NCBI GenBank assembly: GCA_947627805.1
Contig: CANQXB010000001.1
Coordinates: forward strand, 24,836-88,835
DNA: 64,000 bases
Origin: an uncultured Bacilli bacterium
GTDB lineage: Bacteria > Bacillota_I > Bacilli_A > RF39 > UBA660
Direction: 5' to 3'
Each line of letters starts with the position of its first letter. Positions within the stretch are counted from its first letter, which is position 1. Below are positions 1 through 64,000 of this stretch, piece after piece. The notes beneath the pieces are model-generated. The model saw only the letters and a program-made list of their open reading frames with translations, was not told where the DNA came from and searched no databases. The translations under genes were made by a program, and so were the position numbers.

Positions 1-243
1 CTTTACTCATTAAATAATTTAGTAGATGTTATATCTACCACAGGGCAGCTTGCCCGCATAGGTGTATGGTCACATCCTGGTCTAATGATGATTATTAATG
101 GTGAAGAAATTAGAGTTACCGCAAGTGGTTATTATGAATTAGATGCAATTCTTATCACTTCTCTTGGAATTGTTGCTCCTGATAACAATTATTCTAATTT
201 CTTTACAATTGATTACGAATATGACGAAGATGTAGAAGGATAA
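1..243 (+). CDS. C-terminal fragment of an upstream virion structural gene; runs off the window start
   Basis: Frame 1 is open from nt 1 to TAA at 241-243, followed by RBS AAAGGAGG for the next gene. Confidence 0.4.
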   Translation, partial: LYSLNNLVDVISTTGQLARIGVWSHPGLMMIINGEEIRVTASGYYELDAILITSLGIVAPDNNYSNFFTIDYEYDEDVEG

Positions 244-255
244 AGGAGGCGCAGC

Positions 256-2763
256 ATGGATTCGCTTTACGGAGGCCATCAAGGAATTAGCTTTGTTCTA
301 AAAGCATCTTATCCATCTGTCGCTCAAATGGTTGCTGCTTTTAAAGGTGGCGCAAACTATACAGCTGTATGGTATGGTGAATTTGTTTTAATAGATACAC
401 CTAATAAAAATGATGCAGATAATGGCAAAGTTTATCGTCGTGGTCTTGATTATCAGAATAATATGGGTGGCGCTGAATATATTGGACAAATTGTTGGTCC
501 AAGCAGTGGTACACCATATTTTCAATTAGATGATCTTGATGAAGTCAAAGAAAAAGCGCAAGAAGCTATTGATGAATTAACATGGAAGAAATATCCAACA
601 GGCCGCGATGAAGATGGTAAATATATTGTTTCTACTAATGGTGACGGCTCAGATATTGGAGAATTTGCTTTTGGCAGGACTAATGCATTAGTACCTGGTA
701 AACAAGGTGAACAATTTAATGATGATATTAAATATACGTGGGTAAATATTCGTAAAGATAATGCGGATGCAGATTCATGGTTTTATGTTGGTTTTGAAAT
801 TCCTTACCTAGTAATTGATTACCAAGTTAATTCTGCAAGCCCTTATAACGATTTAGGAAATCGTGTTGATTTAGCAACAATTGAACGTATAGATAACTAT
901 ACTCATCCATTTTATGAAGAATGGCGATTAAATGTTCCAAAAGGTGTTAAAGGTGATACATTAAGTAATTTGCGAGTTATTGTACCGCAAGCACAAGATA
1001 TTATTTATGATATTGATAATATTACCACTTCTGTAGATCTTTCAACAGGTAAATTTACTACCACTCTTGGAAAACCGGGATATGATGGACAGCAAGATGA
1101 TATCACGGGTGGTCGTGCTATTTTAGTATTTGATTATTCTTATTATGATGATACAGCACAAGGCACTACTGTTACTGTTTATGTTGCTGATTATAATTTA
1201 GTGCGGGCTGTTAATTTAGATGATGATGGTACTTTGCGGTTAGAGATGACTCATGAAGATGAAGTTGTCTTTGAAAAGAAAATTCGTTGGATTGATTTAA
1301 TTTCTTTGACTAACGGTAATGGTCAAGATGGTGGTCATTTTACTTTTAGATATAATAATGATAATCCAAGACAGATAGATGAATTTGATATTTCTTGGAT
1401 TAAAGGTCTTGAAATAGATGATGATGGTTCTATAATTTATACTTATGCGGGAACACCAGATAGTTTACCTGAAGGAAACCGCCGCATTGCAGAAGGTGTA
1501 TATAGAGTTGAAGATTTCTTACAATGGATTTCCGCAGTATCTTTAAATTCTGATACTGGCGAGTTTACTGTTACTAATAATAGAAGTGAAACTATTTATA
1601 GTACAGTTTTAGATTGGATTAAAAGTATTCAACTTGATCAAGATGGTACTCTTCATTTGCGTCATACAAAAGACAATCGAGATGAACAATTAGTGCATGC
1701 AATTAAATGGGTAACTGATGTTGATCTTAATTTACAAACTGGCATCTTCCAAATAAATTTTAATTATGGAGATCCATTAACTGTACAACTTGATTGGATT
1801 AATGATCTTTATATTGATGAAGCAACTGGTGAAATCGCAGTTCATCATATAAGTGATGCGCATAACACTGACACCACTGCTGGCGGGCAAAAAGGTAAAA
1901 TTTTAGATGCTAAGTTAAAAATTATAGTAAAAGCACAAATTGGCTCTGATGGTACTATTGATTTTATAACTAACACTGGTAATGTTATTTCTTTGCAAAA
2001 TGCTGGATTTGAAGGCGGCGCTTTTAGATTTAAAACACTAGATGATGTACGACTTCAAACTCCAATAGCTGCGGATAAGCATATTCAAGTAAAATATAGT
2101 ACCGATGTAACTTACCAAAATATTGGTAATCCAATTAATTATATTCAAGATATGGTGGTCAGAAATACTGACTTTCATTTATTGGTTCTTTATAATGATC
2201 CTACTCATAGACCTACCGCGGAACAGTTAGATGAACAAGGTAAGTGGCATGGCTATAGTTGGATCGCTGATATACAAGGGTCAGATGGTTCTAACTATGG
2301 CCCATCTGTATATTGGCAAGATTTAGGGACTATTAAAGATCAAAGTGGTCTTTTAATTGGTTTTAATGTAACAGAAGATAAAATTACAGGTTCTTTATTT
2401 GATGATATTATCTCTTATCTAAATGGTACTTATCCTGATGGTTTAACTGAAGAACAAAATGAACGGGGCGGATTACCACTAAAAGGAAAAATAGTCACTT
2501 ATAGCAAAGACGTTGGAGATAGTAAAGAATATTATGCTTTTGATTATAATGCTCATTCATGGTATTATTTAGGAAAGTTAGAAGATAGCGGTGATATGCG
2601 GGATGCTAGAGCTATTCTTACTCCATATTCTGGAGCACAAAGACAAGAAATGATTCAGAAACTGACAACAAGTGGCTTGCTTTTTACTATTGATACGCAA
2701 GTAACTTCTTCTGATACTAATATACCAAGATACTGGAGTTGGGATTACAACCAATGGACATAG
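256..2763 (+). CDS. large virion structural protein, probably a tail or baseplate component
   Basis: 835-aa ORF with a strong RBS; Asp/Gly/Thr-rich beta-type composition; sits in the late block next to the tail fibre and lysis genes. Confidence 0.6.
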   Translation: MDSLYGGHQGISFVLKASYPSVAQMVAAFKGGANYTAVWYGEFVLIDTPNKNDADNGKVYRRGLDYQNNMGGAEYIGQIVGPSSGTPYFQLDDLDEVKEKAQEAIDELTWKKYPTGRDEDGKYIVSTNGDGSDIGEFAFGRTNALVPGKQGEQFNDDIKYTWVNIRKDNADADSWFYVGFEIPYLVIDYQVNSASPYNDLGNRVDLATIERIDNYTHPFYEEWRLNVPKGVKGDTLSNLRVIVPQAQDIIYDIDNITTSVDLSTGKFTTTLGKPGYDGQQDDITGGRAILVFDYSYYDDTAQGTTVTVYVADYNLVRAVNLDDDGTLRLEMTHEDEVVFEKKIRWIDLISLTNGNGQDGGHFTFRYNNDNPRQIDEFDISWIKGLEIDDDGSIIYTYAGTPDSLPEGNRRIAEGVYRVEDFLQWISAVSLNSDTGEFTVTNNRSETIYSTVLDWIKSIQLDQDGTLHLRHTKDNRDEQLVHAIKWVTDVDLNLQTGIFQINFNYGDPLTVQLDWINDLYIDEATGEIAVHHISDAHNTDTTAGGQKGKILDAKLKIIVKAQIGSDGTIDFITNTGNVISLQNAGFEGGAFRFKTLDDVRLQTPIAADKHIQVKYSTDVTYQNIGNPINYIQDMVVRNTDFHLLVLYNDPTHRPTAEQLDEQGKWHGYSWIADIQGSDGSNYGPSVYWQDLGTIKDQSGLLIGFNVTEDKITGSLFDDIISYLNGTYPDGLTEEQNERGGLPLKGKIVTYSKDVGDSKEYYAFDYNAHSWYYLGKLEDSGDMRDARAILTPYSGAQRQEMIQKLTTSGLLFTIDTQVTSSDTNIPRYWSWDYNQWT

Positions 2764-3098
2764 TACAATATAAAGGTCCTTTTAAGGCAGGTTCCCGCGT
2801 AACTGTAGAACCAGTAACTGGGAAAAGATATGTACATATTGGCATTCAAAGACCTAAAATACAGGGTTATGGAATACCAGTTACTACAGTTTCCGCGGAT
2901 GGTAAAACAACTACTGTTATTCCAGACTCTTGGAGAGAGATTAGAGCGCCGCATACACAAGTTAGAATAAATGATGTGATATATCAATATAGTCCAAGTG
3001 GAATATTAGAATTTGATGGACTAAATGAAGTAGAATGGAATATTACTTTTTTAGATGATGCCCCCGCGGAGACTATAATTGATATTGTGAGAGAATAA
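2754..3098 (+). CDS. small virion-associated protein (hypothetical)
   Basis: ORF overlaps the end of the previous gene; listed from a TTG at 2739, but ATG at 2754 is the more likely start. Confidence 0.4.
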   Translation: MDIVQYKGPFKAGSRVTVEPVTGKRYVHIGIQRPKIQGYGIPVTTVSADGKTTTVIPDSWREIRAPHTQVRINDVIYQYSPSGILEFDGLNEVEWNITFLDDAPAETIIDIVRE

Positions 3099-3111
3099 AA
3101 GGAGGTAGCTA

Positions 3112-5589
3112 ATGGTGAGAGGAGATCCCAATAACGAAGAAATGAAATTAAATTTCGTTGCTAAAGTTTGGGATGAAAAAGCAAATGATGGTCAAGGTGC
3201 ATATAAACCTATATATGTTGCGCCAGATGCTACCTCTAACACTAGAGGAGATGTTTATTTATCAGATGCTGTTGATGGTACGGATAACGCGGAGACTGGT
3301 GTAACAGCAGCAACCCCCGCGGCTGTAAAAGCAGTGAATGATAAAATTGATGATAAAGTATCTAAATCGGATTTAGAAACACAGTCTATTAAAAGTTCTT
3401 TGAACCCAGATGTAACGGATACTCAAGATTTAGGCACAGAAGAACTAAAATGGAATGATATTTATGCAAATAAATTCCACGGTGAATTAGACGGAAATGC
3501 GACTACTGCTTCAACTTTAAAAACTCCTCGTAATATTGGTATTAAAAATGGAGAAGCTGAAGAATCAAAACTTCCTTTTGATGGCGCAGGAGATATAACT
3601 ATTCCACTTAATAGTTTAGATGCTAGTACCTTGACAGTAGGAGAAGTTCCTCTAGCACGATTACCAAAAGCAGCTTTAGAGAGATTAGTTATTGTTCAAG
3701 ACTTAGATGCAATGTATGATTTAACTACTGATACTGTGCAACTTGGAGATACAGTTCAATTAGAAGATACAAAAGCTATGTATTATGTAGTTGATGAAAG
3801 TAATCTTGATAATGAAAAAGGTTACGTTGAATATGTTGCGGCTACCGCCGCAAAAGCAACAGAAGCAGATAAATTAAGTGATGCAAATGTAGGTTCATCT
3901 AGCCATCCTGTTTATTTTAGTGGTGGAAAACCAGTTGCTACTTCTGGTACTACTGGGAGCACTAGCTGTCCTGTTTATATATCTAATGGTGTGCCGACAG
4001 GAATTAGTGCTTTAAGTGTATCATATGGTGGTACAGGTGCTACAACTGCGAATGATGCTTGGACAGCACTTGGTGGCGGCAATATTGGCAAAATGAATTC
4101 TACTGGTTCTACTTCTTATTTCTTAAGAGCAGATGGTCAATGGGCTGCTCCACCTACGAGTAGCGGCAGTACTACAGATAATGACTATAGAGTACAACAG
4201 GCATATAGCAGTAACTCTAGTAGTTATCCGATTCTTTTAAGACCAGTTACTTCAGGTACTACTACTACTACTACTACTGCATATTATAGTGGAGTTAGCA
4301 TTACTCCATCTACAAATACTATTAATGGTAACTTAAGTGGTACTGCTTCTTATGCTACGTCCGCGGGAACTGCTAGTGGTTTATCTAGTACATTAGGTGT
4401 TTCTTATGGTGGTACAGGAAATACGTCATTGACTAGTAATCAAGTAGTTTTAGGTAATGGTAGTAGCGCATTAAAAACAACTAGTGCGACAGGAACAGGT
4501 GCTCTTTATCGTACTAGTACAACTGGAGCACCAAGTTTTGGCGTCTTACCAGTCGCGCAAGGTGGTACAGGTGTAACTAGTATTTCTGAGTTACAGAATT
4601 TAGTTGGAGGCGGAGGTTCTTCTTCTGATGTTAATGTAACGCAGAATGCGACAACAACTAATGCTAGTTATCCTATTTTATTAAAAGGTACAACTACATC
4701 TGGTTCATATACCGGTACTGTGTATTTTGATAGTGGGGTTACTCTTAATCCTTACACAAATATGATTGCAGCTAACATTAGTGGAAATGCGGCGACTGCA
4801 ACAACTGCTACTTCTGCGACAACAGCCACTACCGCAAGCGGTTTATCTAGCACATTAAGTATTAATGGCGGTGGTACTGGTGTGACTACTCTTACCTCTA
4901 ATCAAGTAGTCCTAGGTAATGGAACTTCTGCTTTAAAAACTACGTCAGCATCAGGAACTGGTGCATTATATCGCACAGGAACAACAAGTGCTCCTAGCTT
5001 TGGCACACTAGGCGTTTCTTATGGTGGTACAGGTACGACAAGTTTAACAAGTAATCAAGTTGTGCTTGGTAGTGGAACTGGAGCTCTTAAAACAACTAGC
5101 GCATCTGGTGTAGGTATATTACATCGTACTGTCGCGACTTCTGCTCCTACTTTTGGACCAATAAAATGGGAAACTGTAAATGTTACTTATAATACTACTA
5201 GTTCATTTGGTGGTACTAAACTTAAAGTGTTAACAAGTCCCAATGGTGAACAACGTGCTTATGTGTGCGGATGTAAAGCACTTAATATTCTTAAAATAGG
5301 TGTTCGTTTTGGTCTTGCTTCTGGTACAACTATAACAGCAGGGACTTGGACATTACTCACTTTACCAACAGGATGGCGTCCTACTTCTAAACGAACGTTA
5401 TATGATTTTTGTGAAATACAAGAAATGCATGCCCCAGAGGCACAAAGAGCACATTATTTAGGTAAATTTATAGTATATATTAATACCAATGGTACAGTAC
5501 AAGTATATATTCAATCAGCACGTAGTAATGTACAAGAAATTGCAATATATCAATTTCCTATAGATACTAGTCAATGGGGATTAACTTAA
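3112..5589 (+). CDS. tail fibre protein with internal Gly/Thr/Ser-rich repeats
   Basis: 825 aa; four or more copies of the module VSYGGTG..T.LTSNQVVLGNG.SALKTTSA.GTGALYRT; RBS AAAGGAGG. Confidence 0.7.
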   Translation: MVRGDPNNEEMKLNFVAKVWDEKANDGQGAYKPIYVAPDATSNTRGDVYLSDAVDGTDNAETGVTAATPAAVKAVNDKIDDKVSKSDLETQSIKSSLNPDVTDTQDLGTEELKWNDIYANKFHGELDGNATTASTLKTPRNIGIKNGEAEESKLPFDGAGDITIPLNSLDASTLTVGEVPLARLPKAALERLVIVQDLDAMYDLTTDTVQLGDTVQLEDTKAMYYVVDESNLDNEKGYVEYVAATAAKATEADKLSDANVGSSSHPVYFSGGKPVATSGTTGSTSCPVYISNGVPTGISALSVSYGGTGATTANDAWTALGGGNIGKMNSTGSTSYFLRADGQWAAPPTSSGSTTDNDYRVQQAYSSNSSSYPILLRPVTSGTTTTTTTAYYSGVSITPSTNTINGNLSGTASYATSAGTASGLSSTLGVSYGGTGNTSLTSNQVVLGNGSSALKTTSATGTGALYRTSTTGAPSFGVLPVAQGGTGVTSISELQNLVGGGGSSSDVNVTQNATTTNASYPILLKGTTTSGSYTGTVYFDSGVTLNPYTNMIAANISGNAATATTATSATTATTASGLSSTLSINGGGTGVTTLTSNQVVLGNGTSALKTTSASGTGALYRTGTTSAPSFGTLGVSYGGTGTTSLTSNQVVLGSGTGALKTTSASGVGILHRTVATSAPTFGPIKWETVNVTYNTTSSFGGTKLKVLTSPNGEQRAYVCGCKALNILKIGVRFGLASGTTITAGTWTLLTLPTGWRPTSKRTLYDFCEIQEMHAPEAQRAHYLGKFIVYINTNGTVQVYIQSARSNVQEIAIYQFPIDTSQWGLT

Positions 5590-5629
5590 TATCTTTAATA
5601 AATATTTTTTTATCGAAAGGAGTATTTTC

Positions 5630-6166
5630 TTGGATAATCTTGTAAATTTACTGAGTCAATACTCCTTAGAGGGTATTATTATTTTTATTGTTATGATTAT
5701 TGTAGCTTCTAAATTTATATTTGAAACTATTGATTGGTTGTGGCAAAAAATAAAAATAAAAGTTACTAAAAAAAATGAAGAGCAAGAAAAAACAGAAGAT
5801 ATTGACCATTATTTTGAAAAAATAGATAAAAATTTTGAAGAAATTAATAAACGTTTTGATACAATAGATGCTCAATCGCAGCAAACAAATGAACGTTTAT
5901 CTTTTATAGAAGAACGTCAACAAGAAAATACTCGTTCTTATTTAATTGATGCACATCATAAATTCTGTTATGAAATAAAAGCTATAGATGATATAAACTT
6001 ACAATCTATGGAAAGACGATATATGTATTATAAGACTCAAGGTGGCAATAGCTTTATTAATGAATTAATGCAAGAAGTAAGACAATTACCAAGAGTTAAT
6101 CTTAGTCATCCAATATCAGATATTACCTTAGAAAACATTGATAATGAAAGGAGCAATGATGGCTAG
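5630..6166 (+). CDS. membrane-anchored coiled-coil protein (TTG start)
   Basis: N-terminal TM helix followed by a K/E-rich coiled coil; RBS GAAAGGAG 8 nt upstream of TTG. Confidence 0.45.
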   Translation: MDNLVNLLSQYSLEGIIIFIVMIIVASKFIFETIDWLWQKIKIKVTKKNEEQEKTEDIDHYFEKIDKNFEEINKRFDTIDAQSQQTNERLSFIEERQQENTRSYLIDAHHKFCYEIKAIDDINLQSMERRYMYYKTQGGNSFINELMQEVRQLPRVNLSHPISDITLENIDNERSNDG

Positions 6167-7148
6167 TACAGGTCAAAATGTTGCAGGAATCATGGAACAT
6201 CTAGTAACTCATAGCTCACATGGATACACCCAAGGTAATCGTTGGGGTAACGGGCGTACAGAAACTATTACTGTTAATGGACAGCAATATCAAGTTGCAC
6301 TAGGTGACCGCGATTGTTCTTCAGGTTGTATTAGTGCCTGGGAAGCCGCAGGAGTAAATTGTGGCGGTGCTACTTATACAGGTAATATGCGTTCTTGTAT
6401 GTGCGGTACCGGTAACTTTGTTTGGTATCCTGGCACTTCTTTTATCGCTAGTCCTGGTGACATGTATCTTAATGAAAATAACCATGTTGCAATGTGTAAG
6501 CAACAGGTACCAGATGAGTTAATGGAATTTTCAATTTCTGAAACTGGCGGCATCTTTGGTGCTGAAGGAGATCAAACAGGTTGGGAAAGTCATATTGCTG
6601 CTTATTATAACTATCCTTGGGATGGAATCTTACATTATGTAGGTAGTGATGTTAGTGCTCCTAATGTTGTGCAACCATCTATTCCTACTCCTTATCTAAC
6701 TTATAGAGCTTCTACAGATCCAAATGGGCAATATTGGTTACCAGAAATGCAAGATTGGCATGACACTGGTGGTTCTTCTGATGATTACGCAGGCGATGCT
6801 CTTAATCCAATTAGATGGCTTGCTATTCAAATGCCTGGTTGGTATCAAGTTAGAACTCAAGCTGGCGGTTGGCTTGTACCTGTTAGAGGATATAATATTA
6901 ATGATCTAGAATTTGGTACTGCGGGTGACGGTTCTCCAATTTTAGATGTAAGAGCATACTATGAAACCCAGAATCCCGCGGAAACTGGATGGCTAGGAAT
7001 TGAATATCAATGTGCTGACCTCAATGAAAATTGGCTACCACTAATGGTTGATTTAACTGATACAGGTGGCTCCGCAGATGACTTTGCAGGAGATGCTGAT
7101 AATCAACCAATTACTAAGTTTAGAGCTAGATTAGTTTCTACAGAATAA
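6138..7148 (+). CDS. putative cell-wall hydrolase with a Cys/His peptidase-like N-domain and a duplicated C-terminal repeat
   Basis: Conserved Cys (DCSSGC) and a later His (NHVAMC) resemble CHAP or NlpC/P60-type enzymes; two copies of W.P.M.D.TDTGGS.DD.AGDA.N.PI. Confidence 0.4.
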   Translation: MIMKGAMMASTGQNVAGIMEHLVTHSSHGYTQGNRWGNGRTETITVNGQQYQVALGDRDCSSGCISAWEAAGVNCGGATYTGNMRSCMCGTGNFVWYPGTSFIASPGDMYLNENNHVAMCKQQVPDELMEFSISETGGIFGAEGDQTGWESHIAAYYNYPWDGILHYVGSDVSAPNVVQPSIPTPYLTYRASTDPNGQYWLPEMQDWHDTGGSSDDYAGDALNPIRWLAIQMPGWYQVRTQAGGWLVPVRGYNINDLEFGTAGDGSPILDVRAYYETQNPAETGWLGIEYQCADLNENWLPLMVDLTDTGGSADDFAGDADNQPITKFRARLVSTE

Positions 7149-7169
7149 ATAAATAGGAAGGAGAGGTTT

Positions 7170-7982
7170 ATGATAGATAACTATGGTATAGACTCTCTTC
7201 GTCCTAATGTAATTGTTTTAAAATCTTTAGACCAAGATATATCTGATCCAATTATCGCGGGTGCTGGTGAGGCAGGTGGTAATAAACTAGTTGTAGTTTT
7301 TGCACAAGAAGCTGCGGCAAGATTTACTCCTGAAACAAAAGTTTATCTTAACTGGCGCCATCAGGATTTTGATAATGTCTGTGGATTTGATATGTTCCAA
7401 GAGCAACAAGAAGAAGAAGAGGTATCTATGAAATGCGGGACTCCGCATTGTATTTGGTCAATAGGGTGGCCCCGCAATATGAAACACGAAGGCACTGTTG
7501 AAGCTTCTATTGTGCTTTTGGATGCGGTCAGTAAAGATGAAACAGTTCATTTTAATATAAATGTTTTATCTGATTTGAACGGTTCAGAAAATCAGATGGA
7601 CGATGAAGATTTTTCTTTATTTGAACAAGCCTTATTAGATGTAAATCAAACTATATCAGATACTAGAGATTTGTGGGAAGAAGCGCAAAAAGTTTTTGAT
7701 GTTATATTTGATTTACAACAACAATTAACACAAGAATTAGAAGATGTTAAACAAGAAGCAGAAAAATTAAAACAACAGCAAGAAGAGTTAATCCAAGAAT
7801 GGAATGATTTCTTAGCTGAATATGAAAAATATGATGATAGGGTTAAACGTTTAGAAGAACAAATGTATATATGGTTTGCATATCATGGATTAGCATATTA
7901 TCCTCGTATAGATACAAGTGATATTATTACTCCTGGCTTACCTGAATATAACTCAGAATTAAAATTCAAAGGAGGTAACTAA
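7170..7982 (+). CDS. acidic coiled-coil protein (hypothetical)
   Basis: 270-aa ORF with a good RBS; long E/Q/K-rich heptad region. Confidence 0.45.
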   Translation: MIDNYGIDSLRPNVIVLKSLDQDISDPIIAGAGEAGGNKLVVVFAQEAAARFTPETKVYLNWRHQDFDNVCGFDMFQEQQEEEEVSMKCGTPHCIWSIGWPRNMKHEGTVEASIVLLDAVSKDETVHFNINVLSDLNGSENQMDDEDFSLFEQALLDVNQTISDTRDLWEEAQKVFDVIFDLQQQLTQELEDVKQEAEKLKQQQEELIQEWNDFLAEYEKYDDRVKRLEEQMYIWFAYHGLAYYPRIDTSDIITPGLPEYNSELKFKGGN

Positions 7983-8284
7983 TGGGGTTAGAAATGATTC
8001 CTATTAATGACTTTATTTCTCCAATTATTGTGCTTGCTTGTTTATGTGTTGGCTATGTAATTAAAAATATTATTCCTAATGAAAAAGTCAATAATTGGAT
8101 TCCTTTAATTGTTTGTGCTTTAGGTATTATTCTTAATATTTGGAACAGTGGTGGTGTTGATTTACTTATTGTAGTTACTGGTGCAATTAGTGGTCTTGCC
8201 TCTAGTGGTTTATATGAAGCATTTAAAGGTTTCATTGAAGCGCTTACTGCTCCTAAAGAAGCAAAAGAAGAAAATGCTGGTTAA
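7982..8284 (+). CDS. holin
   Basis: 100 aa with three predicted TM helices and a charged C-terminus; immediately upstream of the endolysin. Confidence 0.6.
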   Translation: MGLEMIPINDFISPIIVLACLCVGYVIKNIIPNEKVNNWIPLIVCALGIILNIWNSGGVDLLIVVTGAISGLASSGLYEAFKGFIEALTAPKEAKEENAG

Positions 8285-8368
8285 CTATGGCTGAAGAAAC
8301 AACTGCAATGTCTTGCGACGTTCCTGTTGATATTGACCTTTCTATCAACAGTGATTTAGTAGATACTC

Positions 8369-9643
8369 GTGATTGTTCTCAGGATAACACAGCAGAGACA
8401 GAAGGTGAACAACTTGGCTAGCTATGAAATTAAAAAATATCATGGCTCATTTAACCGCAGTTATCGAGGTAATACAAGTATTAAATATATTGTAATGCAC
8501 TATACCGGTGCGGGTAGCTCTGCACCGGGTTGTGCTCGTAATAACTGTATTTATTTTTCTGGCGGAGATAGACAGGCTTCCGCGGATTACTTTGTTGATG
8601 ATGCAGATATTTACGAATATAATGATCCTAGTTCTGGATATTATACTTGGCACTGCGGCGATGGCTATGGAGTATATGGTATTACTAATTCCAATTCTAT
8701 TGGAATTGAAGTATGCATGAATGGTGATAATCCTTATACAGCGGCAGAAATTGATCGTGCAACTTTCTTAGTGCAGTATTTAATGAATAGATTTGGTATT
8801 CCTGCGAATAATATTGTGCGACATTATGATGCTTCCCGCAAATTATGTCCTTATTATTATGCTAATCGTCAAGATGCGTGGAATAATTTAAAGGCACAAT
8901 TAACTGGAGGAGCAGTTTCTGGCGATTCTTCCAATAGCAATGGAGGTTTTACTGATCCTACTGGATTAAGTTTAACTGAAGTCGCACAACGTGTTATTAA
9001 TGGTGAATTTGGTAATGGTGATGAACGTAAGCAACGTCTTATTGCTGCTGGATATGATTATAACGCGGTTCAAACAGAAGTTAATCGTTTGCTTGGTGGC
9101 GGTTCTGCTAATACTGGTTCTCCTTCTTCAAATGGAATTACAGCTGGTACATATCGTATTATAGTAGATAGCCTAAATGTGCGGACCGCACCTTCAACAT
9201 CTGCACAATCTGTGGCAAGTTATAGTGCAGGAGAGAGCGTTATCTTAGACGGATGGTCAACAACCGCGAATGGTTATATTTGGGGTAGATACGTAGGAGC
9301 AAGTTCTGGTCAATACCGTTATATTGCCATTAAAGAAATTAACGGTTCTGATTATGCTGTTTTAAATGGTACAACTGGGTCTGGCGGCAATAATGGTGTA
9401 TCTACCAGTGTTCCCGCGGGACGTTATCAAGTAATTGTTGATACATTAAATGTGCGTACTGCGCCTACTACATCTGCGCAAGTTGCTACTTATTATAATA
9501 ATGGTGGTACAGTAAACCTTGACGGATATTCTACTGTTGCAGATGGATATGTTTGGGGCAGATATATTGGTGCTACCAGTGGTCAATACCGTTATATTGC
9601 AATACGAACAACTGGTGGAACAGAATATGCTCAAAAAATTTAA
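8369..9643 (+). CDS. endolysin: N-acetylmuramoyl-L-alanine amidase (amidase_2/PGRP fold) plus two C-terminal SH3b-like repeats
   Basis: KYIVMHYTGAG...IGIEVCMNG amidase_2 motifs; duplicated segment YR(I/V)IVD(S/T)LNVRTAP(S/T)TSAQ; the true start is probably TTG near 8414, behind RBS GAAGGTGA. Confidence 0.8.
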   Translation: MIVLRITQQRQKVNNLASYEIKKYHGSFNRSYRGNTSIKYIVMHYTGAGSSAPGCARNNCIYFSGGDRQASADYFVDDADIYEYNDPSSGYYTWHCGDGYGVYGITNSNSIGIEVCMNGDNPYTAAEIDRATFLVQYLMNRFGIPANNIVRHYDASRKLCPYYYANRQDAWNNLKAQLTGGAVSGDSSNSNGGFTDPTGLSLTEVAQRVINGEFGNGDERKQRLIAAGYDYNAVQTEVNRLLGGGSANTGSPSSNGITAGTYRIIVDSLNVRTAPSTSAQSVASYSAGESVILDGWSTTANGYIWGRYVGASSGQYRYIAIKEINGSDYAVLNGTTGSGGNNGVSTSVPAGRYQVIVDTLNVRTAPTTSAQVATYYNNGGTVNLDGYSTVADGYVWGRYIGATSGQYRYIAIRTTGGTEYAQKI

Positions 9644-9650
9644 GCAAAAA

Positions 9651-9690
9651 ATAAGGGGTTAGTCTTAATTGACTAACCCCATTTTTTTAT
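9651..9690. terminator. bidirectional rho-independent terminator between the late plus-strand and early minus-strand blocks
   Basis: GGGGTTAGTC-ttaatt-GACTAACCCC hairpin with an A-run upstream and a T-run downstream. Confidence 0.7.
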
Positions 9691-9744
9691 TTTACGCGTG
9701 TGCGGCAGCCGAAGCCATATTCCTGGATTCATGGATTCATCATT

Positions 9745-9858
9745 TTAGCGGCCATCATCTATTAAATTATTAAGCTCATCTTGAAGATTAATTAATTGTA
9801 CTTTAAAAGATAATAGTTGCTCTTTTAATGATGTAAGTCTACGTTCTAAGTTAGACAT
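9745..9858 (-). CDS. small coiled-coil protein (37 aa), absent from the ORF track
   Basis: Read on the minus strand: MSNLERRLTSLKEQLLSFKVQLINLQDELNNLIDDGR. Confidence 0.25.
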   Translation of the reverse strand: MSNLERRLTSLKEQLLSFKVQLINLQDELNNLIDDGR

Positions 9859-9865
9859 GCTTTTA

Positions 9866-10087
9866 TCAATGCTCTGTATATCTTGGATTATATCTACTAT
9901 ATCTCTCTGTGGTTGCATAATAATTATACCCCTTTATCTTTTCTTGTAACATTGTTAAAAAAGGAATTGCTTCTGTCATTGTATAACCACTATCATATGC
10001 GGCTTTCCATACTTTCCAAGCTGCTTCCGCGAGTTTCTGCGTATTCATTGTAGCTTCTACAATATTTTTTGTCTCTAAATTATCCAA
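9866..10087 (-). CDS. hypothetical protein
   Basis: 73-aa ORF at the head of the minus-strand block. Confidence 0.4.
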   Translation of the reverse strand: MDNLETKNIVEATMNTQKLAEAAWKVWKAAYDSGYTMTEAIPFLTMLQEKIKGYNYYATTERYSRYNPRYTEH

Positions 10088-10099
10088 TTAAATCACCTT

Positions 10100-10612
10100 T
10101 TAAAAATTAACAGGTGTTTGTTTCATTTCAATATTACCAGCTATTCCAATAGCAATAGCATCTGCTTCATCTTCAGTAATGTCAATATTAAATTTATTTT
10201 TTACAAAATCACAACTTTTATTTTTTTGTTCAGTCCTTGAACGTCCAAATTTAATATTAAAATTATCTGTAATAATTTTTCGCCAATGAGATGGTGAGAG
10301 AATTAAATATTTTGTCTCATTAAAAAAACACCATAATAAAATTGTTGCTTGTACATAAGCTAATTTTTTATAAGTGTCTTTATTATTTTGATATTGAATA
10401 TCTTCAAAATATATATATTCAAATTGATAATCTTTATATAATTTATATATTTTTTCCCACAAAGTACCTAGACGGTTCTCAATAGATTCCGCGCTATGAA
10501 TTTTAAAATGACCAAATTTTATCAATGAATTGTTATCAAAAATAGCCCAACCAGATGTGTTAAGACTTTGATCTAACGCCAATATCTTCATCTTGTTGAA
10601 CTCTCCTTTCAT
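10100..10612 (-). CDS. RuvC-like Holliday junction resolvase
   Basis: N-terminal KILALDQSLNTSGWAIF is typical of the RuvC/RNase H-like resolvase fold; likely start is the internal ATG (MKILALDQ) behind RBS AAAGGAGAG. Confidence 0.65.
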   Translation of the reverse strand: MKGEFNKMKILALDQSLNTSGWAIFDNNSLIKFGHFKIHSAESIENRLGTLWEKIYKLYKDYQFEYIYFEDIQYQNNKDTYKKLAYVQATILLWCFFNETKYLILSPSHWRKIITDNFNIKFGRSRTEQKNKSCDFVKNKFNIDITEDEADAIAIGIAGNIEMKQTPVNF

Positions 10613-10727
10613 AACAATCTAAACATAACGCAATAACCGAACCATTTTGATTTACCCAAACCGCGGACTTGTGCTTCTTCCCGCATTTCTGACATTCAAA
10701 GCCTGAATCTGTCTCTATCTCTGTCAT
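10557..10727 (-). CDS. small zinc-ribbon protein (56 aa), absent from the ORF track
   Basis: ATGA start/stop overlap with the dUTPase stop; CQKCG...CLDCY spacing. Confidence 0.35.
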
Positions 10728-11173
10728 ACTCCAGTACTCCCAAATCCTCCACGATTAGAGCTATTTAATTCTTCAACTTTCAATAGATGAATAGGAGGTT
10801 GATGTTGAATAATGCGGAATTGACATAATCTTGTATCTTTTGGAATACAAATAAAAGACTTATCTTGATTTAAGTTTAATACTGGCATTTTCCAAATATC
10901 ATCATTCCCGCAATAACTCTCATCTATTACTCCAATATGGTTAGTTTGAATAATATTATATTTCATAAAAGTAGAACTGCGGGGAACAATTAATGCTTCA
11001 TATCCTTGTGGAAGTTCCATAGCAATACCTAAATTTACAAGACAAAATTCCCAAGGCTTTAAGATTACCTCTTCATAAGTATAAAGATCAATCCAATCTC
11101 CCTTTTTTATTTGTTCTAATTTATGTGCTCCTGGGAGATATTTAATTATAATAGTCTCTGAAATATTGCTCAT
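10724..11173 (-). CDS. dut: dUTP diphosphatase
   Basis: 149 aa; IGVIDESYCGNDD and C-terminal RGGFGSTG motifs of trimeric dUTPases. Confidence 0.8.
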   Translation of the reverse strand: MSNISETIIIKYLPGAHKLEQIKKGDWIDLYTYEEVILKPWEFCLVNLGIAMELPQGYEALIVPRSSTFMKYNIIQTNHIGVIDESYCGNDDIWKMPVLNLNQDKSFICIPKDTRLCQFRIIQHQPPIHLLKVEELNSSNRGGFGSTGV

Positions 11174-11443
11174 TTATTCACCAAAATCAATCTGTTGTTT
11201 TTGTTTATAGGTGATAGAATCAAGAGCAAAATCAGGATCGCGCAAACTATTAAAGATAAATTTATATTTTACTTGGTAATAAATTTCATCAGTTTTTTTA
11301 TTTTCTTTTTGAGTCCAGCTAAAATTATTTAGTAGACACCCCATATTATCAGCTTCATCTTGCAACTCTTTATGTAAAGCCTCAACATCTTGTATTGTTT
11401 CTACACGGACTTCATTTGTTGAACTAATTAAAAATTGTAACAT
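11174..11443 (-). CDS. hypothetical protein
   Basis: 89-aa ORF tightly packed in the operon. Confidence 0.4.
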   Translation of the reverse strand: MLQFLISSTNEVRVETIQDVEALHKELQDEADNMGCLLNNFSWTQKENKKTDEIYYQVKYKFIFNSLRDPDFALDSITYKQKQQIDFGE

Positions 11444-11458
11444 TATAACACCTTTTCT

Positions 11459-11743
11459 CTAAAACGAGACATAATTAATTTGTATATCTGTAGATAAAAT
11501 ATGATTACTCATCTTCATACCAATTTCACCCGTGTAATCTTCAGGGCCGCATAACATAATCTCGCTGATTTGTCCTTTAAATTTTTCTAATATAATATCA
11601 ATAGTTGGTATTAATTCTGAATACCAAAATTGATTAGAATACATTTCTGTATTAGTAGATTCTTCTAATACAGTTAAAGTCAGTTTAGAAGTAGGAAAAG
11701 CTCTAATTATAATTATCATATTTTTACGACCCAATCTGTACAA
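11459..11743 (-). CDS. hypothetical protein
   Basis: 94-aa ORF. Confidence 0.4.
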   Translation of the reverse strand: MYRLGRKNMIIIIRAFPTSKLTLTVLEESTNTEMYSNQFWYSELIPTIDIILEKFKGQISEIMLCGPEDYTGEIGMKMSNHILSTDIQINYVSF

Positions 11744-12093
11744 TTAAATAAAGTATACATGCGAGGTTCTTCATCATCATAACTTTGTACCCAACATTCA
11801 TAATAATGATTATTATGAGAATAATCAATACTCAAAATAACCCCTCTTGTTTCAAGACATTCTCTTAATTCTTTGATAAATTTATCATAGTCTTGATCTT
11901 GGAAATAAAAAATAATAAAGTCATGTATTTCACGACAATATAACAAGAAATAATCGTTTTTCTTATAATTATAGGATAACCATGCACCTACACTAGCTAA
12001 TTGTAATTTAACACTTTTTTTACTTGGCTTATCCATTTGTTTTAACAAGTTTTTATTTAAATCATATGCATTCCCTAGTGCAATATCAGCCAT
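11716..12093 (-). CDS. hypothetical protein
   Basis: 125-aa ORF downstream of a consensus promoter. Confidence 0.45.
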   Translation of the reverse strand: MADIALGNAYDLNKNLLKQMDKPSKKSVKLQLASVGAWLSYNYKKNDYFLLYCREIHDFIIFYFQDQDYDKFIKELRECLETRGVILSIDYSHNNHYYECWVQSYDDEEPRMYTLFNCTDWVVKI

Positions 12094-12131
12094 TTTACTC
12101 CTTTATTCTTTTTTTATTTACTATATTATAT

Positions 12132-12160
12132 AGTATAACATTATTTTTTTGTCTTGTCAA
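12132..12160 (-). promoter_or_regulatory. sigma-A-type promoter: TTGACA, 17 nt, TATACT, with TGn extension
   Basis: Minus-strand reading TTGACAagacaaaaaaataatgtTATACT; member of the recurring promoter family. Confidence 0.5.
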
Positions 12161-12578
12161 ATCTAATTACTTGTTGATTGCGGGAACCACACCATCTCAG
12201 CCCTAAATCTTTTTCATCTTCTATAAAAGGACCCGCTACTAATACATCAACTTTTTCTAATATTTCTTTTAATTGTCTATTATTTATATTGGTTAAAAAT
12301 TCATATTCATATCCTGTATATAACCAAATTTTTATATGAGGAAATATTAAACGTACTTCTCGCAATAATTGGTTTAAATCTTTCCAATTGCATTCTTCAA
12401 GTGGTTCTCCGCCAAGAATGCTGAGTCTAGTTATTACAGGGTTATTTAAATATTGAAAAAGAGTTTCTTTTGTCTCTTGGATAAATTTTTCACCAGCATC
12501 AAAACTCCAAGTCTCTGGCTGAAAACATCCTTTACAATGAATTGAGCTAAGAGCAGCCTTGAACAAACAACGCAACAC
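12141..12578 (-). CDS. nrdG: anaerobic ribonucleotide reductase activating protein (radical SAM)
   Basis: CKGCFQPETW matches the NrdG C-x-G-C-x-N-P-x-T-W cluster; adjacent to nrdD. Confidence 0.7.
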   Translation of the reverse strand: MLRCLFKAALSSIHCKGCFQPETWSFDAGEKFIQETKETLFQYLNNPVITRLSILGGEPLEECNWKDLNQLLREVRLIFPHIKIWLYTGYEYEFLTNINNRQLKEILEKVDVLVAGPFIEDEKDLGLRWCGSRNQQVIRFDKTKK

Positions 12579-12601
12579 CTATTCCTTCTCCATTAGATAT
12601 A

Positions 12602-13525
12602 TCAAGCGGTCTGATCGTGGCATACCTCATTAGCATCACCTCCTATAATAAAAGTGCTAGTTTCTAACAGTAAATCTTCTATTATTAAATTATTATAATG
12701 CCAATAAGGAATTCTAATAATTGGAATATTGTTATCAAAACAATATTGATTCTTAAATTGGTCTTTATTTTTAATTTTTTGTAAATCCATAGGAGTTCTT
12801 GCCCAAGTATTACTTTTGTAATGTTGTCGTCCGTCAAATTCAATGATATATTTGTTATTAACGTAAAAGTCAAAACGTAAAGATCTTTTAGAATTATTGT
12901 AAAATAATTTAGGAGCATATTCTTGAATATAAGGAATATTTGCTTGATTTAATAATGTTTTAATTTTTTCTTCTCCTTTAGAAAAGGAAATACAACCACA
13001 ACTAATAGTGTCATTTGCAATCAAATGATTGCCATATATATCTTTAATTGTGCCACATTCGCATTTACAAGTATATTTCACCCCATTTGTAACACGATCA
13101 TTCCATGTTTGTGTTTGAGAAGGTTCGATGACTGTTAATAATCCAAATTTTTGACCAGATAAATTATTTCTTAATTTTGTTTCCTTACATTGTGAGCTAC
13201 CACAACTTTTTGTTTTTCCAGTTCTTAAATGATTTTTATAGACAGATAAAATTTTTCCACAATTACATTGACAAATATATTTTTGGCTATTATTTTCATC
13301 TTTTTTTAAAACCATTAATTTACCGAATCGTTTCCCTATATCATCTATTTTTTGAGCGCACCCACAGCTTTTGGTGCGCCCTTTCCTTAGTTCTGATCCA
13401 TAAATACTTTTTATAGTACCACAATCACATTGACAAATCCAGTATCCACGCTGTTTAGTATTATCTCGTTTTAATACTGTCCATTTACCATATCTATGCC
13501 CTGTTTCATCTATTAATCTAGGCAT
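12602..13525 (-). CDS. free-standing homing-endonuclease-like protein inserted between nrdG and nrdD
   Basis: Five N-terminal repeats of Y.C.C.CG(T/K)I...G(T/K)TKSCGC; C-terminal FDFY.NN.YIIEFDGRQH resembles a DUF559/Vsr-like nuclease domain. Confidence 0.5.
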   Translation of the reverse strand: MPRLIDETGHRYGKWTVLKRDNTKQRGYWICQCDCGTIKSIYGSELRKGRTKSCGCAQKIDDIGKRFGKLMVLKKDENNSQKYICQCNCGKILSVYKNHLRTGKTKSCGSSQCKETKLRNNLSGQKFGLLTVIEPSQTQTWNDRVTNGVKYTCKCECGTIKDIYGNHLIANDTISCGCISFSKGEEKIKTLLNQANIPYIQEYAPKLFYNNSKRSLRFDFYVNNKYIIEFDGRQHYKSNTWARTPMDLQKIKNKDQFKNQYCFDNNIPIIRIPYWHYNNLIIEDLLLETSTFIIGGDANEVCHDQTA

Positions 13526-15756
13526 TAATAATCCTCTTCGTTATGGTCGGTCACATGAATAAATCTGTGGTACATTTCATCAGCACGTCCTTCATTAAAA
13601 GCGCTTGTACTGATGTAGCCACATACTCGTCGAGCAACATTCATTCTTTCAAAATTACGATTGCCACATTGTGGACATTCAAAATAGTGTTTACCATTTT
13701 CATCTTCATGAAGGATAATTTCTCCCTCAAAGCCGCAATCCATGCAATTATCTAGTTTTGTGTTAAACTCACAGTACATAATCTTATCATACATAAACTT
13801 AAGCAATGCTAAAATTACTTCGAGATTATTTTGAAGATTAGTTGTTTCAATATAACTAATACATCCTCCTGGACTTAGTTTTTGAAATTCAGCTTCTTTT
13901 TTAATTTTATCCCAAGGAGTGATAGGTTCTTCTACCCACACATGATAACTATTAGTTACATAATCTCTATCTGTGATGCCTGGGATAATACCAAACTTTT
14001 CTTGTAATTTGCGGGCAAATTTATAAGTTGTAGTTTCAATAGGTGTGCCATATACGCTATAATCTACAGGTTCTTGCTTACGCCATTCTATACATTTATC
14101 ATTCATAAATTGCAATACTCGTAAAGCAAAATCCCGGCCTTTAGGCTGCGTATGACTTTCACCTGTAATTACCAGAGCGGTTTCATATAAACCAACATAC
14201 CCTAGGCTAGAAGTAAAATGTTTTTCTGCGATAACTTTTCCAACAGGCTCATCAGCTTCTAATCTTGACAATGCTCCATATTGCCAAAGAATAGGATTAA
14301 CTTCCGCGGGTGTATCTTGTAATCTTTCCCAACGAACTCTTTGAACATCATGACAAAGTTCTAATCTTCTTTTGAGAATATCAAAAAATAATTTTTCTAA
14401 TTCTTCTTCATTTGTTGGAGCGCCATCTTGTCTCCAATATATATCATCTATCATTGCCTTTGCGGTTAATGCTGTATCAATTAAATTTACAGTGGTAACA
14501 CCTATATTGCCTCTACCATAAAATTCTGGTTTACCTTCCTGATTTAGGTAGGTATCTGTTAAAAAGCTTCTACATCCCATACACGGATAGCAATCCCCAG
14601 TTCCTGCAGGATTAATTTTTTGTTCTTTCATAACTTTTTCAGAGATGTAATCAGGTACCATCCTTTTTGCAGTACATTCTGCGGCGAGTTCTGTAAGATA
14701 CCAATAAGGAGCATCTTCTGTAATATTATCCTCTTCAAGAACGTAAAGTAATTTAGGAAATGCTACTGTAACATATTGTCCAGCTTCATTTTTCATACCT
14801 TGAATACGTTGCCGCAACGTTTCTTCAATTAACATTGCAACTTCTTCTTTATATTCTTCAGTTTCTCCTAAATACATACAAATACTAACAAAAGGAGTTT
14901 GTGCGCGTGCCACACAGAAAGAATTAATCTGATAGTTTAAAGTTTGGATAGCATCTTGTACTTCTTTGCGAGTATCTTTCATAGCCAAAACTTCAACTTG
15001 TTTAGGAGTTAAGTCCTCTTCCATATATTTTTCAAGATAACGTTCATAAGAATCTCGCACAAAAGGCGCTAAATGAGTTAAAGTAATAGTTAAACCACCA
15101 TATTGTGCACCACTTACTGCCGCAATAATTTGTGAGGCAATAGTGGCAGCTGTAATAAGACGATGCGGTTTTTCAATCATAACACCATTAATAACCGTGC
15201 CATTTTGTAACATATCTTCAAGATTAACTAAGCAACAATTTGTATAAGTCCTTTCTGCGGAAAAGTCCATATCATGAATATGAATTTCTCCTGCATCGTG
15301 AGCTGCTACAGCCTCTCTTGGAAAAATAAAAGTGCGGGCAAGATCTGTATCTACAATACCCGCAATATAATCTCGTTGAGTTACAGCTAAACGAGCATCT
15401 TTATTACTATTTTCTGTACGCCAATATTCATTATTACCTTGAATCATCTCTAGGATTTCTGCTTCATTACGATGTTGCCTCGCTAATTCTCTTTTATATC
15501 TATATCTAATATAAGCCTTAGCTTCATCATAATATCCCCACACCATTAATGCAGTTTCAACCAAATCTTGGATTTCTTCTACAGAAATAATAGGATTAGG
15601 CCAATTTTGAATTAGTTGATCAATTTCTGTTAAAATTTCAGTATCTTCAAATTCCCTTTCTAATTCTTCAAAAGCACCTGCTATAGCGACAGAAATACGT
15701 TCCAAGTCGTAAGGCACTAATGATTCATCACGTTTCATTACTTGAATCATATGCAT
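13525..15756 (-). CDS. nrdD: anaerobic ribonucleoside-triphosphate reductase
   Basis: 743 aa; C-terminal zinc ribbon CMDCG...CPQCG and glycyl-radical motif RVCGY. Confidence 0.9.
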   Translation of the reverse strand: MHMIQVMKRDESLVPYDLERISVAIAGAFEELEREFEDTEILTEIDQLIQNWPNPIISVEEIQDLVETALMVWGYYDEAKAYIRYRYKRELARQHRNEAEILEMIQGNNEYWRTENSNKDARLAVTQRDYIAGIVDTDLARTFIFPREAVAAHDAGEIHIHDMDFSAERTYTNCCLVNLEDMLQNGTVINGVMIEKPHRLITAATIASQIIAAVSGAQYGGLTITLTHLAPFVRDSYERYLEKYMEEDLTPKQVEVLAMKDTRKEVQDAIQTLNYQINSFCVARAQTPFVSICMYLGETEEYKEEVAMLIEETLRQRIQGMKNEAGQYVTVAFPKLLYVLEEDNITEDAPYWYLTELAAECTAKRMVPDYISEKVMKEQKINPAGTGDCYPCMGCRSFLTDTYLNQEGKPEFYGRGNIGVTTVNLIDTALTAKAMIDDIYWRQDGAPTNEEELEKLFFDILKRRLELCHDVQRVRWERLQDTPAEVNPILWQYGALSRLEADEPVGKVIAEKHFTSSLGYVGLYETALVITGESHTQPKGRDFALRVLQFMNDKCIEWRKQEPVDYSVYGTPIETTTYKFARKLQEKFGIIPGITDRDYVTNSYHVWVEEPITPWDKIKKEAEFQKLSPGGCISYIETTNLQNNLEVILALLKFMYDKIMYCEFNTKLDNCMDCGFEGEIILHEDENGKHYFECPQCGNRNFERMNVARRVCGYISTSAFNEGRADEMYHRFIHVTDHNEEDY

Positions 15757-15808
15757 ACTCCTTAAAAAATCCGACTATTTTATTTATATGAAAAAACTAA
15801 AACTAAGA

Positions 15809-16417
15809 TTATTGTATCTTGCCCATTAGCTGCAAACGACGTAGAATAGAATTTACTGCTTTTATACTAGCTTGTTCTCCTCCTGTATTATGAATAATAA
15901 GAGGTTCAATAATAGAATTTCTATGTAGCCATCTTTTAAATCCAGCAAAATCTTTATAATCAACAGCTAGCCGTCTAAAAAATTCAAATGACCATTTACC
16001 TTCTCTATCATGGCTACGTATAAGTCTTTCTTTTGTATTAGTTTCCAAAAGTACAGGTAGAACAGCGTCAAATAATGTACTGTTAATAATATTGCGGACG
16101 CCCGCTGGATCAAAAATTGCAATATTAAATCCATCTGCAATTTCATCTGCGGACGTTCCATAGTACCAACCATTAAAATCTGTATATTCTAAATATTTTC
16201 CTTCTGCGGCCCTCTTTAAAAATTGTTCAGAAGAAAGATAGTGATAATGAACACCATTATTTTCTCCTTTGCGTTTTGGTCTAGTAGTATCACTAATCAT
16301 AATATGGCAAGGATAACTTTTAGCTTGTAGCACTCGGTTAAGTTTCATTGCAACCGTGTCTTTACCAGCTGCGCTCTTTCCGCATAAAAGTATTAAAGTT
16401 TTACCCATTAGTTTCAT
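15809..16417 (-). CDS. deoxynucleoside monophosphate kinase (P-loop)
   Basis: LLCGKSAAGKDT P-loop resembling the T4 gp1 dNMP kinase. Confidence 0.55.
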   Translation of the reverse strand: MKLMGKTLILLCGKSAAGKDTVAMKLNRVLQAKSYPCHIMISDTTRPKRKGENNGVHYHYLSSEQFLKRAAEGKYLEYTDFNGWYYGTSADEIADGFNIAIFDPAGVRNIINSTLFDAVLPVLLETNTKERLIRSHDREGKWSFEFFRRLAVDYKDFAGFKRWLHRNSIIEPLIIHNTGGEQASIKAVNSILRRLQLMGKIQ

Positions 16418-19400
16418 CCCATCTCTTATTAGTCATATCAAAGCTACCATCACTATGAATTTCTGTAATTTTATATAATTGATGCGAAGGAGTCTTGCTA
16501 TATGCTTTTGCTATAAACATATCTCCTCTTCTGTATCCATTTACAACTACTAAAGTACCTTTTGAGAACCAACTTGCTTCCCGCACTTTTTTTGTACCAT
16601 CTGGCATCACTTCACTTATGCGGCGATTATATTTTGCATAATAATCTCTATTAAATTTAACAAAAACAACTCCACTATTTGGTGTTAAAATAGATATGGT
16701 TGATTTTATATCATCTTTTGCTACTACAGTTCCCGCTATGCGGCAAGTTTCAAAAATAGGAATTTCAATACCACTTCTTTTAAAAGTATATTCTACAGGC
16801 GGATATTCTGGTAAATCTTTATATTCCCGCACATGTTCTAATTCTAGACGTGCTTCCCGCAATTCATGATCATGATAATAACAACCTAAACTATCCATTT
16901 CCCATTTTGATAATGAGCCTTCAGCATATTTTTTCCATTGCTCTTGGAATAATGCATCATTTAATTGTTCTAATAATTCAATTTTATGTTTTGTTATATA
17001 TTCTTTTGCGGGAGCCATAGCTTTATCGTAGCATTTCTTTTTCCATATTTCTTTATCTATTGCTAAATCATTATTAAAAGGTTCTAATAAATCAATATCA
17101 AAAAATTGTTCATAAAAATCATAATAATTATCTTTAATAATATATTTACCATTTTTTAATACATTTTTTAATGCTTTATTAAAAACAAATACTCTTTTTT
17201 GAAAATCTAACTCTTCTGGCAATAAATTTCTTTGATTTAAACCGTTAAAATTTTGCATAGTTACACGTTTTTTAGGTTCGCTGCATATGTTCATATAATC
17301 TTGCATTACTTCTATACGATTTTTAAATTGATCAAAAGCTCCAGCTTTAATCAAAGATACTATAACAGTTTTATTTGCAGAAGTTTTTTCTAAAACATCC
17401 TCTAATCCTTTATATGGACGATTATCTATAATCTCTTGGATAATCTCTCCACCAACTCCATTAAGTCCTTTCATTCCAAAAAGTATTTGATTATTTTCTA
17501 CGTCTGGTTCAAACATATATAATGATTTATTTATATCAATTAAAGATATATGAATACCATGGTTCATCATATTACCTACAGCTGTAGCAATTTTATCATA
17601 GTTTGTACTTGCATCTTCATCTAGTCCGCTATCTACTCGTAAACATGCAGTATTCCAATAAATAGGATTATAATATGTAGCTAGATAAACAGTCTGCAGC
17701 CCCACATATGAGTATGCCAAGGAATGGATCAGAGAGAATGAATATCCTAGTTGGATCTTAATCAACACTTCCCAAACATATTCTCCTAAAGCAGTAGACT
17801 TAGCTGATTCTAATACTTTTTTCTGAAGCTGCGGGATTTCCTCCATTCTTTTCTTTGCACAGACTTTCCTAGCCCAATTTGCATCCTCTAAGCTAAATCC
17901 GCAGATATCTGGATCCATTAAGATCATCATCATATCTTCTTGCTGCGCGGGCGTACCATAACTATCTTTACAATATTTCTCTAACACATGCTGTTCTGCT
18001 TTAGTTAAACCCCAACGATTCATTTCATCATACCATAAAAACAAATTATTTTTTAATCTTTGATATCTGTCTGTCGGTGTTTCGCCACCTTTTTCTTGAG
18101 CCATTAACCGCATAACAGAATTACAAGTTGCCATTTCTTTAGGGCTATGTGGCTTTAAAGTTTTGATAGTTTGTGCACCTACCATACTATCAAATTGAAA
18201 GAACTTTAGAATATTACCTGAAACTGCAGCTTCCCACAATTTTTCATCATTAATTGGCAATACATCTGGATGTAAATATTTATTATAAAGCTGTCGCAGA
18301 CTTAAATTTGCTTCTACTTCTTCATGTTCTTGAAGAATTTGGAGGCACTGGGTAATCACGTCCTGAATCTCTGTCACCAAAAAGTCATATTTAACTGATC
18401 CAACTTCCTCTTCGTCATGAAGAGAAAACTGCGTTGTGATCGCTCCATTGCGGGCCTTCATGAAACACGAAGATTCATATGGATCATCATCATAAAAAAC
18501 TACTCCAGATGCATGGATACCTCTACGTGAAATTAACCCTTCAATCTTTTCAATAATTTCTAATAGTCCAGGATATTTATTTACTTCTTGAATAAATGCT
18601 TTAACAGGTTTTCTATCTTTTTCTTTATTCCCATTAATAACATCAGAAATTGGCCATAAAAAACCTCTTTCTACAGGAATTAAAGATGACATATATTGAG
18701 CAATATCATTATCAATACCGTGCGGAAACTCCGCTGCACTATACCCTCTACAAGCTGTTACAATTGCTGACTTGGTTGATTCTGTACCATACGTACAAAC
18801 TTGAATACAACCTAATTTTCCACGTTCTTCTCTAATCCTGGCGAAAATTTCTTCTCTTTTGCTGGGGCAGATATCAATATCAATATCTGGCAATTCTGTT
18901 CGAGATTTATTTAAAAACCTCCAGTAAGGAAGAGCATTCTTCAGCGGGTCTAATTGAGTAATACCCAGCAGATAATGATTTAATCCCGAACAAGCGCTAC
19001 CTCTTCCAGCTCCAACAGTGCTCCCGCATTCCCAAATTAAATCAATATATTTTTGTAAGAAAATTGGATAACTAAAAATACAGGTTCCTAACTTTTCACC
19101 AATAAATTTTTGAATATCTGCTTCTTCTTCAAGCCTACTTAAATATTTATCATTATATAAATCAAGTTCCCGCAATTTATTTAAACAATAATTTACCCAA
19201 TATCTTTCTTGCGGATTGTTGCTATCCAAAAGTGAGTTAAGAACAGAATAACCAATATCTTTCTTGACTCTTGGGTAATCTGGTACATCTACTTGCGGGC
19301 AGTGCTGTTTGCGGGCAATGCTAAAATCTCCAATCTTACTATAAACTTCTAAAGTATTATTTTTTAATTCTTCATAATCTAAATCTGTATTTTTTAAATT

Positions 19401-20219
19401 TTTAATTACTTCTTCTTCTGTTTGAAGATAAGCATAACTATAAAATTCATCAACTTCTCTTTCTCCTAACTTTGAATTAAGATAAGCCTTATGAATAGGT
19501 CTATCCGCGGCAGTCAGATAATGTGCATCAGTCGTTATAACAATCTTACTATTACAATAATTTGCGACCGCTCGCATTTTATTATTAACAATCAATTGTT
19601 CTTTACTTTGTGCTGGTTGTACTTCTAAATAAAAATCATCACCAAACATTTCTTTACAAAAATTAAGATGTGCAATTAATTGTTCATTTGCTTCAATCTT
19701 ACCCTGAATATTTTGTACTTTATCTGCTTTATCCATTTCAAGAATATAATAATCCACTTCTGAACCTAAGCATGCGGAAGAGCCTATTAAATGCCCTTCT
19801 CCATATTTTTGGATAACTTCAGCAAGTTCAGATTTTAGTAGTGGGACTCTCTCCATTCCTCGGTCAAAATATGAATTAATCCAAGCTATAGAGGACAATT
19901 CTTTTAACATTTTAAAACCAAGTTCATCTTTTGCAATTAAAATAAAATGAAAATATTTTTGTCCATTTTTCCGTTCATTAACTAAATAAATTTCATTACC
20001 GTGCGCTATTTTAAAATTAGGATTTTTATCTTTATATTTTTTTTGTAACCTATCTATTATTACACTTGCTCCTAATGATTCATGATCGGTAATAGTGATA
20101 CCTGCTAGTCCCATATCATAAGCAGATTCAATCAATTTTTCTGGTGTATTAATACAATCAAGTAATCTTAAATTAGAGTTAAGAATAATGAGTATGTGAA
20201 TGCATTTCAAAACGTCCAT
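16401..20219 (-). CDS. DNA polymerase III alpha-like replicative polymerase with N-terminal PHP domain
   Basis: 1272 aa; N-terminal PHP motif GITITDHESLGA; size and architecture of DnaE/PolC. Confidence 0.85.
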   Translation of the reverse strand: MDVLKCIHILIILNSNLRLLDCINTPEKLIESAYDMGLAGITITDHESLGASVIIDRLQKKYKDKNPNFKIAHGNEIYLVNERKNGQKYFHFILIAKDELGFKMLKELSSIAWINSYFDRGMERVPLLKSELAEVIQKYGEGHLIGSSACLGSEVDYYILEMDKADKVQNIQGKIEANEQLIAHLNFCKEMFGDDFYLEVQPAQSKEQLIVNNKMRAVANYCNSKIVITTDAHYLTAADRPIHKAYLNSKLGEREVDEFYSYAYLQTEEEVIKNLKNTDLDYEELKNNTLEVYSKIGDFSIARKQHCPQVDVPDYPRVKKDIGYSVLNSLLDSNNPQERYWVNYCLNKLRELDLYNDKYLSRLEEEADIQKFIGEKLGTCIFSYPIFLQKYIDLIWECGSTVGAGRGSACSGLNHYLLGITQLDPLKNALPYWRFLNKSRTELPDIDIDICPSKREEIFARIREERGKLGCIQVCTYGTESTKSAIVTACRGYSAAEFPHGIDNDIAQYMSSLIPVERGFLWPISDVINGNKEKDRKPVKAFIQEVNKYPGLLEIIEKIEGLISRRGIHASGVVFYDDDPYESSCFMKARNGAITTQFSLHDEEEVGSVKYDFLVTEIQDVITQCLQILQEHEEVEANLSLRQLYNKYLHPDVLPINDEKLWEAAVSGNILKFFQFDSMVGAQTIKTLKPHSPKEMATCNSVMRLMAQEKGGETPTDRYQRLKNNLFLWYDEMNRWGLTKAEQHVLEKYCKDSYGTPAQQEDMMMILMDPDICGFSLEDANWARKVCAKKRMEEIPQLQKKVLESAKSTALGEYVWEVLIKIQLGYSFSLIHSLAYSYVGLQTVYLATYYNPIYWNTACLRVDSGLDEDASTNYDKIATAVGNMMNHGIHISLIDINKSLYMFEPDVENNQILFGMKGLNGVGGEIIQEIIDNRPYKGLEDVLEKTSANKTVIVSLIKAGAFDQFKNRIEVMQDYMNICSEPKKRVTMQNFNGLNQRNLLPEELDFQKRVFVFNKALKNVLKNGKYIIKDNYYDFYEQFFDIDLLEPFNNDLAIDKEIWKKKCYDKAMAPAKEYITKHKIELLEQLNDALFQEQWKKYAEGSLSKWEMDSLGCYYHDHELREARLELEHVREYKDLPEYPPVEYTFKRSGIEIPIFETCRIAGTVVAKDDIKSTISILTPNSGVVFVKFNRDYYAKYNRRISEVMPDGTKKVREASWFSKGTLVVVNGYRRGDMFIAKAYSKTPSHQLYKITEIHSDGSFDMTNKRWDETNG

Positions 20220-20322
20220 TACTCATTACCATTAACATCACCTTCCTCTCTCATAAGTGTCTATATCAAAGATAATTACCATAGCTTAATCCTTGATACT
20301 TTTCTAGTTTTCTTATAAGAAT

Positions 20323-20351
20323 ATTATACTATAGAAAAGAGCAATTGTCAA
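20323..20351 (-). promoter_or_regulatory. sigma-A-type promoter, TTGACA, 17 nt, TATAAT
   Basis: Minus-strand reading TTGACAattgctcttttctatagTATAAT, upstream of the polymerase gene. Confidence 0.55.
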
Positions 20352-20359
20352 TTTACTCT

Positions 20360-20881
20360 TTATAGCAATTCAGCAAATATAAGTTTATCTGATAAAAAAT
20401 TTTTACATAAATAAATAGAAGCAAAAGCAGGTGATTTTGGTTTATCTGATAAATCTAAATTATGATGAAATCTTATTCTTTTATTAAAAATAAGTAATTC
20501 ACACTGTTTAATTAAATTAAAACTTTTTTGAAGCTGTATACTTGGTAATGGCCACATAATAGCAAAAGGAATATCTAGTTTAAATAAATATTTTAATATT
20601 TCTTCTTTCTTACTAAAAGGCGGATTACTAATTATACAATCACAAGGTGGGTAAGGTATTTCAAAAAAATTTTGATCATATTCTATATGTGTATTTATTA
20701 CATCATATTTTTTTGACAATATTTTAACATATTGGCTATCTTCTGTATCAAAAGGACACCAAATTGTTTTTGTATCATCAGGGATATAAGGTAGAATTGC
20801 TTCTACAGCATAACTAGGGGTATATAATTCATCTCCTTTAACCGTTCTATCACTAGTCATATATCCTATATTCATGCCCAT
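20360..20881 (-). CDS. small DNA N6-adenine methyltransferase (NPPF motif IV)
   Basis: DCIISNPPFSKKEEI catalytic motif. Confidence 0.55.
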   Translation of the reverse strand: MGMNIGYMTSDRTVKGDELYTPSYAVEAILPYIPDDTKTIWCPFDTEDSQYVKILSKKYDVINTHIEYDQNFFEIPYPPCDCIISNPPFSKKEEILKYLFKLDIPFAIMWPLPSIQLQKSFNLIKQCELLIFNKRIRFHHNLDLSDKPKSPAFASIYLCKNFLSDKLIFAELL

Positions 20882-20885
20882 ATAT

Positions 20886-21122
20886 TTATTCCTCTATCAT
20901 TTCTTTTAATGTTTTAAAATATCTAGGATATGTTGTATTAAATGTTATATCACATAAATTTTTAAAAAAGTCACTCGTAGTATAGTATTTAATAAAAATA
21001 TCATAGCTAATAGAGAAATTAAGAAAAGCATACATCATAGCTCTAAACCGCATAGACTCTTCATACCATTGTGCAATATCTTCATTTGAGACATCTTGTT
21101 TTTCTAACATTAAAATATCCAT
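20886..21122 (-). CDS. hypothetical protein
   Basis: 78-aa ORF. Confidence 0.35.
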   Translation of the reverse strand: MDILMLEKQDVSNEDIAQWYEESMRFRAMMYAFLNFSISYDIFIKYYTTSDFFKNLCDITFNTTYPRYFKTLKEMIEE

Positions 21123-22900
21123 TCTTCTCTTAATTCATAATCATCTATCAAAATTTGTGGAGTTACAAAATCATTCCATTCATTTATATTTGGCGTACCT
21201 ACTATTGTAAGAACTTGATTTGGTTTAGTCCATTTTTCATACTCCTCTTGTGAAGAATTAAATTTAATTAAATTAACTCCATTATTTAGAATTACTTTAA
21301 TCGTTGGCTTTTTATCAGGTGACATTAGTTGTACTTCTTGTGATTCTAACGGAATATGTGCTACTACTACAGCTGCCTCAGGAATTTCTTGTCCCCAATA
21401 ATCATTCATTTTATTTAAGTCATATAAATAATGAGAAAAATCTTCGTTAGTGTGCCAAATAAAATCAACCCAATAAATAGGTTCTTGCGGGACGTTCGCG
21501 TAAATTCTATTAGTAACAGCTATAAATTTATCTAACTGCTCCTCTGGAATTGATATTCCGAAAGCACCAGCATGTCCAGTTGCAAAATCTACACATCCTG
21601 TTTTTTCACAAATTTCCCGCATATCCTGCACCTGTGATTTGCTATAATTGCGGGCGCTTCCCATATAAACATATTTATCAGCATCGGGCACTTTTGTTTT
21701 AGTGAGAACTAAGCATGGTCTTTGATATTTTGCTTGAATTTTATTTGCTGCCAACCCTGCGAGATTTTTTTCTACTTCTCCCGGTTCACATAAACAAATA
21801 ATAATACTATTATCTAATAAATGCTCATCTTCAATTTTATTTTCCAAAAGTTGCATAGAAGCGTCTGATAATCTAGTCTGTCTAGCTTTTACATTAGCAG
21901 CAACCCGCACTGCTTCTTCTACTCTTGGAACCAATTCGCCTTTATGTCCGCGTTTTTCTGATTTAATCTTTTCAAATGCTTTTGTAGTAAGCATTGATTC
22001 AAAGATTAGTTGTTTTTCTTCTTGTGTACCTGATCGTACAATAGCATTAATAAAAGGTGTTACATACCAAGCTATTGAATTATAATTTACCCCACCTTTT
22101 TTATCAATAGAAAAACTATTTTTTTCAACCATATAATAAAAAAATGAATTATGAATATTTTGTAAACCTTTATGAATAATATATCTCGTTTCAAGATTGC
22201 GATAATCCATCATATCAGATAAATTTCCAAGTGCGACTAAATCTAAAAAATCATCTGCAAAATTGTTTCCAGTTTCATTATCATAGGCTTGGCAAAAACG
22301 ATATACTATTCCAGCACCACTAAATGATTTATTACTATAATCATTTGAAAGTTGATTATTAACTGTAATTACATTAGCACTTGTACTTGTATGCGGGGCT
22401 TCGTGATGGTCAAAAATTACAATTATTTGACCTTTTTTACTCATTATTTCATGTTCTTCATAATCATTGCTACCTGCGTCTGGTACTATAACTATCGGAG
22501 CAGTTAATTTATCTGTCATATCTGCTAGTCCATGTTGTTTACCTGTATGCAAATAATATTTTATATGGTCTGCCGCATATTCTGGAGCAACTGCATTGAT
22601 ATAGTTGATAAAAATGGCAGAAGAACAGTACCCATCGGCATCACAATCCACCACCACTTCCATATCCCATTTTTGAGCAATGGCATCTTGGATAACAACT
22701 ACTGCATCTATAATACTATCTAACTTACGCCAAATTTCTTTTTCATTAGGATTTTCTGCTTTAATCCATTTTTCTAGTATATCTTCATTAATTCCTCGAC
22801 TAATTAAAATGCGGGAAGTAGTATCTTTATATTCATCTTCGTTTTCACTAAATAAGCGATAATCCACGTTTTTCCTCCAATGCTTTTGAACATAAGTCAT
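21110..22900 (-). CDS. DHH-family phosphoesterase, RecJ-like exonuclease
   Basis: VVVDCDADGYCSS DHH motif I and DHH motif FDHHE. Confidence 0.7.
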   Translation of the reverse strand: MTYVQKHWRKNVDYRLFSENEDEYKDTTSRILISRGINEDILEKWIKAENPNEKEIWRKLDSIIDAVVVIQDAIAQKWDMEVVVDCDADGYCSSAIFINYINAVAPEYAADHIKYYLHTGKQHGLADMTDKLTAPIVIVPDAGSNDYEEHEIMSKKGQIIVIFDHHEAPHTSTSANVITVNNQLSNDYSNKSFSGAGIVYRFCQAYDNETGNNFADDFLDLVALGNLSDMMDYRNLETRYIIHKGLQNIHNSFFYYMVEKNSFSIDKKGGVNYNSIAWYVTPFINAIVRSGTQEEKQLIFESMLTTKAFEKIKSEKRGHKGELVPRVEEAVRVAANVKARQTRLSDASMQLLENKIEDEHLLDNSIIICLCEPGEVEKNLAGLAANKIQAKYQRPCLVLTKTKVPDADKYVYMGSARNYSKSQVQDMREICEKTGCVDFATGHAGAFGISIPEEQLDKFIAVTNRIYANVPQEPIYWVDFIWHTNEDFSHYLYDLNKMNDYWGQEIPEAAVVVAHIPLESQEVQLMSPDKKPTIKVILNNGVNLIKFNSSQEEYEKWTKPNQVLTIVGTPNINEWNDFVTPQILIDDYELREEWIF

Positions 22901-23057
22901 TGAGGAAGAACCATTCGCAAAATGTACCTTTTATTTTTGGATGTCTAATTATTTTATCTAAAAGTCTGCAAACATAAAATTTTCCGCAATATCTTAAATG
23001 TTCACATGGTATTATATATTTTTCACAGTATCTACATATTGTACATGTTCTTTTCAT
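22848..23057 (-). CDS. small Cys-rich protein
   Basis: 69 aa with CTICRYC...CEHLRYC. Confidence 0.35.
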   Translation of the reverse strand: MKRTCTICRYCEKYIIPCEHLRYCGKFYVCRLLDKIIRHPKIKGTFCEWFFLNDLCSKALEEKRGLSLI

Positions 23058-23065
23058 GATTCTTC

Positions 23066-24154
23066 CTATTGTAATATAATTCTATTTTCTCTAAACAAAT
23101 ATTGGAACACATCTTTACCATGGTCTAATGGCGATGATTTATAATCTAATAAGTTGCTTTCATCCCATATAATACTTACATTGACTTGTGAAGTAAACTT
23201 GCGAGCTAATTTAATCATTTTATCTCTATTCTCATAATATTCTTGTGAGCCAATGTCTTTAAAATCTTTATCGAATGCGATAATTAAATCTTTAACTCCA
23301 AGAGTCACAAGTAAATGAAATTGATATTTTGATATAGAGCTGCCGCATACTGCTACACACATATTATTACCTAAACCAATATATGATAAATATTGCATAA
23401 CAGCTTTTTCTGATTCTACTACAATAGCCGTTTTCTTCTTTTGTATATTTTCTTTTGCTTGTTCTAACCCATATAAATTAAAAGCTAATGGATGATTATA
23501 CATTTTACCATTATTTATCCACGGTCTATACTTTCCACATTGCTCTTCAATTTCTTTTACTAATGTTCTTGTTCTAATTCCTATTAATCTACCATCTTCA
23601 TCTGTATGAGGAATTAAAATTCCACCATTTACAGGATCATACCGTATATTCATATAATCACAAACTTCTTTAATTATACCTTCACGCTCCCAAGATTTAA
23701 TTAAAGGTTGTGGATAATATTGTAAAATATTCTCATTGATTTGCGGCAAGATTAATTTTTCAGTTTGCTCACCATGAATTTTTGCGACTCTTTGATATTC
23801 TCTAAATGCTTTTTGATCTTCTGTATTTAATACTTCTATATCAGTTATAGAACCTTCAAGATTAAAAAATTGAACAACAAAATAAATTGCCGTATTAAAA
23901 TCTTCTAAATGTTCTATTTTTTGTACTAGTTCAAATATATCAAATTTTCCGCAACTACCTGTGTAACATGTAAATAGTTGGCTATTTTCATAATAATATA
24001 ATTTATGAGAATCTCCGCCATGACATATTGTTAATGCTTCTATATGATTAGAATACATTTGCGGTTCTGCATTATAATATTCTAATAATAAAAAAACATC
24101 TTCTAACTCAATTAATTCTTTAACTTCTTCTTTACTATAGCTCATTATTATCAT
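23066..24154 (-). CDS. DnaG-like DNA primase
   Basis: CHC2 zinc finger (CHGGDSH...CYTGSCG) followed by a Toprim region (VVESEKAV...D.D). Confidence 0.75.
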   Translation of the reverse strand: MIIMSYSKEEVKELIELEDVFLLLEYYNAEPQMYSNHIEALTICHGGDSHKLYYYENSQLFTCYTGSCGKFDIFELVQKIEHLEDFNTAIYFVVQFFNLEGSITDIEVLNTEDQKAFREYQRVAKIHGEQTEKLILPQINENILQYYPQPLIKSWEREGIIKEVCDYMNIRYDPVNGGILIPHTDEDGRLIGIRTRTLVKEIEEQCGKYRPWINNGKMYNHPLAFNLYGLEQAKENIQKKKTAIVVESEKAVMQYLSYIGLGNNMCVAVCGSSISKYQFHLLVTLGVKDLIIAFDKDFKDIGSQEYYENRDKMIKLARKFTSQVNVSIIWDESNLLDYKSSPLDHGKDVFQYLFRENRIILQ

Positions 24155-25691
24155 CTACTTCTATAGTTAAAGGAGTTAATGTAATTGGATTATATTTCCA
24201 ATCTGTAACAAAGATCCCTTCAAAACGACAAGTGCCTTTATCTGCGTACATCCATATATAACATTTGTTGCACTCGCCACCACGATTTTTATAAATTGAC
24301 ATTTTTATATTAGGTTCACGAGACAATTCTAATGATGGGGTTAGCTGAGATAATTTTTCTCTATCATTATCAGTTAATTCTAACAAAATCATACCAGCGT
24401 CTACTTTATCTGCAATAGCTTTTGCACCACGTAATAGATTTTGATCAGGTGTATCTGATGTTTGATAATCTGCATTTAATTGTGTTGCAGACATAATAAA
24501 TATATTAAATTTTGTGCATATATCTTTTAACGATACTGAAATCATAAAAAGAACATTATCTTCTCTTAGCCGCATACCTGCGGAACGTCGAGAAATTTCT
24601 TCTAATATTTTCATTGAACTATGAATATAATCTAAAAAAACATATTGAATTGCATGTTGCCGCAAATTTCTTTTAATTGTATTCTCAATATCTTTCATAT
24701 TAAAATCAGGAAGCTCTTCAACATATAAAGGAGAGCTTTGTAATAATTTTGCAGCGTATTGTACTCTTTCTAATTCTTCTGTTGAATAATATTCATTTCG
24801 TAGAATATGTTCTTCATTTACAGCTGATAAAAATGCTAAAGCCATTGTAGTAATTTCTTGAATATCTTGCTCTGTCGATATAAATAATACTGGTTGTTTC
24901 TTACCATTTTTAATCCATTTTCCATGAGTAGTAGAGTATATCTCAGAGCATGCCATCTGACAAGCATCCGCAACCATAGACCTTGATTTACCGATACCAG
25001 TCGCGGCAGATCTAATATAAAATTTACCAAGACGCGCTCCCCGCACCGCCGCATTTGTGAACTGATCATGTAGCGGAAGTCCAACATCTGGTAATTTTTC
25101 AAGACTAGCTAAAATATCAGAAACTTTATCTCCAAGAAGTACAGCTCCTTCATATACGTTTTCTTCCGCATAGTGCGCCCGCACATTCTCTATCATTATT
25201 TCTATTTCATTAGCAATATCATCAACAGTTAAACTTTCAAAATATTTTCTTTTTTCTTCAACAATATCTGAGCTATCTAATATATCAGAAGGAATTGGAT
25301 AAAATTTGCTAACATCTACCCCAATTGCATCATACGCTCGCAAAAGAGTTAATTTCTTGATTGTATTATAATAATGGTCAAAATTTAATAATTCTGACTG
25401 CTCTTTAACATTTTCTACCCACTGCGCTCCACCATTTGCATCATATATTGCTTTACTTTTGGGTTTCGATTCAAGATAGTTTTCTATCGCTTGTAAAGTA
25501 ATATTTTGTGCACCAGTTTGATATAAATTATAAACTGCGCCAAATACTACTTTATGCATATCGTTTAAAAAATCTTCTTCATTAAAAAAATAAATACCAT
25601 CGTTTTCTAATAATGATGGTTTCTTTAAAATACATCCTATTAAATGAAGAGCGGCGTCATTATCTCTATAATCAGAGTTTTTTATACTCAA
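24135..25691 (-). CDS. DnaB-like replicative helicase
   Basis: N-terminal DnaB domain and RecA-fold Walker A SAATGIGKS. Confidence 0.8.
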   Translation of the reverse strand: MSIKNSDYRDNDAALHLIGCILKKPSLLENDGIYFFNEEDFLNDMHKVVFGAVYNLYQTGAQNITLQAIENYLESKPKSKAIYDANGGAQWVENVKEQSELLNFDHYYNTIKKLTLLRAYDAIGVDVSKFYPIPSDILDSSDIVEEKRKYFESLTVDDIANEIEIMIENVRAHYAEENVYEGAVLLGDKVSDILASLEKLPDVGLPLHDQFTNAAVRGARLGKFYIRSAATGIGKSRSMVADACQMACSEIYSTTHGKWIKNGKKQPVLFISTEQDIQEITTMALAFLSAVNEEHILRNEYYSTEELERVQYAAKLLQSSPLYVEELPDFNMKDIENTIKRNLRQHAIQYVFLDYIHSSMKILEEISRRSAGMRLREDNVLFMISVSLKDICTKFNIFIMSATQLNADYQTSDTPDQNLLRGAKAIADKVDAGMILLELTDNDREKLSQLTPSLELSREPNIKMSIYKNRGGECNKCYIWMYADKGTCRFEGIFVTDWKYNPITLTPLTIEVDDNNEL

Positions 25692-25706
25692 TACACCCCT
25701 CCTCTT

Positions 25707-26201
25707 CTACTCTAAATGAAACAATTTTAATCTCTTTGGTTTCGTAGTTACAGTAGAATTTGTATGAATAATTTTTGGCTCTAGTGATTTTTTCCATTTA
25801 TCAAAATTTGTCTCATTGTATTGGTGTTTACTTTTTTCTTTTTCCTCCCAATAATCCATTGCTTCTCCATACACATATTCTACAATACCTATACTTCCAT
25901 AAGCAGCGCTTGGATCATTCTTTTTTATATCATACCAATAATCAAGAGTTTTCTTTATTCCTATTGGAGTGAATCCCATTTTTTTATATGCAGATATTTT
26001 TGAATCTATTCTTTTTTTATTATACGCATTTCCGCATAATTCTCGCATTTTACAATGAATTGAATCTATTATAATATCATTTTTATTACGTTCTATATAA
26101 CATTTTTTATGATAATATCTATTTTTTACTTGTACATATTCTTCATCTTCTCGATAAAAAGATTGCTCACATGAAGGACATTTTACTTTATGTTTTGCCA
26201 T
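25707..26201 (-). CDS. hypothetical Zn-binding protein
   Basis: 164 aa with CPSCEQ...HKKCY. Confidence 0.45.
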   Translation of the reverse strand: MAKHKVKCPSCEQSFYREDEEYVQVKNRYYHKKCYIERNKNDIIIDSIHCKMRELCGNAYNKKRIDSKISAYKKMGFTPIGIKKTLDYWYDIKKNDPSAAYGSIGIVEYVYGEAMDYWEEKEKSKHQYNETNFDKWKKSLEPKIIHTNSTVTTKPKRLKLFHLE

Positions 26202-26239
26202 GAATATCCTCCTTTGTGTATACTAATACTATATAATAT

Positions 26240-26268
26240 ATTATATCATAAAAAAACATTCTTGTCAA
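26240..26268 (-). promoter_or_regulatory. sigma-A-type promoter, perfect TTGACA, 17 nt, TATAAT with TGn
   Basis: Minus-strand reading TTGACAagaatgtttttttatgaTATAAT. Confidence 0.6.
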
Positions 26269-26275
26269 AGAAAAA

Positions 26276-26297
26276 GCCCGCCGAAGCGGGCTTAAAA
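26276..26297. terminator. bidirectional rho-independent terminator
   Basis: AAAAAGCCCGC-cgaa-GCGGGCTTAAAAAG. Confidence 0.65.
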
Positions 26298-26305
26298 AGT
26301 ATTTC

Positions 26306-26956
26306 TTAAATTCCTTGTCCAACAGCATCAATAAGATCTGATATAATAAGATCGAGTTGCTCAACTTGTGAACGTTGCATTTCTGCAACTTTTTTACCTG
26401 GACCAAGATGTTTAGCTACAATATCATTGATGCGGGGAGCCCAGGTAGTGCCAAAATTCCCTCCCGCAGCTTCCATGATCTTAGAAACAAGATCATTAAA
26501 GGTTGACATTAACTGGTCAAAGTTAGGAGTTTCTTTAATTTCATAAGCTGTAGTGCGGGAGTCTGTAACAAATTCTCCATTATGCGTTTCAGCTTCTTTA
26601 TCAATAGCCTCTCCAATAGCATCAACAAGATTTTGATATGTAAACTCAATAGATGGCGGAGTAAAACGAAAACGACTACCAGCTACAAATCGCGGGGTTC
26701 CGCGCATATATAAGGTGGTGTGAGTTGTGCCATCTTCGTCTTGTACAGGATGCGCATAACCAATAATATCAGACATGCGGTCTACAATAAGACGAGGACG
26801 CTTATCAAGAGTTGGAACAATTTGGTTATACTCTTTGCCGTTTTCATCAGTAAAGACTTTGTCCTCAGAGTGAGAAATCATTACTAAACCATATCCCATT
26901 TGCGGGATACTGCGCAATGTTTCATCAAATTCTTTTGCGGCGAGTTTGTAACCCTT
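26306..26956 (-). CDS. exon 3 (217 aa) of a split P-loop recombination-type ATPase gene (RecA-like/AAA_24, Sak4-like)
   Basis: Continues the exon 2 frame after the intron; exact 3' splice site within GGATAACATAATTG|AAGGGT is uncertain by a few nt. Confidence 0.6.
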   Translation of the reverse strand, partial: KGYKLAAKEFDETLRSIPQMGYGLVMISHSEDKVFTDENGKEYNQIVPTLDKRPRLIVDRMSDIIGYAHPVQDEDGTTHTTLYMRGTPRFVAGSRFRFTPPSIEFTYQNLVDAIGEAIDKEAETHNGEFVTDSRTTAYEIKETPNFDQLMSTFNDLVSKIMEAAGGNFGTTWAPRINDIVAKHLGPGKKVAEMQRSQVEQLDLIISDLIDAVGQGI

Positions 26957-28045
26957 CAATTATGTTATCCTAAAGGCTTTTTATCCTTTAGTTCTTATAC
27001 TTCTTATTCGTATAAGTTCAGCATATCTTTTTATCCTTTTGCAAAGGATAAGCAGTCTCGTGGAAAATTATTTCATTATAAGTTTTTGGAATTTTTCAAA
27101 TTTTCTTTTCATATAAATTTTTGGATTATCTTTATAAAGAAAATCTAAAACGGTTTTAGCTTTATTCCCATAGCAATAAAGTCTATATAAAGGAATTCTC
27201 CTATTTTCACCAAATTGAGAAGTTAAATTAAGTTGAATATTGATAGTCTCTAATAAGTATTGCTGAATTTCAGTTAAAAAATGTAAACAAGTAGAATCTA
27301 ATTGAAAAACTAAAGAAGTCGCTTTTTTAACAGAACCATCGCCATCAAAAAACCCTCTTATGTAATGACGAATTAAATGATAATCAATACTATCTAAAGG
27401 AACATGGAAATTTTTATGATTGTAAGTTTTATTTGGAGGTAGGTGGTATCGTTCAATTAATATTTTTTTAAGATTTTTATCTTCTATATAAAGTTTACAA
27501 TTTTCATATCCTCGTTGTGTCACATAAAATTTAATTGGTCTAGTTAATCCCATTGCTTCTCTAATTTTTTCTAGCACTTCAGCATCTTGTTTTCGTAACT
27601 CAATATATACTTGATTACTTCGTTCTGCTACACATCCATCAGCTGCAATTAAACCTAATGTATATGCTAATTCTTCAGACTGATGATAGAAAAAATCTTC
27701 ATTAAAATTATATACTCTGCAATGCTCTCCCGGTTTTCTCGTATCAACATTGTGTTTTGCTAAAATTTTTCTTAATCTTTTTTCTCCAATGCTAAAATGT
27801 TTACATGTCTTTTTAATAGAATTAGGTTGTAAATAATATTCAACAACCTTTAATTCATTTACTTCTACAATTTTACCCATTTTACTCCTCCCGAGTCAAA
27901 TGTTTTACTTATAATGTTTAAGTTTTCTATGCGTTGCACGTGACTAAACTTTTGCATTTAGCCTTCCGTTCTGATTCCCCTCTCAGGGTTCCAGCTTTTA
28001 CTGCTTTTTTCAAAGAATATTACTATTCTAAGCGGCAAGTAATTT
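26957..28045 (-). mobile_element. group I intron 2 in the ATPase gene, carrying a LAGLIDADG homing endonuclease
   Basis: Starts T|AAATTACTTGCCGCTTAG like intron 1; shares TTGAAAAAA, GAAGGCT, ACG(T/C)GCAACGCATAGA and the 3' block TGTTATCCTAAAGGCTTTTTATCCTTTAGTTCTT with intron 1; covarying P9-like stem. Confidence 0.7.
27068..27880 (-). CDS. LAGLIDADG homing endonuclease, intron-encoded
   Basis: LGLIAADGCV and IRGFFDGDGSV motifs; N-terminal HTH-like region; own RBS and start codon. Confidence 0.8.
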   Translation of the reverse strand: MGKIVEVNELKVVEYYLQPNSIKKTCKHFSIGEKRLRKILAKHNVDTRKPGEHCRVYNFNEDFFYHQSEELAYTLGLIAADGCVAERSNQVYIELRKQDAEVLEKIREAMGLTRPIKFYVTQRGYENCKLYIEDKNLKKILIERYHLPPNKTYNHKNFHVPLDSIDYHLIRHYIRGFFDGDGSVKKATSLVFQLDSTCLHFLTEIQQYLLETINIQLNLTSQFGENRRIPLYRLYCYGNKAKTVLDFLYKDNPKIYMKRKFEKFQKLIMK

Positions 28046-28315
28046 ACCGTAGGGTATATCACCTATAGTTGCGGCACCTTCATTATTGCAAATATATTTT
28101 TCACATAAATCATAAGCTATGTCTGCCGTATCCACAATAATATTTTGAAACTTTTGATGAGCTTCTTCATTATTTAATTGCTTCAAAACCTTTTTAAAAT
28201 CAGACCATTTTTTAATAGGTTGCGCAAGAATCCCAGGGATAGCCAGGTATCCGACTTCAAAAGCTAAAAGCAAAGCCTTGGGAAATTGACTGGCGATGGT
28301 AGTTTTTCCGGTTTT
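28046..28315 (-). CDS. exon 2 (90 aa) of the split ATPase gene
   Basis: TGKTTIASQF completes Walker A GAPK|TGKTT with exon 1; the tracked ORF 28028..28318 begins on GTG and ends on an intron-encoded stop. Confidence 0.6.
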
Positions 28316-29348
28316 CACATTGTTATCCTAAAGGCTTTTTATCCTTTAGTTCTTGCGGTTTCCCGCAAGGTCAGCATATATTATCATCTATTTAATATAA
28401 CTAAATAGAGTCCTTGACTCGTGGATTTATTATATTCTTGAATTAAGCGCTATAAGATATTTGTTATATTTTCTTTCTAGCTTTGGAGTATTAATATTAT
28501 AAATATCTTTTAAGAATTGCAAAGAAGGCGTAGTTGATAGTTCTAAACTATATAAGTCTCTTGATGTATGATAAAGATACCAAGGATAATCTGTAAAATC
28601 TTGAATTTCTTCAAATAATCCTTTTGTCTTTGAAGTAATTTTTACTTTCCCAGCAGTATAACTCCCATCTCCATCATAAAAACCTTTAATAAAACTTAGT
28701 TTAAATACATCTGGGATATTCTTCATTGAAATATTTTTGTAAGTTTTATCAGGAACAATGCTATAATTTTCTAAATCTTCTTTAATTTGTTTAGAAGAAA
28801 ATTCTAATTCTGCTACAGGATATTTACTTTCAACAGTATAATGTTTAATTGGAGCTTCAATTTGAGCTTTTTCTTTGAATTCAATTAACCATTGTTCGTC
28901 TGCTACTTGCAATCCAATTTTTATAGCATTACGATTTTTTCTTATTGTGCCATCTGCCGCAATAAAACCTAAATAATAAGCTGATGTATCATTTAATGTA
29001 TGAAAATAATTATGATTAACTTTGTATCCTCTTTTCATATTTTCAATAACACACTGTTCATGACGATCTCTAATATGAACATTATAAGAATTAAACATTT
29101 TTTTCAACTTATAGGTAGAAATATTAAATTCTCTTTCACAAGCAGCTAAACTATTGCCTTCTTGATAAAATTTTATAATATTACTGTGGTTGACCATTAC
29201 AGGCAAGCATCCTTTCTTCAAGTTTCAAAATCTATGCGTTGCGCGTGTTATAACTTTTAAATTATAACTTCCGCTCGTGTTAGCAGCTAAGCCTTCACGT
29301 TTTTTCAAGGATTTGCTAGTTTAATCGCTCAAACTAGGCCCAAAATTT
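28316..29348 (-). mobile_element. group I intron 1 in the ATPase gene, carrying a LAGLIDADG homing endonuclease
   Basis: 5' splice site after U (GCGCCT|AAATTTTGGGCC) with a 4-bp P1 to IGS GGGC; terminal G in AATGTG|AAAACC; P2 hairpin CTAGTTT..AAACTAG. Confidence 0.7.
28430..29221 (-). CDS. LAGLIDADG homing endonuclease, intron-encoded; paralogue of 27068..27880
   Basis: LGFIAADGTI and IKGFYDGDGS motifs. Confidence 0.8.
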   Translation of the reverse strand: MKKGCLPVMVNHSNIIKFYQEGNSLAACEREFNISTYKLKKMFNSYNVHIRDRHEQCVIENMKRGYKVNHNYFHTLNDTSAYYLGFIAADGTIRKNRNAIKIGLQVADEQWLIEFKEKAQIEAPIKHYTVESKYPVAELEFSSKQIKEDLENYSIVPDKTYKNISMKNIPDVFKLSFIKGFYDGDGSYTAGKVKITSKTKGLFEEIQDFTDYPWYLYHTSRDLYSLELSTTPSLQFLKDIYNINTPKLERKYNKYLIALNSRI

Positions 29349-29435
29349 AGGCGCACCGTATAACAAAACCGTATAGCCGCAGAGATCACGAGAAATTTCA
29401 TGCGGCTGGATAGACAGAATATCAATATCAGCCAT
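29349..29435 (-). CDS. exon 1 (29 aa) of the split ATPase gene
   Basis: RBS AGGAGG then ATG; MADIDILSIQPHEISRDLCGYTVLLYGAP ends in the first half of Walker A; a stop follows 4 codons into the intron. Confidence 0.55.
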
Positions 29436-29449
29436 CTATACAACCTCCT

Positions 29450-30403
29450 TTAAAATACAAAGCCTGCATTAGTGGTTGACTTAGGCGCCTCTGCTGCTGG
29501 TGTCACACTCCCCGCGAATCCATTATTGCGAGAGTTTTGATAATCCTCTTGTTCTTTTTTGCGTTGAGCGACATAAGCCTCACGAGCTTCAATAGCTTTC
29601 TTAAGTTCATCCAAAGTAATTGTGCTTGGATCATCAAATACCATTGGCTCAGGAGAAGCTGCTGTTACATCCCACGCACGGAATACACGAGTTGTTGTTT
29701 CAATTTCAGGTGCTCCAAAAGCACTTTCAATTTCTCGCTCTTGGACAATTGTATTTGAAATAATGCGCCCACGTAAAGTCGTTAGCATAGGATTCTGAGA
29801 GCTAATATCCGCATCTTCAAAATATTTTAATCCAGCAGTAGTAGAGAATGTTACTGGAAGCAAATCTCCTCGCCAATTAAAACAATATCCATTAAGTTGC
29901 AAATAATCTTCTCCATCTTCAACCTCTTTTAATACAGTTGAAGAAATAAGAGTATCTACTTCAAAATGCGCACCAGTTCCAGAAAGGTCACTAATAATAT
30001 TTATAAAACTACCACGGACACGCTTTTGTGCTACCATTTCATTTGTACGATTACTCAAGAAATCATTAATTTCAATTTCTCCTTGAACGCGAACTTTTGT
30101 AGCATTAGTACCTACTTGCTCATAAGTTTGGCACTTACCCTCAATAAACCCTTTCAGAGTATTAAAATTAGGATTGGGCTTAGGGTTAGGCCGCTGTGGT
30201 GTAACTGCACCATATGTAGGAGTTACATAAGTAAAATATACAGGAACTACATTTAGTGCATCATCATCTGTTGCGATATTAAGAACACCATTAATAAATT
30301 TTTGTCCAGGATTTTTTGATTTTTCTCCACTTACACGTTCTTGTAGGTTTACATTAAAAATATAGCCTTCTACTGTAACACTATTTTTCCAATTGTCTTT
30401 CAA
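29450..30403 (-). CDS. hypothetical protein, possibly ssDNA-binding or recombination-associated, upstream of the ATPase
   Basis: 317-aa ORF; the stop overlaps the RBS of ATPase exon 1; function not recognised. Confidence 0.45.
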   Translation of the reverse strand: MKDNWKNSVTVEGYIFNVNLQERVSGEKSKNPGQKFINGVLNIATDDDALNVVPVYFTYVTPTYGAVTPQRPNPKPNPNFNTLKGFIEGKCQTYEQVGTNATKVRVQGEIEINDFLSNRTNEMVAQKRVRGSFINIISDLSGTGAHFEVDTLISSTVLKEVEDGEDYLQLNGYCFNWRGDLLPVTFSTTAGLKYFEDADISSQNPMLTTLRGRIISNTIVQEREIESAFGAPEIETTTRVFRAWDVTAASPEPMVFDDPSTITLDELKKAIEAREAYVAQRKKEQEDYQNSRNNGFAGSVTPAAEAPKSTTNAGFVF

Positions 30404-31340
30404 TTCTACTCCTTAATTCTCTTTCTTCTTCTTCATAATCTTCTTCTTCATCTTCTTCTTCAAAATCTTCGTCTTTAAAAATTTCTATTATATTTTCTTT
30501 TATATCTTCTTCTTTTATTTTATTGTTTTCTTCTATTTCTTTGTCTTCTTTTACCTCTTCCGTTTCTTCTTTTTCCTGCTTACTATCACATTTGTTTTTT
30601 TTCTTTCTTTGTTGTTTTTCCTCTCTAAGCTCTTTCTCAATTTGTTCTAACATTTTACTTTTTCTTTTATTTTCTTTTATTATATCATAAGATTTTTCTT
30701 TTGTAAAGTTTCCAGTTATAAATTCAGAATAAGGTAAAGAATTAATCCAATTTACAAAATTAACACGCCAATGCGGCAACCTGTGATTATGTCTTTGTTG
30801 ATACATTCTAGCTAAAACTTCATAATTTATATTAATAAATCTACGTTGAATATAGCTACAAGGTAATAAACTTTTAATTTCAACTAGTAGATCTGATTGT
30901 ATTGTTTTAGCTAAATTAGGAGTATTATAAGCATTAATCAATTTATTTAAAATTTCAATAATATAAGATAATGCTTTATATGAGTAATTCTTCATAGAAA
31001 CAGAACTATCAAAATCTGCGATGGACAATTGAGCTTTTCCAATAGTGTGCATAGTTGATTCAGAATTGCAGCTTACGCCAATGTGATAGGTGTCCCATTC
31101 AGACCAAAAAAATAATGGCGCAGCTATTTCTACCCAAACCTGCACTTGCCGCATCCATTTTCTATGCTCTGAGCCACCTTCCCACAATGATTTAGCTAAT
31201 CTGTAATCTCTTGGGCCAATAACAATTTTATTATTTTTATAATCAAAATAACTATCTGCTTTATTATATGATTTAAGGGGCGCTCGCATACCTTCTAAAG
31301 CTGCTTGCCACCCACTAATATTCTTTGTTAAAAATTCCAT
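30381..31340 (-). CDS. hypothetical protein with K/E-rich low-complexity C-terminal tail
   Basis: 319 aa; C-terminal 90 aa is almost pure K/E/D. Confidence 0.45.
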   Translation of the reverse strand: MEFLTKNISGWQAALEGMRAPLKSYNKADSYFDYKNNKIVIGPRDYRLAKSLWEGGSEHRKWMRQVQVWVEIAAPLFFWSEWDTYHIGVSCNSESTMHTIGKAQLSIADFDSSVSMKNYSYKALSYIIEILNKLINAYNTPNLAKTIQSDLLVEIKSLLPCSYIQRRFININYEVLARMYQQRHNHRLPHWRVNFVNWINSLPYSEFITGNFTKEKSYDIIKENKRKSKMLEQIEKELREEKQQRKKKNKCDSKQEKEETEEVKEDKEIEENNKIKEEDIKENIIEIFKDEDFEEEDEEEDYEEEERELRSRIERQLEK

Positions 31341-32246
31341 TTATTTAACCCCCGTATTTGAATTATAACCATAGTCACAACTTAAATACGTTTTAATATA
31401 AAATTGTTCTAATTCATTTAATTCTTCTTTATTACATTCTTGAATAACTTCAAAAGTAAATTGATCTAAACCATATTTTAACATTGCTTCATATAATTTA
31501 TTTTTTTCTGGTGTATCAATACCAAGCCCGCATTTACAATGTTGGAGAAAGCGTTCCCTGCAATTAAGACTTTGCCCAATATAACATTCATCAGTTTGTA
31601 TATTAGTTATTTTATAAATACCTGTAACTGCTTCAGTCCCTAATATATTAGCAAATAATTTCTTTGCTTTAGGCTGATAAAATGTTTGCCAAATTAACAT
31701 TGATAAAATACGGGGCTTCCGCAAAACATGACGTATACTTTCTAAGGTTTGTATATCAGCATGTTCCGCGGAAGTCAAGACTAATCTATAATTATCTTTT
31801 TCCTTTTGGAGAATTTCTTCACGATGCGTTGCTTCTACAATAGCTTGTTTTTGTGCTTGATATTGTTCTAATTCATTTTGTAGCTGTTTAGACTCTGCAT
31901 TAATTTTAGTCTTAAATTCTTCAAAATCATTATATAATAAATCTTTTTGTGAAGCTAATGTTCTTTCAAACTCTTCTTTTTTATAAGCATATTCTTGTTC
32001 AAGAGCTTTACTTTTTTCATTATAAGCTGTTTGCGCATTTTGTCGAGCATTATTTATCAGCGCTTTTTGAGCTTCATAATTAGAACTAATTCTACTTATA
32101 TCTTGAAGAATTTGTTCACGTTCCCGCAAAACATTATCATTATTTTCTTGAACAATATTAACGGTTTTTTTACGACCAATTTTATAAAATATTATACCTA
32201 CAAGTACACATAAAATGGAGCAAATAATAATTATAATTAACTCCAT
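31341..32246 (-). CDS. membrane-anchored coiled-coil protein with C-terminal GIY-YIG nuclease domain
   Basis: N-terminal TM helix; about 130-aa coiled coil; GIYKITN...YIGQS...R...H...E GIY-YIG motif. Confidence 0.55.
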   Translation of the reverse strand: MELIIIIICSILCVLVGIIFYKIGRKKTVNIVQENNDNVLREREQILQDISRISSNYEAQKALINNARQNAQTAYNEKSKALEQEYAYKKEEFERTLASQKDLLYNDFEEFKTKINAESKQLQNELEQYQAQKQAIVEATHREEILQKEKDNYRLVLTSAEHADIQTLESIRHVLRKPRILSMLIWQTFYQPKAKKLFANILGTEAVTGIYKITNIQTDECYIGQSLNCRERFLQHCKCGLGIDTPEKNKLYEAMLKYGLDQFTFEVIQECNKEELNELEQFYIKTYLSCDYGYNSNTGVK

Positions 32247-32279
32247 TTTTATAAACCTTTACTTTTTAATAATAAACAA

Positions 32280-32310
32280 AGAATAGGCTGCTTAGACAAA
32301 CAGCCTATCC
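32280..32310 (-). terminator. rho-independent terminator for gene 32344..32616
   Basis: Minus-strand reading ATAGGCTG-tttgtctaag-CAGCCTAT followed by a T-rich stretch. Confidence 0.5.
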
Positions 32311-32343
32311 CCTTCTCCTTTTATCTCTTTATAAGATATAATA

Positions 32344-32616
32344 TTACTCAGCATCTACTTTTTCAGCGAGCACATCAAATGCGGCGCCCTCCGCGGTTAG
32401 ACGAATAACCTTATCATCAATACCATCAATCTTTACTCGTTCAACTAGTGGAGCATGAGACTTGGAATTACGACCAAGACCAGTTAGTGTACCATTTACA
32501 GATTTCTTCTCAAGACCAAGAGCTTCGGCAATAGACGCGGCAGTTACATCCATGTCCTGATTGTTCTGTAGATACTTTAGAATTACTTGTGCTTTTTCAG
32601 ATAGAATTGCAGCCAT
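32344..32616 (-). CDS. hypothetical protein
   Basis: 90 aa with its own consensus promoter. Confidence 0.45.
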   Translation of the reverse strand: MAAILSEKAQVILKYLQNNQDMDVTAASIAEALGLEKKSVNGTLTGLGRNSKSHAPLVERVKIDGIDDKVIRLTAEGAAFDVLAEKVDAE

Positions 32617-32731
32617 TTACAATCTCCTTCTTTTTCTTTTGAGTGAACTTTCTTACTTTATTTTTTACTTCTTTTTCTTAATATTATATTCAAACAAAGG
32701 CTTCACTCTCTATCCTTCATTTGTTAATATT

Positions 32732-32760
32732 ATTATAATATATTTTTTTAATTATGTCAA
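32732..32760 (-). promoter_or_regulatory. sigma-A-type promoter, TTGACA, 17 nt, TATAAT
   Basis: Minus-strand reading TTGACAtaattaaaaaaatatatTATAAT. Confidence 0.55.
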
Positions 32761-32776
32761 TTATTTTTTCTTGTTT

Positions 32777-33145
32777 TTAAATAAAATCATATAATGTTTT
32801 AGCTTTATGTCTAGCTTTCCGCAAAGCATTCACTATATTAATATCAGAATAATGTTTTTCAATTTTTTCTGCTACTTTTGGAGGAATTAAATTGATGCAA
32901 CAAATACCGTTGCTCCAAAAGAAAATTTTACTATTTTTTAAAAATATATCAACATCATGAGCGTCCCAATCAAAATAAACATATCTATAATTGTGATTCT
33001 CATTATAATGTTTTTGTATTTCTTCTTTTAAAATTTTTTGAAAAAGTTCTAGCTGTTCTTGTGTTAAAGAAAAATTAATATCTGAATCATCTTCTTGAGA
33101 AAAAGCATAATATATAATATCATTTAAACAGAATCTAATAGCCAT
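32777..33145 (-). CDS. hypothetical protein; paralogue of 33145..33543
   Basis: Shared YYAFS...L...IL(R/K)(K/E)EI(R/Q)KH...Y.Y(V)(K/Y)FDWD...INALR.AR.K. Confidence 0.45.
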   Translation of the reverse strand: MAIRFCLNDIIYYAFSQEDDSDINFSLTQEQLELFQKILKEEIQKHYNENHNYRYVYFDWDAHDVDIFLKNSKIFFWSNGICCINLIPPKVAEKIEKHYSDINIVNALRKARHKAKTLYDFI

Positions 33146-33543
33146 TATTTTTTCTCTTCTCTAATAGCTTTTCTTGCTGTTCTTAAAGCATTTATAATAA
33201 CTGGATTATCTGGATCAAAATTATATTTTTCTTCGACCCAAGAAACAGCCCATTCGGGTATTTTATCAATTAAATAAATTTCATCTATCCAATGAAAAAA
33301 TAAGTCTTGATGATTTGTAAAAAATTGATTATATTCAAACTCATCCCAATCAAATTTTACATACGTATAATGAGAATGTTCATAACGATGTTTGCGAATT
33401 TCCTTACGAAGAATATCTAAAAAAGTATTAAATTGTTTTAATGTAAGACAACTTGTAGGAATTAAAGAATCATCATCAGAAAAAGCATAATAAATAACTG
33501 GTTTTAACTTAAATAAAACTGTCATATTTATCACATCTATCAA
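33145..33543 (-). CDS. hypothetical protein; paralogue of 32777..33145
   Basis: Tandem duplicate, see previous feature. Confidence 0.45.
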   Translation of the reverse strand: MIDVINMTVLFKLKPVIYYAFSDDDSLIPTSCLTLKQFNTFLDILRKEIRKHRYEHSHYTYVKFDWDEFEYNQFFTNHQDLFFHWIDEIYLIDKIPEWAVSWVEEKYNFDPDNPVIINALRTARKAIREEKK

Positions 33544-34610
33544 TTATTAAAGATACTGCCTAAAGTACACTCGATAGCAGGCTTATCATCGCGAATCCGC
33601 ATTAGTCTACCATGACGAATAGTTAATTCTTCTTTATTAACAGACATAGCTTGAATTTCTACAACTTTGCCTAAATAATTATTAGGACATTTAGCCATAT
33701 CTTCTCTCCAAAAGTCTGTCATACCACTACTAATAGTACCAATATTAACTAAATCACCTTTATCATTATATGCGGCAACTTCTATACCTGCTTTCCAACC
33801 GTTGTAATATGCTTTTGTTACAGGAATATCATTTTGCCAATATTTCCAAGTTTCAATTTCTTTTCCAGTATATTCTTTTTCAGGCTCGATAAAGCCATTT
33901 ATGATACAATCAAAAGTTTCTTCAGTTTTTACTTTAAAATTATCAGGCGGTCTTTTACCTGGAATATAAACTCCATTTTGTTTTTTAAAAACCATTCCTT
34001 CTTCGCCATTATCAAAAACTTTTTTTAAATTTTCTGATAAATTATTTTTATAAAATTCTACAAATTCAATATAATCATTTTGACGGAAATAAAAGTCTGC
34101 CATCAAAGTATATAGTCTATCCCCATAAGAATGAGACATTAATTCTCTACCATTTTGATAAATTATATCATGAATATAATAATGGATTGGACCACCATAT
34201 TCTTCTGTATTAAATTGACGCTCAATTGCTCTTTTAGATAGGCATCCCATGATTTTAGTTACATCTTTGCTTGTCTTTTCTGGGTAATATATCTCACCAA
34301 TTAAAACGGTGCCTGGCCGCGTGTAATTATGTGCCCATTCTTCAATATGCGGGACATTAGCAATTTTTTCTGTTAACTCACCAGTTTTACGAGACTTTGA
34401 ACGAGAGAACAAATATACCTTACCTGTTGGAGTATGCTCTAATTGATACCAATATCCATCACGCTTAACAGTACCTATATATTTACCATTATTTAAATAT
34501 TGCGATAACTTAGGCTCTGATGGAGTTTTGCTGATAAGCATAGCAGGAATCTGATAACTGTCAGGATATAGTGTATCACTCATGTCAATTCTTCTTCTAC
34601 ACACAAACAA
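33540..34610 (-). CDS. ATP-dependent DNA ligase (compact, T7-like size)
   Basis: Nucleotidyltransferase motifs I (VKRDGYW), III (VLIGEIYY), IV (EGMVFKK) and V. Confidence 0.65.
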   Translation of the reverse strand: MFVCRRRIDMSDTLYPDSYQIPAMLISKTPSEPKLSQYLNNGKYIGTVKRDGYWYQLEHTPTGKVYLFSRSKSRKTGELTEKIANVPHIEEWAHNYTRPGTVLIGEIYYPEKTSKDVTKIMGCLSKRAIERQFNTEEYGGPIHYYIHDIIYQNGRELMSHSYGDRLYTLMADFYFRQNDYIEFVEFYKNNLSENLKKVFDNGEEGMVFKKQNGVYIPGKRPPDNFKVKTEETFDCIINGFIEPEKEYTGKEIETWKYWQNDIPVTKAYYNGWKAGIEVAAYNDKGDLVNIGTISSGMTDFWREDMAKCPNNYLGKVVEIQAMSVNKEELTIRHGRLMRIRDDKPAIECTLGSIFNN

Positions 34611-34804
34611 TTTTGATTAAATTCACTACATCTATACCATGAACTATGAAGATAATCTTTAGTAAAACAAATACATTGCGGATTACACGAATCTCTTCTT
34701 AAGGGACACCATACTCTATCATCACCATATCGCTGATCTGGATATACATATTTAACTCGTCTAATTTTTGGCATACTGTTTTCCTTTTTGTGCTCGTTTT
34801 CCAA
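34580..34804 (-). CDS. small Cys-rich protein
   Basis: 74-aa ORF. Confidence 0.3.
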   Translation of the reverse strand: MENEHKKENSMPKIRRVKYVYPDQRYGDDRVWCPLRRDSCNPQCICFTKDYLHSSWYRCSEFNQNCLCVEEELT

Positions 34805-36968
34805 TAGGCAAAGATAATAAGTTTTTATCTTTTACAATTTTCACATCATAAACATAATCTCCATCTTTAAGACTAATCCCTTTAACACCTTTCGCACCTT
34901 TACCAGTTAGCCGCACGTCTTCCATTTCAAAACACAAACCTATGCCATCTTTTGTACGGACCTCCGCATAATCTCCGTTGGTCTCTTCTATCGCAACAAT
35001 TTCGTCATTTTCATTTAACCCAATTGCTTTAAGACCATTTAGATTGCGGGTATTAGCTATAAAATCACTTTTATCAGTCTTTTTAACTAATCCGTTTTTA
35101 GTAAAGAAAGCTATATAAGGATATTTTTCATCAATGTTCATTGAAAATATATTAACAATTTTTTCATTATTTGTCAACTTAATAAGAGCGCCGCACGCTT
35201 GACCTTTGTCACGTGGCCCGCATTCTTTAATATCGCTTGCTAAAATTCTATATTGTTTCCCAAAATTACTAAATAATAAAACAGTATCATTAGTTTGACA
35301 TTTAAATGTAGTTTTTGCTGTACTATTACGATACCGATTCATAGGAATAGACCGTATATAACCCGTATCTGTAAATTGAATAACTACATCTTGCGGGATT
35401 ACTATCTTTGCTTCTTTACTTTTGGAAATACGCTTAATCTCTTTTTGTGTCACTTTAGTGCGACGCTCGTCCGCAAATTCTTTAACTAATTGTTGTAATT
35501 CATTAGTTAAAATCTTTTTTTGTTTATTTTCTGATTCAATGATAGCTTGACAATATTTTGCATATTCTTCTTTCTCTTGGAGTTCTTTTTCAACCTTAAC
35601 TTTCTCTAAGTTAGCTAAACGAGATAATTTCATATCAAGAATAGCTTTAGCTTGCTTATCAGAGAAGCCATATTTCTCAATTAACTTACTCTGTGCGCTT
35701 GCCGCAGTATCACTGTGTTTAATAATTGCAACAATATTATCAATATCAGTTAATGCCTTAGACAGTCCTTTTAAAATTTCTATACGCGCGTTGGCAGCAT
35801 CGAAATCGTATTTGAAGCGATTCACGATAAGTCGCAGATTAAACGCGATATAATAATCAACCACTTGCGCTAAATTTAATAGAGTGGGTGATTTTCCAAC
35901 CAATGCAACTTGATTGACACTGAATGATTTGCGGAGATCTGTTAGATTAAAAAGAATCTCCGCCACTTGATCAATATCCGCATCTTTCTCAATTTCAAAA
36001 ACGATGCGGGGTTTTAGTAATTCACTTTCATCTTGTACATCTAAGATATGCGGCAAATTATCATCTGCATATTCTTTTGCAATTTTTTCAAGTAATGGCT
36101 GAATAAACACTTGAAATGGTAATGAAGTAAAAACAAGAAGTCTTTTATTCCCTCTAGTTTCTTCATGATATTCGCTTTCAACAATTACTTTACCACGTCC
36201 AGTTTTATAAATTGTTGCTATATCTTTTTGATTAACAATAATTCCTCCAAGAGGAAAATCAGGATAAAGATTATCATAATCAATTTCTTCATCGCGGAGG
36301 ACTGGCAGAATAGCCTTCTCCGCAATATCTCGTAAATTATTCGGCAGCCAGTTGCATGCAAGAGCTACGCCAATTCCTTGAGTGGGATTACAGAGTAAGT
36401 TTGGAAAAAGTGCAGGGAGCAGCTTTGGTTCTTCCTGTGTCTCATCATAGTTTGGTTGCATCTCAACTATATTTTTATTCATATATGCAAGCAGACCGTC
36501 TTCTGATAGTTTCTCAAGACGACATTCTGTATAACGAGAAGCAGCTGCGCCATCCCCTACGATATTACCTTGATTGCCATGCCAGTCAATTAATGGATAC
36601 CGCATACTCCAAGGTTGACTTAATCTTGTTAAGGCATCATAAACTGCGGCATCTCCGTGAGGATGCCAGTGTCCCATTACCGAGCCCACAACTCTGCCGC
36701 ACTTCACATAAGTTTTATTGTGAAATAATTTGGTTTCAGCCATATCATATAAAATGCGGCGAGCAACTGGTTTAAGTCCATCTTCTACCGATGGAATTGC
36801 ACGATCTGTGTTTACCGCAATAGCGTAGTCTATAAAATTTTGTCCTAGTTCTTCATTTAAATCAATCTCACACATAAATTTCAGCCTTTTCCGCATTTTC
36901 TTGTATAAACTTTTTGCGGGAAGTGCTATCACTTCCAAGCAGTGTATCAAATAATAATCCTGCCGCAC
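34761..36968 (-). CDS. type II topoisomerase subunit A-like (GyrA/ParC breakage-reunion domain)
   Basis: DGLKPVARRILYDM signature and active-site AASRYTE. Confidence 0.8.
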   Translation of the reverse strand: MRQDYYLIHCLEVIALPAKSLYKKMRKRLKFMCEIDLNEELGQNFIDYAIAVNTDRAIPSVEDGLKPVARRILYDMAETKLFHNKTYVKCGRVVGSVMGHWHPHGDAAVYDALTRLSQPWSMRYPLIDWHGNQGNIVGDGAAASRYTECRLEKLSEDGLLAYMNKNIVEMQPNYDETQEEPKLLPALFPNLLCNPTQGIGVALACNWLPNNLRDIAEKAILPVLRDEEIDYDNLYPDFPLGGIIVNQKDIATIYKTGRGKVIVESEYHEETRGNKRLLVFTSLPFQVFIQPLLEKIAKEYADDNLPHILDVQDESELLKPRIVFEIEKDADIDQVAEILFNLTDLRKSFSVNQVALVGKSPTLLNLAQVVDYYIAFNLRLIVNRFKYDFDAANARIEILKGLSKALTDIDNIVAIIKHSDTAASAQSKLIEKYGFSDKQAKAILDMKLSRLANLEKVKVEKELQEKEEYAKYCQAIIESENKQKKILTNELQQLVKEFADERRTKVTQKEIKRISKSKEAKIVIPQDVVIQFTDTGYIRSIPMNRYRNSTAKTTFKCQTNDTVLLFSNFGKQYRILASDIKECGPRDKGQACGALIKLTNNEKIVNIFSMNIDEKYPYIAFFTKNGLVKKTDKSDFIANTRNLNGLKAIGLNENDEIVAIEETNGDYAEVRTKDGIGLCFEMEDVRLTGKGAKGVKGISLKDGDYVYDVKIVKDKNLLSLPIGKRAQKGKQYAKN

Positions 36969-37272
36969 CTAAATCTTCAACAGTGATCTGTTTGATAATG
37001 CGATTATTTGGATCAATCAGACATTCAGCTGTTTCTTCTGCGCTTAATTCCCCAAGCCCCTTTAAGCGGCTGACTTGGTATTTGTCAATAGAGCGACTCT
37101 TTTTAAATTTTTGAAGAGCTGCATCATCTTTAAGATAAAGAATTTCTTTATTATTCTTCAAACGAAACAAAGGCGGTACGCCCGCGTAAATAAATCCATC
37201 TTGGAACATGTCCGGCAAGAAGTTCCAAAAAAACGCGTAGACCAGATTTTTGATATGCGCTCCATCAACATC
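36868..37272 (-). CDS. exon C (135 aa) of the split GyrB-like topoisomerase II ATPase/Toprim subunit
   Basis: In-frame upstream of the tracked ORF reads DVDGAHIKNLVYAFFWNFLPDMFQDGFIYAGVPPLF...KGLGE, the GyrB Toprim C-terminal signature. Confidence 0.7.
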   Translation of the reverse strand, partial: DVDGAHIKNLVYAFFWNFLPDMFQDGFIYAGVPPLFRLKNNKEILYLKDDAALQKFKKSRSIDKYQVSRLKGLGELSAEETAECLIDPNNRIIKQITVEDLGAAGLLFDTLLGSDSTSRKKFIQENAEKAEIYV

Positions 37273-37519
37273 CAGTGATTCTTATGTTTCCATAAGCCCT
37301 GACTATATCTTAATGTTATTACTAACACGATACCCATTTCAAACTACGTACCAATAGTAGTCTTACTCTCCCGATCCGGAGATAGTCGATACAGGTTTTA
37401 TCTTACCAGATATTTCCCACGGTATTACCATATGTTTTATACACTTAGGCTCCACCGTTAGCTTGCTTACACAAACCCTGCTGGTAAACAGAAAAGGTAT
37501 AACACAGCCAATATTACTT
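37273..37519 (-). mobile_element. ORF-less group I intron b (247 nt) in the topoisomerase gene
   Basis: Lies between GCT|AAGTAA and CACTG|GATGTT; contains P7-type GACTA...AAGATATAGTC; 5' and 3' blocks are homologous to intron a. Confidence 0.55.
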
Positions 37520-37753
37520 AGCATCGGACATAATTATAACTTTGCCATAGCGAACTTTATTTTTATCATACGCCAGCTTTTTGTCTCCTTTAGCTGGCTG
37601 GAAACCAAGAGCTTTAATTAAGTCCATAATTTCTGCGTTTGCCATTGCTTTATCCAATGTAGCTTTTTGAGTGTTTAGCACTTTGCCTTTGACACCTAAG
37701 ACAGCTTGAAACTCTTTGTCACGTACCGCTTTCAGGTTACCTGACGCAGAATC
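37520..37753 (-). CDS. hidden exon B (78 aa) of the GyrB-like subunit, not in the ORF track
   Basis: DSASGNLKAVRDKEFQAVLGVKGKVLNTQKA...VRYGKVIIMSDA matches the GyrB Toprim core (EGDSAGG...RYGKIIIMTDADVDG) and joins exon A to exon C. Confidence 0.7.
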
Positions 37754-38823
37754 CGTATTATCCTATATTTCTATAGGGACTGACTATTTCTTCGCTCTGA
37801 TTTGTCAAATCTTCAACGCGTCCTCTATTTCGAATTACGTATCAATAGTAATCCTACTCCCTCACAACAAGGGATAGTCGATACAGCTTATTTTATATCT
37901 TTATAAGTTTTTCTAAGCGCAATATTATAAATCGTGCTATAGACTTGAGTTAAATTAAGTTGTTTTTGAATTTGTTTTACTGATATTCCTTGGTCGTATA
38001 AATCTCTAATTTTTCTTACTTCATCAGGACTAAATTGTCTTTTGTTATTAGCAGCAACCTCATAAGGATTAGCTTTAGCTCTAGTAGCATGCCATTTTCT
38101 ATTCTCTTCAGTATAATATTCTGGATATACTTCTTTCCAAGTATCAAACCACCAAACTTTTTGTAATCCTCTTTTAGAAATTTTAGTTTTATACTGCTCA
38201 TATACGACTTTAAAAGGAATATGGTCATTATAACATTCTCTAATATACTTAACATCATCCAAAGTCAATAATGCGCGACCATTATTTTCTCCTTTTTGGC
38301 CTGGCTTTCCTTTGCTATCTGAACCACCAGGAGTTGCATTATAGCCATTGTAATAAGAATCATATTGATTAATGTATAATTTTTCAAGACTATCTAAAAA
38401 TTCTTGAGTATATTCATCTTGTGAAATCTCTACTAAAACTTGGAAATCGAAGTTATCCCATCCATATTTTCTTATTGCTTGATGAAATTGACTATTATAA
38501 TCTTGAGCTTGATTATTATATGCAGCATTTTTATGTTGAGACACTCTTCTTTGTATATTAATGCTTTGACCTACATAAACTTTTTGATTAATTTTATTAG
38601 TAAATTTATAAATTCCTATCATACACTACCTCCTTCATCGTTTATATATGAAAGTGATAATGTACAAATAACTCAATTTTACCCAAAGATATAAAACCTT
38701 GCCACGAGATTATCTTCGCCTAAACATATTTTGACGTATATGTGTAACGGTCAGACTTCCTCGTTAGCCTCATAAAGAGACCCCTGCGATAAACAGGAAA
38801 AAAGGATAAGGGCAATTCCATTT
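37754..38823 (-). mobile_element. group I intron a in the topoisomerase gene, carrying a GIY-YIG homing endonuclease
   Basis: Exon A ends ELIITEG|; intron ends GGATAATACG|GATTCT; P7-type GATTA...AATAGTC. Confidence 0.65.
37888..38622 (-). CDS. GIY-YIG homing endonuclease, intron-encoded
   Basis: MIGIYKFTNKINQKVYVGQS...R...H...E GIY-YIG motif; own RBS AAGGAGG. Confidence 0.8.
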   Translation of the reverse strand: MIGIYKFTNKINQKVYVGQSINIQRRVSQHKNAAYNNQAQDYNSQFHQAIRKYGWDNFDFQVLVEISQDEYTQEFLDSLEKLYINQYDSYYNGYNATPGGSDSKGKPGQKGENNGRALLTLDDVKYIRECYNDHIPFKVVYEQYKTKISKRGLQKVWWFDTWKEVYPEYYTEENRKWHATRAKANPYEVAANNKRQFSPDEVRKIRDLYDQGISVKQIQKQLNLTQVYSTIYNIALRKTYKDIK

Positions 38824-40149
38824 ACCCTCTGTGATGATGAGCTCACATTTAGAACGATCAGTGCTATAGCAGTCAGATAATTTAGACGGCAAATTAATAT
38901 TTTTTTGTTTTATAACACCAGTTGTTGATGTTTTCTTCCGCACATTCTCTCGTGCTCTTTTCGCTGCTTCCGCAGCTTTCCGCGCTAATAATGCTTTATC
39001 AATAATCGCACGCCCATCCGCGGGATTATTATCTAACCAAAGTTCTAAATTCTTTCCAATAGCCTCATTAAGGAAAGAAACAAATTCATTGCTAACAATG
39101 CGGGACTTCACTTGTGCATCGTAAGCAATGCCAGGTGATACAAGATTAAAGATAAATACTAATCCTTCTTGAAGATTAGCTCCTTCTAAATTTTTATCTT
39201 TTTCCTTAAGAAGCCCTTGCTCTTTCGCCCATTTATTTAATGTGCGAGTAATACAACTCTTTGCTGCTGTTAAATGTGGGCCTGCGTCAGTTAAACCATA
39301 ATTGACATACGCTACAATTTTACTACTATTGTTTGAAGTATATGTAAGCGCCGCGTCTAGTTTTCTTTTTTCACTTTGCTCTTGGAAAATTAATTCACTT
39401 GTAAGTGGTATAGTTTTTTCAATTTCTTTATCTAAAAAATCTTCAAGTCCTTTTGGATGACTAAAAATTTTAATTTCAGAATCCCATTTTAATTCAATTA
39501 TTAATTGCGGACACAAAATAGTAATATCATCTAAAAAAGATTCTAATGCTTTTCTATCAGGTTCAATATAAGAAAAAAATTCTTCACTTGGCTGAAACAC
39601 AATTCTTGTTCCTGAAGGAGATGAATATTCATCACTTATACTATTGATATTATGTATCTCTATATCTGTAAGGCATCCTTCATTATACAAGTCTCGTTCC
39701 ATCCTACCCTTTTGCCAAGATTCAACCTTCACATAATGAGACAAATATATTGGCAATTTTGCGCCAATACCATTAAGACCAAGACTGGTACCTTCATATA
39801 CTCCATCATCACGATACTTGGCAGAAGTGTTCATTACACTAAAAGCAGCTTCAAGGACAGTTTTTCCATCTTCTCTTTTTTCCCCTATTGGAAAACCTTG
39901 TCCTTCATCTGTCACACTAACAAACAGATTTTGATTATTATCTTTATAAACATGAATATAGATTTTGTTCCCATGACCGAGATTATGCTCATCTACTGCA
40001 TTACTAACTAACTCTACAATCAAATGATTGGGGTAAGTAGTATCGCCGCAATATACGCCAGGTCTTAATCGAGTAAACTCTAATGGAGATAATGATTCAA
40101 TACTATTTTTATTATACAAATTTTCCAAATTTTTCTTCACCCCTTTCAA
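38824..40149 (-). CDS. exon A (442 aa) of the GyrB-like subunit: GHKL ATPase, transducer and start of Toprim
   Basis: HLIVELVSNAVDEH GHKL motif; the ORF tail after ELIITEG is intron read-through. Confidence 0.75.
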
Positions 40150-40183
40150 GATATTATTATTATAACATTTTAATAGTAATTTA

Positions 40184-40645
40184 TCAAGCGGGATTTGTTT
40201 CTTTACTTTCTTGTTGTTTTTTCATTTTTTCTCTAAAATCTCGACGAGCTTTAACAACTTTGTCACAAAACATATACTCTTTTTGTGACATATTATCATA
40301 TTTATTTTTAGTTTTCATATACTCTTTATAAGCACCTTTGACTTGCTGCTTCATTGCATTAATCATAAGTTTTTCTTCGCCAGTTAATTTAATAGTTTCA
40401 TATTGCTGTAAGATATGTTCATAAAGATTTTTTGCTCCTAAATAGCGTTCCCGCATTTTATTGCGGTGAAGTTTAGCAATTTCTTTATTACAACGAAATT
40501 CACAAATGCGGGCACCATCCCATTGATTTGCAATATCTAAATCATCTGGATGAACAAAAGCAGCTCCTTTTACCATTCCATAAGGTGAACTTTTTTCCAT
40601 AAAAGATGCCCCATTAGATGTGTAAGAAAAATCAATTTTAGGCAT
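40184..40645 (-). CDS. hypothetical protein
   Basis: 153-aa ORF. Confidence 0.45.
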   Translation of the reverse strand: MPKIDFSYTSNGASFMEKSSPYGMVKGAAFVHPDDLDIANQWDGARICEFRCNKEIAKLHRNKMRERYLGAKNLYEHILQQYETIKLTGEEKLMINAMKQQVKGAYKEYMKTKNKYDNMSQKEYMFCDKVVKARRDFREKMKKQQESKETNPA

Positions 40646-40646
40646 T

Positions 40647-41357
40647 TTAATCCTCCAACTTTACTACACTGCGATATAACATATGAAACTTATCTTGAAT
40701 TGTGCGGTCATCGTGCATATGTCCAAAATAGTATGCTTTAAGATTAATTTCATCTAAAATTTTCTGAATACCATGTTCCATACTTTTGTCTGTTGGACCT
40801 ATATATTTTAAGAATAAATCAGATACATCTTTTTCAATGCGGATAGGATAAGTGTGAGCAACAACATAAAACTCATTATTCAATTTATATTTTTTAATAT
40901 TCCGCATTAATGAGCCCATTTCTGAAGATGTTAATTGCTCATGTGGTTCATAAATAATTCCATTTAGTTGACGATACACTCCGTCAATAGACCATGCTCC
41001 TGGAATAAAAATAAATACTTTCCCATCAATATGTACTATATCTCCTGCATCTTTGACGTACCAGATATTAGGATATTTATCCTGAACCAAAAAATGATCT
41101 TTATAAGTTAAATGCCATCCTTCTTGTCCTTCATGATCTCGCCAATAACGCGTATCATGATTTCCCCGCAAAATTATAAAAGTACAAGAATATTTTTTAC
41201 AAACTTTTTTAATTCCTCCAAATACTTTACCGCCATACTCTGCACCAAAGTCGCCGCAAATAATCATATAGTCTTTATCAGTTAATTCTAAATCTTTTAA
41301 CCTATTCTTTAATTCCGCGGCTTCCCCATGTGTGTCACCTGTTAAATAAATTGTCAT
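40647..41357 (-). CDS. calcineurin-like metallophosphoesterase (paralogue 1 of 3)
   Basis: GDTHG...ICGDFG...GNHD motifs. Confidence 0.65.
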   Translation of the reverse strand: MTIYLTGDTHGEAAELKNRLKDLELTDKDYMIICGDFGAEYGGKVFGGIKKVCKKYSCTFIILRGNHDTRYWRDHEGQEGWHLTYKDHFLVQDKYPNIWYVKDAGDIVHIDGKVFIFIPGAWSIDGVYRQLNGIIYEPHEQLTSSEMGSLMRNIKKYKLNNEFYVVAHTYPIRIEKDVSDLFLKYIGPTDKSMEHGIQKILDEINLKAYYFGHMHDDRTIQDKFHMLYRSVVKLED

Positions 41358-42159
41358 TTTTTGTTACCTTTTCTTTAATCAAATGATATAATATTTCTTC
41401 CATCATAATGACAGTACGTGTACAGTTAACACTTTTATGATAATAACAAAAAGTATCTGCCATATTATCTATATGATGTATATAATAATCAGCTAAGACT
41501 TGAGCTTGCTTTAAATTATACATTTTTTTGTTACGTTTTAAACATAATATATTTTGCATCACATCATTATCTTTTATTTTAATACATTCTGCATAAGGAT
41601 AGTTACTAGTATATTTCTTAATAAAATAATCAATTCTTGCTAAATGAGAAAGTTGTTTAGGGTCAAATCCATATTTATTAATATATTCCATTCTACTTGG
41701 ATAATTGTGAGTTAAAGCATGATATTTTTGATAAGCCATACCCCGCATAGCTTTTACTGCTTGATAAGGATTAACTCTTGCAATTGCTTCCCTCATAGTA
41801 ATAAAATCATTCCAATAAGGACAATATCTTGGATTAACTATTGTCCATTCAGTAAAAAATACTTCAACAAAATTAATATTACATTTTAAAACAATTTTAA
41901 GATATTCCCGCGCATCTTTTACATCACAATGTTCATTATTATTCATAATAAAAGTACGACTAATAGGCGGTTTGTTTAAAGCAAGTTCTCGCAAACTAGG
42001 CACAATTAATGCTTTAGAATCAATATCAGATTCTTCATCAGCAACTCCATAATTTTGTGAACCTTGTAAAGCTATAAAAAATAAATCTAAATCAGGTCTT
42101 TTTTCTTCAACTTCATTCCAATGTTCATATAATCTATTTTTTATTTTATCATCTTCCAT
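41335..42159 (-). CDS. Pol-beta superfamily nucleotidyltransferase (minimal NTase fold)
   Basis: LQGSQNYGVADEESDIDS = GS...D.D motif. Confidence 0.5.
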   Translation of the reverse strand: MEDDKIKNRLYEHWNEVEEKRPDLDLFFIALQGSQNYGVADEESDIDSKALIVPSLRELALNKPPISRTFIMNNNEHCDVKDAREYLKIVLKCNINFVEVFFTEWTIVNPRYCPYWNDFITMREAIARVNPYQAVKAMRGMAYQKYHALTHNYPSRMEYINKYGFDPKQLSHLARIDYFIKKYTSNYPYAECIKIKDNDVMQNILCLKRNKKMYNLKQAQVLADYYIHHIDNMADTFCYYHKSVNCTRTVIMMEEILYHLIKEKVTKNDNLFNR

Positions 42160-42177
42160 TTTTCCTCCTTTTTATAA

Positions 42178-42206
42178 ATTATAACATAAAAAAGAGTATT
42201 AGTCAA
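42178..42206 (-). promoter_or_regulatory. sigma-A-type promoter, TTGACT, 17 nt, TATAAT with TGn
   Basis: Minus-strand reading TTGACTaatactcttttttatgtTATAAT. Confidence 0.5.
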
Positions 42207-42210
42207 TAAA

Positions 42211-42240
42211 TAAAAAAAAGGAAGGATTAAATATCCTTCC
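42211..42240 (-). terminator. rho-independent terminator
   Basis: GGAAGGAT-taaat-ATCCTTCC followed by TTTTTTTT on the minus strand. Confidence 0.55.
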
Positions 42241-42412
42241 CATCTAATAGATTTTTCTTTTCATTTTCTCTATACCTTTGTTGGTCTTTTATATCTTGTC
42301 GTTTATGCTTGTTCTGTGTTTTCTCATACGCCTTTGCTGCTTTTGGTTTGTGTTTTACCTTTTGGAAAGTAGGTTCTTCATCATATTCCTCTTCCCAATA
42401 TAAATCATTCAT
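42227..42412 (-). CDS. small basic protein (hypothetical)
   Basis: 61-aa ORF. Confidence 0.3.
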   Translation of the reverse strand: MNDLYWEEEYDEEPTFQKVKHKPKAAKAYEKTQNKHKRQDIKDQQRYRENEKKNLLDGKDI

Positions 42413-42435
42413 AATTCTCCCTTATTTCTCTAATT

Positions 42436-42510
42436 TGGTGCCCCTACAGGAACTCGAATCCCGATTCTCAGATTAGAAGTCTGACGTTCTATCCATTGAA
42501 CTATAGAGGC
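42436..42510 (-). tRNA. tRNA-Arg (anticodon TCT), CCA encoded
   Basis: GCCTCTA-TA-GTTC/AATGGATA/GAAC-G-TCAGA/CTTCTAA/TCTGA-GAAT-CGGGA/TTCGAGT/TCCTG-TAGGGGC-A-CCA cloverleaf folded by hand. Confidence 0.8.
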
Positions 42511-42756
42511 TTTTTAAAAAGACTTTTCCTTTTACGAACGAAATAAGTTTTAGAAAGGATAACGGATTAATATTTCTTCTTCCTTTTTTTTTGTGTTCTT
42601 TTAACATTTAAAGGAATGCGAAAGAAAAGAATATAATCATTAACTTCTGCCACAATAAGTGTTTTCCTAAGATAAGAGCCTTTAATTATCTTAGTCGCTG
42701 ACTAGGCGCGAGGTAGGTCTATAAGACCATTAGCTACATGCTTAACCCCTAAGTCT

Positions 42757-42945
42757 TTATTTGGAAAAAATGTAAAAGTTTTTACATGTATTTCCAGAAC
42801 AAAACATAATATTAGTATCATCAAGACGAATCATAGGTCTCCCACATTTTCTACATTTAAATTGTTTTTTTCTGCGGTGACGCTCCTTTGGTTCATCAGC
42901 TAATCCTGCTTCGACAAGTGCTTTTTGCATTGCTCCTAAACTCAT
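42757..42945 (-). CDS. small zinc-ribbon protein
   Basis: CRKCGRP...CSGNTC. Confidence 0.35.
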   Translation of the reverse strand: MSLGAMQKALVEAGLADEPKERHRRKKQFKCRKCGRPMIRLDDTNIMFCSGNTCKNFYIFSK

Positions 42946-42947
42946 AT

Positions 42948-43313
42948 TTAGTCTCTCTCTTCAATCAAATATATTTGTACTTTTCGACCAATTGATTTCG
43001 CATAATCTATAGTATATTTAGTACCTCGTGATTGTCCATTCCAAAAAGCGATAATAATATCTGCGGCCTTTGCCATTTCTTCGTCTCTTACTAAAGGAGC
43101 TCTTTTACCAAACATTTTATAATTAGGCTTATAAAGTACAAATTCAATTTTATTTTTTTTAGCCCATTGTTCAGCTATACTATCAACTCCAGTTGCGCCG
43201 CCAGATAAAATCGCTGCATAATCCTGCGGTTTAAGGAATTGTGATAAATTTAGAAAAGTTATCGTTCTTGAACCTATAATCGCGGCAATTGGCTTTGTCG
43301 TAATTAATGGCAT
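42948..43313 (-). CDS. Rossmann-fold SLOG/DprA-like domain protein
   Basis: IIGSR...SGGATGVD motif. Confidence 0.45.
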   Translation of the reverse strand: MPLITTKPIAAIIGSRTITFLNLSQFLKPQDYAAILSGGATGVDSIAEQWAKKNKIEFVLYKPNYKMFGKRAPLVRDEEMAKAADIIIAFWNGQSRGTKYTIDYAKSIGRKVQIYLIEERD

Positions 43314-43418
43314 GATAATACCTGCTGTAGGTCTCTCGATACCAAATCAGAAGCAATCCTAACATTCCTAAAACAGCTCCGCCGCACGCGGCCAATAAAA
43401 TTTTCTTCACAAAATCTC

Positions 43419-43862
43419 CTAAAATATATGTTCATAACAATAACCCGCATCTGTAGTATAATATATATGCCTAATTCCTTTATCCCGCAAAGCTGCAATA
43501 CACGCTTCACAAGGTCTCGCCATTCCAAAACCCCGTTCTTTACCAGGACAACTACGATAAATATAAACCTTAACCTTAGACCAATCTATTTGTTGTGCTA
43601 TTGGATAAGGTATTTCATTCAATGCTTTCATTTCCGCATGAACGCTATCAACAATAGGCTTTTCACTTTTTTTAAATGTACGGTATCGCCTATTATATTT
43701 ACGTTGTTTTGGATGTGTTTTATTACTATTAGATGCTTCACTAATAATATGGTGTTTATAAGCAATTACACATCCAAGACTATGAGTTTTATAAGTAGAA
43801 GTATAACTTACCTGATGTGCTTTTTCAAACATTTTATAATCAAAATTAGTAAGAGTTTTCAT
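43419..43862 (-). CDS. dCMP/cytidine deaminase family protein
   Basis: VHAEMKAL and PCEAC zinc-binding motifs. Confidence 0.7.
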   Translation of the reverse strand: MKTLTNFDYKMFEKAHQVSYTSTYKTHSLGCVIAYKHHIISEASNSNKTHPKQRKYNRRYRTFKKSEKPIVDSVHAEMKALNEIPYPIAQQIDWSKVKVYIYRSCPGKERGFGMARPCEACIAALRDKGIRHIYYTTDAGYCYEHIF

Positions 43863-43899
43863 TATACTTCTTTTTCTTTTTCCAACCTTTAATAATTAA

Positions 43900-43928
43900 A
43901 TTATACTATATTTAAATATTACTGTCAA
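43900..43928 (-). promoter_or_regulatory. sigma-A-type promoter, TTGACA, 17 nt, TATAAT
   Basis: Minus-strand reading TTGACAgtaatatttaaatatagTATAAT. Confidence 0.5.
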
Positions 43929-44103
43929 TATTTTTATTCAAAAAACATCTCTTCGTAAACTTTAATTTCACATTCAGGTTCTGACATCTTCGCAATTGTT
44001 AGAAAAATAGCTGCTTCTTTACTATTAAGAAAAGGCCATTCTTCTTCTAGTTTAATATTACCCGAGATTTTGTCAATGTAACGGAACAAATACATTCTTT
44101 CTC

Positions 44104-44766
44104 CTACCACTTAAACTTATCACCTAACAATTCTTTATATTCTTTTTCAAAAGCTATCTTTGCTCTTTGAGCAGATATATCAATATGTCCATCAGGTTTT
44201 AAAATTAAATCTTGTTGAGGTCGAGCAATAACTTTTTCCCAATCTGTAAAAGGCGCTTGCAAAAAACGTCTATTATATTTTGGTAATTGCGAAAAACGGT
44301 TAGTAATATATTTAAAACTTACTAACTTAAAATTATTTATTTCAAGACACGTACTAATATAATTTGGTTTGTCAATTATATTATTATGAAGATGAGCATA
44401 TACGTTAATTTGGTCATCAAATACATTTTGAGGAATATGACTAATACAAATTTTATCATTGATATAAATAGGATATTCATATATAATATCAAAATATTGT
44501 TTAAATAATGTTATATCTGTATGTTTATCATGATTGCCAAACATAAATATTGTTTTACATTTAAAATTATTCATTAAATATAAAAATTCAGTATTCCCCC
44601 AATCACCTAAAACCCAAAGCTCATCTTCTTCATGTAATATTGTAGACCATTCAATAAAACTATTTACTAAAAATTGATCATGCATTTTAATATTTGAAAA
44701 TTGTGGGCGAGCCCATTCAATAATATTTTTATGAGAGAAATGAGGGTCACCTAAGAAAAACTTCAT
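44104..44766 (-). CDS. calcineurin-like metallophosphoesterase (paralogue 2 of 3)
   Basis: GDPHF...LGDWGN...GNHD. Confidence 0.65.
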   Translation of the reverse strand: MKFFLGDPHFSHKNIIEWARPQFSNIKMHDQFLVNSFIEWSTILHEEDELWVLGDWGNTEFLYLMNNFKCKTIFMFGNHDKHTDITLFKQYFDIIYEYPIYINDKICISHIPQNVFDDQINVYAHLHNNIIDKPNYISTCLEINNFKLVSFKYITNRFSQLPKYNRRFLQAPFTDWEKVIARPQQDLILKPDGHIDISAQRAKIAFEKEYKELLGDKFKW

Positions 44767-45572
44767 TTAAAAAACTCTTTCCATTTATATCCATAACTAC
44801 TTTGAGATTTCCCCATACAAGCACGACGAATATTGCCTCCGCCATTAGCATTTTTCCCTATTTTTAAAGCTGCTTCAGTATAGTTACTATATTCTGCAAT
44901 TATTTTACCAGTTTTTGAATCAATTTGTTGAATAATACGTTTTTTAGGTTTTTGTAAAGTTGCATAATCTTCTACTTTACACCATCTAAAATTATAAGCT
45001 GTATGTTGTATATTATTAATTGCTAATTCTATTGCAGAGCGTGTACCATGCAAAGCTGCTGCCGCTGCTTTTATAGATGGATACTGTTTAATAATTTCTA
45101 AGGTATCTTTATCCAATTGATAGATCGGAATTGATGTTGTATTAGGTTTATTGTAAACACCTCGCTTACCTATTACTTTTCTAACAACACGTCTATCGCA
45201 TCCAAAATAATTAGCGGTTTGCTGGATATTTTGTAATTCTTTATATTTGGTCCAAATAGCGTCATAATCATATTGAGTGTTTCCATCGCCACCACGAGTA
45301 GCATTATATCCATTAGAATAAGTATTTAACTTATTAATCCAAAATTGTTCTCGTTCATCAATTTCTTCTTCATTGCATACTTCTAAAGTTGTAATAAAAA
45401 AATTATCTTCTCCATATTTTTTTATTGCATCATATAATGGACGTTTTTTATTTTGACTAGAATTAATATCACTTAAATGTTTTTTATATCTAGTCTGAAC
45501 ATCTGACATAGTTTTGCCTACATATTGTTTTCCATTTATTTTATTGGTGATACAATAGATAAATCCATTCAT
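44763..45572 (-). CDS. free-standing GIY-YIG homing-endonuclease-like protein
   Basis: GFIYCITNKINGKQYVGKT...R...H GIY-YIG motif plus a C-terminal DNA-binding region. Confidence 0.7.
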   Translation of the reverse strand: MNGFIYCITNKINGKQYVGKTMSDVQTRYKKHLSDINSSQNKKRPLYDAIKKYGEDNFFITTLEVCNEEEIDEREQFWINKLNTYSNGYNATRGGDGNTQYDYDAIWTKYKELQNIQQTANYFGCDRRVVRKVIGKRGVYNKPNTTSIPIYQLDKDTLEIIKQYPSIKAAAAALHGTRSAIELAINNIQHTAYNFRWCKVEDYATLQKPKKRIIQQIDSKTGKIIAEYSNYTEAALKIGKNANGGGNIRRACMGKSQSSYGYKWKEFFK

Positions 45573-45668
45573 AATAGCACCTACTTTCTATTCATGTTTA
45601 CATGAATATATGAAAATAGTGCAACTAAAATATCTTCATTCTACCCATTTTTCTTAATTTACTATTAT

Positions 45669-45697
45669 ATTATAATATAAAATTTTAAATATGTCAA
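45669..45697 (-). promoter_or_regulatory. sigma-A-type promoter, TTGACA, 17 nt, TATAAT
   Basis: Minus-strand reading TTGACAtatttaaaattttatatTATAAT. Confidence 0.5.
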
Positions 45698-45909
45698 ATT
45701 CTCTTCCAATAGTAGCCATAAGCCTTAGAGTGAAACTTATTAATTGCGTCCGCTATGATTTGTGGGCGCCCTCCTTTGGCTTTTGCAGCTGCTATTACGT
45801 TTGGATAAATACCTGTAATCATATAAGTATTAGGATCAACCGCAGCAACTTTGCGGAAAACCCTAAGATTTACATTTTCTACTTCTGTCGGATTTTTCCA
45901 CTTCAACAT
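45694..45909 (-). CDS. hypothetical protein
   Basis: 71 aa; start overlaps the stop of the upstream gene (translational coupling). Confidence 0.4.
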   Translation of the reverse strand: MLKWKNPTEVENVNLRVFRKVAAVDPNTYMITGIYPNVIAAAKAKGGRPQIIADAINKFHSKAYGYYWKRI

Positions 45910-46226
45910 TACTTTGTCCTATAATGACTAGACCAATATGCTTTAAAATCTTTTTCATCATCAAAATGTTCTTTAGTCCATTGCCAATTCTTAGCATCAT
46001 CATAATCTACTCGACAGCTATAATCACAAATATACCAACTACAATTCATCTTTCGATAAGCACTCCCATCTGGAATATCTTGAAACTTATCGCTTCGCCG
46101 CAATTTGCGATTAAAATGTTTTTTATACCAGGAGTCTTTTGCGCATTTCACAACCGGATTATGACGATATGACCGAGACATAATTAACCTCTTTCTGTGG
46201 CGGAAGTCCGAGGTAACGCTCCCCAT
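45909..46226 (-). CDS. hypothetical basic protein
   Basis: 105 aa, preceded by a GC-rich structured leader. Confidence 0.45.
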   Translation of the reverse strand: MGSVTSDFRHRKRLIMSRSYRHNPVVKCAKDSWYKKHFNRKLRRSDKFQDIPDGSAYRKMNCSWYICDYSCRVDYDDAKNWQWTKEHFDDEKDFKAYWSSHYRTK

Positions 46227-46289
46227 ACCTTGCGGTACTCACTGCTTTCGAGGCAGGACTAGAAACTTTTCTAGTTGAACTTCCACTTA

Positions 46290-46781
46290 TTAAACAATAG
46301 AGCACAAAATACGCACTTCTCCTGGATTAGGATAATAAATGCCATTCTCTTCTACAATAAAATTAATCTTAGACATAAAATTCTCTAATGCATTATATTG
46401 CGGATAATTTCCATCCTCATCAGGCTCAACATCATAATCAGTAACCATAACTTGATCAGTTTCCGCAAGCAGATTTAACTCAATATAATCATACCAAGTA
46501 GTTTGCGCGGCACTTCGCATAGAGACAGAGAACTCACCATCTTCATCATCTTCTTTGCTATCAAAATATTTGCTAGCAATAGGTCCAAGTTCTTTAGGAA
46601 GGCGTCGCCAGCTACCTTCAAACTTTTCAAACAGCAATTCAAACAACTCATAATCTGCATTACCAGTATCTAGCCACAAAGGCTCAAACTCGCCATCTTC
46701 ATTTTTAATATAAAAAGTTACATCTTCCCAAGAACCATCCTCATTACGCTTTTCAATAAAAAATCTAGGGGTGCGGCTCAT
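46290..46781 (-). CDS. acidic hypothetical protein
   Basis: Tracked ORF 46290..46808; likely start is ATG at 46781 behind RBS AAAGGAGAG, which avoids overlapping the tRNA. Confidence 0.5.
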   Translation of the reverse strand: MSRTPRFFIEKRNEDGSWEDVTFYIKNEDGEFEPLWLDTGNADYELFELLFEKFEGSWRRLPKELGPIASKYFDSKEDDEDGEFSVSMRSAAQTTWYDYIELNLLAETDQVMVTDYDVEPDEDGNYPQYNALENFMSKINFIVEENGIYYPNPGEVRILCSIV

Positions 46782-46800
46782 AGTAACTCTCCTTTTTTGT

Positions 46801-46895
46801 TGGTACACGCGGAGGGACTTGAACCCCCATCGTGCGCTAATCTGGCGCTTATCTCGGGTATAAACCGAGCGCTCTGCCCATTGAGCTACGCGTGC
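46801..46895 (-). tRNA. atypical 95-nt tRNA with a 24-nt variable arm and apparent anticodon UAU
   Basis: GCACGCG-TA-GCTC/AATGGGCA/GAGC-G-CTCGG/TTTATAC/CCGAG, then variable arm with GCGC/GCGC stem, then GGGGG/TTCAAGT/CCCTC-CGCGTGT-A-CCA; identity uncertain. Confidence 0.6.
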
Positions 46896-46917
46896 ACTTT
46901 CCCTTTCTTACAATTAT

Positions 46918-46946
46918 ATTATAACATTAATATTTTTTGCTGTCAA
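46918..46946 (-). promoter_or_regulatory. sigma-A-type promoter, perfect TTGACA, 17 nt, TATAAT with TGn; drives the tRNA and the downstream gene
   Basis: Minus-strand reading TTGACAgcaaaaaatattaatgtTATAAT. Confidence 0.6.
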
Positions 46947-46954
46947 AATAATTT

Positions 46955-48145
46955 TTAAACTGCCTTAAAATTATAAATAGGAGTTAATTGCTCAGTTATA
47001 ACAAAACCATTACGAGTTAGGAGTTCTTCTAATGCTTTACTACTATTATATGTATTAGGAGCTTCATCTAATGTAGACTCAGTAACACAACTAGAATAAA
47101 TTCCATTCATTGATGCCTTATATGACTCTATTTGCAATAGTAGATGTGCGGCTGTACGTGACATTACACGACCAGCCCCATGCGGCAAACTATTATTCCA
47201 ATCTTCGTTCTCACACCCTTCGATAATAAGTAGTCCATCCCGCATATTTAACGGAACTAGACATCTCGCGTTTGTACAGTCGATAGCACCTTTTCGCACT
47301 ATATGATTATCTACATCAACGTAATTATGTAAACTTGTTGCAACTATAGAATAATTATAATAACCTATTAACATATTGGCCATAGCAATATGACTTACTA
47401 AAGACCAATTTGCACAAACTAACATATCATTTAAATAATCATCTAAATCATTACCTTCAATATAAGCTAAATCAGACTCTAAAGCATACTTTTCAATTTG
47501 TATTCCATGTAACATATCTAACATCTGGCTAATTAATTGTTCTTGATGCGTCTCTTTCCCATATGAAATAACAGCTTCCCGCATTGTTTTAAGTAGGTTA
47601 CCTTTACTTTTGGATTTTTCTACAGCAATTTTCTGATAAAAATTACAAACTTGTACTCCTAAATTGCGGGAACCACTATGTATAACAAGATAAACACGAC
47701 CATTGTCATCTACATCTAATTCGATATAGTGATTGCCTCCTCCAAGAGTGCCTTGAGAATTGATAATACGTTGATGATTACTAATATAATCCCAACACAT
47801 CAATTCATTATAATCAAAAGAAGAAACAGAATGATTATGAATATTTCTTCCTGTTGGAATAACAGAACGTACTTTTTTATCAAATTTATCTAAATCTGTC
47901 ATATCTTCTAAGAACCAAGGGGTTTCAAATAGCGATATGCGGCAACCAATATCAACTCCTACAGTATTAGGACAAATCTTATCACTAAATGTAGAGGTAA
48001 AACCAACACAAGACCCTTTACCCGCATGCGCATCTGGCATAATGCGGATTTTCTGGTCCACATACGCAGGACTTGCCGCAATTTCTGCAACCTGGTCTAA
48101 TAGTTTTTTGGTTTTATTTAAAGCAAAATTTTTAACATCAGTCAT
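46955..48145 (-). CDS. rtcB: RtcB RNA 3'-phosphate/2',3'-cyclic-phosphate ligase
   Basis: MPDAHAGKG, GVDIGC, GGGNHYIE and HSGSRNLG RtcB motifs; start moved to ATG 48145 behind RBS AGAAAGGGG. Confidence 0.8.
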   Translation of the reverse strand: MTDVKNFALNKTKKLLDQVAEIAASPAYVDQKIRIMPDAHAGKGSCVGFTSTFSDKICPNTVGVDIGCRISLFETPWFLEDMTDLDKFDKKVRSVIPTGRNIHNHSVSSFDYNELMCWDYISNHQRIINSQGTLGGGNHYIELDVDDNGRVYLVIHSGSRNLGVQVCNFYQKIAVEKSKSKGNLLKTMREAVISYGKETHQEQLISQMLDMLHGIQIEKYALESDLAYIEGNDLDDYLNDMLVCANWSLVSHIAMANMLIGYYNYSIVATSLHNYVDVDNHIVRKGAIDCTNARCLVPLNMRDGLLIIEGCENEDWNNSLPHGAGRVMSRTAAHLLLQIESYKASMNGIYSSCVTESTLDEAPNTYNSSKALEELLTRNGFVITEQLTPIYNFKAV

Positions 48146-48178
48146 AAAAAAAATCCCCTTTCTTAACAATATAAATAT

Positions 48179-48207
48179 ATTATATTATAATAGAAAGGGG
48201 TTGTCAA
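48179..48207 (-). promoter_or_regulatory. sigma-A-type promoter, TTGACA, 17 nt, TATAAT
   Basis: Minus-strand reading TTGACAacccctttctattataaTATAAT. Confidence 0.5.
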
Positions 48208-48229
48208 AGAAAAAATAAGCAGTTTTTTA

Positions 48230-49250
48230 GGTTAACGCCAAGACACTGCAAAACTTGGCGGATGTTAGCAGGCGGTGAGCCTATGATTCGTTTATATAAA
48301 CAGGCGGAGTACTTACTATCGACTATATGATCTTTCTCCGCGTCATATTTAACGTGTGACCAACCACGGTAAGCGTTTAATTTTTTTGACTGTTTATTTT
48401 ATTAATTATTAAATATAGATTTACAAAACTCTTAAACTGACTTTCGCCATACTCGCAAGCCCGCATAAATATTCAGCCACGTAGGAGATAAGTCTGACTC
48501 ATAAGGAGCGACCTTATAAGTTCTTACCCCGGCATCTTACCATATCTACGAGTGGATTGGTTACCACTAACTTTCACCCACCATTCAGAAATTGAATGGG
48601 ACTTTTTCCTCAAAAGCCAAATTAATTATTATTTAGTCTATTAATCTTCCTCAATTTGGGCTACTCGCTCTTTGAACTTTCCTTATAGTTAATTACTTAG
48701 CATCAACGAGGAAACTTACTTATTTGGATTCCCTAACGTACTATGAGGTTCCACCCTCATGCCTAATTAGGGTTCAAAGGTGCGCTGCACCCGCCTATTA
48801 CGCAAGCGGAAAGATAAAGCCTTTTTATACGAAACTCTTTTGAGCGCCATTCTCTTTTGTTGGAAGTTTCTTCCTTCTGCGACTTGGTTACCTGCTGCCG
48901 CAATGTCCGCCCACGATAAAAGTATCCTTTTATCGGACAGGCACTTAAGGGATGCCCCTGACCGCATGGTATTGCGCATGCACAAGGTTGTAAAGAGTTT
49001 TGTAAATCTATATTCAATTTTCAATTTACATTTTAGGTACCTTATTTTGTAAGGCACCTAATGTGGGGCATCTATTTTGTAGACGCCCCACGTAAATGAC
49101 TTAACATTAAGTCATATAAACTACTGCCCTATGATGTAGTTTACACCCAGCAACCCTCCGCTGCCCTGATAACCCTTCCCAGTAACCGATTGATTTGCAG
49201 AACGCAGGCTCAATCACATAGAACAGATCGTATGTTTAGTTTAAAGCCTT
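48230..49250 (-). ncRNA. candidate large structured non-coding RNA (about 1 kb), unclassified
   Basis: No ORF over about 95 aa on either strand; local GC far above the genome background; 12 or more strong hairpins (for example CCGATAAAAG-tatc-CTTTTATCGG, GTGGGGC...GCCCCAC, ATGACTTAA-cat-TTAAGTCAT, CCATTCA-gaaatt-GAATGG); two tandem consensus promoters directly upstream. Confidence 0.4.
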
Positions 49251-49257
49251 GATTTAT

Positions 49258-49286
49258 ATTATATCATTTTTTTATTTTATTGTCAA
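49258..49286 (-). promoter_or_regulatory. sigma-A-type promoter, TTGACA, 17 nt, TATAAT
   Basis: Minus-strand reading TTGACAataaaataaaaaaatgaTATAAT, facing the structured region. Confidence 0.5.
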
Positions 49287-49320
49287 AAGTTTTTTATTTT
49301 TCCTTTCTCTCTCCTTTTAT

Positions 49321-49349
49321 ATTATAACATATATTTTTCTATCTGTCTA
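49321..49349 (-). promoter_or_regulatory. sigma-A-type promoter, TAGACA, 17 nt, TATAAT with TGn
   Basis: Minus-strand reading TAGACAgatagaaaaatatatgtTATAAT. Confidence 0.5.
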
Positions 49350-49379
49350 GTAAAATTTTTAACTGTTTCTGGTCGCGAA

Positions 49380-49620
49380 GCCTAGGTGCTGCTCCTAGTT
49401 ACCCCAGCTTATGAGACTGGGTCAGATACTGACCTGCCGCCCGCATTTTGGTTGCTCCCGGTGGTTACGCTCCACCCGCACAATACTTATGAGGCATTGC
49501 TAGACACTAGTCAAGAGAGCAATGCATGTATCTTTACTCTTGAGTTCCTTACGCCAAGCTTGCGCCCAGCCGCGGACTCGAACCACGTCAAGCATCATTA
49601 ACATATTACTTTTACGTCTA
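49380..49620 (-). ncRNA. candidate structured ncRNA (about 240 nt) ending in a tRNA-like T-arm and acceptor 3' strand
   Basis: GC-rich hairpins (CCCAGC-ttatgaga-CTGGG, GGTCAG-atac-TGACC, GCATTGCT...AGCAATGC); 3' part CGTGG-TTCGAGT-CCGCG-GCTGGGC-G is a perfect T-arm plus acceptor 3' strand with no matching 5' acceptor strand; own promoter at 49740-49768. Confidence 0.45.
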
Positions 49621-49739
49621 AAAGTAAATTATAGTTAATTACTTTTGTAAAGATACATCTTTTCTACTTATAATAAGTAGAAAGTCTAATAAGAGATTCA
49701 CAACCCGTCGGCTTTTGTTATCTCCTTTCGATATTTATA

Positions 49740-49768
49740 TTATATCATAAAAATTTTTATCTGTCTAG
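49740..49768 (-). promoter_or_regulatory. sigma-A-type promoter, TAGACA, 17 nt, TATAAT with TGn
   Basis: Minus-strand reading TAGACAgataaaaatttttatgaTATAAT. Confidence 0.5.
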
Positions 49769-49864
49769 GTAAATTTTATATTGAATCAGCTTTGACACTT
49801 GAAGTCACAGTTTGTGATTTCAAATTTAAACCTATCTCTCATTGGTAAAAAACAATACCTATAG

Positions 49865-49939
49865 TCTGCCTAGCAGGATTTGAACCTACGACACCTTGCT
49901 CCCAAAACAAGTGCGCTAACCAAACTGCGCTATAGACAG
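49865..49939 (-). tRNA. tRNA-Pro (anticodon TGG), CCA not encoded
   Basis: CTGTCTA-TA-GCGC/AGTTTGGTTA/GCGC-A-CTTGT/TTTGGGA/GCAAG-GTGTC-GTAGG/TTCAAAT/CCTGC-TAGGCAG-A; flanked by inverted repeat TACCTATAG / CTATAGGTA. Confidence 0.75.
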
Positions 49940-49949
49940 GCTATAGGTA

Positions 49950-50249
49950 TTACAACTCTTCTAAGAAAACCTCAATCTTCTTAGCAAGAACAGCTTTTGT
50001 TTTGCGGCCCCGCACAAGATCATCTTTAATTTCATATAAAAATTCTGTCATTTCATTTATATCTTGTGCTTTTGAATCGTTCCGATATTCATAATAATCA
50101 CGATCCTCAGTTGCTGCATATAATTGAGCTTTTAAATTTTCTACTTCATCTTGACAGAGATACTGTCTAACATCATTAATTTCGTCACTGTCAAAGCCAG
50201 CTTCCCGCAAACTTTCTTCACAAGAATATTGACTATAGATGAATTTCAT
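49950..50249 (-). CDS. acidic hypothetical protein
   Basis: 99-aa ORF with a long structured leader. Confidence 0.45.
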   Translation of the reverse strand: MKFIYSQYSCEESLREAGFDSDEINDVRQYLCQDEVENLKAQLYAATEDRDYYEYRNDSKAQDINEMTEFLYEIKDDLVRGRKTKAVLAKKIEVFLEEL

Positions 50250-50541
50250 ATTTATTCCTTTCTTTTGGAATAAAAATTTTTTTCTGGTGGAGCTGCTGAC
50301 TTACGATAGCCAGGTCCTAACATACTAATTACTAAATCCTTAATATAATCTAAAAGATAAAATTAGTTAATAAATGTGCCTTTTAATGATTCTTCCTCGC
50401 ACGTAAAAGGCATCGGTGCGAGGTATAGGCTTATGCTGCCATTGCAAAATTAAATTTGTCAGTTAATTTTTTAAAGGTGATTACAGATTTAGCTTTCATA
50501 TCCTAGTCGAATCCTTTCAGCCCCTTTCTCATTATATTAAT

Positions 50542-50571
50542 ATTATAACATATTTATTATCTGGCTGTCAA
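50542..50571 (-). promoter_or_regulatory. sigma-A-type promoter, TTGACA, 18 nt, TATAAT with TGn
   Basis: Minus-strand reading TTGACAgccagataataaatatgtTATAAT. Confidence 0.45.
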
Positions 50572-50574
50572 GAT

Positions 50575-51132
50575 TTACATTATAAAGAACTCTGAAAATT
50601 CATTTGTATTATAACAAGTAGGACCACTATAAACTCCACTTGCGTTACCACGATAAATTTCAAAATGAAGATGCGGGCCTGTACTATTTCCAGTAGACCC
50701 AACCACCCCAATTTGTTCACCTTTCCGCACATGTTGTCCAAAAGTAACACGAATGTCAGGCTGATGCGCGTAAGCAGTAGTCAAATTTAAATCTGGGTGA
50801 TATATTTGTACATAATAGCCATAAGTGCCGCACCACCCCGCATAAATTATTTCACCATTGGCAGCTGCATAAATAGGAGTATACATAGTCGCGGGAATAT
50901 CGCAAGCAGGATGCCCCGCGTAAGTAGTATAATATGAGTTATCTGTTAGTGGCCATAGTAAACGGCCATCAGTTGAATGTCGCGCACCACCACCATCAGG
51001 AATCCATATTGAATAAGTAATCCCTGGAAGAGGAGAAAGTGGAATCCGCACTTCTTGTGCGGAAGCTACAGTAGGTAACATAAATAGACATAGTAATGCA
51101 GTTATGCAACTGCCGCATATTTTGTGTAACAT
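50575..51132 (-). CDS. secreted M23/LytM-family peptidase
   Basis: Signal peptide plus HxxxD and GPHLHFEIY motifs. Confidence 0.7.
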   Translation of the reverse strand: MLHKICGSCITALLCLFMLPTVASAQEVRIPLSPLPGITYSIWIPDGGGARHSTDGRLLWPLTDNSYYTTYAGHPACDIPATMYTPIYAAANGEIIYAGWCGTYGYYVQIYHPDLNLTTAYAHQPDIRVTFGQHVRKGEQIGVVGSTGNSTGPHLHFEIYRGNASGVYSGPTCYNTNEFSEFFIM

Positions 51133-51285
51133 AACAAACCTTTCTCTGAACTATTTTAGCGCAATCCAGCGATACCACGAGGAGGTATAGTTCTAATCGC
51201 CACAAATAATAACGCGGCAGGGGATAATAGTTCACCCTACCGCGCCATCCTATAAATTAAAAAATCTTAATTAAAGATTGTTAAA

Positions 51286-51843
51286 TTAAAGCCGAGAAAC
51301 TAAAGAATAAATATATTTTTCTAAATCAGAAGGATTATCTTTTTTATAATTTAGCAAGTCAGATATATTATAACTATTGGTAGAATAATTATATTTAGGA
51401 CCTGCTTGCTGTTTTTGAAGAAGTTTGCAATATTTATTTAAAAGTTTACTATAATCACCACTAACTTTATTATACTTGTTTTCTAGTTCTTCATATGCTT
51501 CTTCTAATTCTTCATATTCATCTATTGAAACATCTTGTGGTGACTCTTTTTCCTCTTGAAGCTGTTTCTCAAACTCGTCAAAGCCTTCTTCTAGTCCTCC
51601 ATTCAACTCATCACAGACCTCTGTAATAGTTTCACCTTCTGCGGTGACTTCAATTTCATATCCCTCCGCAGTATGTACAGTTACTTCGCCTGAAGCACCC
51701 GCATCATCTTTACTAATAGAAACTGTATAAGTAATTTGATCTGTCATTTTATCTCCTTTTTCATCAATAATTAGTATATAAATCTCTTGTACCTGCCGCG
51801 CACCCTGAATCATATACTTTTCCCTGTCCATATGGTGTATCAA
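51286..51843 (-). CDS. acidic hypothetical protein
   Basis: 185-aa ORF. Confidence 0.4.
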   Translation of the reverse strand: MIHHMDREKYMIQGARQVQEIYILIIDEKGDKMTDQITYTVSISKDDAGASGEVTVHTAEGYEIEVTAEGETITEVCDELNGGLEEGFDEFEKQLQEEKESPQDVSIDEYEELEEAYEELENKYNKVSGDYSKLLNKYCKLLQKQQAGPKYNYSTNSYNISDLLNYKKDNPSDLEKYIYSLVSRL

Positions 51844-52546
51844 TTACATCACCATATGCATCAGAAGAAGAAGCTACAACAATATTACCTTCTTCGTCAC
51901 AAACAAATCCACGTTCATCAACATGGCGGCCTGGTATTGATAAACCTTCTCCTGGAAGCATATTTTGACTATACCACGTATACCTCCATCCATTTTGATA
52001 TACTACACCAGCATTTTTAAAATCACTAGAATAACTATTATCGTAATTATTAGTAATTGGAATAAATGTGTCAGAATGATTAATTGAAGTAGATGCATCA
52101 GAATAATTAACTGGATTTTGTTGAGTAGTTATTGTATCTTTTGTGGATTGCGCTTCTGCTTGTATTAAATCTACTCCATTAAGAATACCATGAATTTCTT
52201 TAATAGAATGCGACGTAGCCATAGTGATTGACATTTGTTCTAATACATTTAATTGTTCTTCTGTTAAATATCCACTATATTGAATTATTGTATCTGCAAT
52301 ATAAGTTGCATATCTAGCTTTTATATCACTAATTTCTTGTAACCATTCATCTAAATTATCAAAACCATCTGACTCGTACCAATCTGCAGGAACTTTTAAA
52401 TCTTGTACTTCTTCATTAAATGTTGTTTGCGAAACTGTTTGTTCTTCTTGTTGAATATAATTAATATGACTATAATATCCAATACAAATAGCACATAGGA
52501 TAATTAGAATACCTGCGATAGTACCAAGAATAATTTTTCTTTTCAA
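51764..52546 (-). CDS. membrane-anchored protein with C-terminal 3D (MltA-like) domain
   Basis: N-terminal TM helix; GRHVDERGFVCDEEGNIVVASSSDAYGDVIDTPYGQGKVYDSGCAAGTRDLY. Confidence 0.5.
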   Translation of the reverse strand: MKRKIILGTIAGILIILCAICIGYYSHINYIQQEEQTVSQTTFNEEVQDLKVPADWYESDGFDNLDEWLQEISDIKARYATYIADTIIQYSGYLTEEQLNVLEQMSITMATSHSIKEIHGILNGVDLIQAEAQSTKDTITTQQNPVNYSDASTSINHSDTFIPITNNYDNSYSSDFKNAGVVYQNGWRYTWYSQNMLPGEGLSIPGRHVDERGFVCDEEGNIVVASSSDAYGDVIDTPYGQGKVYDSGCAAGTRDLYTNY

Positions 52547-52581
52547 TCATTTCACCTTCTCAAAATAAAAAGTGTATTTAA

Positions 52582-53409
52582 TTATATATCAAAATCAGAA
52601 GATTCAAATGATTCACTTTCGTCCGCTCGCACACCAATATTATTATTCATTAAAGTAAAAGCTGTATCCAAAAGTAGCTTACATTTATGACACCTACAAT
52701 TCATATCATAAGCACACTTCCGCCCGCATCTCATTTTATAATCAATAATTTCACTTTGTATATAACTATTGCCTGGAATAGGTACGTTTAAACCAGTAAT
52801 AATTTCTTGTAGATTACCACGCCAATGTTGCTTTTCAAACCAAGCCCTATAATAGACTCCAAATTTATCCCAGTTATAAGGACTACCGCAATCAAATTCT
52901 ACTACATCAATATAATTTTTATATCTCTCGAATGCTTGCGGTGCAAAGAACATACCTTTTTCAGGCTGAGATTCAATTGCACTACTTTGCATATGATTCA
53001 AAATTATTCGCACTTCTGTCCATTCTTGAATTTGCGGCAACTTGTATAAGAGGTCTCCCGCAGGATAGATTGCGCACACTCCAACAGCAAGAAGATCTTG
53101 AAATAAAACAAAATTATCTACTGGATCCTGTGTAAAGAAACTTACGCGGGAATCTCTTAATTCCGCCGCATGTTCCCGCAATTGTTGACGAGTTAACTTA
53201 CATGAAACATGCGGGTGTATCCTTTGGAGTGTTCGCATAAGAGATGCATCTACACTATCAAACATAATAACTAATCTGTGATCTTGATACTCTTCAGCAA
53301 ACTCAATTAATTTTTCAAAAGAATTACGCTTATTATTATATTTAAGAATTAATTCTCCCATTTTATCTGTATATTTATTATTAAGTGCAAACGGTCCAGC
53401 TAATATCAT
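52582..53409 (-). CDS. hypothetical protein
   Basis: 275-aa ORF. Confidence 0.45.
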   Translation of the reverse strand: MILAGPFALNNKYTDKMGELILKYNNKRNSFEKLIEFAEEYQDHRLVIMFDSVDASLMRTLQRIHPHVSCKLTRQQLREHAAELRDSRVSFFTQDPVDNFVLFQDLLAVGVCAIYPAGDLLYKLPQIQEWTEVRIILNHMQSSAIESQPEKGMFFAPQAFERYKNYIDVVEFDCGSPYNWDKFGVYYRAWFEKQHWRGNLQEIITGLNVPIPGNSYIQSEIIDYKMRCGRKCAYDMNCRCHKCKLLLDTAFTLMNNNIGVRADESESFESSDFDI

Positions 53410-54878
53410 ATATGTCCTTCCAACAAAGCTGTATAAAAATCTAAATATTCTTTATCCGATTCACAAAGATTTTTTGCTATAAAATGCCCTTCTTCTATAT
53501 CATATCGCAATTCTTCTTGCGCGCATGATTCACACATTTTAGTATATGTTATGCCACCTGTAATTACATTATATACGGGTATTAAATATACTTCATCTGG
53601 ATCATAATGAGATTCGCAACATTCGCATAGTTCTTTATTTAAACAATTATAACAAACGATTTCACATGCTTCTCCGCAATCATCCTCAATTAGCGGTTCC
53701 CCGCATACAACGCAATGAGCAGTTGCCCCAATACTAATATCTATGGTTTTAGGAACATAATTGCGGGAACATACAAAAGGATAAGATGGGTTATTAGGAA
53801 AATCATTATATACTAATCCATGAGAAACAAAGAAAATTCGATGTGCTCTCTCATTAGTAGTAGGAGACCAATCCCAATATAGAGAATCTTTATATTCTTC
53901 TTGTTTATATTGGTAATTCCATTTGAGGTTTTCCTTAACCAAATCTTCGATGCCGGAAAGCGCGGCACAGTCAATTGATTTAGAATGGAATGGATAACTT
54001 TTACCTATAATTGCAATATGTTTATTAACAAAAGCAAAAGCTCTCCAAAATTTATTTGGTAGAGGTTGTCGCATTCCTGATACTTGCATATCTTTACTAT
54101 GTTTAGCATATACAATTAAACAATTTTTACTTCCAAGATATTCAAGAATACCTGCTCTATATGCTCCTGGACGCCTAAAATCGAGGCATGAGGTCCAGCC
54201 GCAATGATTATCACTTGCCATCAATATATCTAAAGGATGAATACTAATTACAATAGACCGCGGACGTGTGCTGCGGGTGCGTATATTTGAGATTGCATCA
54301 CACCAACGTGTAAATAATGGTAAAATATTTTTTTGTATTTTTTCATCTAAGCACATTATAATTTTGCGGATGCCTTTAATTGGTTTACATCCTTCAGGAA
54401 TTTTTACTTTTTTACCGTTAACAGTAAATTCATAAGTCTTTTGGACACGTTGTTCTGCAATTTGTTTATAGCTAAACAAACACGTAAGATCAAAAACATC
54501 TTCTTCTTTGATAAATGGAAAGACATTATAAAAAAATCGTGCTACAAATATATCTTGGAACACATTTTGTAAAGAATCTTCATCCATGTTCATATATATT
54601 TTAGCTTCCCACGTATCAATGGGATAAAAATTATAAATAGTAGATAAGTCTTGAGCGATTACATCAGTTGAGTCATTAAATAAAGATACATCAACAGGAA
54701 TTTCAACTCTAAGTTTACCGCCAAGAGCTTTACAAAGAGTTGTTTTATTTTTATTCCAGTCACCTAATAAATCTTCTATAGGTAATAGATACTCATCATG
54801 AGGATAACTAACAGATAATTGATAATAATTATATATATCGTGTAATTCATCTTCTGATAAAAGATCAATAGGATACAT
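53406..54878 (-). CDS. hypothetical protein with Cys-rich C-terminal Zn-binding region
   Basis: 490 aa with multiple CxxC pairs near the C-terminus. Confidence 0.5.
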   Translation of the reverse strand: MYPIDLLSEDELHDIYNYYQLSVSYPHDEYLLPIEDLLGDWNKNKTTLCKALGGKLRVEIPVDVSLFNDSTDVIAQDLSTIYNFYPIDTWEAKIYMNMDEDSLQNVFQDIFVARFFYNVFPFIKEEDVFDLTCLFSYKQIAEQRVQKTYEFTVNGKKVKIPEGCKPIKGIRKIIMCLDEKIQKNILPLFTRWCDAISNIRTRSTRPRSIVISIHPLDILMASDNHCGWTSCLDFRRPGAYRAGILEYLGSKNCLIVYAKHSKDMQVSGMRQPLPNKFWRAFAFVNKHIAIIGKSYPFHSKSIDCAALSGIEDLVKENLKWNYQYKQEEYKDSLYWDWSPTTNERAHRIFFVSHGLVYNDFPNNPSYPFVCSRNYVPKTIDISIGATAHCVVCGEPLIEDDCGEACEIVCYNCLNKELCECCESHYDPDEVYLIPVYNVITGGITYTKMCESCAQEELRYDIEEGHFIAKNLCESDKEYLDFYTALLEGHI

Positions 54879-54887
54879 CTTTTTCCT

Positions 54888-55136
54888 CTACTCTATAATA
54901 TCAATCTCTTCATCTATTCTATCTTTACTATATTGCGGAAGCATTAAATAATCTAAATTATATTCTTCAAAAAAACCATTCATTTGTTCAAAAGTTACTT
55001 TACCATTATATGTATCTTTTATTTCTTGTATCATCTCTTCTGTTCTCGCGGCTAAATCATTTTCTATCATTGAAAACATACCAGCATTAGGGGGGAATAA
55101 TTGTGGTGGAAAAATTTGTGTAAAATCTTCTTCCAT
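54888..55136 (-). CDS. hypothetical acidic protein
   Basis: 82-aa ORF. Confidence 0.4.
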   Translation of the reverse strand: MEEDFTQIFPPQLFPPNAGMFSMIENDLAARTEEMIQEIKDTYNGKVTFEQMNGFFEEYNLDYLMLPQYSKDRIDEEIDIIE

Positions 55137-55167
55137 ATTAACTCCTTTACTCTATTTACTATAATAT

Positions 55168-55196
55168 ATTATATCATAAAGGAATTATTTTGTCTA
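55168..55196 (-). promoter_or_regulatory. sigma-A-type promoter, TAGACA, 17 nt, TATAAT with TGn
   Basis: Minus-strand reading TAGACAaaataattcctttatgaTATAAT. Confidence 0.5.
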
Positions 55197-55220
55197 ATAG
55201 ATTTTTAGACAAAGTTATAA

Positions 55221-55251
55221 AAATAAAAAAAGTGCGGAAACCCGCACTTTT
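55221..55251. terminator. bidirectional rho-independent terminator downstream of the Ro60-like gene
   Basis: AAAAAAA-GTGCGG-aaac-CCGCAC-TTTT. Confidence 0.65.
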
Positions 55252-56707
55252 AATAATGAATTGCTTGAATTACTTCTTCTAGTTTTAATCCTTGGTTTGC
55301 CTCCATATATGGGAACAATTTAAATACTTTATCATTTAGTGCGGTCATTAGATGAACATAAGGATTATTTGGATTAGCAATCTGTCCTTTGTAATTGCCT
55401 AAGTCAAAACTAAATATATCTGTACGACCATATTTTGTACAATAACGATTATAAGAATTAACAGTATTCTCACGACTATTATAATAATGGTCTTCCATTG
55501 TTTGCATATCACTAATAAGAAAGATGCGGTCAACTTTTTCATCTAATTGATTGAATGCTTTTGGAACATTAGTGCCATATCCTAGATTTTCTTCATCAAT
55601 CATATGTTCAATACTAACAAATGGATTAAATCTAATTGCATTTGTATCATAATTTTTCTTTTTAGCTGAAGTGCCAAATTTAATGAATACACTTTCAGGA
55701 TTTTGAATCAATAGAGTCGCCGCATATACTGCGCCAACTTCTTTAAGAGTAATAACACTCTTAGGTGACATGCGACAATCCATAGACCCAGATATATCAA
55801 GCATAATAGCTGTGCGGCCATCCAGCTGGGGAATATTTCCAACAGCCGCATAGAATGCTTGTTGAAGAGCATCAATTAAATTACCTGGCACAATATCTTT
55901 AATCTCACGATAAGCCGCATAAATTTGATATGGAAATACTAATGATTTATAGATTGCTATTTGATTACATACTTGGCCGCAAAGATATTTAGTAATCCAC
56001 TCTCTTGAAACTCCGCTTTGTAAAATATTGCGGAGATTGCGGATGAGCGCTAAATATCCAAGTTGCTTTTTCTCAACTAGATTTTGCCAAGCCTTACAAC
56101 GTTCTTCTTCTGACTGCTGTTGAGAAATATTACGTTCCCACGTATCAATTTCTGAATATTGTTCATATACAAACTTATCAATATGCGGGGAAGTTGCATG
56201 AGTAATTCTAATTAAATCATGCATATTATATTTTTTACCCTTTAGCTTATATTTTGCTAATTGGTAACCTGTTAACTGTGAGAGATAATCGCAAATACCT
56301 CGAACCACCGCATGAGATCTCTTTTGTCCCATCATCTCAATTGCCGCGAATAGTTCTGCCGCGTCATCAGGTCTATGCGGGAAGTGCGCATAGAACTGAC
56401 GTTTATTAGCAAATTGGAGGTCATTAAGATACGCCGCTACTAAAGTAGCCGCGCTCCGCATTCCAAGTTCATTACGAGCAAAGTAAGCGCCCTTTGCCGC
56501 AAATTCTGGCCCCTTAGTATCAATTACTTTTTGAGTCAGATCAAGGAAACGAGTTGTTTGTTCTGTTTCTGTTTCATAAAATTTATCTGAGAGGAAAGAT
56601 GAAAACATAAAATTAATCCAATCCTCTGTTGGATTTTTTTGATACAACTCTGCGCCCTCGTATGATATTGTTTTAGGTGCTTCTTGCTTCATATTAAATT
56701 TGGACAT
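55250..56707 (-). CDS. Ro60-like RNA-binding protein (TROVE domain plus C-terminal vWA domain with MIDAS motif)
   Basis: 485 aa; MIDAS LDISGSM with downstream GYGTNV and LISDMQT metal-site equivalents; N-terminal alpha-helical-repeat region consistent with TROVE; assignment from motif layout only. Confidence 0.55.
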   Translation of the reverse strand: MSKFNMKQEAPKTISYEGAELYQKNPTEDWINFMFSSFLSDKFYETETEQTTRFLDLTQKVIDTKGPEFAAKGAYFARNELGMRSAATLVAAYLNDLQFANKRQFYAHFPHRPDDAAELFAAIEMMGQKRSHAVVRGICDYLSQLTGYQLAKYKLKGKKYNMHDLIRITHATSPHIDKFVYEQYSEIDTWERNISQQQSEEERCKAWQNLVEKKQLGYLALIRNLRNILQSGVSREWITKYLCGQVCNQIAIYKSLVFPYQIYAAYREIKDIVPGNLIDALQQAFYAAVGNIPQLDGRTAIMLDISGSMDCRMSPKSVITLKEVGAVYAATLLIQNPESVFIKFGTSAKKKNYDTNAIRFNPFVSIEHMIDEENLGYGTNVPKAFNQLDEKVDRIFLISDMQTMEDHYYNSRENTVNSYNRYCTKYGRTDIFSFDLGNYKGQIANPNNPYVHLMTALNDKVFKLFPYMEANQGLKLEEVIQAIHY

Positions 56708-56965
56708 TATCTCTCCTTATATATCTCACGGGGAAATACTATAGAAGGTAATATGATAGCTTATCATGTCAGCTATGTTTTCCTTATTATATACTGAAGT
56801 AACCTTCTAACCATCACCCGCAACTTACATAAATGGGCACTATATTAATAATGCCCTTAGATAGAGAAAGGAAAAAAGGTACAAATAAGGACATACTTAA
56901 AAAAGTGTTTACATACCATCCTTTATATGAAGTAACTTTTTTACCATCACTTATTTGATATTTAT

Positions 56966-56994
56966 ATTATATATTAATTTTTTTATATTGTCAA
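56966..56994 (-). promoter_or_regulatory. sigma-A-type promoter, TTGACA, 17 nt, TATAAT, driving the Ro60-like gene through a roughly 250-nt leader
   Basis: Minus-strand reading TTGACAatataaaaaaattaataTATAAT. Confidence 0.5.
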
Positions 56995-56999
56995 ATTTT

Positions 57000-57029
57000 T
57001 TGACATGTTTTTTACAATTATGGTATAAT
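57000..57029 (+). promoter_or_regulatory. divergent plus-strand promoter, TTGACA, 18 nt, TGnTATAAT
   Basis: TTGACAtgttttttacaattatggTATAAT, 22 nt upstream of the RBS of ORF 57052. Confidence 0.55.
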
Positions 57030-57051
57030 AAATTTAAAAGAGAGGAGTTTT

Positions 57052-57354
57052 ATGGACGATAAAAAATATATTAAGTTGTTATGTAGTGATTGTGACAATC
57101 AAAATATATGCGTATATGGAGATAAATATTGTTGGTGGTTAGACCAAGAAAATATTGGATGTACTAGATTAGTTGATTCTGAAACGCATGATGAATATTT
57201 TTATCGTACAAATGAAGAACTACCTTTATTTTTAGCCAATCCAAAAGTCAATGAAGAACAAAAGATAAAGAAGTTCAATGAGCTTTTGGATTGGCTTGAT
57301 AAGTTCATATACTCCGCACCTATAGGAAGGATATGCGGGAGTCCGCAAGATTAA
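57052..57354 (+). CDS. Cys-rich hypothetical protein
   Basis: 100 aa; RBS AGAGGAG. Confidence 0.5.
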   Translation: MDDKKYIKLLCSDCDNQNICVYGDKYCWWLDQENIGCTRLVDSETHDEYFYRTNEELPLFLANPKVNEEQKIKKFNELLDWLDKFIYSAPIGRICGSPQD

Positions 57355-57704
57355 TTATAATTCTTGCGCTGTTTCATTTGCTCCAAATATGCGCGTCCTT
57401 TGTCTGTTAAAACATATACCGCATCATCGTCGTCCTTATCCTCATCGTCTTCTTGGTCATCTTTAAAGAAATCCTCAAACAGCTTATAAATAGCTCTCAT
57501 GTGTGATTCATACTCTTCATAGCGCCAATCAGAAAAACAATCTTGGCAGATATGTCGTTCCCGTACTTTGAACAGGTTTCTGTCTGGGACAAAAAAAGTA
57601 TTAATGTAATCACCAAAGAGCCCAGGATGCTCAGAATCCTCAACAAAGGACTGCCCGCATACGTCACAACGAAAACGATAAAGTTTCTCTTGTCCTACGT
57701 ACAT
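57351..57704 (-). CDS. acidic zinc-finger protein
   Basis: CDVCGQ...CQDC; D/E-rich C-terminus. Confidence 0.45.
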   Translation of the reverse strand: MYVGQEKLYRFRCDVCGQSFVEDSEHPGLFGDYINTFFVPDRNLFKVRERHICQDCFSDWRYEEYESHMRAIYKLFEDFFKDDQEDDEDKDDDDAVYVLTDKGRAYLEQMKQRKNYN

Positions 57705-57723
57705 TTTTTGTTCCTTTCTCTCT

Positions 57724-57951
57724 TTATTTTACTTTGCGAATCTCAAATACTACACCTTGTTTAGGCTTATGCGCATTAAGAAAGTCTTGTGCATCTTCTT
57801 TTGTTGCAAAAGAAAAAGCATCATCTAATTTAGTAACTCTTTCTCCTTTTTCATTAATAGCACGAAAACTACTATCAGGTCCCATATATTTATGAGTATC
57901 TGTATTATAAATAGCTTCAGTTCTCTTACCATATACTAGATATTGGCCCAT
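57724..57951 (-). CDS. hypothetical protein
   Basis: 75-aa ORF. Confidence 0.4.
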   Translation of the reverse strand: MGQYLVYGKRTEAIYNTDTHKYMGPDSSFRAINEKGERVTKLDDAFSFATKEDAQDFLNAHKPKQGVVFEIRKVK

Positions 57952-57973
57952 ATATTCTCCTTATAATTATTTT

Positions 57974-58207
57974 TTAAATAATTTTTATTGGAGGTTCATT
58001 ATAACCTTTTATTTTATTTTTGTCAAGTATCCGCGGTGATGACTTATGAGATACATAAACACCAGAGCGAGATAAATCTGGAGTAATATCATCTTTACCG
58101 GCCTTAGAAATTTTTACAGCTAACCTTTTAAGACTTTTGGGAAGTGTTTTGTCGAGTATGGGATTTGTCATAGCACGCAAAACCATAACATCGCAAGGAT
58201 AAAACAA
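57974..58207 (-). CDS. hypothetical protein
   Basis: 77-aa ORF. Confidence 0.35.
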   Translation of the reverse strand: MFYPCDVMVLRAMTNPILDKTLPKSLKRLAVKISKAGKDDITPDLSRSGVYVSHKSSPRILDKNKIKGYNEPPIKII

Positions 58208-58347
58208 GATATAGTTAATATCATAGAAGACGATATTAAAATATAAAACACTGCTTGATAGTCTTTCATTTCAATACCTAAATTTATTATTATTACTACT
58301 TAATATTGCAAAGATAATACCTATTAATAATAATATTAATCCAAGTA

Positions 58348-58584
58348 TTAATCCATACATTGAAACTCCCAATCTTCTTCCCGTAAACAATCTTCATAAG
58401 TTGGAAAAAATGTTTCTCCTCTATGATTAATCCAATCATATGCAATTGGAACATTAGCCCAAGCTAATACTTGTCGGCAAAGTCTCTTCTCTCTCTCAGA
58501 AAGTTCATCACTATTAAGCAATTGCTCAATTTTGCGGGTCTTAATGCGGGGATCTCTATCCATGAAATAATCAATATCAATCAT
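58348..58584 (-). CDS. hypothetical protein
   Basis: 78-aa ORF. Confidence 0.4.
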   Translation of the reverse strand: MIDIDYFMDRDPRIKTRKIEQLLNSDELSEREKRLCRQVLAWANVPIAYDWINHRGETFFPTYEDCLREEDWEFQCMD

Positions 58585-58598
58585 TATTCTTCCTCATT

Positions 58599-59423
58599 TC
58601 AATAGTACCTAGCGAAAATTTCATCATTCTCTACATAGGCAAAATCATCACATACACACCGCATCTGTGAGACTTCTTCATCGCCCCAATCTTCAAAGCT
58701 ATCTTTATGATAGTGGCCATGAATCCAAGGAATTTGCGGGAACTTGCGATAGACACCTTCTAGGATGCGCTGTCCCGCGGTTGTCGCATCGAAGGGCAGG
58801 TCATATTCTTTATTATAATTTAAAGAAATATGCGATGGTGCATCATGAGAAACAATTACATCTGGAGTAAAACTCATTGTTGCGAGAACCAATTTCACAC
58901 CTGTATAATCAACATCCTCATTTTCCCACCAAGAACGATGATTACACCGCACACTCTCAAAACGACTGCGGTAAAGATAATATCTCTCCATATCTTCTGG
59001 ATCACTAGGGTTGGCTGGCGTATGCCACAGGTCATGCGAAGCTGCACCAGGAATCAAAAAGAATTTTTGACCCGCAATTTCACCCGCCCATGGTCTATCT
59101 ATAATATAAATGTTATCAAAATACTCACCATACATTACGAATTGCCGCACAGGATAATTACCAAGATAGATACTATCCATAGCGCCATATGCATCTCGAT
59201 CATCATGGTTGCCGCACATTGCATAGATAGGATAACCAAGGTTATTTAGGAAGTGCGCATATCGCAATTCTCTTTGCATATCTTCAATTGTGTGGTCAGG
59301 AGAAAGAACTCCAAAAGGAATACCAAAGTCACCAGCAATGATTACCGCGTCAGCTTGATGTTTCTGCGGCCACTCCCGCAAAACTGGGCAGCCATGAATA
59401 TCGCCTGTAATGTAAACTGTCAT
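58599..59423 (-). CDS. calcineurin-like metallophosphoesterase (paralogue 3 of 3)
   Basis: GDIHGC...IAGDFG...CGNHDD motifs. Confidence 0.65.
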   Translation of the reverse strand: MTVYITGDIHGCPVLREWPQKHQADAVIIAGDFGIPFGVLSPDHTIEDMQRELRYAHFLNNLGYPIYAMCGNHDDRDAYGAMDSIYLGNYPVRQFVMYGEYFDNIYIIDRPWAGEIAGQKFFLIPGAASHDLWHTPANPSDPEDMERYYLYRSRFESVRCNHRSWWENEDVDYTGVKLVLATMSFTPDVIVSHDAPSHISLNYNKEYDLPFDATTAGQRILEGVYRKFPQIPWIHGHYHKDSFEDWGDEEVSQMRCVCDDFAYVENDEIFARYY

Positions 59424-59445
59424 TCTCTCTCCTTTCTTTTATTAT

Positions 59446-59474
59446 ATTATAACATTAAAAAATATTACTGTCTA
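59446..59474 (-). promoter_or_regulatory. sigma-A-type promoter, TAGACA, 17 nt, TATAAT with TGn
   Basis: Minus-strand reading TAGACAgtaatattttttaatgtTATAAT. Confidence 0.5.
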
Positions 59475-59493
59475 ATAGTTTTTTAGAATGCGG

Positions 59494-60438
59494 CTATCCT
59501 AGATTTATAAATGCACGAGCTGCCGCAAAGGTCTCTCGTTGAAGAGCTGCGAAATTAATAGTCGGGTTCTTCCATTTCTTACAAATGAGAGCTATTTCAT
59601 CAAGAACCGCATCTCTCCAAACCATTTGTAGGTACATTCCAATATGCTTATTTGTTTTAGTACTGAATTGTTCGTTAAGAGTATTCTCAATTTTTGCGAT
59701 AGCTTTCCCGCATTCTTCATCAGTGACACAATATTTGACAATCTCTTTTTCTGTCTCTCCTGCGGGAATTACTTTCTTGCTCTTGGATTTGTCTTGTCGA
59801 TACTGCGGCCGCACATATTTACCAATTTCATAGCGGCCATATTTATTAAGATAATCAAGTCGCCGCACAACCAAACCTTCTCCAATAGCGCCATTGAGCA
59901 TTAGGAAAGTATTTTTTTCAGCCTCAGCCGCAATATCTTGTGTCGTTGGATTTTCAAGAGTTTTAAATGGTACATAATAAGGATATTTTTCTTCTCCATA
60001 CATGTCCCAATAGACATCAAGAAGCTCTCGCCATTCCGCATCTTCTAGGTAGCGGCCTGTGGATGAATCATAAATATCAAACACCCACAAGTGTTCAAGT
60101 GCTAGAGTTGGATCATAAGATTTAATGCTTCCGATAAATTTGCGGGAACCGAGCCATTCTCCATATATAATATAGGAAGGATTATCTGTTAGCACTTGCC
60201 GCAAAACAACCTTTTCAGAAGTATTTACATTAGACCACCAGAGAGCAAAATCTGCGTTGTCTTTCTCTATAGTGATGGTGCGAGTGCGGGAGCCTGCGCA
60301 AAATTCGCCATCATTGAACCAGACACAAGAATTAGTGCCATCCAGCTTTGGAGAAATTGTGACAGTGCCATTGAGAAGTCCTTCTACATCAGGAGACTCC
60401 AGTTTTTCAACATGATTATATGAACGATAAGTAGTCAT
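59494..60438 (-). CDS. RNA ligase, Rnl2-like covalent nucleotidyltransferase
   Basis: Motif I SPKLDGTN, motif III YIIYGEWLGS, motif IV GEGLVVRRL, motif V region; no OB/DNA-ligase-type C-terminal domain. Confidence 0.55.
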   Translation of the reverse strand: MTTYRSYNHVEKLESPDVEGLLNGTVTISPKLDGTNSCVWFNDGEFCAGSRTRTITIEKDNADFALWWSNVNTSEKVVLRQVLTDNPSYIIYGEWLGSRKFIGSIKSYDPTLALEHLWVFDIYDSSTGRYLEDAEWRELLDVYWDMYGEEKYPYYVPFKTLENPTTQDIAAEAEKNTFLMLNGAIGEGLVVRRLDYLNKYGRYEIGKYVRPQYRQDKSKSKKVIPAGETEKEIVKYCVTDEECGKAIAKIENTLNEQFSTKTNKHIGMYLQMVWRDAVLDEIALICKKWKNPTINFAALQRETFAAARAFINLG

Positions 60439-60464
60439 TGCGCTTCCTTTCTTTCGATGGTTAT

Positions 60465-60493
60465 ATTATATCATAGGAGAAAAAATCAGTCAA
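60465..60493 (-). promoter_or_regulatory. sigma-A-type promoter, TTGACT, 17 nt, TATAAT with TGn
   Basis: Minus-strand reading TTGACTgattttttctcctatgaTATAAT. Confidence 0.5.
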
Positions 60494-60530
60494 GATTTTT
60501 ATTAGGGTTAATTGTGTGAAATATTGCGGG

Positions 60531-60559
60531 TTGACTAAAGTTGCGGCGTATGGTATAAT
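60531..60559 (+). promoter_or_regulatory. plus-strand promoter, TTGACT, 17 nt, TGnTATAAT
   Basis: TTGACTaaagttgcggcgtatggTATAAT. Confidence 0.55.
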
Positions 60560-60602
60560 ATAGTTATTGAAAGGGCGCAAGACTAATAGATAGGAGTTCC
60601 CG

Positions 60603-60779
60603 CATGAATGACTGGAAAGAAGATTATGTGTATTATCAATATCTAAAGTATCGCGAGTGTCAAGAAGAGTATAAGCGCATCCAACAGCAACAAGAATTAA
60701 TTGATGAGTCAGATAATTGGGATAATTGGGAAACTGCTTTGGTTTATGATGCTTTTGGAGAGCCGCTTGTGGTTTAAAC
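60603..60779 (+). CDS. small hypothetical protein (58 aa), absent from the ORF track
   Basis: ATG behind RBS TAGGAG; MNDWKEDYVYYQYLKYRECQEEYKRIQQQQELIDESDNWDNWETALVYDAFGEPLVV. Confidence 0.35.
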
Positions 60780-60780
60780 G

Positions 60781-61395
60781 TTGATAGGAGATAGTTATAT
60801 GGAGATTATGCAGTATAAAAAACAAAATAATATGGTCTGTGTTGTTACTTTTAATAATATGGGTCATTATTGCGGGTATGTTGGTGTAAATAAATATCAT
60901 CCTTTCTTTGAGGTTGATTATCAAGACTTAGGGTGCGGCATCTCTGTACATGGTGGTCTTACTTATTCTGGAAAAGAAATTGGTGGAAAAGATATTGCGG
61001 ATGGTCAGTATTGGTTTCTTGGGTTTGATTGCGCGCATGCGGGTGATGTATGTAGTGAGGATGGTATTGATGCTTTTGGAGATGCGGTTTATGTGTGGAC
61101 CGCGGAATTGGTTATGCGGGAATGTGAGAATTTAGCTAGTCAGTTAAAGAAAATTTATGATGATTGTAAGAGTGAAATTTTAGAAATTGATACTGTCCAA
61201 GAGACAATGGAATCTATCTTAACTCAATTGTTGGAACTTGGTGAGACTGCGGACAAGTGTGAAGATAAAGCTGATGGTCCTATTAAATTGAGTTGGTATA
61301 AATTTAATGTTTTGCTTGATTTAGTAATTAGTACAGCAATGGATGCGGCTGATATGTTAGAAATTATACGTTGCCAAGAGCAAGGTAAGAAATAG
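60781..61395 (+). CDS. hypothetical protein
   Basis: 204-aa ORF followed by a terminator. Confidence 0.5.
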   Translation: MIGDSYMEIMQYKKQNNMVCVVTFNNMGHYCGYVGVNKYHPFFEVDYQDLGCGISVHGGLTYSGKEIGGKDIADGQYWFLGFDCAHAGDVCSEDGIDAFGDAVYVWTAELVMRECENLASQLKKIYDDCKSEILEIDTVQETMESILTQLLELGETADKCEDKADGPIKLSWYKFNVLLDLVISTAMDAADMLEIIRCQEQGKK

Positions 61396-61396
61396 G

Positions 61397-61426
61397 GTCT
61401 CATGAGAGGCCCTTATTTTTTCGCGC
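61397..61426 (+). terminator. rho-independent terminator
   Basis: GGGTCTC-atga-GAGGCCC followed by TTATTTTTT. Confidence 0.65.
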
Positions 61427-61493
61427 GGGCGGTCAGGTAAGATATTTCTTTAACTGCCGCATAATATTTTTTATCTGACCAGGCGGCCGCGTT

Positions 61494-61537
61494 TCTCTTA
61501 AGATAATTGTTAGAGAAGAAGTCTGGTAAGATAAGTG
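61494..61537. repeat. 44-bp direct repeat (left copy) bracketing the iteron array
   Basis: TCTCTTAAGATAATTGTTAGAGAAGAAGTCTGGTAAGATAAGTG; 41/44 identical to 62034-62077. Confidence 0.7.
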
Positions 61538-61750
61538 CAAGAGGAGATGAGTTTAGGAAAACCAGATAAAAAAAGTTAGGGGAATATGTTAAAAAAGTTA
61601 GGGGCCTAAAAGACAAAGACAAAGATATATAAAAGACATGTCATCTCTCTTTTAGTTTAGTATTTTTATCATGCTAAAACATGATATTTGATATTATATA
61701 TTAAAAATGATAAAAGAAATTTCGGAGAGACTATAAATAAACAGATAGTA

Positions 61751-61966
61751 AAAAATATAACACATTATTAGTAGGGTAATAAAAAATATAACACATTATA
61801 AAAAAAATATAACACAACTTATGCAAAAATATAACACATTATAAAAAAAATATAACACATTATTAGGAGTTATTTATTGACCCGATCAAAAATATAACAC
61901 ATTCCGATCAAAAATATAACACAACCCGCCGAAAAATATAACACAACCTATGCAAAAATATAACAC
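61751..61966. repeat. iteron array: 9 direct copies of AAAAATATAACAC(A), spaced mostly 21-22 bp; probable origin or initiator-binding site
   Basis: Copies start near 61751, 61782, 61803, 61825, 61846, 61888, 61910, 61932 and 61954. Confidence 0.7.
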
Positions 61967-62033
61967 CCTAAAAGTAATAAGTAATAAGTAATATAAAAGT
62001 AATGTCTCAACTTCTCTCTTAAGATAATTGTTA

Positions 62034-62077
62034 GAGAAGAAGTTTGATAAGATGAGTGTAAAAGAAGTACGGACTAA
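62034..62077. repeat. 44-bp direct repeat (right copy) bracketing the iteron array
   Basis: TCTCTTAAGATAATTGTTAGAGAAGAAGTTTGATAAGATGAGTG. Confidence 0.7.
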
Positions 62078-62098
62078 TTTGACATTATATATTTTTAT

Positions 62099-62127
62099 TG
62101 ATATAATTATATTAATTAAAATCAAAG
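62099..62127 (+). promoter_or_regulatory. plus-strand promoter, TTGACA, 17 nt, TATAAT
   Basis: TTGACAttatatatttttattgaTATAAT upstream of ORF 62147. Confidence 0.55.
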
Positions 62128-62146
62128 TTGAATATAAGGAGTATTA

Positions 62147-62878
62147 ATGGATAAAATTTTCATTAGTGTTGCAGAAGATCATATGAAGGAGAAGAATTAT
62201 AATCCTAAAGCTGTGGTTATTGCACAAGATTTAGGTTATATTCAAGAAGGTAATAGGGTTATTAATCGTCGAGAATTTACAACTTATCTTCAGCGAATAT
62301 TAAAAATAACTAAATATAAATGTAAAAAAATAATTGATACTTTTGTAGATACTGGTATTTTATTACAACATGATAATGACAGTAATATATTAATTATGCC
62401 AGCATTAAAAACAAATTTTCTAAAATTATTAAGAAGTACAACTAAATTTTGTATAGATGGTATAAGCGATTTTGCTTTTAAAGTATATTGTTATTTATTT
62501 AATAAATATAATATTAATCAAACTTATTGTAAACATCATAAAGAAAATTTTTTCTTTAGTAAAAAGCAGATATTAGCAGATTTAGGCTATAGTCGAGGAC
62601 AAGATAAATTAGTACAATTAACGAATGTTTTAACACTTTTACAAGATTTAAAAATGATTAATTATAATGAAAAAGGTATTGGTAGACCTGGTAACCATGG
62701 TACTTATCATGAACTTTATAAAGTGAATGAATATAGTCCTACACAAGTTAGAGCTTTAAATGTTACTATTGAAGAATTAGGGGTAGATAAATGTCCAGAA
62801 TTAGTTAAAGAACGAGATATGTTAGTAGAAAAAGAAAAATTTACGTTACCGGAGAAAAATGAAGGGTTTCAATTTTAA
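62147..62878 (+). CDS. hypothetical protein adjacent to the iterons, candidate replication initiator or iteron-binding protein
   Basis: 243-aa ORF with RBS AAGGAG; the functional guess rests on position only. Confidence 0.5.
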   Translation: MDKIFISVAEDHMKEKNYNPKAVVIAQDLGYIQEGNRVINRREFTTYLQRILKITKYKCKKIIDTFVDTGILLQHDNDSNILIMPALKTNFLKLLRSTTKFCIDGISDFAFKVYCYLFNKYNINQTYCKHHKENFFFSKKQILADLGYSRGQDKLVQLTNVLTLLQDLKMINYNEKGIGRPGNHGTYHELYKVNEYSPTQVRALNVTIEELGVDKCPELVKERDMLVEKEKFTLPEKNEGFQF

Positions 62879-62906
62879 AAGGAGAATAGTATGTATAAAG
62901 TTAAAT

Positions 62907-62966
62907 ATTATAAAGATTTTCTTATACCTTAAAGAATTATAAAGATTTTCTTATACCTCAAAGAAT
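62907..62966. repeat. tandem 30-bp direct repeat (2 copies)
   Basis: ATTATAAAGATTTTCTTATACCT(T/C)AAAGAA twice, head to tail. Confidence 0.6.
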
Positions 62967-63915
62967 TTGTGGTGCGCACATATAACAAGCGTTGTCAACA
63001 AAAATATTTTAAAATACATAACCATAACAAATTCTCGAACCTTCAAATTTATTATTTTGTTAAAAGTTAGCAATTTTAATGTTCAAACATACAATATTTT
63101 GTATTTTTTCAATATGTTTTTGATACAATATTTAGTATAGAATAGCGCAGTTAGTATAATTTTTTTTCAACCTACCAAATACTCGAGAGATAATAAAGTT
63201 AATAAATTTTGATAATGGATTTTGTTTATATTTAATATATATAAATTTTATACATATTTAATTTATTTTTAATATTTAAAAAATGATAAATCTTGAATCC
63301 TAGAAAATTTATAATAGGTGCGGAGCTGTGGAAAACTCAATAAAATTAATGGAAAACTTGTTGAAAGCTATTGAATTTTCAATGGAAAACTTGTTGAAAA
63401 CTTGTGGACAATCGTCTGAAGAGACAGGGCTAGCATAATTTTTCCTCAACCTGACAAGGACACGAGAGATAACAAATTCAATAAATTTTGATAGCAAATT
63501 GCGGGCCTCTGTGATATTAACTTTTTCGCTAGCTAAAACATTCATCTTACAGGGTTGCCGCGTATCAGTACCACCCTTATTACTATTTTCATTTCTACTT
63601 TTGGAATTGGGCTAACTTTAGTTAGTTAAGAATTGTTAAAAATAATTTTCAAGTTTGGGACTCCTAAATAGTTTTCATTTTCACTTTTGGAGACTCACGA
63701 AAAAAGTTTCATTTTAAGTAGAGGTTAGTAGCGCGAGAATCAGCCGAAGAGAATCTCATTTTCATTTCCAAAAGAAGTTTCAGTTCAAAATTTGTCTTTA
63801 CAGATAATAAAAAGTATTGTATAATATAGTCATCAAGAGAGGATAAGCCAGCTTGATAGAAGGAACAAAGTGTGGCTGTCCTGTGGTCTGAACTTTTTAA
63901 CTAGTTAAAAAAGTT

Positions 63916-63944
63916 TTGACAGTATAAAAATTTTATATTATAAT
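63916..63944 (+). promoter_or_regulatory. plus-strand promoter, TTGACA, 17 nt, TATAAT
   Basis: TTGACAgtataaaaattttatatTATAAT near the window end. Confidence 0.45.
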
Positions 63945-64000
63945 ATATGTGTAAGAAAGAGAAAAGAAAGAATAGTTAAAATATAATAAGCACTCCAAGA

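Follow-up and report, generated by a model that had tools for sequence, protein, structure and literature searches.

A phage accessory region enriched in RNA-repair and translation-rescue modules encodes Ro60 downstream of two Y-like RNAs

The window, namely the whole 64,000-nucleotide stretch analysed here, comes from a large tailed phage of low GC content (32.8%), the relatives of which originate from gut metagenomes. Its phage genes include endolysin, NrdD, DNA polymerase, RecJ, DnaB, topoisomerase II and an ATP-dependent DNA ligase (33540-34610) that is separate from the RNA ligase described below. An accessory early-gene region at ~40.6-60.5 kb holds a concentration of modules for the upkeep or repair of the RNA components of translation; between them lie unrelated genes, which encode an M23 peptidase, a dCMP deaminase, a SLOG protein and a GIY-YIG homing endonuclease (44763-45572). 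A sequence-only reading had placed an RNA-repair gene set at 46801-60438. The proteins and RNAs that it named are in place, on the minus strand and in the claimed superfamilies, as found by Pfam, PHROG, Rfam and ARAGORN; the span was drawn too narrowly, as the nucleotidyltransferase, two phosphoesterases and tRNA-Arg, all real features, fall outside it. All features given coordinates below lie on the minus strand.

The Ro60 orthologue (55250-56707; TROVE, PF05731, E 4.7e-16) is composed of a TROVE HEAT-repeat ring and a vWA domain with the MIDAS motif DISGSM (DxSGS). A sequence search matched it to the crystal structure of phage phiLo Ro60 (PDB 9l5y/9kop; E 3e-25), and Foldseek comparison of the AF2 model (pLDDT 82.7) gave Ro60 structures for all of the best 13 matches, full-length over ~500 aligned columns. 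These fold matches show a full TROVE-ring Ro60, as the sequence-only reading had claimed, and reject a generic vWA protein lacking the ring. Immediately 3' of the stop codon sits an intrinsic terminator (55228-55251), formed by a 10-bp stem and a subsequent T run. At the other end, a TTGACA-17-TATAAT promoter (56966-56994), identical to the consensus at 12/12 positions, precedes Y-like RNA 1 (56882-56959; model R1, 72.1 bits, E 5.5e-16), which consists of an outer stem, a GUGAUGG internal-loop motif, an inner stem, GUUACUUC and a loop. Y-like RNA 2 (56725-56826; model R1, 61.4 bits, E 3.4e-13) adopts the same architecture and leaves a gap of 17 nt to the Ro60 start codon; the tRNA-like module is absent from both. 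The two RNAs are separated by a GC-rich hairpin followed by AUUUAU (56835-56856), which is terminator-like in the scan and is possibly a processing or attenuation site. Altogether, the unit runs from a perfect sigma-70 promoter through two Y-like RNAs and a true Ro60 to a terminator, which strengthens the earlier idea of a Ro60/Y RNA pair.

The Y-like RNA family has 106 matches in 78 related Ro60 loci, all 106 on the Ro60 strand and 73 of them at most 700 nt upstream of Ro60. Pairing reaches 91.4% in the seed alignment, compared to ~52% in shifted controls, and compensatory changes occur at 19/19 modelled pairs (91% paired, compared to 44-52% in the shifted controls). The closest counterpart is the Thermus phage phiLo, in which Ro60 is likewise encoded just downstream of two Y-like RNAs, Yrl1 and Yrl2, on the same strand (PMC12135203; 9kop, 9l5y). 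Its Ro60 is the best match of the window protein in both sequence and fold (E 8e-16 for the latter); however, the two share only ~21-22% identity, and host and phage lineage are unrelated. The phiLo RNAs were chosen by a CGAA motif, whereas the 5' strand of the window RNAs reads GUGAUGG...GUUACUUC, and some relatives retain GNCGAAG. Similar to the window RNAs, YrlA and YrlB of bacteria and mycobacteriophages share the strand of Ro60, lie no more than 4 kb from it and pair their 5' and 3' ends into a long stem (PMC4201824; RF02553). Rfam YrlA matches a unit of one relative through its T-arm, acceptor-like stem and D-arm (E 5e-7), whereas the window units, lacking a tRNA-like module, are YrlB-like. 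No unit reaches the RF02553 gathering score (37.7 vs 69 bits), and the majority of copies depart from GNCGAA(N)G in their Ro60-site motif.

Two RNA ligases of different classes are encoded in the region. RtcB, a 3'-phosphate/5'-OH RNA ligase (46955-48145; PF01139, E 5e-49), keeps the signature blocks MPDxH, DIxC, GxGNH, HxGSR and HGAGR when aligned to P. horikoshii RtcB. The last of these blocks holds the guanylylated His, and the catalytic residues are intact. A 12/12 promoter lies at 48207-48179. The second enzyme is an ATP-dependent RNA ligase (59494-60438; PF09414, E 2e-20; phrog_548, E 4e-31) of Rnl2 architecture, in which an N-terminal nucleotidyltransferase domain (motif I KLDG, K31) is followed by a C-terminal helical domain; its 11/12 promoter is at 60493-60465. 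In a Foldseek search with its AF2 model (pLDDT 93.6), the best 40 PDB matches are all RNA ligases, including NgrRnl (5cot, E 7e-10) and T4 Rnl2 (2hvr, E 1e-9). Structure comparison thus groups the protein with RNA ligases and not with DNA ligases or capping enzymes, in agreement with the Rnl2-like assignment first made from sequence.

A Pol-beta-type nucleotidyltransferase (41335-42159) carries the GS..D.D motif previously proposed for it and matches phrog_388 (E 2e-14). It is distantly RlaP-like: against Pfam RlaP it scores 16.1 bits (E 0.009), under the cut-off of 23, and RlaP is matched by four of seven family members or homologues (best E 2e-5). The end of its gene is overlapped by the gene of MPE1, a calcineurin-type metallophosphoesterase (40647-41357; PF00149, E 2.6e-12; phrog_1649, E 9.5e-18). 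MPE3 (58599-59423; PF00149, E 1.7e-11; phrog_1649, E 4.5e-20), with an 11/12 promoter at 59474-59446, is of the same type and is a candidate RNA 3'-end healing enzyme. MPE1 and MPE3 pass the Pfam cut-off; by contrast, MPE2 (44104-44766; phrog_547, E 8e-30) scores 18.7 bits against PF00149, under the cut-off of 21.5, though its translation shows DxH, GD, GNHD and HxH motifs. The three had been called calcineurin-type paralogues; all are metallophosphoesterases, but they are only loosely paralogous, with MPE2 in a different family. All carry generic annotations, and one also matches NinI-like protein phosphatases. Searches of the window, Pfam scans among them, found no polynucleotide 5'-kinase, Rnl1 or RtcA, which leaves a gap in the 5'-phosphate ligase route of this region; relatives of the phage encode both the kinase and Rnl1. 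The claim that every step of cleaved-tRNA repair is covered thus goes too far, the more so as an RNA-end role of the phosphoesterases is only a candidate one.

The RNA genes comprise tRNA-Arg(UCU) (42436-42510) and tRNA-Pro(UGG) (49864-49939), both called by ARAGORN and Rfam, as well as an atypical 95-nt tRNA(UAU) with a 21-nt extra arm (46801-46895; ARAGORN; Rfam tRNA, 61.5 bits), which accounts for the odd long-arm tRNA noticed earlier. The latter has its own 12/12 promoter at 46946-46918 and directly follows RtcB, as it also does in the 116-kb relative L203. A short phage tmRNA (50285-50524; RF00023, 49.8 bits vs cut-off 47) possesses a canonical tRNA-like domain with 3' ACCA, a predicted tag (A)DKFNFAMAA and a 12/12 promoter at 50571-50542; ARAGORN calls its L203 homologue, with the tag DEFNFAMAA. 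The large structured RNA region proved real and belongs to the ROOL family, which forms octameric nanocages: the window copy (48418-49011) scores 324.7 bits against RF03087 (cut-off 99.1), covers the full model and has a 12/12 promoter 247 nt upstream (49286-49258). Next to it, two tandem tRNA-like elements with CAU anticodon loops (49370-49521; ARAGORN -mt only) and the unclassified structured RNA-1 with a T-arm-like hairpin (49522-49735) form a block with a fold z-score of -3.2, no Rfam match, and promoters at 49767-49739 and 49349-49321. The block has homologues in relatives, with compensatory changes at 22/67 pairs across 3 sequences.

Among 93 ROOL loci, tRNAs are present in 55, RtcB in 3 and Ro60 in 1; ROOL therefore tracks tRNA arrays rather than RtcB or Ro60. 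The Y-like model, searched over these loci plus L203, gave matches only in the three contigs that also encode Ro60, and in three other Ro60 phages ROOL is directly flanked on either side by Y-like units. The window ROOL, which has RtcB 248 nt downstream and Ro60 at a distance of 6 kb, is family-typical in being full-length, high-scoring and embedded in a phage tRNA/ncRNA region, the family having been noted near tRNA islands (PMC5737381, PMC12286853). In the literature searched, no paper mentions ROOL and Ro60 together.

The promoter scan located eight 12/12 promoters on the gene strand, and every unit of the region, as well as most RNA elements, has its own consensus promoter. L203 keeps the whole order at 61-85% protein identity: Rnl, MPE3, Y-like RNAs, Ro60, three unknowns, M23 peptidase, tmRNA, tRNAs, ROOL, RtcB and the odd tRNA. 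The Rnl-MPE3 order is also syntenic in L004. The three uncharacterised genes (51764-54878; 490, 275 and 260 aa; phrog_18912 only, no Pfam match) have just 13 homologue clusters and also follow Ro60 syntenically in 17-28 related loci of a tblastn matrix and in L203. In the clade with Ro60 of at least 40% identity, 46/59 loci have Rnl at a distance of 3-4 kb from Ro60, whereas RtcB is missing in 58/59; among relatives, RtcB is near Ro60 only in L031 and L203. The nucleotidyltransferase immediately follows Ro60 in ~27 related loci, compared to a 13-kb interval in the window. In the clade with Ro60 of 27-31% identity, only the Ro60/Y-RNA pair is conserved, and none of Rnl, nucleotidyltransferase, RtcB and phosphoesterase occurs less than 10 kb from Ro60. 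The genes of the closer clade may therefore lie together because their order was inherited, and not because they are functionally coupled. Of the single counter-defence or RNA-salvage system proposed before, the RNA-repair parts are present, but their integration into one system is only partly supported, in view of separate promoters, intervening unrelated genes, the missing 5'-kinase, the scarcity of RtcB, the distant clade and the preference of ROOL for tRNA arrays. In our reading, the components share a theme but are modules transcribed independently of each other, rather than a single operon-like machine.

The Salmonella rsr-yrlBA-rtcBA operon also encodes Ro60, Y RNAs and RtcB together (PMC7790460); however, the window lacks the RtcA cyclase, the RtcR regulator and sigma-54 control, its RtcB, 7 kb away from Ro60, has its own sigma-70 promoter, and it adds a second ligase, the RlaP-like enzyme, tmRNA and ROOL. 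Jumbo-phage repertoires, reviewed and interpreted as a counter to host tRNA attack, share RtcB and/or Rnl1/Rnl2, RlaP, phosphoesterases, tRNAs and occasionally TROVE (PMC7824862), although the window phage, with a contig of ~116 kb, is not a jumbo phage. Unlike in the T4 Pnkp/Rnl heal-and-seal pathway, healing would rest on calcineurin-type enzymes instead of a HAD phosphatase, and the window yielded no 5'-kinase. ROOL and tmRNA, embedded in the region, set it apart from both. The earlier view that the combination matches no described system does not stand, as such sets are on record (PMC7824862), a phage Ro60 with two Y-like RNAs has been structurally solved (PMC12135203), YrlA RNAs of phages have been described (PMC4201824), and the large ncRNA belongs to a known family.

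We consider it probable (about 0.6) that these RNA-repair-themed independent modules, with activities assigned from their families, maintain and repair the RNA side of translation against host RNases. During infection, tRNA or rRNA would be cleaved by anticodon nucleases or toxin RNases of the host. RtcB would directly reseal 2',3'-cyclic-phosphate/5'-OH breaks, and the RlaP-like enzyme would restore one or two lost 3' nucleotides, as RlaP extends the 3' ends of damaged RNA by 1-2 nucleotides (PMC12776372). A phosphoesterase and the Rnl2-like ligase might form a second heal-and-seal route, still needing the 5'-kinase absent from the window. Meanwhile, tmRNA would free ribosomes stalled on broken mRNA, and phage tRNAs would replace depleted ones. 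The Ro60/Y-RNA particle may handle misfolded or damaged RNAs, or restrain host PNPase as in phiLo, where Ro60 and its two bound Y-like RNAs form a complex with PNPase and dampen its activity (PMC12135203). The position of ROOL would mainly reflect its usual home in phage tRNA arrays.

It is also conceivable, though unlikely, that independent morons simply accumulated beside the tRNA array, where insertions and homing endonucleases tend to collect, so that clustering reflects history and each gene acts alone or outside RNA repair. The individual promoters, the interspersed genes, the variable content between Ro60 and the nucleotidyltransferase, the company kept by ROOL and the distant Ro60 clade would fit such a mosaic, as would the homing endonucleases in and around the region, including a LAGLIDADG ORF inside the L203 RtcB. 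Against it stand the density of RNA-end enzymes (two ligase classes, an RlaP-like enzyme, three phosphoesterases) together with Ro60, tmRNA and tRNAs, the full order kept in L203, the co-occurrence of the same families across unrelated jumbo phages (PMC7824862) and the definition of RlaP by its association with RNA ligases (PMC12776372). A takeover of host RNA decay, in which the Ro60/Y-RNA pair mainly restrains PNPase or the degradosome to stabilise phage transcripts and tRNAs while ligases and phosphoesterases serve other ends, such as nucleotide-signal degradation or protein dephosphorylation, would accord with the phiLo complex (PMC12135203), the conservation of this pair alone in both Ro60 clades, the generic or NinI-like phosphoesterase matches and a SLOG/YAcAr protein of a family tied to nucleotide-derived signalling (PMC7824862), but appears quite improbable given that RtcB, Rnl2-like ligases and RlaP-like enzymes are known only for RNA end joining or extension (PMC12776372) and that tmRNA and tRNAs indicate translation rescue.

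Phages with similar RNA-repair sets, with Ro60 or with Y RNAs are already in the literature; new here are the two previously unnoticed Y-like RNAs directly upstream of this phage Ro60. Overall, the region presents a rich and recognisable case of the RNA-repair and translation-rescue toolkits already known from large phages.

The window encodes an endolysin, NrdD, a DNA polymerase, RecJ, DnaB, topoisomerase II and a separate ATP-dependent DNA ligase, and is therefore phage DNA; its GC content is 32.8%, and the 13.7-kb region gave no match by megablast against 50,697 phage records. The minus strand carries every gene of the sequence-only reading at the position proposed for it, including a Ro60-like protein with TROVE and vWA domains (55250-56707). 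This protein scores 59.5 bits against the TROVE family PF05731 (cut-off 23; E 5e-16), and its residues 13-349 match the crystal structure of Ro60 from Thermus phage phiLo (PDB 9l5y/9kop) with an E-value of 3e-25, including the MIDAS, where DISGSM aligns with DVSGSM of 9l5y. Residues D304, S306, G307, S308 and M309 are invariant among 26 homologues. The 13 best PDB matches of its AlphaFold (AF2) model (pLDDT 82.7) are all Ro60 proteins (phiLo, Xenopus, human and Deinococcus), with ~500 aligned columns and E-values of 1e-16 to 1e-11, compared to E > 2e-3 over ~200 residues for generic vWA proteins. The fold and sequence matches and the weak vWA scores together identify a real Ro60, the full-length fold matches ruling out a generic vWA protein without a TROVE ring. 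Ro60 and Y RNAs are familiar chiefly from human autoimmunity and from a few bacteria; to our knowledge, the only phage in which the function of the pair has been studied is a thermophilic one.

Between the Ro60 start codon and a perfect TTGACA-17-TATAAT promoter (56994-56966) lie ~250 nt that hold two Y-like units on the minus strand, Y-like RNA 1 (56882-56959) and Y-like RNA 2 (56725-56826), and an intrinsic terminator (55251-55228) right after Ro60 closes the transcription unit. The 5′ half of each unit comprises, in order, an outer stem, GUGAUGG, an inner stem, the motif GUUACUUC and a variable loop; in the 3′ half the inner stem returns, followed by a U-rich/UUUCC segment and the returning outer stem. 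As with YrlA (RF02553), the partner RNAs of Ro60 are encoded nearby and on the same strand; however, both window units lack the tRNA-like module of YrlA and carry GUGAUGG where YrlA has GNCGAA(N)G close to its 5′ end. Relatives share the same frame, often with a T-arm, an acceptor-like stem and a D-arm inside, as in the YrlA layout described by Chen et al. (PMC4201824); the tRNA-like module occurs in the units of the related loci L001, L021, L034, L035, L037, L040, L046, L055, L057 and L067. The canonical GNCGAAG is kept in the same context in L040 (GACGAAG) and L037 (GUCGAAG), and Rfam YrlA matches the L034 unit with 37.7 bits (E 5e-7), short of the required gathering score (69).

Covariation argues for this structure. 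A seed of 14 Y-like units is 91.4% paired, compared to ~52% in shifted controls, with both sides changed in 13 of the 19 pairs. The outer helix, which was not chosen for complementarity when the units were cut out, has compensatory changes in 7/10 pairs. The covariance model, R1, found 106 copies across 78 Ro60 loci, all of them (106/106) on the same strand as Ro60 and 73 within 700 nt upstream of it. When 87 distinct sequences are compared, each of the 19 pairs has compensatory changes, and 91% of the alignment cells are paired versus 44-52% in shifted controls, a value that leans toward structure because the alignment was fitted to the model. In the window, a significant score was reached by the two Y-like units alone; weak matches at 39565-39644 and 28577-28661 lie inside ORFs with broken inner stems and were dismissed as chance. 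As a negative control, R1 was run on 94 sources, namely 93 loci of the large structured RNA ROOL and L203, a 116-kb relative; its matches were confined to three contigs that also encode Ro60. Tracking of ROOL by the Y-like RNAs is thereby rejected, and they track Ro60 instead. The R1 matches, this control and the terminator together indicate that the window encodes a Ro60/Y-RNA unit, so that the proposed pairing of Ro60 with Y RNAs is strengthened by two predicted, covariation-supported units directly upstream of the gene. The leader upstream of the window Ro60 had no nhmmer match among Ro60 loci L001-L082, and the family surfaced through the structure-aware model alone. The RNAs of the window and its relatives thus form a divergent Y-like family with strong covariation, missed by the curated threshold of Rfam.

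For the protein itself, an IMG/VR scan with a single-protein query returned nothing, and an alignment-based query retrieved the homologues. Those of 42-58% identity reside on viral contigs of ~80-147 kb, many from gut metagenomes, one contig being recorded as “human gut metagenome”. In 46 of the 59 loci of this closer clade, a PF09414 ligase is encoded upstream of Ro60 at a distance of 3-4 kb; a nucleotidyltransferase (NTase) directly follows Ro60 in ~27 loci, at most ~5 kb from the ligase (Rnl), and RtcB is present in just one of the 59. Loci without an NTase next to Ro60 have three uncharacterized genes after it instead. An AAA_33 kinase and an Rnl1 ligase are also found near Ro60 in relatives; within the window, we found neither a homologue of this kinase or a suitable P-loop ORF for a polynucleotide 5′-kinase, nor an Rnl1 homologue. 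In the clade of 27-31% identity, 17 of 23 loci have a Y-like copy, and Rnl, NTase, RtcB and phosphoesterase are all missing within 10 kb of Ro60. Ro60 and Y-like RNA therefore make up the universally conserved module, and the wider linkage of repair genes around it is lineage-specific.

Several other genes accompany Ro60 in the window. The three uncharacterized genes after it (51764-54878, minus strand), shared with 17-28 related loci, encode proteins of 490, 275 and 260 aa, the first with a C-terminus rich in Cys and the last with a hydrophobic segment at its N-terminus. The search for relatives of the 490-aa protein yielded only 13 homologue clusters. Divergent from the Y-RNA/Ro60 promoter runs a 100-aa gene on the plus strand (57052-57354), which has a perfect promoter of its own (57000-57029) and a good Shine-Dalgarno sequence; it has homologues at the same position in 33 related loci and no family match. 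A SLOG/YAcAr-family protein (42948-43313, minus strand) and a dCMP/cytidine deaminase (43419-43862, minus strand) sit amid the RNA-repair genes, and in the relative L031 the same pair lies directly upstream of Ro60.

The window encodes two RNA ligases of different families. The RtcB ORF (46955-48169, true ATG at 48145) scores 168 bits against PF01139 (cut-off 27; E 5e-49), and its blocks MPDAH, DIGC, GGGNH, HSGSR and HGAGR align with PDB 1uc2/4dwq, so the RtcB assignment of 46955-48145 stands on both the Pfam score and the catalytic blocks. The ligase Rnl (59494-60438) scores 74 bits against PF09414 (cut-off 27; E 2e-20) and matches phrog_548, “RNA ligase”, with an E-value of 4e-31; a sequence-level PDB search gave no hits. 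Residues K31, D33 and G34 of motif I, together with E94, F120, E187, G188 and K207, are invariant among 43 homologues. The 40 best matches of its model (pLDDT 93.6) are RNA ligases (NgrRnl, T4 Rnl2, archaeal Rnl3, T4 Rnl1, REL1 and Trl1), DNA ligases appearing first at rank 41; these fold matches group it with RNA ligases, not with DNA ligases or capping enzymes. In the model, an N-terminal nucleotidyltransferase domain with the invariant KxDG lysine is followed by helices at residues 228-310, a predicted domain order that resembles the Rnl2 layout. Over full length it aligns with T4 Rnl2 in 352 columns, but with a high RMSD and 17% identity, and the best match of its core is the Naegleria NgrRnl, an Rnl5 enzyme. 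Pfam, PHROGs and the fold comparison agree on an RNA ligase, probably Rnl2-like.

The assignments of the remaining enzymes held in part. The NTase (41335-42159), proposed from its GS..D.D motif, matches phrog_388 (E 2e-14) and retains an invariant Pol-beta GS...DxD motif (G33, S34, D45 and D47), but scores 16.1 bits against RlaP (PF10127), under the cut-off of 23; it is therefore treated as RlaP-like rather than as a confirmed member. RlaP is matched by four of seven NTase homologues (best E 2e-5), and the NTase profile had no hits among PDB sequences. Two of the three supposed calcineurin-type phosphoesterases are supported by PF00149 (cut-off 21.5), namely MPE1 (40647-41357; 48 bits) and MPE3 (58599-59423; 45.3 bits), whereas MPE2 (44104-44766) falls below it at 18.7 bits and is supported by phrog_547 (E 8e-30). 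The metal-binding motifs of calcineurin-like phosphoesterases are visible in the translations. At lower coordinates, a GyrB-like topoisomerase subunit (36868-40149, minus strand) is split into an ATPase plus transducer piece (38770-40149) and a GyrB C-terminal piece (36868-37218), with a GIY-YIG-type homing endonuclease ORF (37888-38622) between them.

The large structured RNA of the sequence-only reading is ROOL (48418-49011), as it matches RF03087 over its full length (model positions 1-574) with 324.7 bits against a gathering score of 99.1. In the window ROOL lies 248 nt from RtcB. Two patterns derived from the Rfam consensus matched none of the collected loci; with a looser pattern, IMG/VR yielded 93 verified ROOL loci, with tRNAs in 55, RtcB in three and Ro60 in one. 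A specific tie of ROOL to RtcB or Ro60 is therefore rejected as a general rule, and ROOL tracks tRNA arrays, an association already described (PMC5737381, PMC12286853). Two of the three RtcB-bearing loci, both on viral contigs, share one geometry, with RtcB 321 nt from ROOL on the same strand and 41% RtcB identity, and appear to be the same element in two copies. Y-like units adjoin the 5′ and/or 3′ end of ROOL in three other Ro60-encoding phages: L046 (17033-18122, 18121-18810), L083/L044 (in L083, 8739-8955, 8956-9630 and 9620-9755) and L037 (14094-14665, 15038-15250). This arrangement suggests that putative Ro60-binding modules are co-transcribed with the ROOL nanocage RNA; our literature search returned no paper naming both ROOL and Ro60.

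ARAGORN and Rfam recovered all three tRNAs named earlier, tRNA-Arg(UCU), tRNA-Pro(UGG) and the odd type-II species, a 95-nt tRNA(UAU) whose extra arm spans 21 nt. An isoleucine-type anticodon would not be expected to go with so long a variable arm. This tRNA (46801-46895, minus strand) has its own perfect promoter (46946-46918) and lies directly downstream of RtcB, as it does in L203 (20918-21011). A short tmRNA (50285-50524) with a canonical tRNA-like domain scores 49.8 bits against RF00023 (cut-off 47), begins with GGGGCUGA..GGAUUCGAC, ends with ..CUCCACCA, and has a tag frame terminating in ..DKFNFAMAA-stop. ARAGORN did not call this copy in the window; it calls the homologue in L203, with the tag DEFNFAMAA. 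Conserved non-coding elements without an Rfam family lie between tRNA-Pro and ROOL, where an Rfam search at E ≤ 10 over 49012-49870 returned nothing. One, RNA-1 (49522-49735, minus strand), is ~210 nt long, with a T-arm-like hairpin CGUGGUUCGAGUCCGCG and its own 11/12 promoter; 22 of its 67 predicted pairs are compensatory, in three sequences only. Its 5′ end reads AAUAUCGAAAGG, and the CGAA near it recalls Y RNAs, a tentative resemblance. Next to it, two tandem tRNA-like elements (49370-49521, minus strand) have CUCAUAA (CAU) anticodon loops and non-canonical D and T loops, and were called by the mitochondrial mode of ARAGORN alone. They are kept between tRNAs in L203 (15312-15468), L004, L021, L041, L036 and L001, and could be unusual tRNAs, decoys or relics.

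Along the gene strand of a 20-kb region there are eight perfect 12/12 sigma-70 promoters, six of them directly upstream of Y-RNA/Ro60, the tmRNA, the ROOL leader, RtcB, the odd tRNA and the dCMP deaminase (43928-43900). Small unnamed ORFs start at the remaining two (58026-57998 and 45697-45669), and an 11/12 promoter is found ahead of each of Rnl, MPE3, the NTase, RNA-1 and the block of genes that comes after Ro60. Loose matches are in modest excess (123 versus 98 in shuffles), and perfect matches at such density are not expected by chance. The pattern fits putative units expressed separately and strongly by the host polymerase, probably early, rather than an operon.

A closer relative, L203, has a Ro60 78% identical to that of the window and keeps the whole gene order: Rnl, MPE3, Y-like RNAs, Ro60, the three uncharacterized genes, an M23 peptidase, the tmRNA, 15 tRNAs mixed with the same unclassified elements, ROOL, RtcB and the odd tRNA(UAU). 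Its RtcB gene (18615-20843) is broken by a 286-aa LAGLIDADG ORF, an intein or intron-borne homing endonuclease, and the AAA_33 kinase gene of L001 likewise holds a LAGLIDADG element. The main rival to a common function is a mosaic region, in which accessory genes independent of one another lie by a tRNA array. Separate promoters and the rarity of RtcB near Ro60 would sit well with a mosaic; the order kept in L203 and the frequent ligase neighbour would sit better with a joint role.

The family memberships, intact catalytic motifs, Y-RNA structure and Ro60 linkage, promoters and synteny are direct results; the steps of a joint role are drawn from family biochemistry. RtcB would reseal breaks with 2′,3′-cyclic-phosphate and 5′-OH ends, and the RlaP-like NTase may give back one or two lost 3′ nucleotides, as RlaP does (PMC12776372). 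A second route would combine a phosphoesterase with the Rnl2-like ligase and would need a kinase not seen in the window. The tmRNA and tRNAs could rescue and resupply translation, while the Ro60/Y-RNA particle might survey damaged RNAs or restrain host PNPase (cf. PMC12135203). The second rival, that the particle serves takeover of RNA decay and not repair, would draw on the PNPase role. A repair role agrees with the counter-defence picture of jumbo phages (PMC7824862). The region differs from heal-and-seal systems (T4 Pnkp plus Rnl; bacterial Pnkp/Hen1), since no polynucleotide 5′-kinase was found in the window, and from the rsr-yrlBA-rtcBA operon, whose RtcA and RtcR were not found among the scanned window ORFs; in place of RtcR/sigma-54 control, Ro60 and RtcB have their own sigma-70 promoters, with a terminator after Ro60. 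Thus, all named genes and RNAs of the sequence-only reading were found and its integrated interpretation is partly supported: RtcB, Rnl, the RlaP-like NTase and the phosphoesterases are present, but a 5′-kinase was not found in the window. The analysis adds a family of Y-like RNAs, identifies ROOL and the tmRNA by name, and limits deep conservation to the Ro60/Y-RNA pair.

A bolder proposal is that the structured RNAs and repair proteins form one RNP-based hub in this phage lineage. Y-like modules would bring Ro60 to long transcripts with ROOL, tRNAs and tRNA-like decoys, and a ROOL nanocage with Ro60, RtcB and RlaP might shelter tRNAs that nucleases attack, present them or repair them. The hints are the Y-like units at both ROOL ends in three other Ro60 phages, and the spacing of RtcB from ROOL in the window and in two other ROOL loci. 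We regard the proposal as a whole as very improbable, with odds of roughly one in twelve; if true, it would be the first functional context for ROOL.

Overall, Ro60 and divergent Y-like RNAs are shared by a large phage clade associated with the gut (contigs of ~80-147 kb); in closer relatives an Rnl2-like ligase is usually encoded in the vicinity of Ro60, as is, in many cases, an RlaP-like enzyme. Named RNA genes now account for ~2.4 kb of DNA that had counted as “intergenic”, and in two related genomes ROOL lies beside RtcB and near Ro60, giving a concrete but weakly supported hypothesis. Together they provide a set of RNAs and proteins ready for testing the function of a phage Ro60 particle.

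Follow-up and report, generated by a model that had tools for sequence, protein, structure and literature searches.

Of all sense codons, AUA alone lies beyond the reach of unmodified standard tRNAs in bacteria. Known ways around this are lysidine (TilS), agmatidine, or adaptation of the synthetase and the ribosome to a UAU anticodon. The locus described here raises the question of how a tRNA gene that combines this anticodon with a long, base-paired variable arm fits among them: what does it read, which amino acid does it carry, and what is the arm for? The gene lies in a 64,000-nucleotide stretch of DNA from a large AT-rich phage (about 32% G+C), referred to here as the window. The phage genes in the window include those for NrdD, Pol III alpha, GyrA/GyrB, RecJ, DnaB, a TROVE/Ro60-like protein, RtcB, a GIY-YIG homing endonuclease, dCMP deaminase, and an M23 peptidase, and its RNAs besides tRNAs are a ROOL RNA and a tmRNA-like RNA (Rfam). 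Near and distant BLAST searches found no close relative of the window genome among GenBank phages. The original prediction, made from the sequence alone, offered a choice between a hybrid or recoding tRNA (an AUA decoder with a Leu/Tyr-like body), a tRNA carrying an insertion, and a noncanonical tRNA-like RNA.

ARAGORN calls the gene tRNA-Ile(tat) (46801-46895, minus strand, 95 nt), one of three tRNAs in the window. Rfam matches it end to end to the tRNA family (RF00005; 46804-46895; 61.5 bits, where the gathering score is 29), with an insertion of 21 nt in the variable region of the alignment. Both tools return the fold proposed in the original prediction rather than a conventional identity with a different fold. 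The 5′ half of the RNA reads GCACGCG UA GCUC AAUGGGCA GAGC G CUCGG UUUAUAC CCGAG AUAA, and the 3′ half continues after AUAA with GCGC CAGAUUA GCGC ACGAU GGGGG UUCAAGU CCCUC CGCGUGU A CCA. The MFE fold is exactly a five-arm cloverleaf (-35.5 kcal/mol; z = -2.24 versus shuffles), and the canonical tertiary positions (U8, A14, G18 G19, A21, U33, A37, TTCRA, and C61) are all present. The predicted 7-bp acceptor stem opening with G1-U72, 4-bp D stem, T arm, A73, and encoded CCA can all be read from the sequence, as can the anticodon loop UUUAUAC with its UAU anticodon, on which ARAGORN agrees. The 24-nt variable region with its own GCGC/GCGC stem likewise holds up, in the sequence, in the MFE fold, and in the covariation and RNAalifold results given below. 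With a cloverleaf, a 7-bp acceptor stem, a 5-bp T stem, the core nucleotides, and U33, the RNA has the canonical makeup of an elongator tRNA. The coordinates of the gene, its parts, and its neighbors are collected in Table 1. The gene is on the minus strand, a point absent from the original prediction.

Table 1. The long-arm tRNA gene and its neighbors, in positions of the window
Feature	Position	Strand	Evidence or remarks
rtcB (RNA 3′-phosphate ligase)	46955..48169	minus	PHROG "tRNA splicing ligase," 2e-100
Sigma-70-type promoter, TTGACA-17 nt-TATAAT, extended -10 TG	46918..46946	minus	12/12 consensus match
Whole tRNA gene	46801..46895	minus	95 nt including CCA; ARAGORN, Rfam 61.5 bits, MFE fold
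Hairpin 1, decoding anticodon arm CUCGG/UUUAUAC/CCGAG	46853..46869	minus	Sequence, Rfam alignment
Anticodon UAU, with U33 and A37	46860-46862	minus	Within hairpin 1
5′ linker AUAA between the hairpins	46849..46852	minus	2 to 4 nt across the family
Hairpin 2, extra arm: GCGC/GCGC stem, 7-nt loop CAGAUUA	46834..46848 (loop 46838-46844)	minus	Covariation, RNAalifold
Invariant tip G-A-U	46840-46842	minus	Loop statistics, 107 sequences
3′ linker ACGAU	46829..46833	minus	Matches a complete class-I variable loop (44-48) in length and pattern (N-Y-G-R-U)
Discriminator A73	46804	minus	Within the tRNA gene
Encoded CCA	46801-46803	minus	Within the tRNA gene
163-aa ORF, function unassigned	46290..46781	minus	Gene call (L373), sequence

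The RNA combines a class-I tRNA body with two hairpins in tandem, each the size of an anticodon arm. Hairpin 1 directly follows G26 and has a canonical loop with the decoding anticodon UAU, and the segment after hairpin 2 looks like a complete class-I variable loop, the last U of which pairs with A15 (the Levitt pair). Removal of either hairpin would leave a perfect class-I tRNA. The D arm is of the class-I type, with a 4-bp stem (GUAGCUCA...GAGC), and contrasts with the class-II D-arm type. Of the proposed hybrid, the AUA decoder stands, while the Leu/Tyr-like body is not supported, given the class-I D arm (GCUC/GAGC) and the class-I-like loop after the hairpin. In a nearest-isotype comparison with hairpin 2 removed, the scores for Asn, Arg, and Lys are close, and the Ile(UAU) references were picked by the same D-arm pattern.

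The arm is not peculiar to this phage. A pattern scan of IMG/VR for a class-I D arm, U33-UAU-A37, and abnormally long spacing to the T loop returned 118 contigs, all of which have a single arm design: an anticodon arm, a 2- to 4-nt linker, a 4- to 5-bp hairpin of which the loop is nearly always CAGAUUA or a close variant, a 5- to 6-nt tail, and the T arm. The window tRNA is an ordinary member of this family, possessing UAU, the 7/5 branch, A73, the class-I D arm, the G-A-Y tip, and a 3′ linker of 5 to 6 nt whose last base is the Levitt partner of position 15. No IMG/VR sequence contains an exact 23-mer taken from it. A matching scan for tRNA(UAU) genes with a variable loop of normal length returned at least 120 IMG/VR contigs. 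The long-arm form is therefore a sizeable share of phage tRNA(UAU) genes, and the extra arm is not obligatory for UAU tRNAs, since arm-less class-I forms are at least as frequent. An IMG/VR scan that left the anticodon free and required the CAGATTA loop found 113 contigs, 111 with UAU and 2 malformed; in that scan, the arm occurs only with UAU. Three GenBank isolates are members as well: Synechococcus phage SynMITS9220M01, annotated merely as "tRNA-Ile," and, both unannotated, Synechococcus phage DSL-LC02 and Aeromonas phage 1233, where the gene sits within a 15-tRNA cluster. The family must be wider than counted, because the D arm of the Aeromonas phage gene falls outside our search pattern. 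Altogether, at least 131 IMG/VR viral contigs, the isolated phages, and the bacterial arrays described next provide 107 distinct sequences.

We applied the same pattern to one genome per GTDB species. Among the bacterial matches listed, the same design recurs in many phyla, with many Acidobacteriota, one family of Gammaproteobacteria, several Alphaproteobacteria, including Azospirillum oleiclasticum, and a complete Acidithiobacillus chromosome; other listed matches are labeled Verrucomicrobia, Elusimicrobia, Heliobacteria-related, Melainabacteria, Parcubacteria, and Cyanobacteria. Archaeal matches proved to be intron-containing tRNAIle(UAU) genes and were set aside. The bacterial members sit in arrays of 16 to 38 tRNAs. 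Rfam finds 346 tRNA matches in 18 bacterial loci of 3 to 8 kb, and each array slice has a single long-arm Ile(tat) gene, in most cases one Ile(gat), and zero to two CAU genes. These loci are the tRNA arrays of the literature, which are long, horizontally transferred, and typically accompanied by an HNH endonuclease (PMC4758250, PMC5966550, PMC8421152). Clustering of neighboring ORFs at 45 bacterial loci found HNH in 13 and RtcB in 5. Enrichment analysis of the neighboring genes revealed no universal partner protein near the family tRNAs, only lineage-specific genes, HNH, and RtcB. The latter two are general features of tRNA arrays, and RtcB is also found beside class-I control tRNAs, at four control loci. 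The literature does describe tRNAIle(UAU) in a few bacteria, in arrays, and in phages, along with other irregular long-arm tRNAs. In a Mycobacterium mucogenicum array, a "rare tRNAIle(TAT)" is expressed, and the accessible part of that paper makes no mention of an extra arm (PMC6582537). Our literature search, of incomplete coverage and hence no proof of absence, found no description of a conserved extra arm in tRNAIle(UAU), and the family is apparently both widespread and undescribed.

The conservation of the arm was quantified on two sets, covariation on 73 aligned distinct sequences and the statistics of loop, linkers, and stem length on all 107. MAFFT misaligned the 3′ half of the anticodon stem, which was omitted from the counted structure, and the lengths come from a separate parser. 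The extra arm is far beyond chance, with all four of its core pairs varying in a compensatory manner: GC 47, UA 10, AU 4, and CG 4 at pair 1; CG 64 and GC 4 at pair 2; GC 38, AU 21, CG 11, and UA 2 at pair 3; and CG 55 and GC 15 at pair 4 (73 sequences). Over the whole structure, 95.0% of cells are paired, versus 70.6% in shuffles and 35 to 44% with the partners slid, and RNAalifold independently predicts the same helix. The outermost arm pair is G-C in the window tRNA and A-U in a close relative (L344), a compensatory change. The stem is 4 bp long in 62 and 5 bp in 34 of the 107 sequences, and the loop has the consensus C-A-G-A-U-U-A. Its first two positions are C in 82% and A in 80% of sequences, its tip (positions 3 to 5) is G in 100%, A in 100%, and U in 93% or C in 7%, and its last two positions are U in 69% and A in 81%. 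The tip is GAC, the anticodon of Val, in 8 of the 107 members. The 3′ tail measures 5 nt in 79 of 107 sequences within a family range of 5 to 6 nt, its pattern N-Y-G-R-U resembles the variable loops of class-I control tRNAs, and its last base covaries perfectly with position 15 (A:U in 100 and G:C in 7). Conservation of the D arm, U33, and A37 is not independent evidence, because the search patterns fixed them.

Two other explanations of the conserved tip were considered and rejected. Pairing of the tip with the D, T, or anticodon loop shows no covariation, and the nucleotides of those loops are already engaged in core tertiary pairs. A role at the DNA level, as a homing-endonuclease or integrase site, would call for more than three to five conserved bases within an RNA helix that covaries.

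To ask what AUA means in this phage, we turned to its protein-coding genes. In 28 long ORFs, 234 of the 12,553 codons are AUA (18.6 per 1,000), which makes up 24% of the Ile codons. Pol III alpha and GyrA, each aligned with up to 120 homologs, contain 33 AUA sites, at which the homologs have Ile at a frequency of 0.36 to 0.41, Val at 0.12 to 0.15, Leu at 0.09 to 0.13, and Met at 0.08 to 0.10. For comparison, AUU/AUC sites have Ile at 0.54 to 0.62, Leu sites have Leu at 0.54 to 0.72, and Val sites have Val at about 0.50. The cross-entropy score of the AUA sites is best for Ile (-78.0), followed by Val (-86.8), Leu (-97.3), and Met (-102.6), and Leu is the top residue at just 3 of the 33 sites. 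Close phage relatives may share AUA at the sites tested, and the result stands for GyrA homologs of less than 50% identity. The alignments thus indicate that AUA is isoleucine in the window phage; they tell which amino acid is intended at AUA, not which tRNA delivers it.

Sister contigs supply independent support. The long-arm UAU tRNA follows rtcB in L380, whose RtcB is 72% identical, and in L344, whose RtcB fragment is 70% identical. L379 (RtcB 63% identical) has a 76-nt tRNA(CAU) in the same slot, with a similar TTGACA/TATAAT promoter before it and the same downstream ORF after it. This tRNA(CAU) has A26, G27-U43, and a CUCAUAA loop, which we take to be features of tRNAIle2. Two AUA decoders therefore seem interchangeable at one locus, as the CAU gene of L379 occupies the slot of the long-arm UAU tRNA. 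More distant 140-kb relatives have no tRNA at this slot. With an anticodon that pairs with AUA, in a genome where AUA is Ile, the window tRNA is by its sequence a bona fide elongator that reads AUA, in all probability as isoleucine and independently of lysidine, and the family is evidently mobile and stands where the lysidine-dependent tRNAIle2(CAU) otherwise would.

Comparison with known tRNAs sets the family apart from each of them. Textbooks confine long variable arms to the Leu, Ser, Tyr, and Sec tRNAs, a rule that this family violates. The original prediction's reliance on that rule fails for phage and tRNA-array genes, although its conclusion that no textbook class-II identity suits the window tRNA is correct (UAU anticodon, class-I D arm). 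Like bacterial class-II tRNAs, the window tRNA has a five-arm cloverleaf and a paired long arm, here a covarying 4- to 5-bp helix; it lacks a Leu, Ser, or Tyr anticodon. Class-II tRNAs have a class-II-type D arm, the arm inside the variable loop, and a short 3′ tail, whereas the family has a class-I D arm and a full 5-nt loop after the arm. Moreover, recognition of class-II arms depends mainly on shape and orientation, and their tips are not conserved, while the tip of this family is invariant. In archaeal tRNALeu, LeuRS reportedly reads arm-tip bases (studies of Haloferax and Pyrococcus), a precedent for a synthetase doing so, albeit from another domain of life and with a different enzyme and tip sequence. 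Allo-tRNAs carry G73. They share with the family an irregular, long-armed structure, UAU among their commonest anticodons, and an occurrence in Acidobacteria and phages, but they are Ser/Sec-like, with acceptor/T branches of 8/4 or 9/3 (PMC5389517). The 12-bp branch of the family is split 7 + 5, both stems covary, and the discriminator is A73. Nematode nev-tRNAIle(UAU) also combines UAU with a long variable arm; it is eukaryotic, has a Leu-like class-II body, and is leucylated in vitro (PMC3333845), in contrast to a class-I body and AUA sites that read as Ile rather than Leu (-78.0 versus -97.3).

Class-I tRNAIle(UAU) species, namely tRNAIle2 of Mycoplasma mobile, the "tRNAIle3" of Bifidobacterium and Neorickettsia, and many phage genes, likewise read AUA with UAU rather than with lysidine and have A73. 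In both groups, a weak first pair such as G1-U72 is frequent (23 of 91 class-I UAU controls and 50 of 107 family members). The difference is in the variable region and the decoding loop. Class-I tRNAIle(UAU) has a 4- to 5-nt variable loop and mostly A38 (74 of 91 class-I phage tRNA(UAU) controls), whereas the family has an added conserved hairpin, 24 nt with the hairpin in the window tRNA, and mostly C38 (77 of 107), giving an unusual C32/C38 combination. Where M. mobile solved the UAU problem in its synthetase (Arg865) and ribosome (PMC3575796), the family has a conserved hairpin on the tRNA. With tRNAIle2(CAU)/TilS, finally, the family shares the decoding of AUA as Ile and, in L379, the genomic slot; tRNAIle2(CAU) needs conversion of C34 to lysidine and has no extra arm, and the anticodon in the window is TAT rather than CAU.

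What, then, does the extra arm do? E. coli IleRS aminoacylates tRNAIle(UAU) inefficiently, a defect that a single IleRS substitution repairs, and unmodified UAU cannot tell AUA from AUG on E. coli ribosomes; M. mobile solved both problems by changes in its synthetase and ribosome (PMC3575796). A host-hopping tRNA cannot count on such host adaptations, and we infer that the arm is the tRNA's own compensation. With moderate confidence, we favor the reading that the gene encodes a phage-borne AUA-reading isoleucine elongator of a mobile family in which hairpin 2 is a handle that secures charging with Ile. Hairpin 2 would be recognized by its sequence and serve as a handle for a protein that bacteria share, most likely isoleucyl-tRNA synthetase. 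The partner is probably a host protein, since no phage-encoded protein is consistently nearby. The arm would secure the Ile charging of a tRNA whose U34 is read poorly by ordinary bacterial IleRS, and a mobile element could thereby supply an AUA decoder without TilS or a host-adapted IleRS. The phage would transcribe this tRNA from its own consensus promoter and so support the translation of its AUA-rich genes.

This role is favored on three grounds. The arm goes with the one anticodon that IleRS handles badly, its tip matches the one that IleRS recognizes best, and the decoding loop largely lacks A38 while hairpin 2 keeps an equivalent A. A38 is a determinant for E. coli IleRS, and the presence of C38 in the decoding loop alongside C...GAU..A in hairpin 2 hints that identity elements have moved. 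The C38/A38 contrast may reflect shared descent, which is one weak point of an Ile-charging handle; others are the GAC tips in 8 of 107 members and the abundance of arm-less UAU tRNAs. Geometry is a further one: class-I aminoacyl-tRNA synthetases approach the tRNA opposite the variable region, so direct contact between IleRS and the arm tip would need an unusual arrangement.

The resemblance of hairpin 2 to an anticodon arm admits a bolder and in our view unlikely reading, identity by proxy, whereby hairpin 1 decodes AUA while IleRS reads a GAU pseudo-anticodon in hairpin 2 and charges the molecule like tRNAIle(GAU). The center of hairpin 2 is GAU, the anticodon of the major tRNAIle, flanked by C and A as at positions 32 and 38, and a few members have the exact tRNAIle(GAU) loop CUGAUAA there. 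Hairpin 2 mostly has A in the place of U33 and U in that of purine 37, and it could not decode, because it lacks U33 and purine 37. The pseudo-anticodon would sit in the 7-nt loop of a hairpin with a 5-bp stem, ahead of a normal variable loop, and a swap of the hairpin stacked under the D stem would offer hairpin 2 to the anticodon-binding domain of any bacterial IleRS. If so, mobile elements would possess a portable means of uncoupling the identity anticodon from the decoding anticodon, and the members with a GAC tip might be charged with valine.

The main rival to an Ile-charging handle is a restriction of AUG misreading, in which the arm serves decoding fidelity by recruiting or excluding an enzyme that modifies the U34 region or by tuning ribosome binding, such that UAU reads AUA and not AUG. 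We regard it as possible though rather unlikely. The 32-38 pair tunes decoding, and in the decoding loop it has the unusual C32/C38 combination; the arm is also strictly linked to UAU. However, a modification enzyme is not consistently encoded nearby, phage class-I UAU tRNAs cope without the arm, and we know of no bacterial U34-modifying enzyme that uses the variable arm as a determinant. Still, unmodified UAU is blind to the difference between AUA and AUG on E. coli ribosomes (PMC3575796), a problem that a mobile UAU tRNA must solve. An arm that confers resistance to host tRNA nucleases or acts as their decoy, or a tRNA-like RNA that acts outside translation together with the RNA-repair genes beside it, seems improbable. 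tRNA arrays have been proposed as antidefense systems (PMC12803027), and the window tRNA adjoins rtcB in a phage that also has a Ro60/TROVE gene, a ROOL RNA, and a tmRNA-like RNA; RtcB recurs near family members. Yet RtcB stands beside class-I control tRNAs too (four control loci), and only the AUA-reading tRNA has the arm although hosts normally offer no UAU tRNA to target. An invariant tip speaks for specific recognition more than for a steric shield, and both the tRNAIle2-like gene in the same slot and the single Ile(tat) per array point to ordinary decoding.

The evidence already given bears heavily on the remaining explanations. Recoding by mischarging, with the arm making the tRNA a substrate of LeuRS, SerRS, or TyrRS, or a GAC tip directing it to ValRS, and AUA meaning another amino acid, is already disfavored and very improbable. 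A73 and A15-U48 are elements of E. coli tRNALeu identity, and 8 family members do have the GAC tip. Nematode nev-tRNAs with UAU are leucylated in vitro (PMC3333845). Nevertheless, the recoding suggested originally is not what the genes show: the 33 AUA sites of Pol III alpha and GyrA match the AUU/AUC profile best, and Ile rather than Leu, Val, Ser, or Tyr. The D arm is of the class-I type, the G73 required by SerRS is absent, and a tRNAIle2-like gene takes the same slot in L379. It is just as hard to believe that hairpin 2 is an intervening sequence, excised and resealed, for example by RtcB, to leave an ordinary 76-nt tRNAIle(UAU). Removal of the linker and hairpin 2 would indeed yield a perfect class-I tRNA with a 5-nt variable loop, and a gene of the tRNA-splicing ligase family, rtcB, lies next to the tRNA here and in several arrays. 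But neither a bulge-helix-bulge motif nor a group I intron fold is present, a splicing endonuclease is not encoded nearby, most family members have no rtcB within 4 kb, and we know of no bacterial precedent for such an excision. A neutral insertion or decaying pseudogene, to which nothing but the unusual length points, is scarcely credible. The covariation of the arm stem refutes it, and the compensatory changes and invariant tip extend over 107 distinct sequences from phages and many bacterial phyla; the window gene, moreover, has a perfect promoter and an intact tRNA core. Accidental insertion, one of the options first offered, is at odds with these data, whereas the AUA-reading tRNA with an extra arm proposed at the same time is what we find.

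The long-arm family thus appears to add a portable answer to the AUA problem, one that phages employ and that mobile tRNA arrays carry in many phyla. Should the arm prove to be an element of identity or fidelity, the tRNA would bring its own compensation for an anticodon that the host machinery handles badly, which matters for the evolution of tRNA identity, for the host range of phages, and for the design of tRNAs that are orthogonal or reassign codons. The arm has been overlooked in open view, because automated annotation labels some members "tRNA-Ile," and the three isolated phages named above are cultured carriers.

The surroundings of the gene in the window are as compact as originally described. 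The promoter, which falls between the end of rtcB (46955) and the tRNA, is indeed a perfect consensus, and its -10 element ends 22 nt before position 1 of the tRNA. The tRNA lies directly downstream of rtcB, which ends 59 nt upstream, and in sister contigs L379 and L380 the tRNA at the syntenic position also follows a similar promoter. RtcB is also encoded near family members in contigs L256, L342, L344, L350, and L354; most members have no rtcB within 4 kb. We treat this adjacency as context and any functional partnership between RtcB and the tRNA as putative. On the other side, the 163-aa ORF, for which PHROG returned no match, starts 20 nt past the CCA, after an AAGGAGAG ribosome-binding site. 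Its position suggests that it is probably cotranscribed with the tRNA, and it is kept both beside the UAU tRNA of L380 and beside the CAU tRNA of L379.

The long-arm tRNA-Ile is closely followed by a coding region on the same strand. No more than 20 nt past its CCA end (window 46781-46803, minus strand), a strong ribosome-binding site (AAGGAGAG) leads into a conserved ORF of 163 aa, which begins within this distance, and no terminator was predicted. The tRNA is probably the 5' part of an mRNA, from which it would be freed by processing. In the sister phage contig L379, a tRNA(CAU) with features like those of tRNAIle2, the canonical lysidine-dependent AUA decoder, stands precisely where the window has its long-arm tRNA(UAU), and a similar consensus promoter precedes it. 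No gene of the size of the window's GIY-YIG homing endonuclease gene is found at the corresponding point of L379, which suggests that the endonuclease gene is a recent insertion.

The minus strand of the window carries, in order, a tmRNA-like RNA, a 99-aa ORF, tRNA-Pro, a full-length ROOL RNA, rtcB, and tRNA-Ile, so that ROOL is flanked by tRNA-Pro and rtcB. The score of the tmRNA-like RNA barely exceeds the RF00023 gathering score of 47; its tRNA-like ends align well, the pseudoknot region is mostly absent from the match, and ARAGORN made no call there. The window also encodes a TROVE/Ro60-like RNA-binding protein, and its presence together with RtcB in one phage points to a module for RNA repair or quality control. 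Within the window, none of the Rfam matches to Y RNA came up to the gathering threshold.

Coordinates of RNA and protein features in the window and in compared contigs
Feature	Source	Coordinates	Strand	Score or position
TROVE/Ro60-like protein	Window	55250-56707	-	Pfam 4.7e-16; PHROG 1.1e-28
ROOL RNA	Window	48418-49011	-	RF03087, 324.7 bits
tmRNA-like RNA (240-nt match)	Window	50285-50524	-	RF00023, 49.8 bits
GIY-YIG endonuclease gene	Window	44763-45572	-	Between downstream small ORFs and phosphoesterase gene
tRNA(CAU), 76 nt	L379	1381-1456	+
tRNA-array site with long-arm tRNA(UAU) and adjacent paralogue	L338	5639-5731
	L269	4323-4413
	L334	359-449
Long-arm phage tRNAs, Thr/Lys/Cys/Trp anticodons (examples)	L245	15-102
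	L089	6629-6719
	L184	349-434
	L159	2262-2347
tRNA-like sequence, jumbo phages	L247	7769-7816
	L253
Bacterial RNase P RNA	L256	3088-3413	+	103.1 bits

Long variable arms also occur in phage tRNAs with Thr, Lys, Cys, or Trp anticodons, whose D arms are of the class-II (Ser/Leu-like) type, whereas those of the Ile(UAU) family are not. When IMG/VR was searched with the anticodon left free and the CAGATTA loop required, the only non-UAU matches were two jumbo-phage contigs (L247 and L253), in which a tRNA-like sequence combines a class-I D arm with the CAGATTA motif and has no recognisable anticodon arm or T arm.

In three tRNA arrays, two from Acidobacteria MAGs and one from a MAG that bears the label Heliomicrobium, a paralogue stands beside the long-arm tRNA(UAU) and resembles it in acceptor stem and extra arm; in L338 the tip of the paralogue's arm reads CAGAUCG. 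The anticodon loops of these paralogues are aberrant and A-rich, and ARAGORN gives them no assignment. In an Elusimicrobia MAG (L256), the tRNA array that carries the long-arm tRNA(UAU) also contains a bacterial RNase P RNA, which lies next to that tRNA, HNH, and RtcB.

What the first reader, a model, noticed from the sequence alone, without database searches (positions are those of the whole stretch)
48230..49250. About 1 kb ORF-free, GC-rich, hairpin-dense region upstream of rtcB: candidate large structured ncRNA
Seen in sequence: in a genome that is otherwise around 30% GC, this kilobase has no ORF longer than about 95 aa on either strand. It contains many GC-rich perfect stems of 7-10 bp separated by AT-rich linkers. 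On the minus strand it is preceded by two tandem consensus promoters (49258-49286 and 49321-49349) and followed by another promoter and then rtcB. Inference: large ornate RNAs of phages (GOLLD, ROOL and related) are typically found next to tRNA genes in Firmicutes phages, and this region lies between two tRNA genes. It could also be a processed array of smaller Y-RNA-like molecules feeding the neighbouring Ro60 and RtcB machinery. I cannot assign it to any family from memory, so it may be new.
Basis: partly seen in the sequence, partly recalled or inferred. Interest (0 to 1): 0.85.

Follow-up and report, generated by a model that had tools for sequence, protein, structure and literature searches.

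The report
Phage ROOL RNA, a known family

Summary
Window 48230-49250 has no credible ORF, is 40.5% GC against 32.8% for the window, is hairpin-dense, and starts just downstream of two near-consensus promoters on the minus strand.

The core, 49011-48418 on the minus strand, is a complete ROOL RNA (Rfam RF03087). It scores 324.7 bits against a gathering score of 99.1, with E = 6e-74, and covers model positions 1-574. Of the 159 model pairs, 132 are canonical here. Against the ROOL of a related phage contig (L085) there are 22 compensatory double changes.

The rest of the kilobase is not ROOL:
- A 215-nt leader whose first ~50 nt are conserved in L085, followed by five local hairpins. Two are tandem 12-bp hairpins with the same apical UACAAAAUA.
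- A 76-nt element, C1, about 92-95% identical in L085.
- A covarying H-type pseudoknot followed by a U-run, just before the rtcB promoter.

None of these three matches an Rfam family.

The region sits in a phage RNA island with a tmRNA, tRNAs, two non-canonical tRNA(CAU)-like genes, a possible YrlA-like RNA, RtcB and Ro60.

Verdict: a new member of a known kind, of modest interest.

The parts
49321..49349 (-). Upstream promoter, TAGACA-17-TATAAT with TG. It is part of a repeated promoter cassette.
   Evidence: One search gives 11/12 hexamer matches. Window 49359-49316 is 84% identical to 49777-49734, the promoter in front of the A1 RNA.
49258..49286 (-). Main promoter of the ROOL transcription unit, TTGACA-17-TGnTATAAT. 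The predicted start is near 49250.
   Evidence: One search gives 12/12 hexamer matches with TG. The promoter and the first ~60 transcribed nt are 76% identical to L085 5143-5254. The start site is inferred, not measured.
49188..49237 (-). B1, the conserved start of the leader. It includes hairpin 49215-49188 (GAUUGA...UCAAUC).
   Evidence: It is conserved in L085. The hairpin stem carries two compensatory changes (GAUUGA/UCAAUC against AGUUGA/UCAACU), read from the sequences. No Rfam match. No true homologues in IMG/VR or the JGI metagenomes.
49033..49165 (-). Lineage-specific leader hairpins at 49165-49146, 49143-49117, 49115-49096, 49091-49063 (H2) and 49061-49033 (H3). H2 and H3 are 12-bp stems one nt apart, each capped by UACAAAAUA.
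   Evidence: Fold z = -6.3. Coordinates. H2 and H3 are the only long hairpins with this loop in the window or in the related loci scanned. They are absent from L085.
48418..49011 (-). ROOL RNA (Rfam RF03087), full length. The closing helix P1 is 49011-48986 with 48437-48415. The variable internal linker is 48657-48581. Conservation with L085 extends slightly beyond the model, to 49034-48412.
   Evidence: 324.7 bits (gathering 99.1), E = 6e-74, model 1-574/574; 132 of 159 model pairs canonical; against the L085 ROOL, 84 pairs unchanged, 13 one-sided, 22 compensatory, 11 broken; z = -5.4; 26-nt inverted repeat, 96% complementary, forms P1.
48303..48378 (-). C1, a 76-nt highly conserved element of unknown class. 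It has hairpin CGUG/CACG and hairpin GCGGAG/CUCCGC, with a possible loop-loop pairing UGGUC/GAUCA.
   Evidence: The 102-nt BLAST match is 92% identical and the core is about 95% identical in the alignment (L085 8004-8105). There it sits inside a tRNA array, 1.3 kb from that ROOL. The best Rfam match is SAM_alpha at 10.6 bits, E = 5, which is noise. The loop-loop pairing is my reading and is untested.
48209..48261 (-). C2, an H-type pseudoknot followed by a U-run (48218-48209). Stem 1 is CCGCCAAG/CUUGGCG. Loop bases GCAGU pair with ACUGC after an A-rich tail. It is the likely 3' end of the transcription unit.
   Evidence: Four instances: window, L007, L008 and L085; 96% of cells paired, 6 of 13 pairs with compensatory changes, slid controls 26-44% paired. 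No Rfam match. No canonical terminator elsewhere on this strand. The terminator role is inferred.
48179..48207 (-). Separate promoter of rtcB, followed by the rtcB gene (48145-46955).
   Evidence: 12/12 hexamer matches. (PF01139, E = 5e-49). The true start at 48145 is read from the sequence and confirmed by an exact 396-aa match.

Best explanation
The centre of the region (49011-48418, minus strand) is a phage-encoded ROOL RNA, a member of a known family of ~580-nt ornate RNAs of phages and prophages.

Proposed sequence of events, with the basis of each step marked:
1. Host sigma-70 RNA polymerase starts at the consensus promoter 49286-49258, with a second promoter 63 nt upstream. The promoters are shown in the sequence; their use is inferred.
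2. It transcribes a precursor of about 1.03 kb: a 215-nt hairpin-rich leader, ROOL, the small element C1, and a pseudoknot plus U-run at 48261-48209 where transcription probably ends (inferred).
3. ROOL is closed by a near-perfect 26-bp helix formed by its own ends. This brings the 5' and 3' ends together and may serve as a processing stalk, as in rRNA operons (helix shown; processing inferred).
4. By homology with the solved ROOL env-120 structure, the mature RNA should self-assemble without protein into a D4-symmetric homo-octameric hollow cage, with its AT-rich variable linker (48657-48581) inside (established for the family; not tested here).

The biological role of ROOL is unknown for the whole family. 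In this phage it belongs to an island devoted to tRNA, translation and RNA repair functions: a tmRNA, tRNAs, tRNA-like RNAs, RtcB and Ro60. My best guess is an abundant, host-polymerase-made RNA that acts on or sequesters translation or tRNA-related components during infection.
For: Rfam cmscan: ROOL at 324.7 bits against a gathering score of 99.1, E = 6e-74, model 1-574, minus strand only.

Structure: 132 of 159 consensus pairs are canonical here. Against the ROOL of related contig L085 (318 bits) there are 22 compensatory and 13 one-sided changes against 11 broken pairs, at 75% sequence identity.

Sequence block: the conserved ROOL block TTCTGAATGNNGGGTGAAAGTT occurs here and in 70 IMG/VR contigs.

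Thermodynamics: z = -5.4.

Other points: promoters; 26-nt terminal inverted repeat; no ORF with a family match.

Family properties come from the literature: occurrence in phages and prophages near tRNA islands, abundance comparable to 16S rRNA in one Ligilactobacillus strain, an octameric cage with an internal disordered linker, and no known function (PMC12286853, PMC5737381).
Against: Nothing argues against the family assignment.

The transcript limits, the processing at P1 and the cage assembly are untested for this sequence. No canonical intrinsic terminator is found on the minus strand, so the 3' end is uncertain.

Adjacency to RtcB and Ro60 is not a family trait. None of 70 ROOL loci has either gene in the flank fetched. 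In relative L085, ROOL is followed directly by tRNAs, with no RtcB in the 8.5-kb contig. A functional link to RNA repair is therefore weak.
Confidence: 0.93

Rival explanations
1. The whole kilobase is one functional RNA larger than canonical ROOL: a lineage-specific ROOL variant whose 5' leader (B1 plus hairpins) and 3' trailer (C1, C2) stay attached and contribute to function.
For: A single strong promoter pair lies upstream and no terminator appears before 48218. The promoter and B1 are conserved upstream of ROOL in L085. L085 has an even longer structured leader of 890 nt, z = -5.05, with no Rfam hit.
Against: The distance and content between B1 and ROOL are not conserved: about 155 nt here against about 820 nt in L085, with no similarity. 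C1 lies 1.3 kb from ROOL, within a tRNA array, in L085. The C2 motif occurs in L007 and L008 next to other small RNAs and a tRNA. The 26-bp P1 helix delimits ROOL as a self-contained domain.
Confidence: 0.12
2. The region is a processed array of small Y-RNA-like molecules serving the phage Ro60 and RtcB.
For: Ro60 and RtcB are present. C1 behaves as an independent, tRNA-sized module that sits in a tRNA array in L085. Just upstream, outside the finding, A1 has a T-arm, an acceptor-like hairpin and a UCGAAAGG motif near its predicted 5' end that recall YrlA (PMC4201824).
Against: About 60% of the region is one 594-nt ROOL. Within 48230-49250 there is no T-loop motif, no tRNA-like call even with relaxed ARAGORN settings that is not an artefact, and no Y RNA hit. 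ROOL loci elsewhere lack Ro60 and RtcB.
Confidence: 0.05
3. ROOL is excised by flanking self-cleaving elements and circularised by the adjacent RtcB. C1 resembles the P1 and linker part of pistol ribozymes, and ribozyme products (2',3'-cyclic phosphate and 5'-OH) are RtcB substrates.
For: The C1 stretch CGUGGUUGGUCACACGUUAAAUAU matches the P1 plus linker of a canonical pistol found in a viral contig (L091: CGUGGUUUGAGCCACGUUAAAUAG). A loop-loop pairing analogous to the pistol pseudoknot can be drawn. rtcB follows directly. The P1 helix juxtaposes the ROOL ends.
Against: There is no Rfam Pistol hit even in a 216-nt search at E <= 10. The pistol core (AAG before and GCG after the pseudoknot strand), P3 and the strict 2-nt GU junction (PMC4604425) cannot be placed. 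No ribozyme candidate lies 5' of ROOL. In L085, C1 is not adjacent to ROOL and no rtcB is nearby.
Confidence: 0.03
4. A protein-coding gene, whether spliced, frameshifted or unusually small, spans the region.
For: ORFs of 84-96 aa exist on both strands.
Against: None has a Pfam match. All lie inside the ROOL structure, and the changes against L085 preserve base pairs rather than a reading frame. Gene callers left the region empty in the identical contig L001.
Confidence: 0.01

Closest known systems
ROOL RNA (Rfam RF03087; Weinberg et al. 2017, PMC5737381; cryo-EM structure Kretsch et al. 2025, PMC12286853)
   Same: Full-length match to the covariance model, a conserved multi-junction secondary structure with compensatory changes, conserved sequence blocks, an AT-rich variable internal linker, a size of 594 nt against a family mean of 581, and a phage location next to tRNA genes.
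   Different: The sequence is fairly divergent from other ROOLs fetched (about 60-66% to IMG/VR examples, 75% to L085). It has its own consensus promoter pair and a hairpin-rich 215-nt leader. It sits directly upstream of rtcB in an island with a tmRNA and Ro60, a context not seen in 70 other ROOL loci.
GOLLD RNA (RF01998)
   Same: A large ornate phage or prophage RNA near tRNA islands. It forms an RNA-only cage and its function is unknown.
   Different: Its sequence and structure are unrelated. There is no GOLLD hit in the window.
Bacterial rRNA operon layout (working analogy only)
   Same: Tandem strong promoters, a structured leader, a structural RNA enclosed by a long helix formed from its flanks, and small RNAs or tRNAs downstream (directly so in L085).
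   Different: No rRNA, and no conserved boxA. Processing by RNase III is only inferred.
Pistol self-cleaving ribozyme (RF02679), considered for element C1
   Same: A CGUG/CACG hairpin followed by GUUAAAUA, as in P1 plus linker of pistol. A possible pairing exists between the P1 loop and a downstream strand.
   Different: C1 lacks the conserved core, P3 and the 2-nt cleavage junction, and gives no CM hit. It is not a member.
preQ1-I-type H-type pseudoknots with an A-rich tail, considered for element C2
   Same: The same topology: a hairpin whose loop pairs with the sequence after an A-rich tail, followed by a U-run.
   Different: The stems are longer (7 and 5-6 bp), loop 2 is 1-2 nt with no ligand-binding C, and the tail is 12-13 nt. 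There is no PreQ1 hit. It lies at the 3' end of non-coding transcripts, not in a 5' UTR.

Membership tests
ROOL RNA (RF03087) | Covariance-model score at or above the curated gathering score (99.1 bits) | tested here: met
   324.7 bits, E = 5.7e-74 in the whole-window scan, minus strand.
ROOL RNA (RF03087) | Complete architecture, with all stems and multistem junctions of the consensus present | tested here: met
   The alignment covers model 1-574/574 without truncation, and 132 of 159 consensus pairs are canonical.
ROOL RNA (RF03087) | Structure maintained by covariation among homologues | tested here: met
   Against the L085 ROOL: 22 compensatory, 13 one-sided, 84 unchanged and 11 broken pairs. 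This is a two-sequence comparison, not a statistical R-scape test.
ROOL RNA (RF03087) | Conserved sequence blocks of the 3' domain | tested here: met
   UUCUGAAUGGUGGGUGAAAGUU, GGUCGCUCC and CAGACUUAUCUCC align to high-conservation model columns. The first block retrieves 70 ROOL-bearing viral contigs.
ROOL RNA (RF03087) | Poorly conserved internal linker, which lies inside the cage in the solved structure | tested here: met
   An AT-rich insertion at 48657-48581 aligns to the model's unstructured loop, with extra inserted bases. It differs from the L085 linker.
ROOL RNA (RF03087) | The three pseudoknots of the consensus | not tested
   The CM does not score pseudoknots, and I did not have the consensus pseudoknot coordinates to map.
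ROOL RNA (RF03087) | Phage or prophage location, often near tRNA genes | tested here: met
   tRNA-Pro lies 0.85 kb upstream and tRNA-Ile 1.5 kb downstream, and the neighbours are phage-type genes. Context as described in PMC12286853 and PMC5737381.
ROOL RNA (RF03087) | Protein-free assembly into a homo-octameric cage | not testable with these tools
   This needs mass photometry or cryo-EM of the transcript.
GOLLD, OLE, HEARO, group II intron or tmRNA within 48230-49250 | A covariance-model match | tested here: not met
   No such hit at gathering score in the window, nor at E <= 5 in 46700-50700.
Y RNA / YrlA within 48230-49250 | [quoted passage not shown] | tested here: not met
   No GGTTCRANNCC motif lies in the region; the three in the window are at 46815, 49574 and 49876. 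No Y RNA hit.
Pistol ribozyme (element C1) | P1, P2, P3, a 6-bp pseudoknot, 10 conserved nucleotides and a strict 2-nt GU junction (PMC4604425) | tested here: not met
   Only P1 and the linker resemble pistol. The core and P3 cannot be placed, and there is no CM hit at E <= 10 in a 216-nt search.

The most novel reading that the evidence does not exclude
ROOL here would not be a stand-alone gene. It would be the centrepiece of a dedicated, rRNA-operon-like transcription unit, with tandem consensus promoters, a conserved leader start, a put- or nut-like pair of identical-loop hairpins, a 26-bp processing stalk, and trailing conserved modules C1 and C2.

That unit is embedded in a phage RNA-repair and quality-control island: a tmRNA, a YrlA-like RNA, Ro60, RtcB, and non-canonical tRNA(CAU)-like RNAs.

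On the most novel reading not excluded, ROOL maturation or function is coupled to that machinery. Its ends could be generated as cyclic-phosphate and 5'-OH termini and sealed by RtcB. Alternatively the cage could house or shield the tRNA-like RNAs from host anticodon nucleases. Either would give the first functional handle on ROOL.
Probability: 0.07. Interest if true: 0.75.

Novelty: new member of a known kind. Interest (0 to 1): 0.3.

Why it matters
ROOL is one of the few natural RNAs known to build a protein-free cage larger than a ribosome, and its function is still unknown.

A new, divergent member adds little on its own. This copy does have features that could help experiments:
- It has a clearly defined host-type promoter pair.
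- It has a very long closing helix.
- Its gene neighbourhood is devoted to tRNA, tmRNA and RNA repair (RtcB, Ro60).

The flanking elements have no Rfam family and may be small new RNA classes. These are the C1 element, the C2 pseudoknot, and just outside the finding the widespread non-canonical tRNA(CAU)-like RNAs. They are side observations and not the finding itself.

Tried and rejected
- GenBank phages (blastn, distant mode) with 48150-49700: no match.
- RtcB peptide patterns in IMG/VR: no relatives.
- RtcB homologues' contigs (L003-L008): the contigs break just upstream of rtcB, or the context differs. They were useful only for C2 and for a partial ROOL in L006.
- Relatives were finally reached through the 99-aa ORF next to the tmRNA.
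- B1 and C1 exact or near-exact patterns in IMG/VR: no hits.
- The B1 pattern in JGI metagenomes: eight chance matches in unrelated contexts.
- The pistol hypothesis for C1: rejected.
- preQ1-I for C2: no CM support.
- Minimum-free-energy folding of B1, C1 and A1 alone: z-scores between -0.1 and -1.2, uninformative.
- Rfam E-value scans of A1-A3 and of the L085 leader: only noise.
- RtcB or Ro60 linkage to ROOL in 70 viral loci: none.
- A literature search for the non-canonical tRNA(CAU)-like family found nothing relevant.
- Cluster look-up gave no source names.

Full report

Yes. Between 48230 and 49250 the longest ORFs are 96 and 84 aa on the minus strand and 90 aa on the plus strand. None matches a Pfam family. 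The stretch is 40.5% GC in a window of 32.8% GC (profile).

- 49286-49258, TTGACA-17-TATAAT, 12/12 with an extended -10 TG.
- 49349-49321, TAGACA-17-TATAAT, 11/12.

It ends at a third, 12/12 site (48207-48179) in front of rtcB. rtcB (PF01139, E = 5e-49; real ATG at 48145) and a Ro60/TROVE gene (56707-55250) are confirmed. So are the flanking tRNA genes, tRNA-Pro 49939-49864 and tRNA-Ile 46895-46801.

Folding energies are far below those of shuffled controls. The z-score is -5.4 for the core and -6.3 for the 5' leader.

**2. What is it?**

A scan of the whole window against Rfam 15 finds a complete ROOL RNA (RF03087) at 49011-48418 on the minus strand. It scores 324.7 bits against a gathering score of 99.1, with E = 6e-74, and covers model positions 1-574 of 574.

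I transferred the consensus structure from that alignment onto the sequence. Of 159 consensus pairs, 132 are canonical here.

Relatives of this phage are absent from GenBank phages and from IMG/VR. I reached them through proteins. The contig with an identical RtcB (L001) is the same phage. Homologues of the 99-aa ORF beside the tmRNA led to two related lineages in ENA and Logan assemblies.

One of these, L085, carries a full ROOL (318 bits) that is 75% identical to the window copy. Across the consensus pairs the two differ by 22 compensatory double changes and 13 one-sided changes, with 11 pairs broken. This is the pattern expected of a conserved RNA structure, not of a reading frame.

The conserved ROOL block TTCTGAATGNNGGGTGAAAGTT retrieves 70 ROOL-bearing viral contigs. 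The window copy is only about 60-66% identical to the best of them, so it is a fairly divergent member.

The ends of the RNA form a 26-nt, 96% complementary inverted repeat, helix P1. The AT-rich stretch 48657-48581 aligns to the family's unconserved internal linker.

**3. The rest of the kilobase is not ROOL**

*Leader (49250-49012).* The promoter and the first ~60 transcribed bases are conserved upstream of the L085 ROOL, at 76% over 112 nt. A hairpin at 49215-49188 shows two compensatory changes.

What follows is not conserved. The window has about 155 nt with five local hairpins, coordinates. Two of them, at 49091-49063 and 49061-49033, are 12-bp stems one nucleotide apart, each capped by UACAAAAUA. 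They are unique in the window.

L085 has instead about 820 unrelated nucleotides. That stretch is also strongly structured (z = -5.05) and unassigned in Rfam.

*C1 (48378-48303).* This element is strikingly conserved. A 102-nt BLAST match is 92% identical to L085, and the core is about 95% identical in the alignment. The two ROOLs are only 75% identical and the neighbouring ORF99 proteins about 60%. In L085, C1 lies inside a tRNA array, 1.3 kb from that ROOL.

Its 5' half (CGUGGUUGGUCACACGUUAAAUAU) resembles the P1 hairpin and linker of pistol ribozymes (compare L091). However, the pistol core, P3 and the strict two-nucleotide junction (PMC4604425) cannot be placed. No Pistol hit appears even in a 216-nt search. 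I therefore do not file C1 as a pistol, and its class is unknown.

*C2 (48261-48219, U-run to 48209).* This is an H-type pseudoknot. It occurs in four independent sequences, with 96% of cells paired and compensatory changes at 6 of 13 pairs. Slid controls give 26-44% paired.

It is the only terminator-like feature on this strand before the rtcB promoter. I infer that it marks the 3' end of a roughly 1.03-kb primary transcript.

**4. How it most likely works**

What the sequence shows:
- A consensus host-type promoter pair.
- A self-contained ROOL domain closed by a very long helix.
- No intervening terminator.

What I infer: one precursor (leader, ROOL, C1, C2) is made by host RNA polymerase and trimmed. 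The P1 helix would act as a processing stalk, as in rRNA operons.

What is established for the family but untested here: ROOL RNAs are encoded by phages and prophages, often near tRNA islands. They can be as abundant as 16S rRNA yet non-essential in one Ligilactobacillus strain. They assemble without protein into a D4 homo-octameric hollow cage about 280 A across, with the variable linker inside (PMC12286853; family description PMC5737381). No function is known.

The local context suggests a role connected with tRNA or translation during infection. That context includes a tmRNA, tRNAs, tRNA-like RNAs, RtcB and Ro60. The specific link to RtcB and Ro60 is weak:
- None of 70 other ROOL loci has either gene in the flank fetched.
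- In L085, ROOL is followed directly by tRNAs.

**5. Rival readings**

- *A larger single RNA, ROOL plus attached flanks.* This is possible but disfavoured by the mosaic, non-syntenic behaviour of the flanks.
There is no T-loop motif, no credible tRNA-like call and no Y RNA hit.
- *A ribozyme-plus-RtcB circularisation scheme.* It is attractive but unsupported.
- *A hidden coding gene.* Effectively excluded.

**6. Novelty and score**

The RNA is a new, divergent member of a known kind and not a new class.

The interest lies mainly in the unassigned small modules around it and in the RNA-island context. I score overall interest at 0.3.

**7. Outside the finding but relevant**

The GC-rich stretch 49732-49370, just upstream, is a set of three further RNA genes with no Rfam match.

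*A1 (49732 to about 49526).*
- It starts with a conserved UCGAAAGG.
- It has a genuine T-arm, GGUUCGAGUCC, one of only three such motifs in the window.
- A covarying tetraloop hairpin follows the T-arm.
- The layout is conserved in three lineages.
- It recalls the YrlA class of bacterial Y RNAs that accompany Ro60 (PMC4201824).

*A2 (49521-49449) and A3 (49444-49370).*
- These are cloverleaf-like RNAs with the anticodon loop CUCAUAA, 3-4-nt D loops and aberrant T loops.
- ARAGORN finds both only in mitochondrial mode; at relaxed thresholds its standard tRNA search finds A2 alone.
- The A2 type has invariant UCAUAAG and GGAGCGUAACC.
- It occurs in ten large IMG/VR phage contigs.
- It shows strong covariation in the anticodon and T stems: 97% of cells paired, and 39 compensatory cells against 13 in shuffles.

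Noticed in passing
window 49370-49521, minus strand (A2 49521-49449; A3 49444-49370): Two adjacent non-canonical tRNA(CAU)-like genes. Each has a cloverleaf with anticodon loop CUCAUAA, a 3-4-nt D loop, an aberrant T loop (AGCGUAA or AGCAGCA) and an encoded ACCA end. Default ARAGORN and the Rfam tRNA model miss both. ARAGORN's mitochondrial mode finds both, and its relaxed standard tRNA search finds A2 alone. The A2 type, with invariant UCAUAAG and GGAGCGUAACC, occurs in relatives L081 and L085 and in 10 IMG/VR contigs of 10-360 kb. Its anticodon and T stems covary strongly. I found no description of it. It may be a new tRNA-like class of large phages.
   Followed up: partly
window 49526-49732, minus strand (A1), behind promoter 49767-49739: A ~200-nt RNA conserved in three phage lineages. 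It has UCGAAAGG near the predicted 5' end, conserved CGACGGGUU and AGACGU blocks, a true T-arm (CGUGG-UUCGAGU-CCGCG) and then a covarying tetraloop hairpin (GCUGGGC-GCAA-GCUUGGC). The T-arm then acceptor-like hairpin order and the 5' motif resemble YrlA-type Y RNAs. Ro60 lies 5.5 kb upstream on the same strand. There is no Rfam hit (PMC4201824).
   Followed up: partly
window 50285-50524, minus strand: A short (240-nt) phage tmRNA behind a 12/12 promoter (50571-50542). It scores 49.8 bits, just above the Rfam gathering score of 47, and ARAGORN does not call it. By my reading the tag frame ends ...FAMAA-stop. Homologues are in L081 and L085.
   Followed up: partly
window 46801-46895, minus strand: tRNA-Ile(UAU) of 95 nt with a 21-nt extra stem-loop inserted in the variable region, which is unusual for an Ile tRNA. 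Similar 91-nt tRNAs follow rtcB in L007 and L008.
   Followed up: no
L085 5183-6074: In the related phage, about 890 nt lie between the conserved leader start and ROOL. The stretch is ORF-poor, GC-rich and strongly structured (z = -5.05). It has no Rfam match and no similarity to the window or to any fetched locus beyond the first ~70 nt. It may be a second large unassigned RNA.
   Followed up: partly
L008 223-2429: In a relative (GCA_947631045.1), the rtcB gene is split into two ORFs by an insertion of about 1 kb. The insertion carries a LAGLIDADG-type ORF, which suggests an intron or an intein.
   Followed up: no
window 49734-49777, 49316-49359, 46897-46956, about 63896-63970: A repeated promoter cassette (TTTACYTAGACAGATA...TGnTATAAT plus the start of the transcript) precedes several RNA genes. 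Six near-consensus sigma-70 promoters lie on one strand within 4 kb.
   Followed up: partly
L081 8768-8839; L007 1-50; L008 1-70: A further small GC-rich element shares CCUUGG..GGGGACAUUUUCC. It lies between tRNA-like genes or upstream of the C2 pseudoknot in relatives and is not present in the window. It is unassigned.
   Followed up: no
L134 (= L079, CANRPB010000047.1): A related phage contig is binned in 'MAG: uncultured Bacilli bacterium isolate Lapin-018'. This hints at a rabbit-gut Bacilli host for the lineage.
   Followed up: no
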